Part shown: piece after piece, positions 1-64,000 of the stretch
Layout of the letters: every line of letters starts with the position of its first letter
Numbering within the stretch: the first letter of the stretch is position 1
Source: Oikopleura dioica
Taxonomy: Eukaryota; Animalia; Chordata
Reading direction: 5' to 3'
DNA length: 64,000 nt
Assembly (NCBI GenBank): GCA_907165135.1
Contig: OU015568.1
Coordinates: 11,780,001 to 11,844,000 of the forward strand
The notes under the pieces: generated by a model
The model's input: the letters and a program-made list of their open reading frames with translations, nothing else
Told to the model about the DNA's origin: nothing
Databases searched by the model: none
Translations under genes and position numbers: made by a program

Positions 1-167
1 ATATAATCACTTCCATTATCACAATGTTTGCCTTTTTTGTGGCGAAAAGGCCACGTAGCCTTGGCAAGTTCGATTCACCGGCGTGAATTCCCTCGGGCAA
101 GTTTGCTGTCTGTTTTTGCTCATAGGAATTTTACTACGCAATCAAATAAATTGACCACTAATTCTAG

Positions 168-2176
168 GTAACCGAATCACCCCATCCTACGTTGCCTTCA
201 CCTCCGAGGGTGAGCGACTCATCGGTGATGCCGCCAAGAACCAGCTTACTACCAACCCACAAAACACTGTTTTCGATGCCAAGCGACTCATCGGCCGAAC
301 CTGGTCCGACCCCGCCGTCCAGTCCGACAAGAAGTTCTTCCCATTCGCCGTTGTTGAAGATAAATCCAAGCCCGCCATCAAGGTCAACACTGGCTCTGGC
401 GACAAGACTTTCACCCCAGAAGAAATCTCCGCTATGGTCCTCGGAAAGATGAAGCGAATTGCTGAAGATTACCTCGGAACCACTGTTACCCACGCCGTTG
501 TCACTGTCCCCGCCTATTTCTCTGATGCCCAGCGACAGGCTACCAAGGATGCTGGCGTTATCTCCGGTATGACAATCATGCGAATCATCAACGAACCTAC
601 TGCTGCCGCTATTGCCTACGGTTTGGACAAGGACAAGGAAGGCGAGAAGAACATCCTTGTATTCGATCTTGGTGGAGGTACCTTCGATGTCTCTCTCCTC
701 ACTATCGACTCTGGTGTCTTCGAGGTCGTCGCTACTAACGGTGATACTCATCTTGGAGGTGAAGATTTCGATCAGCGAGTCATGGACCACTTCATGAAGC
801 TCTACAAGAAGAAGACAGGCAAAGATATCCGAAAAGACAACCGAGCCGTCCAGAAACTCCGACGAGAAGTCGAGAAGGCCAAGCGAGCTCTTTCTTCCAC
901 TCACTCCGCTCGAATTGAAATCGAATCTTTCTTTGATGGCGAGGACTTCTCCGAGACTCTCACCCGAGCCAAGTTCGAGGAACTCAACAACGATCTTTTC
1001 CGAGGAACCCTCAAGCCAGTCCAGAAGGTCTTGGAAGACGGTGAAATGAAGAAGAACGAAATCGATGAAATCGTCCTTGTCGGTGGCTCCACTCGAATCC
1101 CCAAGGTCCAGCAGCTCGTCAAGGAATTCTTCAACGGCAAGGAACCATCCAAAGGTATCAACCCCGATGAGGCCGTCGCTTATGGTGCCGCTGTCCAGGT
1201 AAGATTTCTTTATTCGACGCAGACATTTATTTGATCATTCAGGCTGGTGTTCTCTCCGGTGAAGACAACGTCGATGTCGTCCTTCTCGATGTCTGCCCAT
1301 TGACCCTCGGTATCGAAACTGTCGGTGGTGTCATGACCAAGATCATTCCCAGAAACTCCGTCGTCCCAACCAAGAAACAACAGATCTTTTCCACCGCCGC
1401 CGATAACCAACAGACCGTCACCATCCAGGTAATCCTTTCCAATCAACAACAATTTTACTAAAATATCTTCAAGGTCTTCGAAGGTGAACGACCAATGACC
1501 AAGGACAACCACATCCTCGGCAAGTTCGATCTCAACGGCATTCCCCCAGCTGCCCGAGGTGTTCCCCAGATCGAGGTCACCTTCGAAATCGATGTCAACG
1601 GTATCCTCCGAGTCTCTGCTGAAGATAAGGTAACACAGTACTCAAATGATTCGAGAGCTTTATTGGATTAATTTAGGGCACTGGTACCAAAGAAAAGATC
1701 GAGATCAAGAACGACTCCAACCGACTCTCCCCCGAAGATGTCGAGCGAATGATCAAGGACGCCGAAATGTTCGCTGAGGAAGACGCCAAGGTCGCTGCCC
1801 GAGCCACCGCCAAGGTAAAATCATATCCACGTAACTCTTCCCTAAATTCAATCTAGAACGAGCTCGAACAGTACGCTTACGGACTCAAGAACCAGGTCGG
1901 AAACGACGACCCCGAGAAGGGCCTTGGATCCAAGCTCTCCGATGAAGACAAGGAAGAGATTAACACCGCCGTCGAAAACACCATCGAATGGCTCGACGAA
2001 AACGGCGAGGTAAGATCTTTTAAGACCGCGTCTTCAGTTGCTTACGTTCTGTTTAGACTGCTGAAGCCGAAGACATTAAAGAAATGAAGGAGAAGCTCGA
2101 AGGTATCGTCAAGCCAATCATCGACGCCCTTTACGCTGACCAGGGTGGTTCTGATGAAGACCACGACGAGTTGTAA
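168..2176 (+). CDS. HSPA5: BiP/GRP78 ER Hsp70 chaperone, 3' part (first exon(s) upstream of the window)
   Basis: Contains Hsp70 motifs [34 protein letters not shown] and [11 protein letters not shown]. Ends DHDEL* at 2174-2176. GT-AG introns at 1199-1242, 1429-1473, 1630-1676, 1815-1856 and 2010-2056 (42-47 bp). Confidence 0.97.
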
Positions 2177-2855
2177 ACAGCCCGAGTCAACATTTCTCCA
2201 TTTACATACCATCGAATATTTCTGTTATTTGTAAAGCAACTTAACTTTATTTTAATTAATTGTTTTGCTCACCGTGGGAGCAGGATGTAACTGTGTGTGC
2301 TCGCCTCAAAACTGCTGCACTAGCCTGGTCTTCAGTCTCGATCCAGTCTCGATCACTTTTTTCCAATAGTTCCCCTTCCATCGGGCCCATCAAGACTTCA
2401 ACAATGCGACTACTACTGTAAAGCACTCCAATACGCATTCCGATCGGAGAGGAAAGACTCTTCCTCGTTAGAGTTCAAACATGCGACGGGATTGGAGGAA
2501 GACTCTCTGCCAGTTCAATATACAAAACCTCCTCTGTGCAATCTGCATAGCTCGCAATACGAGCTAAGCACAAACATAGGATAAATATATAGATAAATGA
2601 ATTCAAAGAAATACTTCTCTTGTCTCTCTTTCTTCTAGTGCAGTTATAATTACAAACAGCATCACAGAGGACAGCAAGCTCGCTTCAAAAACATCTCTTA
2701 GTCCGGAATTACAATAACAGGTTTTTTTTAAGTGTGCCCAAGAATTTTCGTATCTATTGATTGGGTTAATATATTTACAATCTGTAACTTGCAGAATGTA
2801 GCCGGGTATTAGTTTATTCATTTGAGATAGAGTTGGTGTCAATATCTATTCTGGT

Positions 2856-2926
2856 GGTGGAGTTATGACGTCATAAAAATGCATTATAAAAGTGGGCCTT
2901 CAACTTTGTGACGTCATAACTCCACC
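2856..2926. repeat. 18-bp perfect inverted repeat, each arm containing a CRE palindrome TGACGTCA
   Basis: GGTGGAGTTATGACGTCA at 2856-2873 and TGACGTCATAACTCCACC at 2909-2926, with a 35-bp spacer. Confidence 0.85.
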
Positions 2927-3185
2927 TCCACTGGTGCAAATATCACCAAAAGCTTATTTAACACACTACAGACCTTCCCCAACAAGGTGCAAAAGAGAGA
3001 ATTGAAATATCTCGACTCTAACACCTTCAAAAACGCTCCACCATTTTTGGGCACACTTAAAAAAAACCTGTTAATACACTGTCCAATTACTACTGCATAT
3101 CTGTGCAATATTACTAGGCAAATTTATTTAATCAAATATTCATAGTCAAAGGCAGTTTTCTTAAAAAATTTTTTTGAAGAGTAAA

Positions 3186-3779
3186 ATGAAAGAGCCTCAA
3201 AAAGAAAAATTTGAATCGGACGACGAATCACTGTATGAGTACTTCAAGAAAAGAGGGAAGAGCGAGAAAAAAATGATCTATCGCAAAGCTCCGGAGGCTT
3301 CACTTGAAAATCGTGATTACGAGAATTTGGATGATGCACCAGATGGATGGAATGACGGACTGTTGTCGCGCATGTTTAGTCTCGCAATCTCAAGCGCAGA
3401 AAATACACAATATGCGATTGGTATGCCTTCTTGACTTGAAAAAACTTATCTTTTGATAGAAACAGAAGAAGTTCCGAGTGAAGATTGTTTGCCAGAAAAG
3501 CGCAATCCTTATTTTCTGCCAAGAAAAGTTTCCGGGAGCGATTTTGTTCATGGAGAATGGACCGAAGTTGTGGCCTCCGAGAGAGATACGCAAAAGTGGG
3601 AAGGGGAGCCACTCGACCTCTTCGAATTGAGAAAAGAATTGAACAATATATCTTTCCACGATGAAAATAACAACGAGCATTCCTCCAATAGTGGAAGCAG
3701 TAAAAAACACAATAATAGAAGGCGTCGCAGCAAACCGATTGATTCCTTTGAAATCGGACATTGGGTTGGTTTCGAATAA
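3186..3779 (+). CDS. Hypothetical charged protein (~185 aa, 2 exons)
   Basis: ORFs 3174-3434 and 3453-3779 join in frame through a 39-bp GT-AG intron at 3421-3459 (…YAI/ETEEVP…). No recognisable domain. Confidence 0.6.
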
Positions 3780-3902
3780 CCCATTTTTCAAAACTGTTTT
3801 GATCGATTCTAGTAGACTCATTCTACCTCTTTTTTCTTTCTGTATATTTTTCACATTTATTTACTTCGTACTTTTTGACAATGAAATTCTCGTCATTTAA
3901 GA

Positions 3903-4118
3903 ATGCCGACAGAGGAGGAAAAGTACGACTTCGTTTGCAAATATTTGAAAAAGCACAACAACCTTGAAACACTCGACGAACTCGTCCTGGAAAAAGAGCG
4001 AAAGAAAGAAGCCGAGACACTAGCAAGCAGTTACGAAAAGTTTTACAAAAATAGAGATTTTAACGCGCCATTCCGAAAACTGTCAAAAAACACATGTCGA
4101 TTTATTCCATCCAATTAA
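3903..4118 (+). CDS. Short LisH-like-motif protein or truncated paralog of the downstream zinc-finger genes
   Basis: EKYDFVCKYLKKHNNLETLDEL aligns with the N-termini of the two downstream genes. AG immediately before the ATG. No canonical in-frame splice to 4174 was found. Confidence 0.45.
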   Translation: MPTEEEKYDFVCKYLKKHNNLETLDELVLEKERKKEAETLASSYEKFYKNRDFNAPFRKLSKNTCRFIPSN

Positions 4119-4173
4119 AAAAAATAATTACTTCTTGTGCTTATTGTCTCTTAATACCATATCTTTTGCAGAA

Positions 4174-5319
4174 ATGGGACGCGTCAAGTTGAGCAGGGAA
4201 GAACGCTTTGTTCAGAAGTATCTAAAAAAGCATGGAAAACAAAAAGTGCTGAAAATTTTTAAGAAAGAGTTAAAAGAAAAGTACGAAAAAGGTACTTCAG
4301 GTCATTTTTTTCCATAAACCAGATTTAGATCACCGTGAATCCTCGAAGCGAAGCTTCGAAATTCAAAAAGCTCCAGCTAGAAAGAGATCCAATGGCGAGA
4401 AGAGAAAGAAAGCTCAGGATGAGCAAGCGAAGAAAGAAGCACACACTTCAAATACTACAAGTTTGAAAATATCATGAAAATTATAAAAGTGCGTTACAAT
4501 TTTTAAGACGAGAGAAAACCTGTCAAGCTCAGCTTTGCAATATTGAAGGCTCCCGAAAGAAAGAAGATTGACATCGAGCCAGTGAAAGAAAATAAAAATT
4601 TCCGAGAAATTAAAGAAACGGACTACGAACCTAAAACTGTCAACATTCCCGAAGACTTCAAGAAGATTTCCAAACGATTCGGATTGCCTGAAGAGCATCT
4701 TGACTTTTTCTACGAGCACAGAGCATCGTTCAACTGGGAATTTAAAGATAAAACCAACATAAATTGCATCGAACAAAACTGTCAATTTACTACTAAAATA
4801 GCCGATAAATGTCTTTATGAGCATATGATATCTGTTCACGACTACACTGAAATTCCATGTGGCCACGTTGACTGTTCATATATCGCATATTCCCGAAAGA
4901 ATCTTAATCATCACAAGGCAAAGTTTCATGGTCATGGGAAAAAGCCAACTGCATATGGAATTCATTCATGTCCATATCCCTCATGTAGGAATGCCTTTCG
5001 CTTTCCCTTTCAATTGAATAGACATGTCAATGTTCATAAAAATATCCTCCTATCCTGTAATTATTGCCCATATAAAGTTTCTAGCATCGAAAATTTGCAT
5101 ACACATTTGGCAATGCATTTCAATATTAAAAATTTTGTCTGCGATTCTTGCTCTGCAACATTCTACACAAAAAATATCTTGAGAACGCACATTCTTACTG
5201 TTCATACTACTGATGATTTTGAATGCGAGGATTGCGGATTTCAAGCGCCCAAACTTAGGGTGTTGCAGACGCATAGAAAAACATGTGAAAAACGCCTTAA
5301 GTATTCCAGAATTCTTTGA
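4174..5319 (+). CDS. LisH-like motif plus six C2H2/C2HC zinc fingers (paralog B)
   Basis: N-terminus FVQKYLKKHGKQKVLKIFKKE. Introns 4292-4328 and 4461-4507. Fingers: CIEQNC..HMISVH, CGHVDC..HKAKFH, CPYPSC..HVNVH, CNYC..HLAMH, CDSC..HILTVH, CEDC..HRKTC. Confidence 0.85.
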
Positions 5320-5381
5320 CTGTTTTCGAAAGAATCGCTTTTCATTTTAAAGTAAGTAGCGTAGTTAAAAATAAATTCAGA

Positions 5382-6273
5382 ATGGTTGCAGAAAGAAAAA
5401 AATACGAATTCGTCGCCGCATACTTAGAAAAGCACAATTATCGGGAAACTCTTGCTATTTTCAAGAAACCAATATTAAGCTTCGAAATTGTCAAACCGCC
5501 GAAGAAACAGGTCGTTGAAACCCCTGTTAATGGCAAAGTCAAAAGGTCGAAAAAAGAAAAAGTACCAGAAGAATTCAAAAAACTCGCAAAAAGAGCTGGG
5601 ATAGATCCAGACCTCTACGAGTTCTTCTACAAAAGACGAAACTACTTCACCTGGTCTTTGTTCAAGCCAATGGTTCATTGCACGGAGAAAAACTGCAATT
5701 TCAAGACGGAATATGCCGCAGGATGTCTAGTGAGTCATATGATCGAAGAACATGGATTTGAAGACGTACCGTGCCAGAAAAGTAACTGCAAATTTATTGC
5801 TTATTCAAAGAAAACTTTGGCATTTCATATGAGCAGATTTCACAATTTTAGAACGAGAAAATCTTCAGGAATGGGATCAGCTTCAAATTTCGATGAATTA
5901 ATATTCGAAAGAAATTATCCCTTTTGAAGAAAGATCAACTCAAAAGTCCTGTCGTTATCCCAATTGCGGTACCACTCTCGCTGATAGCGTTGCTCTCCGC
6001 TTTCACTACAAAGTGCACGAAAACGACCTCCAAAAATGCTACCTCTGCGGCTACCGCGCCATCTCTCTTAGTTTCAAAGAACACATGGCCCTGCACTTTG
6101 ACCTGCGCAACTTGAAATGTTTTTACTGCGATCAAAAGTTCGTTTCTGTCAGTCACAAGAACAAGCATGAGAAAGTGAGCCACATCAAATGCTTCAAATG
6201 TGAAATTTGCAACGAAGAGTTTTCTTCTGTTTTCAAATATTATCGACATAGAAACTCTTGCGAAAAGAAATAA
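5382..6273 (+). CDS. LisH-like motif plus six C2H2/C2HC zinc fingers (paralog C)
   Basis: N-terminus YEFVAAYLEKHNYRETLAIFKK. Six fingers are colinear with paralog B. Fingers 3-6 lie in another frame and are joined by a predicted 61-bp GA-AG intron at 5869-5929. Confidence 0.8.
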
Positions 6274-6338
6274 ATTCTAACTATTATAGAGGAGAAGAAA
6301 TGATATTGAACTTTTGTTGTTTATTTTTGTTGGAGGAA

Positions 6339-7436
6339 CTAAATATTTGGATCGATGTAAGTTGCTCCTTTCGAGTACTGAATTTCTTCCCGTTCGCGTT
6401 TATTCTTGTTGTGCTGAGATCGAGTTCGAAGGGCGATTATTGCGATGATTCCCAGTAACAGAAGTGCAGCTGCGCCTGAATTTTTAGTGAAGATTTTTTC
6501 CACCGATAATCAGATATTTCACGGAATCTCGCCGTGATGGGTGGCCTCTATCGCCTTCTTTTTGGCTAAACTGGCATAAAATGGTAGAATTTTTAACCAT
6601 TGACAGCGTTTTTTTTAAATGGGAACAACCTGGGGAGTGAAATTTCTCAGAGTACAGTCATAGGAGAGAGTCCGATAATGGCTAGAAATGTAGCTGAGGG
6701 TCTACTCTGTGCACTGGTAGGGTTTATAAAATGTATATAACACGTGATCTAGAAGATATTACGTCATCAATTCCAAATTCTCCGATTTCGCTCATTTTTA
6801 CCTATTTTGGGGAGTCAAACAGCTCCGAGTACAGTCATCATACAGGATCTCCAAAGCTATAGAAATAAAGCTCTAGGTCTACTCTGTGCATTAGTAAGGT
6901 TTAAAGAGCCAGGTGACTCACTCAAACTTTTTCTAGAGGGGTTCAAAAATCGGTGTTCCCATTTAAAAAAAACGCTGTCATTGGCATGTGACTCCTGTCA
7001 AATATAAAATGATAGCCGTAATCATAATATATTTTTGGAAAACTTTCCCGTATACAAGACTAGCGATTATAAGAGCAAAAATTCCTGTCATAAATGAGTC
7101 TGAACCCTCGTATTTCAGTTATTCGAAAATGTAGTGATCACTTACCTGCTTCTACTTTTGCTGTCAAAATAAAGAGAAAGTTACCAAGTAAGCAAAGCTC
7201 TTTTGTCATTTCTTACCGATAACGAGCCATGCAGTAGACGCCTTGATTCGTCTTTCATCCTCTTCGATATCTCCGGAACCCTCAAAATCCCCTTCTTCCA
7301 AGAACTCTATCCTAACGCTTTTCTCGCCGTGAATGTGTATGTGCAGATCTTCATCATCCGTCAGCAGATTCGACATTTTCTTGTCTCTCTCTTTGCAGAT
7401 TACTATTTTTAATTCAACGACAATTGAGCCCGTCAC
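6339..7436 (-). CDS. Putative single-pass membrane protein with SEA-like GSIVV motif and EGSG glycosaminoglycan site (5' end unresolved)
   Basis: Exon 7217-7436 encodes GSIVVELKIVI…DFEGSGD…AWLVI. A 15-bp microexon (7146-7160) has clean splice signals. Last exon 6339-6475 encodes GAAALLLLGIIAIIAL-RTRSQ…TYIDPNI*. Phases are compatible but connectivity is uncertain. Confidence 0.4.
6601..6980. mobile_element. MITE-like element with 27-bp perfect terminal inverted repeats
   Basis: TGACAGCGTTTTTTTTAAATGGGAACA at 6601-6627 and its reverse complement at 6954-6980. Two degenerate ~85-bp internal direct repeats containing GAGTACAGTCAT and GGTCTACTCTGTGCA. No clear TSD. Confidence 0.75.
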
Positions 7437-7554
7437 GAGCTACGGATATTTGCGCATTCTACATATTTACTCAGATTCCAAATCGAAATCAAATATTTTC
7501 CCTTTTGCTCGATTTATGAAAAAATGAAGGAGAATTCATTTGTTAATTTAGACC

Positions 7555-9448
7555 ATGAAAAGATATCTGTTCTGGATAAAAGCATGGCAGATATTGATGT
7601 TGGCGGCGAAATCGGTCGATGCCTGGGTCTACTTGACCATGCCTCCTGGATCAAATAATAGACTCAACGAAAGTACCGCGGAAAATAAGGTAGAATTAAT
7701 TTCAAATTGAGTTTATCTCATTGGAACTTCCACTTTTTCAATTTTGGAAGCATCGAAATCCTGGGTGAAAGTTATTGTGTCGTGTTATACTGATTGTACT
7801 AAATTGATTCCTTTAGAATCCGGAAAGACTCTTCAAATCGAACAATCACCGCCGCGGTGGCTATAACAAGCCAGACGCGACAAAAAACGCGAACGAGAAA
7901 GAATACATTCCTCAATTCCTGTCTGGCTCGTATTTGCCCATTGAATGGGGTCAAGTAAACGGATGCAAAGATTGCGAGGTCATAATTCAAGGCATGTGCG
8001 GCGATCATTTGAAAAATGGCGAAACGACTGAAAACTTTCTTTTCAAAGCGCCTGCAAATCGCGCTGAAGAATCAAACCTGCTAAAAGAACAGCTTCAAAA
8101 TGATCGCTACGGCCAACATGAAGATATCAGTCATTTTCTTCGCTGCTCCATGGCTGAAAAAACATCAGGAAGCCAATACGGCTTTGAGTGCGAAGGTGAG
8201 CGAAAAGAGTTTCAATTCGGTTTTTACTCCGGCTGGTTCGACATTTTTCATTTGACAAACTCCGGCAAGTGCGAAGAAAGTCCCCAAACAAAGCCTCTTT
8301 GCGTTGAAAATCATGACGGAAAATTCTTCTATCGAATGAAAAATGAGTCTTGCGATGGCGAAATCTACGACTTTTACTCCCCTGTCGAAGTTCTACCCGA
8401 TTCTAATGATTGCGAGGGACCTCATCAAGTCCACGGCTACTACCTGACGAGTGAACTGATTGCCTCGCAAGAAAAACCTCAGAAGAAGTGTCTGCAACTT
8501 CATCCTCCAAAGCGATGTTCAAGGAATTTTAAAACTACTCCTGGAATCTTGGGGAACTCACTTTCCGGGCAGTTGCCAAGTGTTACCTGGCAATTGCCAA
8601 GTGTACAGAAAAAAACTGTTTCTTGTGTTGTTCGTCTCAGGTTGTAGGTTTTTAGAAGTCATTTATCAATGAACGGCTTTAGGTACAAAATTCACATCTT
8701 TGAAGACTTTGGCCCAGACTCTTCCCGCGAAGAAATCTTCCAAGATCGTTCTCACGTCTTCCAAATTATCCCCCGTCCTTCGGAAATCCTCCCTTCAGAA
8801 AGGGTTTACAATCTAAACGTCAGAGGCAAACGAGGAAACATCGTACAAGTTTATCCCGCGGTGGAATACGATTTCACGCCAAACGACTTGAAAGTGATGA
8901 AAGACGACTTGATCCACATTCAGTGGTGGGGCTCCAACTCTCACAACAACAAGCCACCGGGGGCAAATGGGCAAACAGGCGACGATGGCCAGGGTAAAAG
9001 TGGAACGGACAGAAGTACCTTCACGCCAATTTTGAGCGAAAGTCACAACTTTCCGATTCCATTCGAAAACTCCACATTTTGGAAGGACGTTGATTGGATC
9101 TGGAGCTCGACTGAGCATAAACCTGACCAGGGAACAATCGGTAAGCAAATCCGCCTCGACAGATCTTAATTTTTCTATAGAGGACTTGGCGATCTACTTC
9201 GCGACTTCTGGCTATTACGATTGCCGAGAAAACTGCAAAAAGTCTCCAAAGACAAATGATGATTTTGACCCCCAGATGAACAATTCTCCCGCTTCGATAT
9301 CTGGACATATCATTCGAATGAAAGAGGCTAATAATTACCATTATATGAGCTCAAGGTATCTCATTCAGTTTTTCAACAATAACGTTTTTGTCCTAGAAAC
9401 AACAACTTCAGCAATCGAAGTCAAAAGGGCAAAATTACTGTCCTCTAA
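7555..9448 (+). CDS. Protein DD3-3-like, predicted secreted
   Basis: Signal peptide MKRYLFWIKAWQILMLAAKSVDA. Family motifs VYLTMPPGSNNRLNE, RLFKSNNHRRGGYN, LPIEW, IHIQWWGSNSHNN, DLAIYFATSGYY and YHYMSSRNNNFSNRSQKG. Introns 7690-7816, 8641-8682, 9141-9180, 9356-9396. Confidence 0.85.
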
Positions 9449-9605
9449 TCATTTTTCTTCCTTCTCTTCCATATTTACACAATTCCAAGTCCATCCATTT
9501 ACTTTATTCTTATTTTCTGTAGTTCACCAATCATGCTTCAAAACAATCAACTGATAATACAAAAGCTAGCGCATAGAAATCCTTCTTTCATTCTTCTTCA
9601 AGAAT

Positions 9606-10883
9606 ATGTCCGGAAACGGGAATCTGAAAAAAGGTACCAATCGAAAAAGAAAGAACAAAGACGGAAAAGATGATCAAAGAACGAAGCGATCAAAGAATTC
9701 TGATCTCCCTCCATCAGGTACAGACAAACAAAGATTCTTTGACTGACTTTGACACTGTAGATCGGCTCCCAAAGCATGGATTTCCAAGCGATCATCCGTA
9801 TAATAAAGACGGGTAAGTCTCTTTCCAGTCTCTTGAAGATTAAATGAAAGCGTTTTAGATATCGATATTGTCTGGCTGAACCCGATCCTCATATTCCAGA
9901 TAATGATCCTGATGAAGAACATGCTCGACCCGTTGCTATTCCGCCAAAAGTTTATCGAAAACTTGAGCACCCGATTCCTCTTCTCAGCTCTCACGATCGA
10001 GCCCAACAGCTCAATATAGGTACGATCAACATTTTAATCTTCATTGAATACTTTTTTTAGATGATGATCGATTGACAGTAACTGGCGAGCGAGGTTACAG
10101 TACCGTACGGGGCACGCACAGCGTCCGTAAAGGAAAGTGGTACTTTGAGGTGTTAATTAAAGAGCTGCCAGATGACTCAGCAGTGCGAGTTGGCTGGTCG
10201 CAGAAATATGCGTCAATTCAAAACCCAGTCGGTTGTGATGTTTTTGGATACTCGATAAGATCCAAGAAAGGGACAGTCTTTCATCAAGCTCGAGGAAAAT
10301 CGTATACCAACAAGGTAAGACAGTTTCTTCAGGAGTTTTGTTAACACATTCAGGTCGGATTTGAAGAAGGTGACGTGATCGGCTGCGAAATCTCGCTCTC
10401 TCCAAATGCTCCTTCTGCTTATAAACTTCCTGATACTCTCAAAGAAGCTACCCTTATCAAGTTCAAGAACTTTTACTACTTTGAGTCACGCGATCAAATG
10501 AAGAATGCCAAAGAGAATCTCAAGGAAGTTGAAAATTCGAGTGTTACCTTCTATAGAAACGGAAAATCACTAGGAACGGCTTTCAAGAATATCTACGACG
10601 GGGAGTATTTTCCGGCAATTTCGTTGTACAAAGATGCTAAGGTAATTTAAACCTATAAGCAAATGATTCAAGCATTTCGAAGGTGACTGTAAATTTCGGC
10701 GGAACTCCGTGGAAACACCGACCCGAAGCGACTGAAAAAGAGAAAGCCGCGGAACCGATTGAAAAACGCGGCTTTTCCTCGCAAATTGAGCAAGCAATGG
10801 CTGACCTGTTGTTTGCTGTAGATCTGAAAATCAATGGAATACTGAAAACCGATCTCGGCAAAAAGCTTGATTCCAACTATTAG
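9606..10883 (+). CDS. ASH2L: Set1/COMPASS subunit ASH2L (SPRY and DPY30-binding segment only)
   Basis: [67 protein letters not shown], and C-terminal IEQAMADLLFAVD. Several ~41-43-bp introns (e.g. 9718-9760, 10642-10682). Confidence 0.92.
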
Positions 10884-10961
10884 TCTTTACTTTTCTTTCA
10901 AACTGCCACAACTGGAGTTTTACATGTGATAGTTTTTGCATAAAATGTATACTTTTAGAAA

Positions 10962-13900
10962 ATGACAATCGAAGAAGTGCCAACAGTGAAAATCCGCCGA
11001 GCGCGGAAGGAAATTCAAAACTTTCAAGACAATCTTTCGGAGCTCGAGAAAAAGCGCGAAGAAAAGATCGAAAAATTCAATGCATCCAAAGATCGTCAAT
11101 ACGAACTCGCTTGTCTCCGCGATGAAATTGTTCAAAAACTCGCTGCAGCGGAGAACTCTAATAAGGCAGCATTCTTCCGGCATCAAGGAGAGCTAGAAAA
11201 GGTTGTTGTTGAGATGGAGAGCGCGGAATTGCTCTCGAAGAAACTAAAGGAGGAAATTGAAAATGTCGAGTACGAACTTGAAGTAGCGAAAGTCAATGGA
11301 CATGTTTTTGAAGGGAGGGAGGATGAAGTTTTGGCGTTTGAAAAAGAGGTTGAAATTTATGAAAAAGACCTTGCCAACTACAGGTAGCCATACGAATCCT
11401 CCAGTCAAATTGACTTTTTTAGACTCGCACAAGAAACGCAAATTGCAGAAAATGCATTACGTCAATTGCGACGCAGATTCGAAGAAGAAGCCGCTGATAA
11501 GGCTGAGAAGGAGCGCTATCAAACTGAAATGAACAATCGAGCATCTGTGGCATTCAATAATTTGAAGCCTATCATGCACGAGTCGATTCAGAAGCAGAGA
11601 AAAGCGCAAAAAGACGAAGCTAATGCGAAGAAAGATCGAGAGAACAAAATGAGAGCGAGCGTGAATGAGCTGAAAGATGCGGTAAAGAGAAACACTGACA
11701 ATTATCATGTTATTATGCGCAAGAAAGCTGTCAGGGATAAACGAGAGTTGAAAAGGGACGAAGAAATTGTCCAGGATCTGATGGAAACGAATGATATCAG
11801 CGAAGTGAAAGCGAGGTTCATTCTTGAAAGCGAAAAACGAGACCTCGAATGGGAAAGAAAATTGGAAAAGCAGAAAAGAGAGCGGCAGCTGAAAGAAGAA
11901 GATATTATTATGAAATTGAGACAGGAAGATGCCTTCGTCAAGCGAACTGAAAAAGTACAGCGAACAGAAAGGCTTTTAAAAAGAAGCAGAGAAGATCCGA
12001 ACTTGCTCAAAAAGAAGAATCTTTCGCAACAAGTGAGAAGGGTCCGACAATTGGAAAATTACAGACGTCCATTTTCTGCAGATAGCTTCTCTGGATCTGT
12101 TATGGAAGGTCTCGGAACTTCACGTGACTTCTCAATTGATCAACACTCTAAGAGCTTCGTTGATGAAGAAATTCATCTTTCTGAAGATTTTGCTCCTCTC
12201 TGGGATGGCGTTGCCCCTCACGATGAAGAAAATCTTAACTACAAGCCAACCTCGGCTAAACAGGAAGTCAACTTGACAACCAAAATCGTTGCCGATCCGC
12301 CTGCCATTGAATTCCTTGATTTTGATCTCCAAAAAGAGTACACCATCAGTGTGACTCTTACGAACGCGGCAAATGAAAAAACGCCGATTCGTCTTGTCAG
12401 ATTGAGCGACAATGTGATGGACTTGTGCTCCTGGGATTTCAAAGTGTTGCCTTCAATTTCCCCTGGAATCTCGATCCCTTTCCAGATCTCCTTCTACCCA
12501 CAAATGCTTGAGTCTATCGATGGTTACGCCGAGTTTAAGACCTTATTTGGCATTTTCAAGTTGCCAATAAGAATGCGGCCACCAAAGTATGATCCAAAAA
12601 TCTCCCTCAAATCAGTTAACTTTGGGAACGTTATCATCGGGGAATCCATGCAGACTGAAATAGAAATTGAGAATCTGGGCGCTAAAGATGGCTCGATTTA
12701 TGTTGACTCGAGCAATCTACCGAATGAGTTCGAAATCAGTCCTAAAAGCGAAAATATGAAAGTTGGACCGAAGGAAATCATCAAATTGAAACTGAAGTGG
12801 AATCCGCAAACTGTTGGTCATTTTAATTTCCCTCTTTTTATCAGCACGGATGAAAACGAACAAAAAAAGGTCGACGTCTCCGGTTATGCTTCTCTCCTCC
12901 CCGTCAGTCTTTCAGACGACTCGCTTGATTTCAAAGTCTGCTCTCATGGATTTCTTTATCAAAATCAATTCAGTATTCTCAATTCCTCCAATGTCTCTCA
13001 GCCCTTCTCTTTAAACATCCCTCAAAATCTCCAATCGGGAATAACGATTTCACCACAAACAGGTTCTGTGCAAGCGTACTCTTCTTCCAAGATCCATTTA
13101 AAATTCACTCCATCAGCTGATTGCAACTTCGATCACTTCTTAGACGAAGATACCAATGTTTTCGAATTCCCCGTTGAAGTTTCCTTCCAAAATTTTCAAA
13201 AACCTCTCACGACCACTCTTTATGCAATCATCAACGATCCATCTCTTGAAATTATTGAAGAGTCCCTTGACTTTGGTAATACAACGATATTTGAATCAAC
13301 TGTCCACCGCGTGAAAATCACGAGTCGGTCGCTTCTTGTCGAGGAGTTTGGCTTCTCTGAGCTGCCGAATTTTGTTTCTGTCCGGCCCGGTCATGGATTT
13401 GCCTCGCTTGCTCCTGGAAAATCGATGGAAATTGAGATTTTGTTCTCTCCAATGCAAGCTAGCAAGTATGAGTTCACAATCATGCTCGAAACGCTTAAAG
13501 GATTCAAGCACCGTTTCAAATGCAAGGGTGTCGGGGTCAAACCGCCTCTTGAAATCTCAAATCAGCACTTAAAACTCTCCACGCCTCTCTTCAGCGTCAA
13601 CAGAGCTACCTTCACACTGACTAACACGCATACAAGCAGAGATGAATACTCTCGTCCTGTTGCTCGCATCGGAAATGGGAAGATCTTTCCTGTGACCAGC
13701 ACGTCTTTTAGCTTCATGCCTCCTGAAGACTCTAACCTTCACTTTTCTCCATCTGTAGGGGTTTTGAAACCCGGTGAATCTGTGCTTGTGACTGTTACTC
13801 ATGAACCTTTCATACCCGAAGAAATTATTTACGAAAAAGCAAGAACGTTTCCTCCACCGGAAGTTCAAGCATCTCCAGAGCCCCCACAGACGGCGAAGAA

Positions 13901-15495
13901 ATCCGTAAAAGGTTCAAGAGTCCCTTCAAAAACGCCTTCGAGAATTTCATCGCGTCGTGAATCTCGGCAAAGCTCTCATAGCAACTCTGGATCTCGTGTT
14001 TCTAGCGCTTCCACCCTTCCACCGCCTCCCGTAGAGAAGAACGACACCCGATACTGTCAAGCTAAAAGTATTTTGTCGGAGAATTTCGGTGAAAGGCGAG
14101 ATAGATTCTCGATTGCCTGCTTTATTTCGGCGGAGGATGTATCGAAAGGACGCAGCTGGAAGAATCCGTCCTTTGATTCGGGCTATTGTCTGTTTATTGA
14201 TGCGGAGCTGGAAATTACGCGCCCAGCGCTAGTGCTAGAGAACGGCATGGATGTGATTAACATGGGCGCCAGACCAGTTGGAACGACAGAGAAACAGTAT
14301 TTTTATTTGAGAAACAGGTCAGTCTAGAGTAAGAGATATCAGTTATTTTACCAATGTTATTCAAGGTCAAACTCCTATCTTGAAATAACGACTACTCCTC
14401 TCAACCCTTCTGGTCCATTTATCCTCGCGAATCCAGTCCCAAATAAGCTCGGCCCAGGCGATCGCGCCCGAATTCTTATTAAATTCAACCCAGCAAATGC
14501 TCAAATTTATCACGACTACCTCTACCTGAATTACTCAAAGCTTGATGGAATCAATTGCCCTCAACGCATCGAGCTGCTCGGCAGAGGGCAGAAAATCGAC
14601 GCCTATGTTGAACAATTGCAGCCACAAAATGAGATGCCGGTTGTTTTGCTCGGAGGAGAGAGCTTTTTGGAGACGGAGATAAAAAATCCGAGCGGTTTCC
14701 CCGTTTCATTCAGGTGAGCTTTCAATTTCAAATGGCAAGTTTCATCGTCTTTCTCAGGATAACACCCTCAAATGACAACTCAATCGATCATAATCGAAAT
14801 CGCAACGGGAAAGCCGTATTTGATATTACCCCAGCTTCTGGAATCCTTTCTACGCAGGAAAACCTTGATCTCAAAATAAGCTTTCGCCCTGACCACGCTG
14901 GGCATTTTACGGAAGTGTTTACTCTGCAATTTTGCGAGACTGAAGAATCGACGCGGGTTTATCGGGTTCATGGCTATTGCTCGCCTAATGATGTTATGAT
15001 TCAACAAGTTGACGACTTTGACATTGTATTCTCGGACAGAGAACAGAAACAAGCTGGCTCTGGATTTACGAAGTAAGATTAAGCTTTTAAGTAGCTCTTT
15101 ATTCTGTAATTAGCCCTGATAAATACAGAGAAGTGATCGACCATGGACCAATTATGATTCAAACACGATTAAATGACCTCTCAAGGATCCAAAGACCTGA
15201 ATACAGAACTTCATTCCTCATAAAAATTCTGACACCATCTCCCAGCAGGTCATCCAGCAAAGCTTCAAAAGAGAAGAAAAAGGAGAAGCCTTCAAAAAGT
15301 GGCCCTAGTTCGTTCGAAATCATTCTTCCCGACGATTTTGAAGCGCAGGTATTCCCAGGATTAGCAGGCGCTCTAGAAGTCGACGCGACGAAGTTCGAAA
15401 TTCTTTTGAAGTCAAAGCCAAGTGCTCTTCCTATTCAGCTAACTGTGAACACTTCCCAAACTGTTAAATATCAGATTTTTCTTCAAAGCGACTGA
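10962..15495 (+). CDS. CFAP74: Cilia- and flagella-associated protein 74-like (coiled coil plus ASH/Ig-like repeats)
   Basis: Long N-terminal coiled coil, then PPAIEFLDFDLQKEYTISVTLTN…SISPGISIPFQISFYPQM, further ASH-like repeats and LNPSGPFILANP. ORFs 10962, 11466, 14714 and 15133 join through short GT-AG introns. Confidence 0.8.
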
Positions 15496-15865
15496 CCTTT
15501 CTTGTTCAATTATTCTACTGACCTACTACTTTTCTGTTTATATTTTTCTTTTCTATTTACTTTTTTTATTTTGATAAATCTTTATTAAAAATTATTATCT
15601 TCAGACAGACGAAAAAACCTCAGGGGATTTTTCTCTGGAGGTACTTCGGTCATATGCTTCTAGGAGCAAAACTTAGAAAAGGTAAATAAATAGAGTATCT
15701 TCCTGGTGATTTGCTCTAGAACGCGCTTCTATTTGCGAAGGGGCTAATCAGGCAAGAATATGTTTCCAGTTTCTAAGAAATGTCTTCGGGAGTTTACAGT
15801 TAACTGTATTTTTCAGCAAACGAACTTTGGCTGAAGCTGGCAATCGCAATCGCGCGCCAACTTCG

Positions 15866-18800
15866 ATGACAGAGAATGAAAATCTCGTATTTAACCCTCT
15901 CCCAAATTCGGATTGCTTCAAGAAGAAAGTGCTCAAATTTGGGGAGGGCAGCGATGACGAATTCGGAATTTACTCTTATCGGAAGCATGCGCTACGCACA
16001 TACTTATGCTACTTTCTTATATTCATAACAGGTGGCTTGGCATGGTTCTTTTTTCACTGGAATTCGGACTGGTGGATCATTCTCACGGCGGAGCTGGTCC
16101 CATTTCAAAACGCAGACATTGTGCTGGTCAAAGAATCCACAACGGGCAAAACATGGATCGAGAAAATGGAAATCTGGCAGTGGGACATTGTTAAATCTCA
16201 CATTTCTCATATCATTTTTGGCTCTCGCTTCTCGTCCCCAAGCTGCCAGGAGATCAAGCACAACCAGGACTTCATCTGTACGTTTGTTCATAAGAAACAG
16301 CGTTTTGCAATCATGGAAGAGAAGATTTATGCTATTAGTGGGCTATCTGGTGTCGAGTCTAAAAGTTTGACTAATTTCACCATCAAGGTAATTTTCTAAC
16401 CATGTCTTATTTTTAACCTGCTCACAGGATTTTGAAACGCTAAAAGACCGCCAGGATGTTTTCGGCAAAAACATAATCGACGTAGAAGTGCCAAGCTACC
16501 CAAAGATCTTCCTCGATGAAATTATTTCGCCTTTCTATGTGTTTCAAATCTGCTCCGTCATCTTGTGGATGGCCGATGAATACTACTACTACGCGATTTC
16601 GATTATCATCATCACCATTGTTTCGGCTTGCTCGACCATGTTGACTATTCGCAAGGAAAGGGAAAACTTGCGGAAAATGGTTGATCGTAATAACCATTGT
16701 ATTGTTGAATGTAAGCGCGATGGAATTTGGACGAAGCTTGAGAGTCAGAACATAGTTCCTGGAGATGTTATTCTAGTTCCTCCAGGAGGGACGTTTATCC
16801 CAGCTGATTGTGTTATTCTTACCGGAAGCGCAATTGTCAATGAAGGCATGCTAACGGGCGAGAGTATCCCAGTCCAAAAAAGTCCTATCAAAACATCTGA
16901 TGCGCTCTATCGCCCAGAAAGCTTCAAAATGTCTACTCTCTTTGCTGGAACCGAAGTTCTCCAGACTCGATCGCAAAATGGCGAGTGTACGGCGCTGGTC
17001 GCTCGTACTGGCTACGAGACAGCAAAGGGTCAGCTCGTCCAGTCAATTTTATTCCCGAAAGATGTGAATCATAAGTTGACATCCGACGCTGCGCAATTTT
17101 TGATGATTCTTGCTGGGACAGCTTCTATTGGATTTATTTATGCAGTTGTCCTTCAATATTATAATTGTGTCCACACGAGGCTCATTATTACCAAATCGCT
17201 TGATATCATCACCATCGTCGTTCCTCCAGCGTTACCCGCCGCGTTGAGTGTTGGTTTGGTCTGGGCTGTTCGAAGAATCAAGAAAATCAACATCTTCACG
17301 ATCTCTCCGGCAAGAATAAATTTAGCCGGTCAAATTAACATTTGTCTCTTTGACAAAACCGGCACGTTGACAGAAGATGGATTGACTTTCAAGGGCTACG
17401 ATCAGCTTACTGATGAAGCGACAGGAATTTCGAACGAGAGAAAAGAAGACTCGGATATTTTAACACAGTGTCTTGCCGTGTGCCACTCACTAACGCGGAT
17501 AAATAACGAGATCGCAGGTGATCCACTTGAGTTGGAGATGTTTGGCCACACGAAATGGGAGCTCCATGAACCAGAGTGCGGCGAGACCGAGAATTTCGAC
17601 AACCTAGAAGCGAGTTATGTTCAATCGCCCGACGGCAATCACAGAATTCTACAACTCCGGTTAGTTTGTTATATTTTTCACTATAAGAACTGTTTATAGA
17701 CAATTTCCCTTCACATCAGAAGATAGCCGACAGTCGGTGGTTGTCGAGTGCGTTTGCCAAAATGGACAAAAATCCCTGAAAACTTTCATAAAAGGCGCTC
17801 CAGAGAGAATCGAAAAATTATGTCTGTCCGATTCAGTTCCTCAATCGTTCAAGACCGCTCTGGATAGATACAGTCAAAAGGGATTTCGCGTGATTGCTCT
17901 GGCGGCGAAGGATTTAACGATGAAAAAATTCAAGGTCCAGCGAGCAAAGAGAGACGACCTCGAGCAAGATGCCAAGTTTATCGGGCTTATTGTTTTTCAA
18001 AACAAGGTGAAGTCCGTTTCTGCGGATATTATTGAAGAGTTGGAAGAGGCAAAGATCAAGAGCGTCATGGTCACAGGAGACAATATTCTGACGTCTATCG
18101 CTGTGAGCTTTGAGTGTGGAATTCTGAATAAATCAGAGAAGGTCATTATCGGTGAACTGTCAAAGGAAAACGTCATGTGGCGTGAAGTCAACAATTCAAC
18201 GAGCTATGAGAGCTTCCCTATCTCGAAACTAGTCGAAAACGACAAGGATTCATTTCAAGTCGCGATGACTGGTGATGTTTTCGACTGGCTTGTTCTCAAT
18301 CAACCGACGTTGCTAGACTCGATACTGGTAAAGGGAAGAGTTTTCGCCCGGATGAGTCCAGAGAATAAGGCCTTGCTGGTTGATTATTTTGAACAAATGG
18401 AATACATAGCTTGTTTCTGTGGTGATGGGGCGAATGATTGTGGCGCTTTGAAGAGAGCAAGTGTGGGAATATCACTCTCTGAGTTAGAGGCATCTGTCGC
18501 GGCGCCTTTTACTGCAAAATGTGGCGATGTCAGGTAATAAATTTAATTAATGATAATATTTTAACTCTACTACTGTAGTTGTGTGTCCAATCTCATCAGA
18601 GAAGGTCGGGCTGCGCTAATGACATCATTCGGAATGTTCAAATACATGGCACTGTACTCGATGATCCAATTTTGCTCAATTTTAATCCTCTACTGGCGGA
18701 AGACGAATCTGAGCGACTGGCAATATCTTTACATTGACCTTATAATTATCGACATTGTCGCGCTGACAATGTCCCTCAGTCCAGCCTATAAACGTATCGC

Positions 18801-19775
18801 CGAAACCCCACCGCCAAGAGCTCTCGTTACCGGTAATTTGAGAGCACTCCCTAGATTTTAATCGATATTTTTAGCACCGACAATCTTCAGTCTTTTTGTC
18901 CACGTCTTTACATGCGTGCTTTTCCAAGTCATCGTTTATCTGTATACGATCAATAAGCCTTGGTTTTGCTCAATTTCGGACAATTTCCCACCTTGCTTTA
19001 GTGGAAATAACGCTACTATTCCACTTCCAAATAATGGAACTATCTCAAGTACTTGAAAATATAGCAAAACTCGCACTCTACGAATATTTAAGTTCATCCG
19101 ATTATTGGAACCTGCTCGCAAGAAGAGCAAGATGACGAGTACTACCCTGAACATTACGCCACTGTATCCCTTTTTCTTTTCAGCCAATTCCAGTACGTTC
19201 ATATGGCCTTTGTATTTTCTGTAGGAAAGCCTTATCGCCAGGTGATTTATTCGATTCCCTATTGAAATTTTATTTTTATTTAGCCAATTTGGAGGAACAT
19301 TGTATTCATTTGCGCTCTTCTCACTCTGACCTTGACCTCGATTTTTATCGTCTTTACTGATTTACCGTTTGTGACCGACCTATTTGAACTGAAGAAAGAA
19401 GACCCACCCCTTCAACCTTTACCGTATCCGTGGAAAATTGAAGAAGGATGGGATCAGGATCCAATAAGAATTTGGTAAGTTTTGAAAAATGTGTGACAAT
19501 CTTTTGACAAGTGTGAAAGAGAGTTCTCCTTCTGGGTCGAGAGTGACTGTATTGATTATTTATAATTAACATCTCTGTCAAGGATTCTCTGCCTGGCAAT
19601 TGTCAATTGGCTCGTCTCGTGGGCGCTCGAGGACTACGTCGTGCAAAATCGACGAATTTGGAAGTCACTTGCAACGCTCCAGAAAGAACGCCACAAGCAC
19701 AAGAGATTCATGATCGTTGAGAAGGAAATTTTTAATAATGAGAGCTGGCCACCGAAAGAACTAATTAAAGCTTAA
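15866..19775 (+). CDS. P5B-type ATPase (ATP13A2/3/4/5 family, polyamine transporter-like)
   Basis: Contains PFYVFQ, VNEGMLTGESIPV, the P5B motif IVVPPALP, the phosphorylation site DKTGTLT, MVTGDN, FARMSPENK and CFCGDGANDCGALK. Ends SWPPKELIKA*. Confidence 0.95.
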
Positions 19776-19874
19776 TATCTTCAACAAGAAAATCTGTACT
19801 TCTAAGAACAAAAACCAACTGCTCTCTTCCATGATTTCAATTCAGAGAAAATAATGACATGAAAATATAAAAAC

Positions 19875-20531
19875 ATGAGCGATAATTTGGACTTGCTTGA
19901 TCGGATTATGGGCGATAGCAAAAAGTTTTTGATGTCGCCCCCGCCCGTTGACCCAGTTGCTGAAAAACTAGGTCAGAAAATTTAACTTTCTTCAAATTAA
20001 AAACGAGTTAAAGCCGATATTCTTTCTTCAATGGAAAAAGCTTCGCAAGAGAACATAAAGAAATTGAATTCTGTTGAGGTAAAAGATCCATCTCAATCGC
20101 CATTAAAATATTTTCCCAAGCATGAAGATTGTCTGATGATGACGGAATTTACATCCAACTCTTTGATAAATTACACTTCGCCAGTTTCCCCTGTCAAAGT
20201 TGCCCAGACAAAGCGGCTGAAAAAGTTGCGAGACTCGTCAGATTCTGAAGATTTATTGATTCTCAGGTGAACCAAGTTCATTCAAGAGACGATCATAAAA
20301 TGAAACCAAGGCAAGAATTGCAAGCAGAACAACTCAAGTCTAAAAGTCTTCAAGAAGAGCTTCAAAAATCGCTGAAAAGAGAGCAGCTTTTACGATCCCA
20401 ATGCGAGGATCTATTTCAGGTTGGCATTTCTAAAATTGGCCAATTTAAATTAACCCCTTCAGGCGCTCGAACGAAATAAATTGCGCGAAGTCGGCAACTC
20501 GGCAAAGTTGATGGACGTCAAACCGTTTTAA
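19875..20531 (+). CDS. Hypothetical protein with C-terminal coiled coil
   Basis: Four exons joinable by short GT-AG introns (ORFs 20031-20270 and 20267-20479). QELQAEQLKSKSLQEELQKSLKREQLL is heptad-like. Confidence 0.5.
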
Positions 20532-20734
20532 CCTCACTGTATCTTACCTACAATTTAATTTAACTTTAATTACTGAGCTTTCATCTTTGCTACACTCCCC
20601 CACTGAATGCGAAATTGTACTTTTATCTGTCCGCTGATTAATTTCTTCTTTCAATGTTGCCATTCCAAAAATTCCAAAAAAATACGATCTTCATAAAAAC
20701 TGAAACGATCCTGTAAATAAATGATTCAAGAGTG

Positions 20735-21761
20735 ATGCCGAGTTTGACTGACGAGCAGTATGAGCAAAAGCATAACATCAATGATCTTTTTGACTTCTTG
20801 AAGTCGGCTGTAATGAAGAAAAAGCCCCAGAACCCGGAGCAATATGTGATCAATTTGCTAAAGAGGAGAGCGAAGATGATCGCAGGGGAGAGACCTCCAA
20901 GCAGTTTGGTTCAGACTGAGAGGCCTTCAACTAGTTCAGGTATGAACTTATTATTGTATTGAGTTTCCATCCAATTTTTAGGCAGCCGCCCTCGCAACTA
21001 CGACCGTCCCTGGATGTCACAAAGCATGACTTTCGATCGAAAACCCACCCAAGTCGGTCGACCGGACAATAACCTCGATTTGGGGATCCAATCTCGTAAG
21101 GCGACCTTCCAAAACGCTATGAAATCCGCAGATACCGCGAAGATTGATACGGAAGTCAAGAAAATCTCTCAAACTGCATCAAAGAAGATCATCACGCAGG
21201 GTAAACGCCAAGTGCGGGAGGAGTCGGAAGAAATCAAACTCGACATTAGAATTGCTCAGCCAAGCGCGCCAAAGCCAAAAGTTGATGTCAAAGCGCAGGT
21301 AGAAAGTAGTCGCTCCAAGAAAAATGCTCCCACCGGAAAACCAACAACTACGGTTGCTGCAAACCCTCTGAACAAAGTCACGAAGCAAGTAACAATCAAT
21401 CAAGCCCATGAAGTGCCGACGCCGAACGAGGTCGCCATCGCGGAAAATCCCTACGATCTTCAAATGGAAGGCGTCAAAGTGACCGAAACCGAGCTTAAGC
21501 GTCACGCTGGGATGAACAAGCCAAACCCGACGCAGAACTATCCTCCAGTGAGAGCTCCATCAGCTCGGCATTCGAAAACTCAGTCTGACATCGACTTAGA
21601 GAACTTTTTATCGACTCAACAGAAATGTAAGAATGCTTTTTTCCTTATAATTTTAAAACTCGATCTCAGATGCATCTCCCGCAATGAGCCAACGATCCGA
21701 ATTCTCGCAATTTTCCATCTCGAACTTGGAGACGAAAGAGTGGAAGTTCGCCTTGAACTAG
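20735..21761 (+). CDS. Protein with an N-terminal RIIa/DPY30-type docking-dimerisation domain and disordered tail
   Basis: YEQKHNINDLFDFLKSAVMKKKPQNPEQYVINLL fits the D/D helix pattern. Two GT-AG introns (near 20940 and 21627) give an open frame to the TAG at 21759-21761. Confidence 0.55.
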
Positions 21762-21933
21762 ACCTGTCTCTTCAGAATTCATGCGTGTTTTATTCAATCA
21801 TTCCTACTGTAAAAACATACACCAAAGTGGCCTATTTCTTTTCGTGATTCTATCTTTTCTATTGATTCTATTTTCTTAGTAAAATTTCTTTTTATAACAA
21901 AATACATTTGAATATTCAGATTATAGTGTTATT

Positions 21934-23015
21934 TTATTGATTTACAGGCAAGGCATTTTTGATCGCTCTCAGAAATGCGGCAGGTTTGAATGGCAGGCAA
22001 TCGGCTAGCTTTTCGACCTTGGAGTATAAATTTTCCGCCCATGCGATGAAATCATCCTCTTCTATGTTTGCACTTATCTTTCTCAGCAGATCAGCGGTCT
22101 TGAAAAGCTTGAGCAAAAGCGAGAGGGCTTTGAAACTCTCTTCTTCAACGAGCATGTTAAAGAAAATCTCATCGTCGAAGTTCAAATAATCCAAGACAAT
22201 CGCAAAGCTCGGCAGTCGATAAGTTTCATCGCAGGACAGCAAGAATTCAAGCAGAAAATTGTCGTCAGACGTGAGTATTTTGGAGAATTTGAAGTCGTTG
22301 TTTTGTATTAACCAGTCCATGAGCTTTGGTACGCAAGGGTCTTTTTGATACTGGTAACATCTGATAAAAGCTTTTTGTGGATGAAAATAGGCGTGTAAAA
22401 CTTCAAGGCTTGAACTTGTTATCAGCCCGTAAATTTGGTCGATCAGCAGCTGGCATTTACGGATTAACAATTAGCCGTATTTTCATACTTCCCTAAAAGT
22501 GCGCCAGAAATGCGAAATTCGTCGAAAGAGCTCAATTCTGATGAGATTTCGTTTTCTTTCCAATTGTCTTCGATCTCTGTTTTTATGAATCTGATAATTA
22601 TTTCGCTCTGCGTGAAGACTTTTTGCGCAAGAACATTCAACTCTGAGCAAGGCTTGTTGTCTCTGCTGAGATTTTGACAGGGCATGGTTCTATGAACGAC
22701 TTGAAGCCACCACCAAAGAAGATCTTTATTGTTTTCATTCATTTCTAACGTGGATAAGGATAGGGCTTCCTCTTCTAAAGAGATATTGTCGTTGTCTACC
22801 CAGGAAATGAGAAGTTGAAATCCCATCTTCTGCAGATTGGCATCAGCTGCATTTTTAATCGCATTTATTAAATCTTTAATGATCAATAATATTTGCATAC
22901 GCATCGATTTACTAAAATTTATGATAGATCTCATTCCTGTTACATTTTTCTGACGATTAGAGACCGGAATCGAGAATGATTGAAGAATTAACTCGTCAGG
23001 ATTTTCATAGAGCAT
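21934..23015 (-). CDS. Lines (LINS1)-like protein
   Basis: SDDNFLLEFLL, LDYLNFDDEIFFNMLVEEESF and terminal LPFKPAAFLRAIK resemble my recollection of Lines N/C domain motifs. The junction near 22464-22490 is ambiguous. Confidence 0.4.
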
Positions 23016-23271
23016 TTTTATCGTTTGGTTTTCTAAATGATTGTTGATTTAGCGACATGGTCATTCAGCTGAGTCAAACTTTTTTTCAGAATTTGGGTGT
23101 CGTTATTTTCAACCCTCGGGGTCGTCCTGGAGGGAAAGTTCTCTCAAATTAGAAATAAAATCGAATCTGCCACGCGTGTTCATTGGCCCTCTCAACTGGA
23201 AAGCCCTGGGAGCCTCTCTCAAGAGTTTTGATTCTTGAAAACATCTCCTGCTTCTGTGATAAAAGAGCAAC

Positions 23272-25671
23272 ATGAGTAACGGGAATATCAACAGTGGCAA
23301 TCAGTGGGGTCATTTGAACCCAGAAGTGCAAATTGTTCAAAAGAGAAAAAAAGTACAAGAAAGATTTTAATCGGTAAATAAGCGTAACTTCAGGACAACC
23401 GCCTCGGTCTTCTGGAAACAAAATCGTCTTCCTCAGAAGATGAAGACTCCGATCAGGAAATCAAAGACAGTGGGATGCAATCAAAAATGCTCAATTTCAT
23501 GAAAGAGCTTCAAAAAGCCGAGGAAGAGAAAGATAAACGCGAGGAGGAAAAGGCCCGAAGAAAAGAAGAACGAGAAAAGGCGAAAATTGAACCGAGTAAG
23601 AAATAAGTTTATCATTTTACGAGCGTAAATCAATTTAACAATGGAGAATTCCGAATTTTATTCAACTTTAGATCGATGGGGGCCGTGGATTGAATTCTTT
23701 GACGAGAGTACCCAGCATCCGTATTTTTACAACGAGAAAACTAAAGAAACTGTATGGGAGCTCTCACAGGAAACGAAAGAGATTTATATAAGAGAAAAGG
23801 AAGAAAAATTGAAGAAGATCGAAAAGGAAAATCAGAAAAAGATTGAAAAAGAAGAGAATAAGAGGGAAGAATGTAAGTTTTTAAAGATTCATTTCATCTA
23901 TCTAATTATTTCATAATAAAGAATCTAAAAATTTTTAGCGAGAACGTCAAAAAGCCGTTCCCGGTCACGATCGCGTTCTCACTCAAGAACCAGATCACCA
24001 GCTCGCCGAACTCGATCTCGATCAAAGTCACCTTCTCAAGAAAGGTCAGTTGATGTAGAAAATGTTTGCAATTTTTTAATTTTCAGGAAACGCGCGAAAA
24101 AAAGAAGCCCGAGCCCATCAAAACTCCGCAAACTTGAAAAGGTGAGAATCTTGATGATGCTCGATCATCTGCTGATCACGTGACTTGGATTATAATTCAA
24201 ATACATGGGCTTGTGGACCCTTAACCATTCAGTACTGAAGATCAGTCTCACTCTGCTCCAGATCACGGCTAAAAATGGTAAGTTGAGCTGATGAACTTGT
24301 AGTTTTAGAGGTTATTTTACGTGACATGACGTAAGACTCTGTCAATAGGAATTTTGTAGCTTCGGATCAGCGACCTTTGGACCGAGATATTCGAAAAATC
24401 GAAGTTCAATTTATCCAGCTACAGACTGTATCTCTAGATCGCGAAATTCGTAATAATTCTGCGCTTTTCAGTAAACATAAATTATTCTTGAAACCATTAA
24501 GAGAACCCTACCTAACGAAAATTTCAGAATCCACGAAAATTCTTCGCTGAAGGAGGTAAACCTACAAAACAACCATCAATTTAAAAATTCTATATACAAC
24601 CACAAAGAAAAATAAGTCACTTGAAAGATCTTGAGTAGGGTTTTTAGGATTTGGAGGCACGAACGAAAATCGCAATCGACAAGCTCAAATATTTCAAGTT
24701 TGACAACCAAAAGAACCTTCACTCACTTCAACTTGCTTTTATCCAGCTTCAAGCTCGACTAGAGGATTTTGAGGCTGGAAAACTAGATGCTTTTTATTTT
24801 CAAAAGAAAGTCAAAGGTTGCTTCTTCCTATCCTTAGTTCAGATTTGTAATCACCTCTTTAGAGCATGAGAATGCAATTTCCCGTTTCGAAGAGACCGCC
24901 GCGCCAAGTGGTCACTCTCTTCTCTGGGATACGACTGACCAAACTTATGGCTACGTTAACAATTTTTCTGGGGAGGTGACATTTTCCTACCCGTCTTTAA
25001 AACCGTCTGAAAAAACGTCTGGAACACCCACGCGCGTTTACAAGTCGTCGAAAAGCTCCAAATCTGACAGCACCCCTTGGAAATATGGCGAAGATGGGTC
25101 CGTTAGCGGAGTCCTTGGTGGTGGAAAGAAGCGAACCCCCCTCGAGGCTTATCAGAAAAGCCAGACAGACATCTTGAAAGACCAGGTTTACGCGGAGAAA
25201 GCTCAGCGTCTTCGGGCAGACGAGGAGGTTAAAAGCACAAGGCCAAAACAAAATGAAATGAACGACAGACGCCTCGCGAGACTTGGCATCAAAATCGACG
25301 CGTCACCAGAAAAGAAGTCCGAAGATGTTATTTTCACGCCGAAATTTAATGAAAAGACAAGAGAGAATAAAAAGGTTGTTTCAGAAAAGTTATCCAAGGT
25401 AGCTGGGGATGAAAAAGAAGATAAAGGAAACTGCTCCGATGATGCAATGTTGATCAGCGACGAAGAAGAGGTTCAACCGCAGGAAAAACGCAAGAAACGT
25501 AGAAAGAAAGAAAAGACCGTAAAATCGAAGCCTTCGGACTCGAAGGTAATGAGTGAAGGGTACAAGATTCAATTCTACTCCCTAATTCAGAAACAAAATC
25601 ACTTGTTGGACAAGTGGCGGCAGCGCAAAGAAGAGGAACAAACAAATCTCTGGGATCAGCTCGGAATTTAA
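23272..25671 (+). CDS. FNBP4: Formin-binding protein 4-like (two WW domains, RS tract)
   Basis: WW1 is WGPWIEFFDESTQHPYFYNEKTKETVWEL. The FNBP4-type block KLKYFKF…LQARLEDFEAGKLDAFYFQKKVK precedes WW2 (APSGHSLLWDTTDQTYGYVNNFSGEVTFSYP). C-terminus LLDKWRQRKEE. Exons at 24140-24520 are unresolved. Confidence 0.75.
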
Positions 25672-25835
25672 GTTTTATTATTCGCACTTTCTTTGCCTGT
25701 TTTAGGACCTGTCTACTTTCTGTGTGTTTTGACTAAATCTAGTGGTCAAGAAACAATTAGTATCTTTCAATTTTTCAGATCGGGCGAAAAATCTTGGGCG
25801 TGGTTTCGTTCAGTTATCGTTTTGCTGTTTAAAAG

Positions 25836-28641
25836 ATGGCGGAGGCTCACTCTGCCGTTGGATTCCAATTTACCGTCACTCCGGATGGAATCGACGTCGA
25901 CTTCAATCGCAACGCCTTCAAGGCCGTTGTCCAGTCCGGTGGCCGTTCCTGGCGCAAACGTCTGGTTCGATTTGTCAACCGATTCGGTTCTGGCGTCTAC
26001 CCTGCGCGGTTGGAAACCATTGCCGGCGCAGTAGTGGCGTTTATCATCGTCGACAAGACTACGGATCTTGACCTCGATCGGGGAGCAATCAAGGCGATTG
26101 AGAGTGTCCTGCCTTCTGTTTTTAATATCGGTGGAAAGTACTTCACAGCTTCGTGTGTTTTTGCTGGTGGAGTTTTTACGATTCTCATCTATGTTGTCAG
26201 GTAGGATCTATGATTCATGAATTTTATCCAAGCAATCATTCAGGTACATCCTCAAAGGTTGTTTTTCATACCACGGTTGGATGTTCGAAGGGCGCGGAAA
26301 GAAATCAATTACAACAAGAATCTGGGGCATCTTGGTCACGATCTTCAAGGGCCGTAATCCCCTTCTTTATTCTTACCAAGGGTCTCTTCCAAAACTCCCT
26401 GTTCCAGCAATCAAGGACACGCTCAACCGATACCTTCGATCTGTTCGGCCACTTTTGACCGATGAAGAATACGAAGACATGGCCTTGCTTGCTGAAGAGT
26501 TCCAAATGGAATCGCCAACCGTCTTCAGCGATACCTTGTCGCCAAGTCCTGGTGGGCCTCGAATTATGTCTCTGATTGGTGGGAAGAATTCGTTTACCTG
26601 CATTCGCGAGATGCTATCATGGTCAATTCTAATTTCTACGCCATGGATTTGGCTCTCTGCAGACCAACGGACAGGCAAACCGCACGAGCTGCTACACTCA
26701 TCCAAGGTAACAAATCGATGTGTTCATTCACTTATTATTTTAGCTTGTTTCCGATGGCGCTCACAACTGGATAAAGAACGAGTCAAGCCTCTGATGGCCG
26801 GAAACATGGTTCCACTTTGTTCTTACCAGTACGAGCGAACATTCAACACCACCCGAATTCCCGGTATCGACAAGGATAAAATTGTGAAGCTCGAGGACTC
26901 TCGACACGTAGCTGTTTACCACAAAGGTCGATGGTTTAAGGTCTATTGCTACTACGCAGGACGACTTTTGACTACTTCTGAAATAGAACATCAGCTTGAT
27001 TTGATTTTGAAGGATGACACTCCTCCTGCTCGGTAAGAGACTTTTTTCAAACACTATCGCTCATAATAATTTAGAGGAGAGGAAGATTTGGCATGTCTTA
27101 CCGCTGGAAAACGGGTTCCCTGGGCTCAAGCACGACAAACACATTTTTCGGTAATTTAGGCGCGACGTCATAATTCTCTTGACCTTTCTTCGTAGTATGG
27201 TGTCAACGCCAAGAGTCTCAAAGCAATTGAATCATCCGCATTCTGTGTTTGTCTGGATGAAGGCACTCCTAAAATTGATGTAAGCTCTCCCTTTATCAAG
27301 TCGCGTTTTAGCTATTATTTCTAGCTTCAAGATAAAGCCGCTCTTTCAAGCTATGCGAAGGATCTTCTTCATGGAAAAACTAACGATCGATGGTTCGATA
27401 AGACCTTTACACTTGTCGTTTTCAAGAACGGTATCTACGGTGCCAATGTTGAGCACTCGTGGGCTGATGCGCCGATCTTCGGACATCTGTGCGAGGAAAT
27501 GTTTTATCATGAGTTCGCTCGACGGTCAGTAGAATTTCGTCTTGAATCGCTTCCAAAGATATTTCTAGACGATACAAAGAAGACGGTACTTGCGACGCCG
27601 ATCGCGCTCATCTCCCATTCAAGCCCGAAAAACTCACCTGGGAAATCGACGAAGATTGCTACGAAATCATTCAGAAACAAAAGATCCAAGCTCAAGGAAT
27701 TGCTGATGACGTTGACATGCACATTCATCCATTCGGAAAATACCACGGCGCACCTGGAACCTTTGGCAAGCGCCTGATCAAATCCTGTGGCGTTTCTCCA
27801 GGTTACTTACCCTTTCAAAGTTTAGCCACTGAAATGTTACTCTTAGACGCGTTTGTTCAACTTGCCCTCCAACTGGCTAATTACCGTGATCAAGGAAAAT
27901 TCTCTCTTACTTATGAAGCTTCAATGACTCGACTTTACCGCGAAGGACGAACTGAAACCGTCAGAAGTTGCACCAACGAGACGTCTGCTTTTGTAAAGGC
28001 CATGGAAGAAGGAGCTGACAAGGAAACTCTCAGAGGACTTGCCCGAGCCGCCGCTAAGTACCACGTCAGCCTCTACCAGGTGAGAAGTCGTATTGATTAT
28101 TGTGTAACTAAAATAATCCCGTATATTCATAATCAATTAACGATTCAAGGCAAACACCTAAAAGGCAAAATAAAACTTGTGACGATTTCCGGAGCAGGAA
28201 TATAAAAAATTATTAGGCCGCGATGACGGGTAAGGGAGTCGACCGACACTTATTCACGCTCTACGTGGTATCTCGGTATCTCGGCCTGGAGTCGAAGTTT
28301 TTGGACACCGCGCTTACCCAGAAATGGCGACTCTCTACGTCACAGACGCCTCACTCCCAGGCTAATCTGATTGACTTCAAGAAGCACCCGGATATGCTCT
28401 CAACTGGTGGCGGATTTGGTCCAGTTTCTGATGATGGCTACGGTGTTTCCTACATTATTTGTGACGAGGATCTTATTATGTTCCATGTAAGCCATTTGAA
28501 ATTGAATTAAAAGCAGTCATTTTAATAATTTTCTTTTAGATTTCTTCTAAGCACTCTTGTGCCCATACCAACAGTGCTCGTTTCGGTGCTAACATAGAAA
28601 AAGCCATGCTAGATGTTGCCGCAGTCTTTGCCGACAAATAA
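25836..28641 (+). CDS. CPT1: Carnitine O-palmitoyltransferase 1 (one apparent 1-nt frameshift at 26504-26506)
   Basis: [42 protein letters not shown] (shifted frame), RWFDK, catalytic [39 protein letters not shown] and [15 protein letters not shown]. Confidence 0.95.
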
Positions 28642-30597
28642 TTTATTTCGAACCCTTCTCACACAGTTGCGATGCTTCTACTGAAACGTTCACGGCCGCT
28701 CAACAACAGAAACATGTTACCTTCATTCAAAAAAATTCTTTCTTTCAAAAAGTAAAATGATGATTCATAGAACTTGAAAGTTCAAAATTTCCATTTGCTG
28801 ATGTTGCTACAGTATAACAATAAATAAATAAGACATTATAAAGTGTAAAGAGATTATTTATTTTGCGCGCTTAGAAAAAAGTGCTCAAAATATCAGTCCA
28901 GTCGCGACCGTTTGCGTGAGGTTCTTCGGTTGTTGGCGATCGTACTTGTTTTCAAGAGTTAGCAGGCTTTATGATTTCATAATGAGATGAATAATAGTCG
29001 AGAGAGTAGTAAAAACAAGGCTTAATTGAGGGTACTAAAACTATGCCAGGTCCTCAAGACTTGCAACTCTTTCCCTTCAAGATGTCTTGATAAATTGATG
29101 GGTTCCGGGTAGCCCAGGAAACTCATCAATTCTCGATCCCGTTGGTTGTGGTTTCTGAAGATTTTGAACTCATTTTACATTTACTATTATCGTTAACTCT
29201 AAAGTTTAGAGTCTAAATTTGCAATCATCGTGAGAATAGCAATAAAAAAGCATATTTCATAAAAGTCAGCTTCTCAGTGAAAATTTATGATCATCTTGTC
29301 TAATTTTCTCGCCTATAACACTTACATTGCGGGGCTAGCAAAGACTGGCGATGCAGCGCAAATCGCAAAAAGAACATCGAAAATGTTCATCGTTTTCTAC
29401 AATTTTAGTATGAAGTATTAGTATGATGATCAGGGGCTTTTATAATGTTTGTAAGATCATCAATTTCTTAATATTTAATCATTTTTTTCACCCTGTTGAA
29501 TAAGTGCATGATCTATGATTTTTATATCAGTGTATTGGTGCTAATGGATTATGCTTATTCAAATAGAGCTGAAGATGATTAGAATCAGTCAAAATTGACA
29601 TGACGGGTAATATTGATCATTTTTGTCTTGAGAAATCATTTCTTCAATTTAAATTTAGATTACTGTAGCAAATATTGCTCAGATAGCATTAAAATCGACC
29701 AACTGTGGTCAGATGAGCTTCTTCATTGAATTTGATGTTGGCGAAACAAAGAATCAGCTCGGATTAAATATAATTTTCGTTCATTATTTTTTGAAAGAAA
29801 TCACCGACGCACACAACCACAAACAATCGTCACCACAGATTTTCAGCTCACAAAATCTCTTCTCATTGTTAGAATATGATCTGACTCGTTGGGTAGCAAG
29901 ATTTGCAGGGCAAAATTCTTGTTCAGGCGAACACGAAACTGTCTATTCTGTCTTTACGGCTATTATTTACGGAGTTGACTTAGGTTTCAGACAGTAATCC
30001 GACCGGCATGATTAATGTTGTCCTTTTTACGTTCTCAGCCGCAGGGATCACCATAAAAGGGTAAAAAGGATTAGCCAGCCCTTCTCGTTAAAATGATCGT
30101 GCAGGTCTCAGGAGTTGAGCTTTTGAATTTGATCCTCATAAACCCTTTTTTATAATAATCTGTAAGAATTCTAAAAGAATTGATCTGAAGGAGAAAACTG
30201 ATTTATCGTTTTATTCATTTTTAAAGAAACAGTTTTATTGTACTCCTCCATCAAATTCGAGTTCAAGTTATTTGAATTAATAAACTTGTCAAAAGGCTTT
30301 TCAGGAAACATGAACGAGGTCAAATACGATTAAATTCTCCGAAGTTTCTGGGGAAAGCGTAATAGGCTCAAAACGCTTAGTGCTTCAAAAATTAAATGCG
30401 GCATGTGCCATTTGGGTCGAGTTTACTAGGCTTGTTTTACTACCATCTCAAACTTTACGGGCTCATTGTCGCAGCGCTTCCGTCATTTAGCCAGAGCCTT
30501 TCGGTCCTGCTAACTGGCTTACAAAGATCCCTAAGATCGACGAGAGAACACCAGAGCTCTGTATCGAGAATAGAGATCCAAGAAGAATGCGATCAGC

Positions 30598-33500
30598 ATG
30601 AAGCGACGATTAGGATTATTGCTATTTCTGAAGCTCTTCGGAGCTGCAGGAATGTGTACCAGAAAAATAATTTTCTCCTATTCTCTAATTTATTTTTAAT
30701 AATTAAACTATTTTAGTTTTAGATTCAAAGAAATATTAGCGTTTGATTTCATTTAAAAGCGGTTGATTTCATTTAAAAGCGGTTGATTTCATTTAAAAGC
30801 GGTTGATTTCATTTAAAAGTAATGAAGAAAGAGCTTTAGGTGATCATAAAATCCGAAAATATCCCGGAATATTAATTGATGGATCACCTTACTTAATGGT
30901 AGATCGATATGTCCTTTTTTCTTGACACAAATACAGAATCAAATACTTACGAATTCCCGGTTGAATTCGTCGTCGACGGACGAAATTATAAGGTTTACGA
31001 GGATCCAACCAATTTTGAAGAAGCCAAGCAAAAATGTGAAGACAATGACGGCCGGGTCCTTCCACTTGATTTGAAGGATAAGGTCGGCTCTCGTCTCCAC
31101 ATTGTCAAAATCGGAGAACGAATCTGGGAATTGACAAATCGTGACTACGACGATATAGATGTTTGGCTGCCCCAGTGTTTGAAAAAACCCGCCCGCGAAT
31201 CCCGCGGGGGCCGCGGGCGGGGGCCACGGGCGCCCGCGCCCCCCGTACCCGCAAGAAATCTCGGATTTGGCCCCCGCGCCCGCCCGCGCCCGTTGGAAAT
31301 TTAAGATCTGGCCCCCGCGCCCTCCCGCGCCCGTGAAAAATTTTTTCGCGCCCGCGGGCGCCCGGGGCTCCCTATAATTTGAATGAAGATAGTTCTGAAT
31401 GTTGGGTTTTCCAATAAAGAAAGGACATAAAGTAGGAAACATGAATCGGGTTGCGCTGGTAGACTTTGGGCCATAAGACTTGGAAACAACGTGTCTCAGA
31501 TGAATTACCATAAGAATTTTTTGGCCGAAAAAAATTTTTTTGAGATAAGATTATATTCTGAAAGCCCAAGTCAAAATTAGTCGATTCCCAAATTTCTAGG
31601 GCTCAATGACGACATTATGACGTCATTTATGATGAATAAATGTCCGAAAAGGCTCCAAATTCATGAAAATTTGGAACGCTTTTTGAGGCGGTTTTTGCTG
31701 GAAATAGATTTTTCTATTGATGACATGTTGTTCGCTATCAAAAACTACGTAGGGACCCGAGTTTTATTTTTCGAACCGACCGGTTTCAAAAATTGAACCG
31801 GTCGGTAATGGTTGATATTCAATGGTTTGATCACGGGTCCCTACGTAGTTTTTCATGGAAAATCCAAATCCGTCGAGAAAAATAAAATTAAATAACGTTT
31901 TCGGCTCGAAAAAGCGTTCCAAAGACAAAATTTTCAATTCAGCCCGATGACGTCATAATGACGTCATCTGACCCTAGAATTTGGTGATTCTGTATAACTT
32001 TTATCGGGCTTTCAGAATATACCAATATCTCAAAAAAAATTTTTTTGCCCGAAAAATTCTTATGGTAATTCATCCTCAGCCCTGTTCCATGATTTTTGAA
32101 TTTAAGGGGCTTGACGGCCCTTCGGGCCGTCTCAGCCCTGTTCCATGATTTTTTAATTTAAGGGGCTTGACGGCCCTTCGGGCCGTCTCAGCCCTGTTCC
32201 ATGATTTTTTAATTGAAGGGGCTTGACGGCCCTTCGGGCCGTCTCAGCCCTGTTCCATGATTTTTGAATTTAAGGGGCTTGACGGCCCTTCGGGCCGTCT
32301 CAGCCCTGTTCCATGATTTTTGAATTTAAGGGGCTTGACGGCCCTTCGGGCCGTCTCGGCCCTGTTCCATGATTTTTGAATTTAAGGGGCTTGACAATGG
32401 CTGGGAACTCTGAGTTGATCAATCTCAGTTTTGTCCCCAACCCCACCCTCACCCATCTTTTGAAAAATTCTTATTATCTTAGTTTTTAGATTAATAATGG
32501 TTTTGATTTTAAATTTTGAGAATATTTTTTTATTTAATTTGCTTAAATATTTTTCGTTAAATTCCCGGGTTCTGCGGGCGCGAGGGGTACGGGCGCCCCT
32601 GGCCCCCTGGGCGCCCGCGGGTCCGATAATTTGCGGGGCCCCCGCCCGCGCCCTCCCGCACCCGCATGAAATTTTCGAGTTGGCCCCCGCGCCCGCCCGC
32701 ACCCGTGGGAAATTTTCGAGTTGGCCCCCGCGCCCGCCCGCATCCGCGGAAAATTTTGAAATCGGCCCCCGCGCCCGCCCGCGCCCGCGGAAAATGTTGC
32801 GGGTTTTCAAACACTGGGCTGCCCTACAAACTAGAAGAGGTCGATAACTTTAGCGCCTTTTAAACTTGGCATGCTATAATTTCACGACTATAAGTTTTAT
32901 TGCCCACTTTGGAGCTAACTTTAATTTGAAATGCAGCCTGCTTTAACTTGGACAGCAATGAAATAACTTTTTGTCATTTTCATGACGATAATTTAAAACT
33001 TTCGGAAAAAAAAGCAAATGTGCGACAATTTTTTTGTCTTTTGGAGATATTTTTTCTTGATGACTTGTTCTGCAAATACTTTTGTTTTTGGAAGATTTAA
33101 GTTATCAACCTCAGCTCAGACCTCGAAGGCGAAAACGCCGACGAGTGGGGATATGTGTACAATAATATCTCAACCATTTCCCTGACAGAGGAACAAATCA
33201 ACTGGGCGACATGTGACCCGCCCATGGATTTTCATCAAAACCAACCTGACGGCGAAGAAAACGGACATTGCCTGACATTCGGATGGAACGAAGAGTACGA
33301 GGGCAATCAAGCCGAGTGCTCGTGGGGCGTCTTTGATAGGTTCGTAAAAATGCAGCGGCTAATAAATATTTATGGACCAGACCGGCCGTTTTGTCAAAGA
33401 TAGACACATTTTTTGCCGGATCTATCAATTTGTTTTCATTATCATGAACATAGCATCAAGTTCATTGGGTACAAATTCGTTAAACAGACATGTAAATTTA

Positions 33501-36500
33501 ATTGAACTCACGAGTAAAGTAATTACACATGTTAATCATTATTTAGCCCTTGCGTCTCATCCACCTTCAAGAAGCCTCTTACTGTTTGTATGCCCTTTGC
33601 TCAAGATAGAGTGCAATACGATGAAAACCGACTTATGCACTGCGAGTTTGCTGATTCTTTCCGAAATATCACCCTGAACATTCAAACGTCTACGTCTAAA
33701 TCTGATGATTATGAATTCCAGATTTACAATCTCAAACATACACTCAACGATGCTTTGGATTTCTGCCTCTGTAAGAACAAGTATCTGATTCCATTCGATC
33801 TGTCGAACCCTCTCTCCGCCGGGTACTTGAACATGATCGGAAACGCGCTCGACAAGGACCTTCCAGGATGTAATAGAGGCTGTGATATGGCCATGTGGCT
33901 CCCTTATCAAAACAAAGCTACTGAAAAATGGATGTTTAGCTATTTCAATGAATTCGCCGTCGAACAAGATGCGATGAGCTGGTCAAAATGTAACGACACT
34001 GTCGGAATCGATCATACGGACCAGCCATTTGGGGAAGACTCAAAATGTGTTGCGTACCATTACATGCCAGAATACAACACCACTGAAGCAGAGTGTGCCT
34101 GGGGACTGTACGATCATCGATGTTACAATGACTTTGAAAATTACTACGATTACGATTACAGACTCACTATCTGTACTGATTTGCCTCCTACCTTCTTTCT
34201 CCCACCAAACTGCCAACCGAAAAAGGATACTGTCGTGCACAGGGTACGTCGAAATCGTATTTTCTTTTTATCTTTCATCTATAAATTGATTACAAATTAA
34301 TGATTCAAAAGGGTCGTTAACTAACGCGGTACTTTAGGAGATCCGCATTACCACACGTACGACGGCGCTCGATACGATTTTATGGGCACCTGTCGATACC
34401 TGCTTACTGCGGCAAAACTGGACACCGATTATGCAAACCTTCCTCCCTTCAAGGTTGAAACTAAACATCGACAAGCTTGGGCTCCACGAGTCACTGTTGC
34501 TATGACTGAACATGTTTGGATCACCTTCCCAGGCGCAAATTTCCCAACAGTCGTCTCTGATATTTATGCAAATAATGGAACAATGACCGACACTGACTGG
34601 GAAGCCGATTGGGAGATCTACTTGTTCATTGCAGATCCTCCACAAGGTTCTGGAAGACCATCACAAGTTGACATGACGATTATGAATCTGAATACCAATG
34701 AGACTTTCCATGTCGGAGAGATGAAGAATTCCGACTTTGAGATTCTCAACGTTGGTAATAAAATTTACTTGAAAGCATGGTTCGGCCTCGAGGTCACTTA
34801 CACTGCCGATCAATGGAAAGTAGAAGTAGAAATTCCTTCCTGCTATGGACAGCGTATGTATGGTCTTTGTGGTAATTTTGACGGAGAACATTCTAACGAT
34901 TGGATATCTGGGGAGAATATGCACCTTGTGGACTATACTGATACTTCTGCTGTTATGCCTTTTACCACTGTTCAAGAGCAAGTCGATTGGGCTCAGACCT
35001 GGGCGACCGTTGAAGAAGACGGTTGCAGTGCTGGCGACCCCCTTGAAAAGTGTGATGCTGAAGACGTCAAAGATAAGTGCTCGCCGATCATCGAGGGCAA
35101 CCGATTTTCTGATTGCCGCGTCTACGTTACCGAATCACTTACCAATCATTTTTACGATGATTGCGTGTTTGATGTGTGCATCGACCGTGAATTGCGATGT
35201 GACATGATTGGACAATTCGTCGACACTTGTCTTGCCGTAATTCCATCTTTCCAGCTTTCATACGGTCTTTGTAATTGGGCGAACGCTTTGGACTGTGCCC
35301 CAGAGTGCCCAGCTAACTCGGCATGGTCGGGTTGTGCTGACATTTGTCGAGATGTCAAAACCTGTGGTAACAAAGATGAAAACGTCGACGAACGTTGTCT
35401 GGACACCCCTAGCTACACTGGTGCATGCATTTGTAACAGTGGATATGTGCTTGAAGGAGGCGTTTGCGTCCCAGAAAGCGAGTGCGGTTGTATTTTATCC
35501 AACGGAGCTTCAGTACCCATCGGCCATACAGAAACAGACTGCGAGCAGACTTGCGAATGCTTCTCTTACGGATACACCTGCCGAGATTTGACAACCGAGG
35601 AAAAAGTCGCCAGAGGTTGTGAGGTCAGCTGTCAAACTCTTCCCCTCCAGAAGTGCTACGGATCTGGTGATCCCCACTACCATACATTTGATGGCTTGAA
35701 TTACGATTTCATGGGACAATGTCGATATAGATTGGTTGAGACTGAACTTGAATCTCTCTCACTTTTTGATAATGTGGTTCCATTCCAAGTCGATGTTGCT
35801 ATGCGAAGAGCATGGGGAGATCGAACTGCTACAATGACGGAACATGTTTGGTTCCAGCTTTACACTGAGAGCATGAAATCAGCAATCAACGAGAATACTA
35901 CTTATCCATATGAGCTTTATATCAACGTTGCAGATCCGCCAGTGCCAACCGAGGCTAAACGGTACCCAACACTTATCAACGCGTACATCTACGACTTGGT
36001 CAACAATAACTCGATCGTGCTGGACGCTCATACAACTTGGGAGCACGACGGTATTAAATTCGAAAATTTCAACTCTTGGGCGCGCATTACGACCTGGTTC
36101 GGCGTAGAGGTCATTTATAAAACGGCGGTGTGGTATGTTGAGGTAAACGTGCCGCAATGCTACCAGACGAAGACTCTTGGCCTTTGCGGTGATTTTGATG
36201 GGCAAAAGTCAAACGAATTCATCCCATACAAAGTCAACACAACGGAAACCGTCGAAGCCAATGTCTTTGGTGATTCTCACAGAGTCGGCGATTGGGAAGG
36301 AAGTCAATGTAACGTAACAACGCCGCCTCCAGAAGAATGCGAGCCGACAGCGACGACTGAAGAGGAATGCGAACTCATCGGAAATGGTGCCTCTGTTTTT
36401 GGCCTGTGTCATCAGTATGTGGATCCTGACATAATCGTCAGTGAGTGCAAATTTGATATGTGCTTGGATAACAGTATCAAATGTGGTATCTATGAGAGCT

Positions 36501-39500
36501 ACATTGGTCAATGTATTGCCGCCATAAGAAAACAAGGAGGTGAAATTCCAGCAAGCATTTGTGACTGGGCAACGGACCTTCAGTGCGCACCTACTTGTCA
36601 TGATGAAAATGAAGTTTTCAAAGGATGCGCTAACACTTGCGATGATTACCGAACTTGTGCCAATTACAACACAGACCTTGACGATTTCTGCCCAAGTGGT
36701 GGTAGCGCTGTTTCTGACTGTGTTTGCAAAGATGGATATGTGCGACACGAGGGAATCTGTCAGCCTGAAGATATTTGCGAAGAAACCTGTGAAGATCGGC
36801 CGGACGGAGTTTGCACAGCAACTGGTGATCCTCATTACAAAACTTATGATGGAGGCCGATTCGATTTCATGGGCACTTGCAAGTACCTCTTGACAGGAGT
36901 TGATGACGATAACGAAAACCCTGATCGAGAAGGCCTTCCTGGGTTTGCAGTCTCTGTCAAACATCGACAAGCATGGTATCCACTTACTGTCGCTATGACT
37001 GAACATGTTTGGATCGACATTCACCAGCAAAACTTCCGCGATCAAGATAATGTCACTGAGCGACGATGGGAAATCTACATGACTATCCCTGAAGAAAATA
37101 GACCGCAAGGACAAGGCAGCGGAAGACCATCCTTCACACAACTCTTTGTTTACGATCGATTAAATGACGTACTCTTGGAAACAAATGAAATGGTCAACAA
37201 CGACTTTAGCGTGATTAATTACGGAAATCAATGTGTCCTTGAGACATGGTTCGGTCTAAAAGTGAAGTACTCTGCTGAAAGGTGGCAGGCCACCGTTGAA
37301 CTCCCATCTTGCTACGAGAACCTTCCAAAGGGTCTCTGTGGTGATTTCAATCGGGAGAACGATGAACCTGTTTCTACGCCTGAAGATGCTTTTGACTGGG
37401 GCCATTCCTGGGCTTTGACCAGCTTCAACTGCTCTGCTGGTGAGATCGTCACCAAATGCCCAGTCGAAGCAGATAAAATTGTTGCAGAAGATCATTGTGA
37501 ACCAATTATTAGCGAAACTGGAATTTTCGCAAACAGCAGTTGTCACGATTACGTTGACCCAGAGTTTCACCACCACGATTGCGTGTTTGACCTCTGTCTT
37601 GATAGTTCTCTCCGTTGTGAAATGATCAGTGGATATGCCGAGGCATGTTTAGATGCCATTCCATCTTGGGAACGACAAGAGCTTTGCGATTGGCATGAAA
37701 AAGTGAACTGCACTCCTACTTGCGGAGCTAATCAAGAGTTCAAAGGATGTGCGAACACTTGCTCTGATGTCATCACTTGCTTGAATAAGGACGAAGATCA
37801 CGTTGAACGATGCGCTGGGAAAACTGAAACTGCTAGCATGTGCGTTTGTAAGGAAGGCTTTGTTCTTTCTGATGGGCAGTGTATTCCAGAAACAGAGTGT
37901 GGTTGCAGAACACCAACTGGTGGCTATGTTGCCCAGGAATTTGTCTACCGTGACTGCAAAGAGAACTGCGTCTGTACTCCCGATGGATATATTTGTACTC
38001 CACTAACTGAGCAAGAGCAAGTCGAAGATGGGTGCATTTCATTTTGCTTTGACGAACCAAAACAAAAATGTTATGGCTCAGGTGATCCTCACTACCATAC
38101 ATTCGATCATTGCAACTTCGACTTCATGGGACAATGCCGATACAGACTCGTAGAAGTTGACTATGAGCACTATGATACCTTCTTCAAGAGAGTTCCATTC
38201 CAAGTTGAAGTTGCTATGCGAAGAGCATGGAATGACAGACCAGCTACGATGACTGAAGCTGTTTGGTTCAACTTATACCTCGAAGATGATGTTATCAACG
38301 AAAATACGACCGCAACTCATACTCTGCATATCTACGTTGGTGATCCACCACAGGGAAGTGGTCTTCCAAGACAAGTTGTTACAGAGATCACTGATAACAC
38401 AAAGATGGTCAACAATACAATCGTTTTGGGCGACTACGAAGTCTGGTCGCATGGAGGAGTTACTTTCCAGAATTTTGCTTCGCACGCTAAGATTACAACT
38501 TGGTTCGGTGTCGAGGTCGTCTACAATACGGCTGTCTGGTACGTTGAAGTTTTAGTCCCAGATTGTCTCCAAGAAAGAACTTATGGTCTTTGTGGTAACT
38601 TCAATGGTCAGTGTTCCGATGAATATTCGATCATTTATGGAACCAATATCACCGATAACACGGATATTGACAGATGGGGCGACTCTCACCAAACAGCAAA
38701 TTTTACTCTTGAAGACGATGCAAGCATCTGCGGCCCACCAATTCCAGTCGAACCGTGTGATCCTGATGCTCAAGACATCAACATCGTCCCTCATTGTGAG
38801 AAGATGGCAGATGCAACTTCACTATTCGGTCAATGTCATGAGCTTGTTACTCCTGATATCATCGTCAGTGAATGCAAATTTGACATGTGTCTTGACCAAT
38901 CGATCGGTTGCATGATCTACGAGTCTTATTTCAACCAGTATCTTTCGCTCGCTGCCAATGTTTCTACTGAGATTTGTGAATGGAGAAGCCAAGGACTCTC
39001 AGAAATGGACTACGATTGTTCTGTAGACTGTGGTGACAATGCCTTCTGGACGGCATGTGCAGACTCGTGCGACGATTTCAGAACATGCGAAAACCGATTA
39101 GTTCCAGATGAAGAGCACTGCCCAGTTCGATCACGTGTCTCTGGATGCATTTGTGGCGACGGTTTTTACAGAGAAAATGGCGCTTGTATTCCTGAGGCAG
39201 ATTGTGGATGTTTCATCGGCGAAAACAACGATGAGTACGTTCAAAAGGGATATCTTTATGATGAGTGCGATCAACGATGCGAATGTCTTGGAAATGGCAA
39301 CTATTTTTGCCGAGACTGGACTGAACAAGAACTTATTGACAAGGGATGCATAACTGACTGCCGCCTCGAGGAAAAACAGAAGTGCTATGGCTCCGGCGAT
39401 CCTCATTATCACACGTTCGATCATTGCAGTTTCGACTTTATGGGGCAATGTCGATACCGACTTGTTGAAGTGGATTATGAGCATTTTGATACCAACTTCA

Positions 39501-42500
39501 CTCGTATTCCATTCCAAGTGGAGGTTGCTATGCGAAGAGCATGGAACGATCGACCAGCTACGATGACAGAAGCTGTTTGGTTTAACTTGTATCTGGAAGA
39601 TGATGTTATCAACGAAAATACGACCGCAACTCATACTCTCCATATCTACGTGGGTGATCCACCACAGGGAAGTGGTCTGCCAAGACAAGTTGTTACAGAG
39701 ATCACTGATAACACAAAGATGGTCAACAATACAATCGTTTTGGGCGACTACGAAGTCTGGTCGCATGGAGGAGTTACCTTCCAAAATTTTGCCTCTCATG
39801 CTAAAATCACCACTTGGTTCGGTGTCGAAGTCGTCTACAATACGGCTGTGTGGTACGTCGAAGTTTTAGTTCCCAACTGCCTCAAGGAAAGAACTTATGG
39901 TCTTTGTGGTAATTTCAATGGTCAGTGTTCCGATGAATACTCGATCATTCATGGAACCAATATCACCGATAACACCGATGTTGACACTTGGGGCGACGCA
40001 CACCAAACTGCGAATTTCACTCTAGAAGATGATGCAAGCATCTGTGGACCACCAATCCCAGTTGAACCTTGCAACCCAGATGACGAAGATGTCAATATTG
40101 TCCCTCACTGTGAACAGATAGCCGATGCTTCCAGCCTTTTCGGAGAGTGCCACTCTCTCGTCACTCCTGATGTGATTGTTGATGAATGTAAATTTGATAT
40201 GTGTCTCGACCAATCAATCGGTTGCATGATCTACGAATCGTACTTTAACCAGTATCTATCGGTTGCGCAGAATGTCTCTGACGAAATTTGCGAATGGAGA
40301 AACCAAGGTCTTTCGAAGATGGACTACGACTGTTCAATTAATTGTGGCGATAACGCCGCTTGGACCGCTTGCGCAGACTCTTGCGACAATTTTAGAACAT
40401 GTGAAAACAGATTTGTACCCGATGATGAACACTGTCCCGTTAGATCCACTGTCTCCGGATGCATTTGTAACGACGGCTTCTTCCGAGAAGACGGCGATTG
40501 TATCCCTGAAGCTGACTGTGGATGTTTTATTGGTGACAACAACGACGAGTACGTTCAAAAGGGATATGTCTACGACGAGTGCGATCAGCGATGCGAATGT
40601 CTTGGAAACGGAAACTACGTCTGTCGAGATTGGACTGAACAAGAGCTCATTGACAACGGATGCATAACTGATTGCCGTCTTGAGGAAAAACAAAAGTGCT
40701 ATGGCTCTGGAGATCCTCACTACCATACTTTCGATCATTGTAACTTTGATTTCATGGGACAGTGCCGATACCGACTAGTGGAAGTGGATTATGAGCATTT
40801 CGACACCAATTTCACCCGCATTCCATTCCAAGTCGAGGTTGCTATGCGAAGAGCATGGAACGATAGACCAGCTACGATGACCGAAGCTGTGTGGTTCAAC
40901 TTATACCTCGAAGATGATGTTATCAACGAAAATACGACCGCAACTCATACACTGCATATATACGTTGGCGATCCACCTCAGGGAAGTGGTCTTCCAAGAC
41001 AAGTTGTCACAGAAATCACTGATAATACCAAAACCGTCAACAACACGATTATTTTGGGCGACTACGAAGTCTGGTCGCATGGAGGAGTTACTTTCCAGAA
41101 TTTTGCTTCGCACGCTAAGATTACTACTTGGTTTGGTGTTGAGGTCGTCTACAATACGGCTGTCTGGTACGTTGAAGTTTTGGTTCCCAACTGCCTGAAA
41201 GAAAAAACGTATGGTCTTTGTGGTAATTTCAATGGTCAGTGTTCCGATGAATACTCGATCATTCATGGAACAAATATCACCGATAACACCGATGTTGACA
41301 CTTGGGGCGACTCTCACCAAACTGCAAATTTCACTCTAGAAGATGACGCAAGCATCTGTGGACCACCAATTCCAGTCGAGCCATGTGATCCTGATGCTCA
41401 AGACGTCAACATCGTCCCTCATTGTGAGAAGATGGCAGATGCAACTTCACTTTTCGGTCAATGTCATGAGCTTGTTACTCCTGATATCATCGTCAGTGAG
41501 TGCAAATTTGACATGTGTCTTGACCAGTCCATCGGTTGCATGATCTACGAGTCTTATTTTAATCAGTACCTTTCGCTCGCTGTCAACGTTTCTACTGAGA
41601 TTTGTGAATGGAGAAACCAAGGACTCTCAGAAATGGACTACGATTGTTCTGTAGACTGTGGTGACAATGCCTTCTGGACGGCATGTGCAGACTCGTGCGA
41701 TGATTTCAGAACATGCGAAAACCGATTAGTTCCAGATGAAGAGCACTGCCCAGTTCGATCACGTGTCTCTGGATGCATTTGTGGCGACGGTTTTTACAGA
41801 GAGAATGGCGCTTGCGTCCCAGAAGCAGATTGTGGATGTTTCATTGGTGAGAACAACGATGAATATGTTGAGAAGGGATATATCTACGACGAGTGCGATC
41901 AACGATGTGAATGTCTTGGAAACGGAAACTACGTTTGTCGAGATTGGACCGAGCAAGAGCTAATCGACAGCGGATGCATTACTGATTGTCGACTTGAGGA
42001 GAAGCAAAAGTGCTATGGCTCCGGCGATCCTCACTACCATACTTTCGATCATTGCAATTTTGATTTCATGGGACAGTGTAGATATCGACTTGTGGAAGTG
42101 GCTTATGATGATCTTGATCGAAATTTCACCAGAATTCCATTCCAAGTGGAAGTTGCTATGCGACGAGCATGGAATGATAGACCAGCTACTATGACAGAAG
42201 CTGTTTGGTTTAACTTATATCTCGAAGATGATGTTATCAACGAAAATACGACCGCAACTCATACTCTGCATATCTACGTTGGTGATCCACCACAGGGAAG
42301 TGGACTGCCAAGACAAGTTGTTACAGAGATCACTGATAACACAAAGGTGGTCAACAACACGATCGTTTTGGGCGATTACGAAGTCTGGTCACACGGCGGA
42401 GTTACTTTCCAAAATTTCGCTTCACATGCTAAGATTACAACCTGGTTCGGCGTCGACCTTGTCTACAACACTGCTGTTTGGTATGTCGAGGTTATGGTTC

Positions 42501-45500
42501 CCAATTGCCTCCAAGAAAGAACCTTCGGTCTTTGCGGAAATTTTAACGGTGAATGCTCCGATGAATATTCAACAATCTACGGAACAAATATAACAGACAA
42601 CACAGCAATCATCGATTGGGGCAATTCTCATCAGACAATGAACTTTACTCTTGAAGACGATGCAAGTATTTGTGGCGCGCCACTTCCACTTGAAACCTGC
42701 AATCCTGATGATGAGGATATTAATATAATTCCGCATTGTGAGCAAATGGCTGATGCTGATACTATCTTTGGACAGTGTCACGAGCTTGTCAATCCTGACA
42801 TTATTGTCAGTGAGTGCAAATTCGATATGTGTCTTGACCAATCTATTGGTTGTATGATATACGAGTCTTACTTCAATCAGTACTTATCTCTTGCTCAAAA
42901 TGTCTCAACTGAGATCTGTGAATGGAGAGAACAAGGCCTCTCCCAAATGAGCTACTCTTGTTCTGTTGATTGTGGTGATAACGCTTATTGGACAGCATGC
43001 GCAGATTCTTGTGACGATTTCAGAACTTGCGAGAATCGAGCTGTTCCTGATGACGAACACTGCCCAGTTCAATCGCGAGTCTCAGGATGCATCTGCAATG
43101 ACGGATATTACCGAGAGAACGGTGAATGTGTCCCCGAGGCTGATTGCGGCTGCTTTATTGGTGAGAACAACGACGAATACGTCCTGAAGGGCTATCTTTA
43201 TGACGAATGTGATCAGCGATGCGAATGTTTGGGCAACAACAACTATGTTTGCCGAGATTGGACTGAATACGAGCTGATTGAAAAAGAATGCATTGATGAC
43301 TGCAGACTTGAAGAATCAACACAAAAATGCTATGCTTCCGGCGATCCTCACTACCACACTTTCGATCATTGTAATTTCGATTTCATGGGTCAATGTCGAT
43401 ACAGACTCGTTGCTGTTGACTTTGAGGATATGGATCGAAACTTCACAAGAATCCCCTTCCAGATCGATGTTGCTATGCGCAGAGCCTGGAATGACCGACC
43501 AGCAACAATGACGGAAGATGTTTGGTTTGATTTCTATCTTGAGTCCGATGTAATCGACAACACCACAAGTCCGACTCATTCTTTGGAAATTCACGTTGTT
43601 GATAGACCTCAAGGATCTGGTCTGCCGTCTCAAGTAAGCTGCCAGATTACTGATGCAAATGGAAATGTTACCATACTCGAAGAATTGGATACTTGGAATC
43701 ATGGAGGAGTTGAATTCTCTAATTTTGGATCCTTCGCTAAGGTTAAGACCTGGTTCGGCGTTGAACTCATCTACAACACCCAAGTTTGGTATGTTGAAGT
43801 AAATGTACCAAATTGTCTTCGAGAAAAGACTTATGGTCTTTGTGGAAACTTCAACGGAGATTGCGCGGACGAGTACAGCTACGTATACGGAACAAATATT
43901 ACCGATAACTCCGATGTCGATATTTGGGGTAACTCTCATTTGACACAGAACTATAGCGTTGATGGTTCTTGTGGACCGACAATCGAAGTTGCTCTATGTG
44001 ACCTAGATGACAGTAATAACGCTCACGTTGCTCCGTTCTGCGATGTGCTTGCCGATAGTTCCTCGATCTTCGGCCTCTGCCACGACTATGTTAACTTTGA
44101 ACAGATCGTTGATGAGTGCAAATACGATTACTGCTTGGATAGCTCAATCGGATGTGACATCTACCAGGCTTTTATCAACCAATGTACTTATGCCATGCGC
44201 GCTGCAAATGTTTCTACGGATGCTCTCTGTGACTGGAGAGACGAGATCACTAGTTGCGCTGTTACTTGTGGAACAAACGAAATCTGGGCCGGCTGCGCTG
44301 ATAGCTGTTCTGACTTCTACACTTGTCCCGAATTCCGAGCTCTGGCCGGAGACGAATGTCCCGTGGCAGGAGAAGAATTGCAAAAGTGTATCTGCGCTCC
44401 AGGATATTACAGACAGGTTGTCGACGGCGTAGAAGGCGACTGTGTCCCTGAAAATGAATGTGGATGCTTTACTGATAACGGTGACTATGTCCTTATTGAT
44501 TGGGATAATACCGAAAATGGTCAAAATTGCGTCGAGGAAAGGTACTGTGAATGTACAACAGAAGGCAGGTTGTAAAATAAATCAGTTTGTTTATATACTA
44601 ATCAGAATAAAATCAGAATTCAAAATGAACTCATTTTGACACGCTAATTTGGCTTTTGAAACAAGTTCAATTAAACACTTTGATCATCGCTTTTAATTTC
44701 TTTAAATTACAACCCCGTGGAACAGGCCTCATATGCACAGATTACACTCCTCAAGACCTAGTGGAAGAAGGATGCGTGGACCATTGCTTCGATGAGCCGA
44801 AACAAATGTGTTACGGATCTGGAGATCCTCATTACCACACATTTGATCACTGCAACTACGACTTTATGGGACAATGCCGCTACCGACTGGTGGAATCTAC
44901 ATCGTATGATCCATACTTCTACAAAGGTCGATTGGTAAAAATAGAGGTAATACTCATCATACATGGATGAAAAATAAGATATTTAAATGTATTCTATTTA
45001 CTAGCGTTAACCGAGGTTAACGACATGGCGGTCTTTTTATGAATGGAAATAATTTTACATAATAAAAGCAATTTGCTTTCTTGTTTTCATTCTCATCTTC
45101 ACTCTACCACGGTTATTGATTTGAATTGAAGCATAGTACCAAGTTCATATACGAAAGAGTATTGTTATTATTTAACAATAATTATCAATCGAAAAAAGTT
45201 CCATTCCAAATCGATGTCGCTATGCGCCGAGCTTGGGATGACCGAACTGCTACAATGACAGAACATGTCTGGTTCGAGCTTTACCTCGAAGACGATGAAG
45301 TTAATGAAAACACCACCTTCACCCAAAGCCTATATATCCGCGTCGGCGATCCACCACAAGGCTCGGGCCTGCCTTCATACGTCATCACTGAGTGGGAAGA
45401 TCATTTGACAGGCAATGTCACGGAGATCTCAGGATTCAGCGCTTTTGAACAAGGTGGCGTATCTTTTGAGAACTACGGAGGATTTGCGAAGATTACAACT

Positions 45501-48500
45501 TGGTTCGGAGTTGAGCTCCTTTACAATACTGCCGTATGGTACGTTGAAGTCAAGGTGCCTCAGTGCCTTTCACACGAGACGTTTGGTCTCTGTGGTAACT
45601 TCAATGGAGAATGCGCTGACGAATATACTTTATTTGGAAGCAACGCGACCGGAACTGCAACTGACTTTGGCAATTCTCACTTGACCCATAATTTCACAGA
45701 AACTGGAGGCTGCTTGGCCGCTGAACCTAGTGTTTGTGCCCCAGACGCGAACATTACCAGCTTCTGCGAGCAGATAGGAGATAACAGCACAGTCTTTGGA
45801 CAATGTCATGCCCTGGTCAACCCAGATATTATTGTTGATGAATGTAAATACGACGCTTGCAGGCAACCTTCTATCAAATGCGAGATTCATCAATCGTATG
45901 TCAACCAATGCATCGACTCAATCCTTAGCCAAGCCAACAGGAAAAGTTATGAATATTTTTTAATCGATCATTCAGTAATCTAGCCAAAGCTGCCCAACAT
46001 AATCCCGCGATTTTTATCAATCATTTGCTCTTTTATTCGCTAACAGAGCGAAGAATAGCTCCTCAGTCGTAAAAATAAGTGATCAGATTTGATTGCTTTC
46101 AAAAATCAGCTGGATTTTTAACTCCCTTTGTTGCATAGTTTATGATAGATTTTGCATATAAAAAGGTAATATGAACAAGTAATCATGCAGTGCCAGCCGT
46201 ACACTAATATATTTTAAAATCCTATTAATTTATCGTTACCTAATCATCGCTAATCAATCACAATTTCTAGGCCGTTCTAGGATTATTATGTGACAATTCG
46301 GTCTCAAATTTAAGACCTCGCCCAGGAAATAGCGTAACTCGTAAAAAGTACTCATGACGATGTGCCAGCAGAATTATGCAACTGGCGATCTGGTAGCGAA
46401 TGCGATCTTCCGTGTGGCGTGAACGAGGAGTACAATGGCTGCGCGAACACTTGTACCGACTTCTACTCCTGCGACAACATGCCAGCTAATATGACCGGAA
46501 ACTCAACAGAGGATGCGACGTCACAAAGTTGCTTTATTACGGGAGCGTGCGTTTGTCTGCCTGGCTTTGTGCGCGACCTAGAGGGCGCGTGTATTTTATC
46601 TGAGCATTGCGATCTTGTCGAAACTACAACGACTATGATAGAGATATCAACCGCGGCGCCGGTTTTCAATGCGACCACAGATGTTCCCTTTATCGGCACA
46701 ACGGATAGTGTTGTCACAGATATCATTGCCACGGAAGGATACACTGTAGTAGAGAACACAGAAGGCTACACTTTTGGACCCACAGAAGATGTTGTTACAG
46801 AACTTACCGATGTCACTACCGGTATCTTTACAGATTCTGCACTTATTACGTTAGATCCTTTCACGGAGTCTTTCACTGATGGATTTACCGAGTCTGCAAC
46901 TGAATCATTTACCGACGTCTTCACCGAATCTGCAACCGAAGTATTCACCGATAGTTTCACCGAATCTCCAACTGAAGCATTCACCGATGGTTTTACAGAA
47001 TCAGCAACTGAAGCATTCACTGATGGGTTTACCGAAACAGCAACTGAAACATTCACTGATGGGTTTACCGAATCAGCAACTGAAACATTCACTGATGGTT
47101 TCACCGAATCCCCAACAGAAGAGACCTTCACGGATGTTACAGTACCTGGCGTTACTGAACCCGTTACTGTCGCAGAAGAGTTTACTACTGATAGTTTCAC
47201 CGAACAACCATTCACTGAGCCTGGTTTTACTGAAGGCTTTACTGAAGGAGCTACTCAAGGATTCACAGAAGTAACAGACGTTACCGAAGATGTCACCGAT
47301 TCAGACATCCAAACAACAGCCCCTAGGTACGGATACATCTTAAGACGCCTATCAGTATCATCATACCAACAAAACACTTTTGTTTCGTTCGGCAAAACGC
47401 TAATTACACGCTCTCATTAAATTTCAATTCACCAACATTTCTTAACTTAGTGTTACCGAATTACCTGACACGACCACTGGGTATGTAGATAGTTCCACAG
47501 AAGATGCATTCACACATTCTTCATTCACTAAACAACCATTCACACATAGTTTCCAAACAGAGTCTCCTACAGACTCGACAGATTTCATGACCACAGAAGG
47601 ATACATTTCATTCACATCAGATACAGTCACTGATAGCCAAGTCACACAAAACACTGCCACAATCTTCGACTTTGCTACTCAAAGCCCAGACTTTACTACA
47701 GAAGAAACTTTCACACTTGGAAATCCGACTGAATCCCTATTTACTGAGGATTACACTCAAGAAATGGTCTCGACAGAGTCTAGCTTCACGGAACAAACAG
47801 ATTTTTCTGTTGTAACTGGTGCAACGGAAAGCTTTACTTTGGCAACGGAATCTTTCTTTACGGAAGGCATGACAACAAGTTATACGATGCCTACGGACGC
47901 AGCTTTTACGGAATCATTTACCTTTGATCCAACTGAAGCAACAGCGTCGTATTTCACTGAAGAAATGACAGTAAGCAACACGATACCCACAGATGCCACT
48001 CACACCGACTCAATCACCTTTGGTTTCACTGAAGCAACAGACTCTGCCTTCACGGCGGAAATGACAGAAAGCTTCACGATTCAAACAGACTTGTCTTACA
48101 CTGACTCAATCACAATCGATCCTACTACAGAAACGGAAGATGTTTTCACGAACGTCATCACAGAAAGTTTTACATTCGACGGAATGACAGAAAGTAACAC
48201 GATCCCCACTGAAGAACCATTCACGGAGTCAAAAACGGTCGGCTATGCAGAAGCCACTGAAACTATTAACGAGACTATGGATCCAGACAGGCATATAAAT
48301 TCGCTTGGCGATTTTCGCCAAAAGCGAAAGCGAAGCGAAGGCGAATCGAAAATTTCGCTTTCGCCCCCCGAAAATGACACCCCTGATGTTCGCTTCGCTT
48401 TCGCTTTTTGTCCCCGATTTTCGCCAAAAATTCGCTTTCGCCGAGGCCTCGCTTTCGCCAAATTTTCGCTTCTGGCAAATCTTCGCCAGAATTTCGCTTT

Positions 48501-51500
48501 CGCCAAGGCCTCGCTTTCGCGAAGAGTTTGTTTTCGCCAAAATTTCGCCAAGTTCTCGTTTCGCCAAGAGTTCGCTTTCGCCAATAATTGGCCGAATCTT
48601 ATGTTTTTGTCTTTCAAAGCGGTATTTATAGGGGAGATCATTTATAAATTATAAATTTAGTTATAATTGAGCCTTTTTTCAAGCTTAGTAGGGTGGGAGT
48701 TAAATACAGTTTTAGAACCCCTAGAAGCTGGGGACCATTTGGCTACTGATAGGTGGGTTAGGGTGCCACCTATACTCGATTGTAGCCCAGGCTCTGGCTG
48801 TCATTTTGAGCTTTAGAAAAGTCGGGAGGGGGTAGGGTATCTGGGGAGCTAGGGGCTCTTGAAGTCGGAGAGCTCGGCAGAAATCGAGTACTTTTTCCAA
48901 AAGTCTTTTCGATGTTTATTCATTTAAAATTGTTGAAATTGTCATTTGGGGTCATCTGAGGTCAGGTCGGGTCACTTATTAGAGTTTTCTGAATTTTCAA
49001 TTATTCCTGACCTAGAGTGACCTCAGTTGACACCAAACGTCATCTTAAACACTGTTGAATGAATAAACGTCGATTAAAAGACTTTAAAAAGTACTCAATT
49101 TTGGTCGAGTTCCCTAACTTTAAGGCTACGGGGGTCGACGAGGCTCTAACCATGGCCTTATTCCGGGAAACTCTAAAGAGTTCGAGGCTTGGATCTTTCA
49201 TTTATAGTTAATTTGAACCTAGATCTTGACTTCTATAGAAAAAAATCTTAAGTTTATAGACATTTTCTTGCCAAAAAACCGCTTCAAAGTTGGCATCTCG
49301 ACCTATATTAGGGTAAAATTGGCTTCAATTCTGAAGAATTGAACCTATAAACCTCCGCTCGGTATATTTTTAATGAAATTTCAAACCTTTTTTTTATTTT
49401 TTGAAATAACAATAAACGATTTCTGCTGTAAAATCCAAAATATCTGGTTACAGAAAAAACCAAGACTACCATCATATTTCTCGGGCTCTGCGCTTTCAAA
49501 AGAGCCCTAAATAATGAAAATCCAAGCCAAAAAATTTTTTCCGGTCAAAGTTCTAGAGCTCGTTTCTCGGAAACTACAAATGATAACAGCTCACTTTCAA
49601 CTGTAAGTCTACTTTATTTTTTGCGGTGAATTCACTGGGCATCATGGATATTGTCATACTTTCAAGTTAAGACCACATATAACATCGACCCCCGTACCCT
49701 TAAGGAGGGGGTCGACGAGAATTTTTCAGGGGTGATCGTGATTTCGCGTATACGCATGGTCTGTGCATGAATCTTATATTTTGGAATCTACAGATCCTCA
49801 CGAATCTGTTGAGCCTAAAATCATTCGATAAAAATAAGATTTAGGGGTGAAATTAAGATAAATGTAAAAGAAATGACTATTTTTGGTGCATTTTCGCGAA
49901 AATGGCCCTACTTTGACGGCATTTTTGACCGATTTTTCTAGCAAAAATTTTTCTACTTAACGCCGGTTAATTTTTTCAACCCTTTTCTGTTTGCCAGTAA
50001 ATTCAGATTTTGCCTATCTGATCAGGTTTTCCCGCATTTTTGGTCACGGAAATCCCGATTCTCGTCGACCCCCTCCTTAAGAGTCCCTAGCTCCCCAGAT
50101 ACCCTACGCCCGCCATTCTTTTCTAGAGCTCAAAATGACTGCAAGAGCCTGGGCTTCAATCATCAATGGTAGCCTCTAAATTTTAGAGTCTAAAAGTCTT
50201 AGCTAGGGCTTCGAAAATTCTCGGTTTTAGAAAGCCCAGAAGCTGAGCTTTCATTTGGGCACCATATCAAGGGGTCAAGGCAATTCATGGGACCGGAATT
50301 TCCGAAATCCGAACTAGATATCTTCAATCGAATTTGAGTACCGGGAAACGACTCAAATGAAAGCTCAGCTTCATCTTCCATAACTGTGTCATATTATTAA
50401 CTTAGAAAAATGGGCCGAATTTTCATCTTATTAGATCGCCTTTTATACAAATTTATCTTTCAATTCCGGCGAAATTTCGCTTTCGGCGAATTTTCGCTTT
50501 TGGCGAATTTTCGCTTTCGGCGATTCTTTGCTTTTGGCGAATTTTCGCTTTTGGCGAATTTTCACTCTTGGCGAATTTTCCCTTTTGGCGAATTTTTCGC
50601 TTTTGGCGAATTTTTCGCTTGGCGAATTCGCTTTCGCTTCGCTGTGCAAGATAGGCGTTCGCTTCGCTTTCGCTTCGCTTTTTGGCTGGAAAAATTTTCG
50701 CTTTCGCTTCGCGTTCGCTTTGGGTTTTCGAACGAAATTTATATGCCTGGATCCAGATAGCACGACCTCTGAAATTGATCTTTCTACGGGAACTGAAAGT
50801 CAATTCCTTACTACCGAAGCAGAATTTACAGAAGATCCAATTTTTACCACAACTATAATCACAACAACTTCGACAACTTCGACAACTTCGACAATTTCGA
50901 CAGAAAGTTCTACTTTCTTAACTAGTACAGACACTTCTACTTTTCATACAGGAACTTTCTCAACAATTGTCTCAACCGACAAGGAAACACCAGGGCCGTC
51001 AACCATCATCTCGTCTTCTACAACGTTATCCACGACAGTTTCTACATCAACGGAATTCGAATTCGGCACCGTTTCCACCGTAACAGACAAGCAAACTGTT
51101 GAGCCAACGATGACAAGCACTTCTACTATTGATGTGGGAACTTTTTCGACTGTAACGGACCAACAAACATTAGAGCCAACAACTACGATGTCGACGACGA
51201 TATTCTCAACATCTACAGAGAGCAATGTTGGCACTATTTCGACTGTAACGGATGAGCAAACCATTGAACCAACGATGACAAGTACTTCTACTATTGGTGT
51301 AGGCACTTTTTCGACTGTAACGGACCAGCAAACATTGGAGCCAACAACTGAAACATCGACTTCGATATTCTCAACATCTACAGAGAACAATGTTGGCACT
51401 GTTTCCACTGTAACAGACGAGCAAACAATTGAACCTACGACAATGTCTTCGACAGAAACTTCCACTATTGAATTCACTCTTTCAACCGTCACAGACAGTA

Positions 51501-54500
51501 ACACAATCGAACCCACAACGATTAATACTTCTACGGAGTCGACGACTAGCGAAGTAGGAACAATGTCAACTGTGACAGACAATCAGACAGTTGAGCCCTC
51601 TTCGACATCGACAATATTTACCACATCCACTGAAGTTGAAATAGGAACCTTCTCAACTGTCACGGACAACTCAGGGGTCGATACAACATTCTCATCCACT
51701 ACACAAACCACAGAATTTATTACAACTACCTCATTTACTACCTCAACAACATCCACAACAACATCTACAACCACAACATCAACAACATTACAAGCAACGA
51801 CATCGACCATTCGTTCGACCCCATCCACCATTGTCACAACCACCACCTCTCAAGAAACCACTTCTAGTTCCACCACTAGCTCCACCAGTAGCCAAAGCAC
51901 CACGACGTAATTTAAAACAAAAGCGCATGATCAACATCGTATACCCACTTCGTTTGAAATCAAACGGTCAATCAAGAGCGCCAAAAGACTTTTGGACACC
52001 AAAAGAAGTAACATGCTTTGCCTATATAACACAAACTATTGTCGAAAATTTCTTAACATATTCTTTTAGTGTTGTTATTGATTCCTGCAAAGGTAGCATT
52101 CAAGACGCGTTCGTCGCAAATTTCAGTTCCCTTGGAGCCGTTTTGACTGTGGAGGCGATGTAAGATCTCCGAATGTTAAAATTTATCACCATAATCAATT
52201 TAGGGAAAGTGATGACTGGTTCTCCCTGTCTTTTGCCAGTCTTCTCTCGAGCAATGCTGCTGGATTCTACGCACTCCGATATTCCAACTTCTACTACCAC
52301 GCTCTTCAGAGAATAAGCATCATTGAAGAACTCAACATATCTCAAGACGACACGATTTGCGCTGCTTTCTCACAAAACTTCCATATTGACACTATAACGC
52401 TGATCGCAGAGTATCAATTGACTGTCGAAACAGTCGTTTGGGAAATTCATTCACAGGCAATTCATCTTGAAACCTGCTTTGCAACCAATCAATTTGCCAA
52501 TGAAACCCTCAAGGCATTTGGAATCGAAATGGAAAATGAAAGTGACCTTGCAATTATTACGAAGCTTGCTATTTGTGCATACACCATGGAACACTTTAAC
52601 GCTGCGACTTACTCGCTCTACGACATAAACGTTTTCTTCTATGCATATTTTGAATTCTATGTGAACTATTTCGTCAGCTTTGGGTAGGTTTGCTTTTATT
52701 TCAAAATAAGCATAAATTTCTAGCTACGAATTTACTGGCTGGGAGCTTTCACTTTCTGCTGATGGTTTAGTTACTTACTGGATGAATATTCTCATCTTCA
52801 TCCAATCTGGGTACTTCTCTGTTGACTTGGTTGACTGGACCTTCTTCTATGACATGACGGCACTTATATTCGATTGCGCGACATTCAGCGATCTTCTGGC
52901 TGAAATAGGATGGGAAAATAATGATTTCAGTTGCCAGGCCGATTATTTTGTATCTTTCTGGGAGGTCGATTACGATTTCAACTTCGAGTTCAAACAGCTT
53001 TTCCTTTTCTTCGAATATCTGGATCTTGACTTCAAGGTTTTACTTTTTATGCATATTTTTATTAAATTCTAATTAGATGCTTTACTACATCAAATACGAT
53101 CTTTCTGTGGCACTCGAAACTGGACAGATGACCTGGTTCACTGGAAGCGGATTCGAAGCGTATGTTACCTTCCTCCAAGACTGGTGGGCAAACGTGTGCG
53201 TTATGAATCTGATCAATGTGTACGGATTTGATATTAACATCAACCAGTATGTTGGATACTTCTACTCCCCTGTATTTGGAGCGCTCGCACAAAGAATGTA
53301 CTGTTTCAATTTCTACGCTGGCTCCGATCTTCTTGAAGGCTGGTTTATCGCATGGTCAAATTTCGGTTTTGGATTTGACTTGATTAATTTCGACTTCGGC
53401 ATTGAAGGCGTAGAAATCGAGCTCGCTCCGCTTTCCATCCAGCAAACTTTTATCATGCGCTTCTTCGAAAGCGACTTCTTTACATCATTCGGATTCTCCG
53501 CTGATTTCATCAGCCTCCTACGAGTTTGGACCTTCTCATTCAAGGGATTCCGTGTTGGAGAAATCCAAGCGTTCTTCTTCGGTGATTTCGGGTTCAAGTA
53601 AGTTATCAAGTTTTGAACTCATTGCGAACTTAAATGTAGCAATGTCCATTTTAATGACATCCTTTCTGAGGGTAACTTTTTACTACCTCGTCATTTTATT
53701 ACGAGAAAACAATAAAACATATTTAGTTTCATCACGTCGATCGATGGTTACGCTGGATTTGAAGCTGAGTTCGCGAAATTCCAGACAATAATCTACAGTC
53801 CAGAATTCGCTGTCTTCTTCTATCAGCTTGAAGTACTTGCTCACATTGAAGCCAAATTTGTTAGCGGATCTGTCGCCAACTTTGGCTGGGCTGAATTCAG
53901 CGCTTTGGATTTGAGCGTTATTGACTTGAGCTTCATTCGATCAGAAATCACTTATGATGTGCATTTTGGATGGATCGAGGCCATTCTTGTTGGCTTTGAT
54001 GTCAATCTCTTCTTTGTCGAAGCTGACTTCTATGTGATCTACAGCGCAATTTCTGTTCAACTTATCGAATGGCAACACAATTTCTTCGTTATCTTTGAAG
54101 GCGCTGCGTTCTCCTGGATGCATGATATTACCGGACTTACAGTCGGAAACAACTATCTTATCGATTATGTCAAGGAGCAAGTGCGAACTCTTACGTTCTC
54201 TTCAGTGACTTCTGAGACTTACATCGCCGCTTATGGCTCCTTCGCAAATGGTTTTATTTGCCAGATGAGTGCCCTGCTCAAACTTATAATCGCTGACACT
54301 GCAACATCTTACCATCTTGGTGGTTATTCCATTAGCGAATTCTATGTTAGCTACTTCACTTCAATGCAGAGCTACTTTATTGGCTTACTTTCTTCATCGG
54401 ACTACGCCGTCGATTTCACCTCCTTTAATCTCAATACCATTGATGCTTTCATTGCGTCTCAGGACTTCAGTATTTCCACAAGTGTTCTTCACAATACCTA

Positions 54501-57500
54501 CACTTTTGATATCTCGCAAACATCTCTTGCCCAATATGTCTTTAGTTGGGCCCACCAGACTTATCAATTGCCTTCAATGTCTGCTTATGCCGATTTTACT
54601 ATCGAGGGACGATATGATTTCGGTCTCCTCATGTATTTCATCGGTGGTTCTCAATGGATCTTCGAAGCTTCAGACTCTTACACTTCTTATCAAGCTTACC
54701 TTGCGGAATATTACAATACTTTCTATCTGGATTTGGATGCAACTATCAAGGAACACGATTCTGCGATGATCATATCGAAGATTTCTGAAATCTGGAAGTT
54801 CCACGGTGCAAGAGTTTTCTTTGCCTATTCCGATGCAATGATGTACATGTACAGCAACAGCTTTGATCTAAGCTCTTTGAATATTGACTTGTTCGATCTT
54901 ATGAACTCTTATTATATCGCCTATGATGGAATCTACTGGATTTCTTCTATGGAAATTTCCACCGATTTCAACGCCGCATTTGTCAGCGTTAACTCCGAGT
55001 TCGCGTACGACTGGACCGCAACTATCCAAACTCAAATGTACAGCCATATCATCCAATCTCATTTGTATTCTTACGGAATTTGGACAATCGGAGAATCACA
55101 TGAAACGATCAACAGTCTCCTAAGCGTCGAATCTTCTTGGACTGCTCTCGGGGAGAGCGAATGGGACCTCTCATCAACCCCGTCGCAACCTGCTCTTGTT
55201 TCTGCATACAAGATTATTGCTGATGCCGGATTCTCTTCCTACAAAGTTGACTACTTGCTTACCTATCAATTCCAGGGAATGTTGAATTTCTTCGAAATTT
55301 CCAGGGTTCTCTACGCGGACTACGAAGCTGATACTCTCGCTAAATACTTGATGCAATTTGAACGTCTCTTCATGGGATACGAATGGGGATACTACTACGA
55401 AATCCAAGACAACTCTACTTTCACTAATTTCGCAGCCGATCTTGAGACGACTACTTCTATTGCTGGATACTCTGTTAATTTTGCATGGATCGATTCAGCC
55501 TGGTACAGTTACGATTTCTCCACGCTCTTTGATACGATCATTTTCTCCGGTTACCCTGTTGATTGGTCTGCATGCTCTGCTACTTGCGGAACGGATGTCT
55601 ACCAATACAAAAATAGAGCTTGCCGAATCGATTCCCATCCAGAGTATACTTTTGGATGCATTGGAGATCTGCAAAAAGAAAATCGTTGTCACGTCTCCTC
55701 GTGTGAAACTGACTTTAACGCAGAAATCTTGACCATCAAGCTTTCAATCATTATCAATATGAAATTTACCTTGACAACCGGTCTTATTTCTAACGACATG
55801 TTCGCATCAAGCATGACTATTGACTATGATGCAAGTAACTACGGTATGTTGCTCGTTTTCCAAAGCTTTGGTGATGCAGATTCTTCATTTGGACAAACTA
55901 TTTCTGCCTCGATGACTGATGACACAGATGGTAATACGAAGGTCTTCGTTGGTCTTTCTATTTCTGGTTTCTCTGCTGCCCGATCAACTGGTCGCAGGCG
56001 AAGACGTTCGGTTCCTCTTCTGGAAGGAGAAAGATTCCGTCGGCAAGCTGATAATTCAACAACTACAACCGCTGCTGCTACGACAACAACTAGTACAACC
56101 ACTTCCACGACTACAAGTACATCCACGAGTACAACAACTACTTCTACAACAATTACTTCCACAACAACATCTACATCAACAACATCGTCGACATCAACAA
56201 CGATAACAACGTCGACATCAACATCATCGACATCAACAACATCATCGACATCAACAACATCGACATCAACAACATCTTCGACATCAACAACATCGTCGAC
56301 ATCAACAACGACAACATCGTCGACATCAACAACATCGTCGACATCAACAACGACAACATCGTCGACATCAACAACATCGTCGACATCAACATCTTCGACA
56401 TCAACATCAACGTCAACAACAACAACTAGCACAACTACCTCTACCACAAACTCATCAACCTCCACAGTAGAAACAACAGCATCAAGTAGCACAACCAGTA
56501 CAACAACAACCACAACCTCAACCAGTACCAGCACAACATCTGAAGAAACAACAACAACAACTGCTAGTACCACTGAAGAAGCAACGACCGATGTTTCTTG
56601 CACCGCGATCGTTACTGCAACAATGGTTCTCGACAAAACTTGGACAAGTACCTTGGCAAGCTCTGTCGAAGTTGACTACACTGATTTGGTCGCAGAAGTG
56701 AAGGCAGCTGTCGAAGCCGTTACGTTTGACATTGGTGACTCAGAATTCACAAGTGTTGATGTAACAGGATTCACGCAAGTCACAAGTGATGCTCGCCGAA
56801 AACGCCGAGAAACTGGCGATGTCGAAGCTTCAGTAGATATTTACTTTACAGCTACAACCCAAGTAAAAGAAAGCGAAGCTGAAGCTGCCAAGGAGGATGA
56901 CGCTACCTTTGAAGAAACTGTTACTGGGCTTGAAGAAGCTGTCCTAGAGTCTTTGACTGCTGGTGATGTTGACATTCTTGCCCAAGATGTGACGGAAGTC
57001 GAGTCTGATATTATCCTCGAAGATGAAGAAGAAGAGGATTATGAAGTCTCCGCAACTGTGGCTGCTGAGTATGAACAAACTAAAGAATACCCTGAGGACC
57101 CAACTGCTACTTGTGAAGACCCTGTGGAGATTGATCTTAATGATGACTCCATCGAAGAAGTTGTTGGCTGTGACGCCGCTGAGGAAGTTGATGCCGGGGC
57201 AGAAGCTGCCGGAGATGCTATCAACGACGCTATTGCTGACAGTGATATTGCTGATGGAACAGCATTGGTTGGATCAGTTGCGACGTTGGTTGACAAATTC
57301 GAGCCAGATTCTTCAACTACAACAGGTACTACGACAACCTCAACAACAAGCACCACGACATCAACCACGACAACAACGACCACTTCCACAACATCCACGA
57401 CAACAAGCACCACCAGTACAAGTACTAAAACACTGAGCACATCATCAGTTATGAGCACAAGCACTATAAAATTAGAAAGTCCGACCACTGTCAACGACCA

Positions 57501-60500
57501 ATTCACACCAAGCGCACAAGACACAACTATCGAATCAACTTCTGTTTCTACGAGCACTATTCAGTTAGATATTGAGAGCACAGTCTTAGATCAGAATACA
57601 CCCGGCACTGAAGGTAAATTTTTCACTTGGAATATCGGCCAACCTATCATCACAGAACAGTATTGGATTTGAATCGATCACTTAGATGATTCATAAAAAC
57701 TTCGATCAAATGTTTATAATTATAATCACGAACACGACCCCGAAAATTCGCAAAATCATAGGGAAAATCAGCGTCAGTTCTCACTTTCAGAGATTGAATA
57801 TTTGGAAAAATAAAAATTTGAGCTTATTATCAAGTTGTCGAGCACTTATCACAAAATCACATAAGTTATGTGACAAAATAAAACTTTTACATCTATCAAA
57901 TTTGTTACTTAGCATCAACAACAACAACTACGACAACAACTACGACAACAACTACGACAACAACTACGACAACAACTACAACAACAACTACCACAACAAC
58001 TACAACAACAACTACAACAACAACTACAACTACAACTACAACAACTACAACCACTTCAACAACAGGTAAAAAGTCGTTTTCGAGAAAACACTCAAATTGA
58101 TTGTAAAAAATCAAATTTTTTTCTTTCAAAAATACGGGTCTTGTTTTTCTCTATAGAACTTTCCACGGCAGCTAGTGGAACAAGTACACCTATAGAAACT
58201 ACGTCGAGAGACTCAACTTCAACTCAGGAGTTAGGCACAAGCACATTTGTGTCGACGACTGAGGTTGTCGTTGAGACGGAAGGTAAACCTGACATAAGCT
58301 GTTCTGCGATTCGCGAGGCAATTTTAGTTGTTATAGCCCTATTAAAGAGTCGTGAGTTACGACTCGTAACATTCTTGGAAAACCGAGAAAAAAGAAAAAA
58401 TGTGCATGAATTTCCGGCTGGTTGTCACAAGCGGACTCATTTTTCGGGGATTCATTTATCGAAATTCGAGTTAAACGTGCAACCGACGATATCTTTTATT
58501 TTTAGTTATACAGTATAACTTATACTCATGCATGATGCATCCGTTATAGATATATCGCCGATATAATATCGGGTTTCTGAGATAATATCTCGACTCATAT
58601 AATTTTTATTTCGGCTTACAAAAATCTATAGAGAATGTTACGGACAAGAACACTCCTGGACCAACGGAGAGCTCTACAGAGTCCTCTTCTGTAGTTACTT
58701 CTACTGAGACTATAAGTGAAACGACAGAAGGTACCAACGAATGCAAAGCATTTCGCTTGTAATTTAGCTAAGTAATGAGAAAGTCGAAACGACATTCTAC
58801 AACAGAGTAGCCAAAAGATGCTACTTTTTACTTTTATCCAGACTCTGGATTCCAGAGCATTCCTCTCTTTTTCTTCATTATTTTTACCATTTTGCGATTC
58901 GCAAGACATTTTTCCGTCGTTACTAACGACTGGTTTTTTGGGGATCCGAGTGTGCATAAGGTTTAACACTGGAAGCAATGTTTGATTCAATAAGATCATG
59001 CATCCCTTTTATTGAGTCTCCGAGACAACATCTCGACTCTTATTGTTCTCTTTTTAATTTAATATCTTTTTAGAAACAACTACTTCAACTTCTACAACAA
59101 CGTCAACTTCCACGACAACAGAATTTGTGCAGCCTGAATGCAACGAGCTCTGCAAAGAAGATTGGTCTCCATGGGAGCCGTGCTCTCATGAGTGCTGGTC
59201 TACTGAAGATGAATTCGAAAATGTTCGTCAAGTAAGATTCAAGTGCTTCGAGAACGCTGAGTTTGAAACTTGTTACGAAACGCAACGATGCTTCAACGAG
59301 ACCCACAAAGAAGAAACGGAATGTCCAACAGCCGAAGAGGTTAAAGCCGACTTAAATGTTGATGATCTTGACGCGCTTAAAGAAAATGGACTTGGTATCA
59401 TTAACATATTCGTTGATTTCAAGGTGATATTTTTAAGTCTATTCGTTCTCCAAAATCGTTTAGATCGCTATCTCTGAAAAATGGAATGATGATTACGCCA
59501 ACCCTAATTCCACTGCATTTAACGTCAAGGCTGCCAAATACACTGGAGTCATGAGAGAGTGGTTTGACTTTGCTGGTGCTTTCAAATTTGTTTCTCTTGA
59601 TCCTGTCAACATGAAAAAATCGGATGTTCCTCTTGAGTGCGATACGACCGGTGTACCATCGATTTCTGATCAAGCAGCGCTTGATGAAGAGTTGATTGTC
59701 ACTGATGCTGATGTTATTTTGAATAATCCATACATTGATGAGATCGGATCTGAGTAAGTAAAAAGAACTTTACTTGTTCTATTATTATTATTAGTGGTCG
59801 ACGGCGACGTGACATCGATGAAGCCGTCAAACGAAGCCGTATCGAATGCGCAGACTCTGACTTGATCATCTTCCACTTGCGAACGCGCCACAAAGTCGTG
59901 ACGAGCTTTAGCTACACTGAAGTCAGCCAAGCTGTCCTTCGTCAGCTCTCTCCGATTCTCAAAAATTCCGGCGCACAGGTCGTCTCCGCAGACGAAATGG
60001 GTGAAAAAATCAATGAACAACTGGAGGAACAAGTCCAAGACGATGGCAAGCCACAAAACTCGAATAACTTGAATTTCCAGGCTTTTGGAAGTAAGTCGAC
60101 GTAAACATTTATCGTTCATTATCAATTCAATAGAAACACGGGTAACGAAAGAGGACAAAGCCGTTGTCGGTGAGTGGAAGGCCTGGGACAACAGCGGCTG
60201 CCCAGCGTCCAGATCTGAGAGGACTCGCGATTGCATCATTAACAACAACCAAGAAAAAGTCGTTCCAAATGAAGATTGCCTCGCAAATGCGCCAGAAGGC
60301 ACAGTTTTCGTTGATGACCGAGAATGTTGTACTGACCGAGAGAATTACTCAGAAGAAGACGAGAAAGTATGTGAATGCATGTATCCTTGGTCGGCTGACG
60401 CTAATGGAGACTGTAACACCTGCATAGCCCTGAGACCGATGCAATTCTTGTGTTATATTTGTAAGTATTATTCAATAATTAATTATTTAAGCATTTTAAT

Positions 60501-60620
60501 TTCAAATTCTCACTCAAAATTTCAGCCGGGGAATTCGATAATCCCAAAGACAGCAGTTCAACCACTACTGCTCTGTCCCTACTACCTCTCCTGACGATGT
60601 TCTGGCTCCACCTCAATTAA
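30598..60620 (+). CDS. Giant (~7,400-7,500 aa) predicted GPI-anchored extracellular protein: 2 C-type lectin, 9 vWD/C8/TIL, mucin, aromatic region, TSP1, SEA-like, furin sites
   Basis: Signal peptide MKRRLGLLLFLKLFGAA (30598-30649). About 22 exons are phase-compatible from 30598 to 60620, needing one GA-AG intron, one GC-AG intron, one 1-nt correction at 34220-34224 and removal of two transposons. The last exon encodes SGEFDNPKDSSSTTTALSLLPLLTMFWLHLN*. Domain calls are strong; the single-transcript model is inference. Confidence 0.75.
30741..30820. repeat. 20-bp tandem repeat x4 in intron 1 of the giant gene
   Basis: Unit GGTTGATTTCATTTAAAAGC, four near-perfect copies. Confidence 0.95.
31499..32074. 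mobile_element. Foldback MITE (576 bp) nested in hAT element 1
   Basis: TIR GATGAATTACCATAAGAATTTT. The arms stay complementary inward (TATATTCTGAAAGCCC, TGACGTCA motifs, AAAAACTACGTAGGGACCCG). Flanked by CTCA direct repeats at 31495-31498 and 32075-32078. Confidence 0.85.
32075..32395. repeat. 56-bp minisatellite x5.7, each unit with an 8-bp-stem hairpin
   Basis: Unit CTCAGCCCTGTTCCATGATTTTTGAATTTAAGGGGCTTGACGGCCCTTCGGGCCGT. Hairpin GACGGCCC-TTC-GGGCCGTC spans the unit end. Confidence 0.95.
38069..43327 (+). repeat. Four highly similar 1,314-bp (438-aa) vWD-C8-TIL coding repeats
   Basis: GDPH codons start at 38081, 39395, 40709 and 42023, exactly 1,314 bp apart; the next is at 43340. Confidence 0.95.
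46860..47130 (+). repeat. 36-bp coding repeat (FTDGFTESATE[A/T]) x~7, acidic mucin-like
   Basis: Repeated FTDGFTESATE/FTESPTE in ORF 46362-47420. Confidence 0.85.
49124..49699. mobile_element. TTAA-targeting MITE a
   Basis: TIR GGCTACGGGGGTCGACG versus CATCGACCCCCGTACCC (2 mismatches). TTAA at 49120-49123 and 49700-49703. Confidence 0.8.
49704..50076. mobile_element. TTAA-targeting MITE b
   Basis: Perfect 17-bp TIR GGAGGGGGTCGACGAGA / TCTCGTCGACCCCCTCC. TTAA at 49700-49703 and 50077-50080. Confidence 0.88.
56058..56572 (+). repeat. Ser/Thr-only coding tract (TSTTSS-type repeats)
   Basis: About 170 codons almost all Thr/Ser, built from ACATCAACAACATCGTCG-like units. Confidence 0.9.
57912..58065 (+). 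repeat. Poly-Thr exon (ACA/ACT/ACG microsatellite)
   Basis: Bounded by …cttag and gtaaa. Reads ASTTTT…TT, built from ACAACAACTACG/ACAACAACTACA units. Confidence 0.85.
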
Positions 60621-60881
60621 AATATCAGTCTTAATAGATAAATTATGTAAAAAAACCTCCATCAAGCTCAAATACTTCACAAAACAGCGCAACCTTACTA
60701 AAGACTGAAAAATTTCCTTTGGAGACAAAACAACTCACATCTCATATGCAGTTCACATGACGTCTTTCTTTTTTACGAATCTAATTATTATGAATGTGTA
60801 CATTTGAATAAAGCACATACAACCAAGCGGCTGAAATCAGTATGATTCCGTTTACATGTATTTTATTTTCAATATGACAGT

Positions 60882-61913
60882 CTAGTTCCCAAGGTACATC
60901 TCAACGAGCTCAACGGCTTTTTCGCCAACAAGGAAGAGAAGCTTGACGAGTTCTCGGTCGTTGTAGGCGTTGTTTCCATCGATATCAGCGGATTTAAACA
61001 CTTTTCGGATCTGAAATGAGTTGAAAAAATAAATAAAACGCGGTAGAATGGTGGCTTACCTTTCGGGTGGAAAGAGTTCGTTGGAGTTTTTGGTAAAGAC
61101 CTTGGTGACCTCGGAAGTAGACCTGAGCCTCTTCAGAGTTGATGGCTTCAAGAGCTTGCTAGAATTTTCTGTAGAAATAGAAGATTTAATATTTCTTATA
61201 CCTCGGACATTTCGTCGAAGTCGGGGAACATGGATCGTGGGAGTTCAGCATTTTGATCGCCCATAAATTGAAGACCAAGCTGCGCAGCAGTTCGCAAGAG
61301 GCAGTAAGCGCCCATTTGAAGCTCTTCGAGGGTGGTGGAACCGTCGTGATTGAGATCAATGAACTTTTCGAAGATCATTTCGGTGACAGCACTGGCTTGG
61401 TCAATTGGAAGACCCATGGCTCCAATGTCGTCCAAGGGGAAGGGAATTCGACTAAAGAACTTGTCAACAAAAAGCTTACAAAAACAAATATTGACTTGAA
61501 CTTTTTGATGCTTATTTTACGCAATCAATTTCGTTAGTTCGTTAAATGAGTACTTACGATTGAATGAGATTAATGGCCTTCTCTCGGCAAGCGAGATCAT
61601 CCTCTGGGGTGAGGACGCCATCGCCTCCGATGTCGCAGAACTCAAAATATCGTTCGAAGAGTCCGGTGTTGTCTTCCATGAAGTCTCGGTGCATCTAGTA
61701 ACTGTATTCAAAAAGAAGCTCAAGAACTCGTCTTTTACCTGCTCGTGGTCGAGGGAGTTGTACTTAGCTTCGACCATTGGCATGAATTGGGCCATCATAC
61801 CGCCCATATCCATGTCGCCCATTTGAGCCGAAGCGGCGGCTGAGATTTAAAACATTAAATTTTTCATACATTCTCTTATTCTTACCAATGATTCCTGCGG
61901 AGAAAAGCTTCAT
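60882..61913 (-). CDS. Secreted multi-EF-hand protein
   Basis: Signal peptide MKLFSAGIIAAASA. EF-loop-like motifs DIGGDGVLTPED, DLNHDGSTTLEE and DIDGNNAYNDRE. Six exons joined by short GT-AG introns. Stop at 60882-60884. Confidence 0.75.
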
Positions 61914-62660
61914 TTCTGTCTGTGGGTCAAGAACTTTGATGAGTTCTGGCCCCTGGCGTGTGGTTTTTATCTGGTCCTTGTTTATTTTTGTGCGTCGGAG
62001 ATGTTATTTATTTGGACCCGTCTTATTGAAGAGTTAGTACGCAACTTTGGAGCCGGTTTGATCTGCTCTAAGCATATTTATCACAAACAAAATGCAGCCA
62101 AAACTGGCCAAATACGGTAAAAAGAAAGCAAAGACAACCGAGTAATTAAACATGTCTGGCTTCCGAGCTTGAAAATCAAAGAAACCTTGCATTATGGGAC
62201 CGATAGAAGATACTTACCATTATTTCAAATTCATTGACCTTTAACCTTACGAAAAAAAAATGATTCTGGAAGGGGTTTTTTATGTTGATGATTGATAGGG
62301 CGCTGTATATTGATACTGATTTCTTGCCAGACACACTTGGCTTTTTTAGAAACTTGGCTCACTGACGTTGAATACAGATTCTCCTCATTTATCTTAGGAG
62401 AGATCACATGCTGATTATTGGGTTCAATTGGAACTAATAAGTTTTGTAGTCAAAGATTGTTTTTGTTAGGATTTTAGCATCTTCAATTATGACTCTGTTT
62501 AGTGCAAACACTTTCAATAGATAACCCCGTCGATAGGCAACTTTGGGCACAAAGGCGACAAAAGCGCCTTTGGTCCAGTTGTGTGTATTCAGAAATCTTT
62601 CTAGAGTGTTTCTGTTATTTGAAGATCGTTGGGAAGTAAATCTCATTCTTGCAGATTTTT

Positions 62661-64000
62661 ATGCCACGGCTCGGTCCGGCGGATTTTCCCTGCCCTGAGC
62701 CGGTCGGCCTCGTGCAGGACGCAGATGATTATCAGAGACAGTTTGATGTCAAGAACTTATTCGCAGAAAAAGTAAGTACGAAAAGCGCTGTGAATGGAAA
62801 CCATAAGATAATCAAACTGGCACGCATTGAGTATTTTTCTCGATAGAAATTTCTCACTCATAAGTGATCTCACTGGAGCATCGTAACATTGCTTCAGTTG
62901 TTTTTTACCGTATTTTTACTGCCCCAAATAAGTCGCACGGGGCTCTCTTTTCAAAAAAAAATATTATTTATTTTATATAAATAAATATTTGTCATTTATT
63001 TTTATCCTATGGTTCCGTATTAAATAAACATTATAAAACACCTTATATTTTATAAAGGATATAATACGAGAAGTGCGAAATGACAAGAAAATGCTGATCC
63101 AGGCGGGAATTCCCCAAAGCGCAGAAGAAATCAAGGAAGAGTTGATGCGCGAGATCCCGCCGCCCGAAAAGCACGAGTACGTCCAAGACATTCGAGACAG
63201 CGTCGCCACCTGTAAGAGTCTTGTCGACGATTTCATCTTCCGAGTAATGCAAGAGGACAAAACAATCAGGACGCAAACGCCTATGCTGCCGTTTTTAATC
63301 AACTCGGTTGAAATGAGAAAGAAAAGACTGGAGATTCAAGAGAGAGCCATAGAAAATGCAGCGGCTTCAGGGAAAGGGTTGAAATGAAAATGAATGAAAA
63401 AAACCATAAAAATCGAAATTCGTCCATCTATAAATATTTTTACTGAAAATTAATCTCATAAATTGTCTTCGTTATTATATTTTTTAAAAACACATTTCTC
63501 AATATCTTATATTTTTGACATCCCCAAGGGGATTATTTACGCTAAAAAGCTTTTCAACCCTTGACCAGCAAATGTATACATTCTAGCAAAAGACAACGAC
63601 ATACACAACTACGATTACGAAAAGTACCTCGAAGACCTCGAGTTTCCACCAAACATTAAAATCCAAAGCATCATCAACCGCGTTCTAAATACAAAAACGA
63701 CCCTCCATCGCCTTCGAAAAGCGCCGCAAAACATCATGAACTCAAAAGAACTTCAAAATCTATCGAACGCGTTTCTCTGGTGGATCTACGAGCGAGAATT
63801 CGGCCAGTGTCGGCGAGAGTTACTGAACGAAATCTATAGAAAAATGGCGTACTCGTTTGTTTCGCTGCTAAACATTCAAGCAGGGAACGCCCGCGACGAC
63901 ATTCTAGACCACCTGCCGACCATCGTCGCCCAAATTGTTTGGCTCGCGCTCTGGCATCAGGAAATCGGGCTACATGTGTCTCCGGAAATCTCCAGATTTT
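62661..64000 (+). CDS. FAM227-like (FWWh domain) protein, truncated by the window end
   Basis: Exons at 62661-62772, ~63058-63380 and ~63587-64000. AFLWWIYEREF…IYRKMAYSFVSLL…DDILDHLPTIVAQIVW resembles the FWWh domain. The middle junction is unresolved. Confidence 0.55.

What the first reader, a model, noticed from the sequence alone, without database searches (positions are those of the whole stretch)
30598..60620. One ~30-kb gene encoding a ~7,450-aa lectin/vWD/mucin/SEA/TSP1 surface protein with a GPI-type tail
Seen: the exon chain is phase-consistent from a signal peptide to a classic GPI signal (DSSS, polar spacer, hydrophobic end). Domain order: CTL x2, (vWD-C8-TIL) x9, acidic TESF repeats, T/S repeats, aromatic region, TSP1, furin sites, S/T tract, SEA-like, S/T, TSP1-like, SEA, furin site, TSP1, Cys-rich, GPI. 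Known: FCGBP, zonadhesin, tectorin and gel mucins share the vWD-C8-TIL unit, but I know none with this combination. Inference: in a larvacean this is a candidate scaffold of the secreted mucous house, tunic or filter mucus, linking a glycan-binding tip to a membrane anchor.
Basis: partly seen in the sequence, partly recalled or inferred. Interest (0 to 1): 0.85.

Follow-up and report, generated by a model that had tools for sequence, protein, structure and literature searches.

The report
Giant membrane-anchored mucin of Oikopleura
A planktonic tunicate has one very large gene, split into two pieces in GenBank, that most likely makes a 7,000-7,500-residue surface mucin joining a sugar-binding tip, a gut-mucus-like stalk, a large domain of no known family and a lipid anchor; where in the animal it acts is not known.

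Summary
Mostly real. Window 30598-60620 is one 23-exon Oikopleura dioica gene of ~7,457 aa: signal peptide, two C-type-lectin-like domains, nine GDPH-type vWD-C8-TIL units, mucin tracts, a ~1,080-aa aromatic/acidic domain of no known family, TSP1, SEA-like domains with furin sites, and a GPI-type tail. The Bergen orthologue (same neighbours) gives a stop-free 20-exon, 6,961-aa chain with same-phase introns, including GA and GC donors. GenBank splits it into CBY23993 and CBY23992. dS is saturated, dN 0.09-0.23.

An A-run at 34220 lacks one base (two other animals have it: probable assembly error). A hAT-like insert splits exon 2 (apparently absent in one other animal). A second insert needs GC-AG splicing.

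It is not oikosin 30 (26% identity), FCGBP, a gel mucin or tectorin. It most likely works as a GPI-anchored, shear-released glycocalyx mucin. No spliced RNA was seen, and the house role has no support: the gene could not be matched to the published house proteome. New variant of a known kind.

The parts
30598..30649 (+). Exon 1: start codon and signal-peptide-like N-terminus; GA donor (AG|GAA) at 30650
   Evidence: Sequence; same peptide and same GA donor in Bergen; best 9-residue hydropathy 2.4; SignalP not available
30937..31172 (+). Exon 2, part before the insert: first half of C-type-lectin-like domain 1
   Evidence: 82% identical to the orthologue L006
31173..32816 (.). Insert 1: non-autonomous hAT-like element (13-bp TIR, 8-bp target duplication GGCTGCCC, nested repeats) inside exon 2; probably polymorphic
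   Evidence: absent in Bergen; one full-depth X3 contig leaves the reference exactly at 32817 with 52 letters left over (inferred empty site)
32817..32840 (+). Target duplication and rest of exon 2 (YKLEE); probable one-base-offset donor at 32840/32841
   Evidence: not shown by RNA
33120..33339 (+). Exon 3: second half of lectin-like domain 1, with a QPD motif
   Evidence: 83% identical to L006; acceptor 33119 conserved
33547..34243 (+). Exon 4: C-type-lectin-like domain 2 and start of vWD unit 1; 1-nt loss in the A-run at 34220-34224
   Evidence: 86% aa identity, dN 0.09, dS saturated
34338..44564 (+). Exon 5 (10.2 kb): vWD-C8-TIL units 1-8; units 4-7 are 85-95% identical; GC donor at 44565
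   Evidence: GC donor conserved in Bergen
44726..47326 (+). Exons 6-8 (44726-44926, 45199-45940 with GA donor, 46349-47326): vWD unit 9, then acidic 12-aa T/E/S/F repeats. This is the stretch GenBank leaves out between its two Bergen models.
47451..51906 (+). Exons 9-10 (47451-48290, 50761-51906): acidic and S/T mucin tract, one exon in Bergen
48288..50749 (.). Insert 2: hAT-like element (14-bp TIR, target duplication GATCCAGA, 17-bp arrays, nested inverted repeats). A GC-AG intron 48291-50760 would remove it and leave DPDSTT unchanged.
   Evidence: splicing not shown
52070..55555 (+). Exons 11-15 (first part): ~1,077-aa domain, 21.6% Phe/Tyr/Trp, 2.7% Lys/Arg, no clear transmembrane segment, no internal repeat, predicted all-helical; no known family
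   Evidence: 65-69% identical in Bergen, 27-28% in two distant marine sequences
55556..56050 (+). TSP1 repeat, a beta-alpha-beta segment resembling half a SEA domain, and first furin cluster (55993-56040)
   Evidence: Pfam TSP_1 E 0.007, below cut-off; half-SEA is a pattern-level inference
56051..56589 (+). S/T tract (92% Ser+Thr)
56590..57309 (+). SEA-like domain with RRKRR between strands 2 and 3, then an acidic Cys-containing segment
   Evidence: Ferredoxin-like topology in a low-confidence model (pLDDT 50); SEA structures Z 5.2, not above unrelated ferredoxin folds; 78% identical in Bergen
57310..58730 (+). End of exon 15 and three symmetric phase-1 S/T cassette exons (57913-58065, 58157-58282, 58632-58730); two such cassettes in Bergen
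59074..60090 (+). Exons 19-21: TSP1-like repeat (WSPW), SEA-like domain with a long loop holding the third furin site (59799)
   Evidence: Pfam SEA E 0.019, below cut-off; matched in L002
60134..60620 (+). Exons 22-23: TSP1-like repeat, Cys-rich (EGF-like in the distant homologue) end, GPI-type signal, stop. AATAAA follows at 60807.
   Evidence: same kind of tail in Bergen and in L002; no GPI predictor available

Best explanation
One gene encodes a ~830-kDa (before glycosylation) GPI-anchored surface mucin.

Shown here: one open, conserved exon chain; the domain order; purifying selection along the folded parts.

Inferred from related families: the chain enters the ER. Each vWD domain cuts itself at GDPH but stays tied by a disulfide, as in FCGBP. 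About 1,300 residues of S/T tract are O-glycosylated into rods. Furin nicks three sites, at least two of them in the strand 2-3 loop of SEA-like domains, and the halves stay together until pulled. The tail is swapped for a GPI anchor. The result is a long tether on an epithelial surface: lectin tip outermost, then vWD stalk, mucin rods, a helical aromatic domain, then break points next to the membrane. Shear or pull would release the outer part into mucus.

Tissue unknown. My odds: gut, pharynx or endostyle surface 0.35; house-making epithelium 0.3; gametes 0.15; other 0.2.
For: Stop-free chains in two lineages (7,059 aa from 34225; 6,961 aa in Bergen). Same-phase introns including GA and GC donors. 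GA donors fit the AG|GAA context known for O. dioica (PMC7072748). Same flanking genes. CBY23992 starts at an internal Met inside a mucin exon and has no signal peptide. dN 0.09-0.23 with dS saturated or >1.8. Best solved relative of a vWD unit is FCGBP, whose GDPH sites are all cleaved and disulfide-held (PMC8267560). Furin cleavage in the strand 2-3 loop of SEA domains with force-dependent release is described for GPR126, Notch and MUC1 (PMC6954182). The aromatic-TSP1-furin-SEA-like-TSP1-GPI order recurs in a 27%-identical marine sequence.
Against: No spliced or full-length RNA. The RNA reads laid came from the Bergen-type lineage, at low depth, and ran into intron 4 unspliced. SEA and TSP1 calls are below Pfam cut-offs and the SEA model is weak. 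GPI anchoring, cleavage, glycosylation and lectin activity are all inferred. Whether the vWD half is attached in the distant species is unknown, because contig L002 begins in a mucin tract.
Confidence: 0.65

Rival explanations
1. Same single gene, but it is a tether between oikoplastic cells and the pre-house rudiment. It holds the cellulose/oikosin scaffold by its lectin tip or aromatic domain and lets go at the furin-nicked domains when the house inflates.
For: Distant paralogues (oikosin 30a-e) are house proteins, one with a C-lectin domain, and the authors name GPI-anchored oikosins as candidate links to the membrane (PMC3390340). Relatives of the aromatic domain were found only in O. dioica and two unidentified marine sequences.
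Against: Not matched to the oikosin catalogue: oikosin 30c 26.6% identical, oik30a primers at least 6 mismatches from the Bergen orthologue. The vWD half offers about 100 usable tryptic peptides. A cell-anchored protein could, however, stay behind when rudiments are lifted off.
Confidence: 0.3
2. Two separate genes, as GenBank has it: a secreted FCGBP-like protein and a GPI-anchored mucin.
For: CBY23993 and CBY23992 are separate models 3.2 kb apart; no RNA joins them here.
Against: The gap holds three conserved coding exons with the ninth (Bergen eighth) vWD unit, stop-free and in phase in both lineages. The upstream model ends mid-unit three codons into a GC-donor intron. The downstream model has no signal peptide.
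Confidence: 0.07
3. One gene with two products: the full anchored form, and a shorter secreted lectin-vWD form made when the GC-donor intron 5 or GA-donor intron 7 is kept and a stop follows within a few codons.
For: Both introns have non-GT donors followed soon by in-frame stops in both lineages; unspliced reads were seen at intron 4.
Against: About 11-12% of O. dioica introns are non-canonical (PMC8008620), so such donors are ordinary; no 3' end was seen.
Confidence: 0.2
4. The gene is real in the species but this haplotype is a broken allele (transposon in exon 2, frameshift in exon 4).
For: Insert 1 lies inside coding sequence and seems absent from another animal; the A-run is short by one base.
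Against: Both other animals have the extra A at full depth, as expected for a homopolymer error in the assembly. The insert offers in-frame GT donors (31175 to 33114; 31177 to 33119 or 33101). There is no premature stop elsewhere.
Confidence: 0.15
5. A gamete or sensory matrix protein, working like zonadhesin (sperm-egg coat binding) or like alpha-tectorin/otogelin (anchored, then released into a gel over sensory cells).
For: Both families use tandem vWD-C8-TIL units tied to a membrane; alpha-tectorin is GPI-anchored and released by cleavage (own knowledge). The repeat number differs between lineages (8 against 9).
Against: No MAM, NIDO or ZP domain. Folded domains are under strong purifying selection, with no sign of the fast change usual in gamete-recognition proteins.
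Confidence: 0.2

Closest known systems
FCGBP (IgGFc-binding protein)
   Same: Long run of vWD-C8-TIL units with GDPH before each vWD and xGLCG rather than CGLC; best sequence and PDB matches (24-28% identity; 8rde, 8r0t).
   Different: No FCGBP_N domain (two lectin-like domains instead); FCGBP is secreted and lacks mucin rods, SEA, TSP1 and an anchor.
Oikosin 30a-e of O. dioica (PMC3390340)
   Same: Same species, vWD-C8-TIL repeats, house proteins; oik30e has a C-lectin domain.
   Different: 26.6% identity to oikosin 30c; other N-terminus; GDPH in only some units; 253-400 kDa; no furin sites, mucin half or GPI tail in oikosin 30c. The oik30e sequence was not retrieved.
Membrane mucins with SEA domains (MUC1, MUC3/17, MUC16) and MUC4
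   Same: S/T rods, SEA-like domain cut in the strand 2-3 loop, Cys-rich end near the membrane; MUC4 joins a mucin tract, a GDPH-cleaved vWD and an anchor (own knowledge).
   Different: GPI-type tail instead of a transmembrane helix with cytoplasmic tail; furin sites instead of GSVVV; nine vWD units, lectin tip, TSP1 repeats and the aromatic domain.
Gel-forming mucins (MUC2/5/6/19)
   Same: vWD-C8-TIL units followed by Ser/Thr-rich tracts.
   Different: Nine units, not three plus one; no CGLC motifs; no cystine knot; anchored.
alpha-Tectorin and zonadhesin
   Same: Membrane-tied tandem vWD-C8-TIL units; GPI anchor and release in tectorin (own knowledge).
   Different: No NIDO, ZP or MAM domain; different order.
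CBY23993.1 (E4X4K3) and CBY23992.1 (E4X4K2), O. dioica Bergen
   Same: These two unnamed GenBank models are the two halves of the orthologue.
   Different: They miss the signal peptide, both lectin domains and exons 6-8, and are not joined; no paper in the library mentions CBY23992, E4X4K2 or the scaffold FN653024 (the CBY23993 ids were not searched).

Membership tests
FCGBP | N-terminal FCGBP_N (PF17517) domain (PMC4948705) | tested here: not met
   No such hit on exons 2-5; the N-terminus is lectin-like
FCGBP | Many tandem vWD-C8-TIL units with GDPH | tested here: met
   Nine units, nine GDPH
FCGBP | Autocatalytic Asp-Pro cleavage with disulfide-held fragments | not testable with these tools
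   Motif and upstream Cys present; cleavage inferred from PMC8267560
Gel-forming mucin | Three vWD-C8-TIL units, PTS tract, usually a fourth unit and a cystine knot (PMC4948705) | tested here: not met
   Nine units before the tract; C-terminus is SEA-like/TSP1-like/GPI-type
Gel-forming mucin | CGLC motifs in vWD domains (own knowledge) | tested here: not met
   All nine read xGLCG with Y, L, K or F before G
Oikosin 30 | Shared N-terminus and high similarity to oikosin 30a-e | tested here: not met
   26.6% to oikosin 30c; probe-encoded peptides are in P0216, P0081 and P0214 but not here. Oik30e judged only from SignalP values almost identical to 30c/d.
Oikosin (any) | Made by the oikoplastic epithelium and found in the house | tested here: inconclusive
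   No match found in the catalogue of PMC3390340; only five of the probe primers were tested; no tissue data
SEA-type membrane mucin | Long Ser/Thr-rich tracts | tested here: met
   About 1,330 aa at 44-92% Ser+Thr, Pro under 4%
SEA-type membrane mucin | SEA domain (ferredoxin-like) cut between strands 2 and 3 | tested here: inconclusive
   Right topology with RRKRR in that loop, but pLDDT 50, SEA structures Z 5.2 among unrelated folds, Pfam E 0.019 for the second copy
SEA-type membrane mucin | Transmembrane helix and cytoplasmic tail | tested here: not met
   The chain ends in the hydrophobic stretch; GPI-type pattern in three sequences
alpha-Tectorin / zonadhesin | NIDO and ZP, or MAM domains | tested here: not met
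   None in Pfam scans of the exons
C-type lectin domain | CTL fold and sugar-binding motif | tested here: inconclusive
   Domain 2: Atlas 0.94, 27 of 30 hits Lectin_C, no Pfam hit. Domain 1 resembles domain 2 (E 3e-9) and has QPD in both lineages. Binding untested.
GPI-anchored protein | Signal peptide, small-residue omega site, polar spacer, hydrophobic end | tested here: inconclusive
   Pattern present and conserved; no predictor or experiment available

The most novel reading that the evidence does not exclude
The ~1,080-aa aromatic, acidic, all-helical domain is a new extracellular module (binding cellulose, lipid or itself), and the protein is a larvacean-specific tether that holds a mucus filter or the house rudiment to the cell surface and releases it at furin-nicked domains under pull.
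Probability: 0.2. Interest if true: 0.8.

Novelty: new variant of a known kind. Interest (0 to 1): 0.55.

Why it matters
It would be among the largest surface glycoproteins of a chordate with a miniature genome, and it joins the two mucin plans (vWD assemblies and SEA-type release) in one chain. It carries a conserved 1,000-residue domain that no family library, structure library or protein-language-model search explains. It shows that non-GT donors split a large O. dioica gene in the public annotation, so house and mucus proteomes searched against that annotation may need repeating. How larvaceans attach and let go of houses and feeding mucus is open, and this gene gives a testable candidate, though nothing here ties it to that job.

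Tried and rejected
Length-limited homologue searches with the vWD exon returned FCGBP and zonadhesin at about 23-36% and missed the 2,374-aa orthologue model, whose cluster representative is shorter. They cannot see a 7,400-aa entry, so that blank says nothing. Pfam on the lectin, aromatic and first SEA-like exons: no useful hit. PDB sequence search with the SEA alignment: nothing. AlphaFold2 of the aromatic domain: pLDDT 40, pTM 0.33; Foldseek and Atlas matches are meaningless, and the Atlas feature search gave no usable hit, so no claim of a new fold is made. Multi-pass membrane protein: rejected, best 19-residue hydropathy 1.6. Internal repeats in the aromatic domain: none. Identity with oikosin 30: rejected. 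GT at 34248 as the exon 4 donor: rejected. A short ORF at the start of L006 as signal peptide: rejected, it is intronic. Linking the gene to 'zonadhesin A/B/C' of the 2026 single-cell preprint: not possible, identifiers cannot be mapped. The (1/3)^18 figure for phase agreement overstates the case because I chose among candidate sites; the cross-lineage conservation is the real test.
Full report
Scope and method. I rebuilt the exon chain from the window, looked for orthologues, laid reads on 5.2 kb, and tested each domain call. It was built only inside local scripts, with X at the frameshift in the final version, to count residues and to compare with sequences already fetched. No contig looked human. 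One human FCGBP protein and some human PDB chains appeared in hit lists and were not used further.

The observation. From 34225 the chain is open for 7,059 aa through 19 introns, and the whole is 7,456-7,458 aa. Pfam finds VWD, C8 and TIL. There are nine GDPH motifs; units 4-7 are 85-95% identical and the others 32-58%. The second lectin-like domain is supported by the ESM Atlas (0.94) but not by Pfam; the first resembles it and has a QPD motif. TSP1 and SEA hits are below cut-off. A low-confidence model of the first SEA-like domain has ferredoxin-like topology with RRKRR between strands 2 and 3, but does not single out SEA structures.

Faults in the chain. First, exon 4 ends out of phase. The orthologue reads through to GDPH with the strong donor at the 34244 position. 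Contigs of two other animals from two studies both have an extra A after 34219 at full depth. A homopolymer error in the assembly is the likeliest cause; a private null allele is not excluded.

Second, two elements with terminal inverted repeats and 8-bp target duplications lie inside coding sequence. Insert 2 can be removed by a GC-AG intron that leaves the protein unchanged; in Bergen that region is one exon. Insert 1 splits exon 2. It is absent in Bergen, and one full-depth contig of run X3 leaves the reference exactly at its boundary, so it is probably polymorphic (inferred, the loose letters were not displayed). It offers in-frame GT donors of its own.

Third, intron 2 has no standard in-frame donor at the empty site. 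This rests on sequence only.

One gene. A HMMER search with the aromatic exon found three clusters among 1.84 billion proteins. The closest cluster holds CBY23992.1 of O. dioica Bergen. On scaffold FN653024.1 it lies 3.2 kb behind a vWD model, CBY23993.1, between the same neighbours as in the window (carnitine acyltransferase upstream, an FWWh-domain gene downstream). The gap holds three coding exons, stop-free and in phase, with the same GC and GA donors as the window, and CBY23992 starts at an internal Met. The full Bergen chain has 20 exons, 6,961 aa, eight vWD units and one stop, at the end. All its 19 introns have a same-phase counterpart in the window; for those around the S/T cassettes the match is by phase and region only. 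The GA donors fit the AG|GAA context reported for this species (PMC7072748). Folded parts are 69-86% identical with dN 0.09-0.23 and dS saturated or above 1.8. The window is therefore O. dioica of another lineage; which assembly it is was not determined.

RNA. Run X19 gave 99 reads, nearly all under 90% alike and with Bergen-type letters, at depth of up to about 12. Their loose ends run into intron 4, and no splice joint was listed. X16 gave five reads. There is thus no proof here of a mature or full-length mRNA, and no tissue information.

Distant relatives. Two marine metagenome sequences match the aromatic domain at 27-28%. Contig L002 continues with TSP1, a furin site, S/T tracts, SEA-like domains with furin sites, more TSP1 repeats, an EGF-like end matching ours (E 1e-10) and a GPI-type tail in phase. 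P0109 has a TSP1 repeat ahead of its aromatic domain, so the module may be tandem there. The species are unknown; another appendicularian is my guess. Whether they carry the vWD half is unknown. The aromatic domain is 21.6% Phe/Tyr/Trp and poor in Lys/Arg, has no clear membrane span, is predicted helical, and is unexplained by Pfam, PDB or the Atlas, with a model too weak for fold claims.

How it likely works. Shown: one conserved chain and its order of parts. Inferred: GDPH self-cleavage with disulfide-held fragments (PMC8267560), O-glycosylated rods, furin nicks in SEA-like loops whose halves part under force (PMC6954182), and a GPI anchor. That is a long, sheddable surface mucin with a lectin tip. 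Confidence is about 0.85 for one anchored mucin gene and 0.65 for this mechanism. The tissue is open.

Comparison with what is known. It works like a membrane mucin carrying an FCGBP-like stalk. It is not a member of FCGBP (no FCGBP_N), gel mucins (wrong unit count, no CGLC, no knot), tectorin or zonadhesin (PMC4948705). The vWD house proteins, oikosins 30a-e, are distant paralogues: oikosin 30c is 26.6% identical with another N-terminus, and the oik30a probe peptides map to it and its Okinawa relatives, not to this gene. Oikosin 30e, which has a C-lectin domain, could not be fetched; its SignalP values match 30c/d, so it probably shares their N-terminus. O. dioica was already known to have 17 multi-vWD proteins (PMC4948705). 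No paper in the library names CBY23992 or its scaffold, or holds four of five terms for this architecture; subscription journals are not covered.

Verdict. A real, conserved, mis-annotated giant gene with a new combination of mostly known mucin parts and one large unexplained domain. Observation partly confirmed; house role unsupported. New variant of a known kind, interest 0.55.

Noticed in passing
window 32840-33119; L007 8586-8773: Intron 2 is best read as cut one base off an available GT (TC..AG here, TT..AG in Bergen), with complementary letters changing together on both sides; looks like another case of the one-base-offset intron class.
   Followed up: partly
window 48288-50760: The end of the transposon supplies a GC donor and the flank an AG so that splicing restores the same amino acids; a possible intron gained from a hAT-like element.
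   Followed up: partly
window 52684-52723: A 40-nt GT-AG intron present here and absent at the same place in Bergen (L004 11777-12593 is one exon): intron gain or loss between lineages.
   Followed up: partly
window 38060-43320; L004 1600-6800: vWD units were multiplied separately in the two lineages: four near-identical units in a row here, an alternating A-B-A-B pattern in Bergen.
   Followed up: partly
window 57913-58730; L004 17292-17690: Symmetric phase-1 Ser/Thr cassette exons (three here, two in Bergen) could be skipped in frame and change the stalk length.
   Followed up: no
window 30396-30597; L007 about 7870-8090: The 200 nt upstream of the start codon contain blocks that look conserved between the lineages, although introns are not; possible promoter or 5' UTR elements (seen by eye).
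   Followed up: no
window 37675: Both other animals carry three more letters (in frame) here than the window.
   Followed up: no
window 60880-62220 (minus strand): A small EF-hand-like calcium-binding gene (read by eye) lies tail to tail with the mucin gene; Bergen has an assembly gap over part of this place.
   Followed up: no
window 434-28205: Upstream neighbours by Pfam: Hsp70, C2H2 zinc fingers, a CFAP74/Hydin-type Ig-repeat protein, a P-type ATPase, a carnitine acyltransferase; a WW-domain gene by synteny with L007.
   Followed up: partly
L003 (P0109): A TSP1 repeat precedes the aromatic domain in this distant sequence, suggesting tandem copies of the TSP1-aromatic module in another species.
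   Followed up: no
P0214 (OKI2018 PAR.g8984), P0081 (chr1.g3625): Unnamed Okinawa proteins that carry the oikosin 30a probe peptides and alternate GDPH and non-GDPH units: likely oikosin 30 orthologues.
   Followed up: partly
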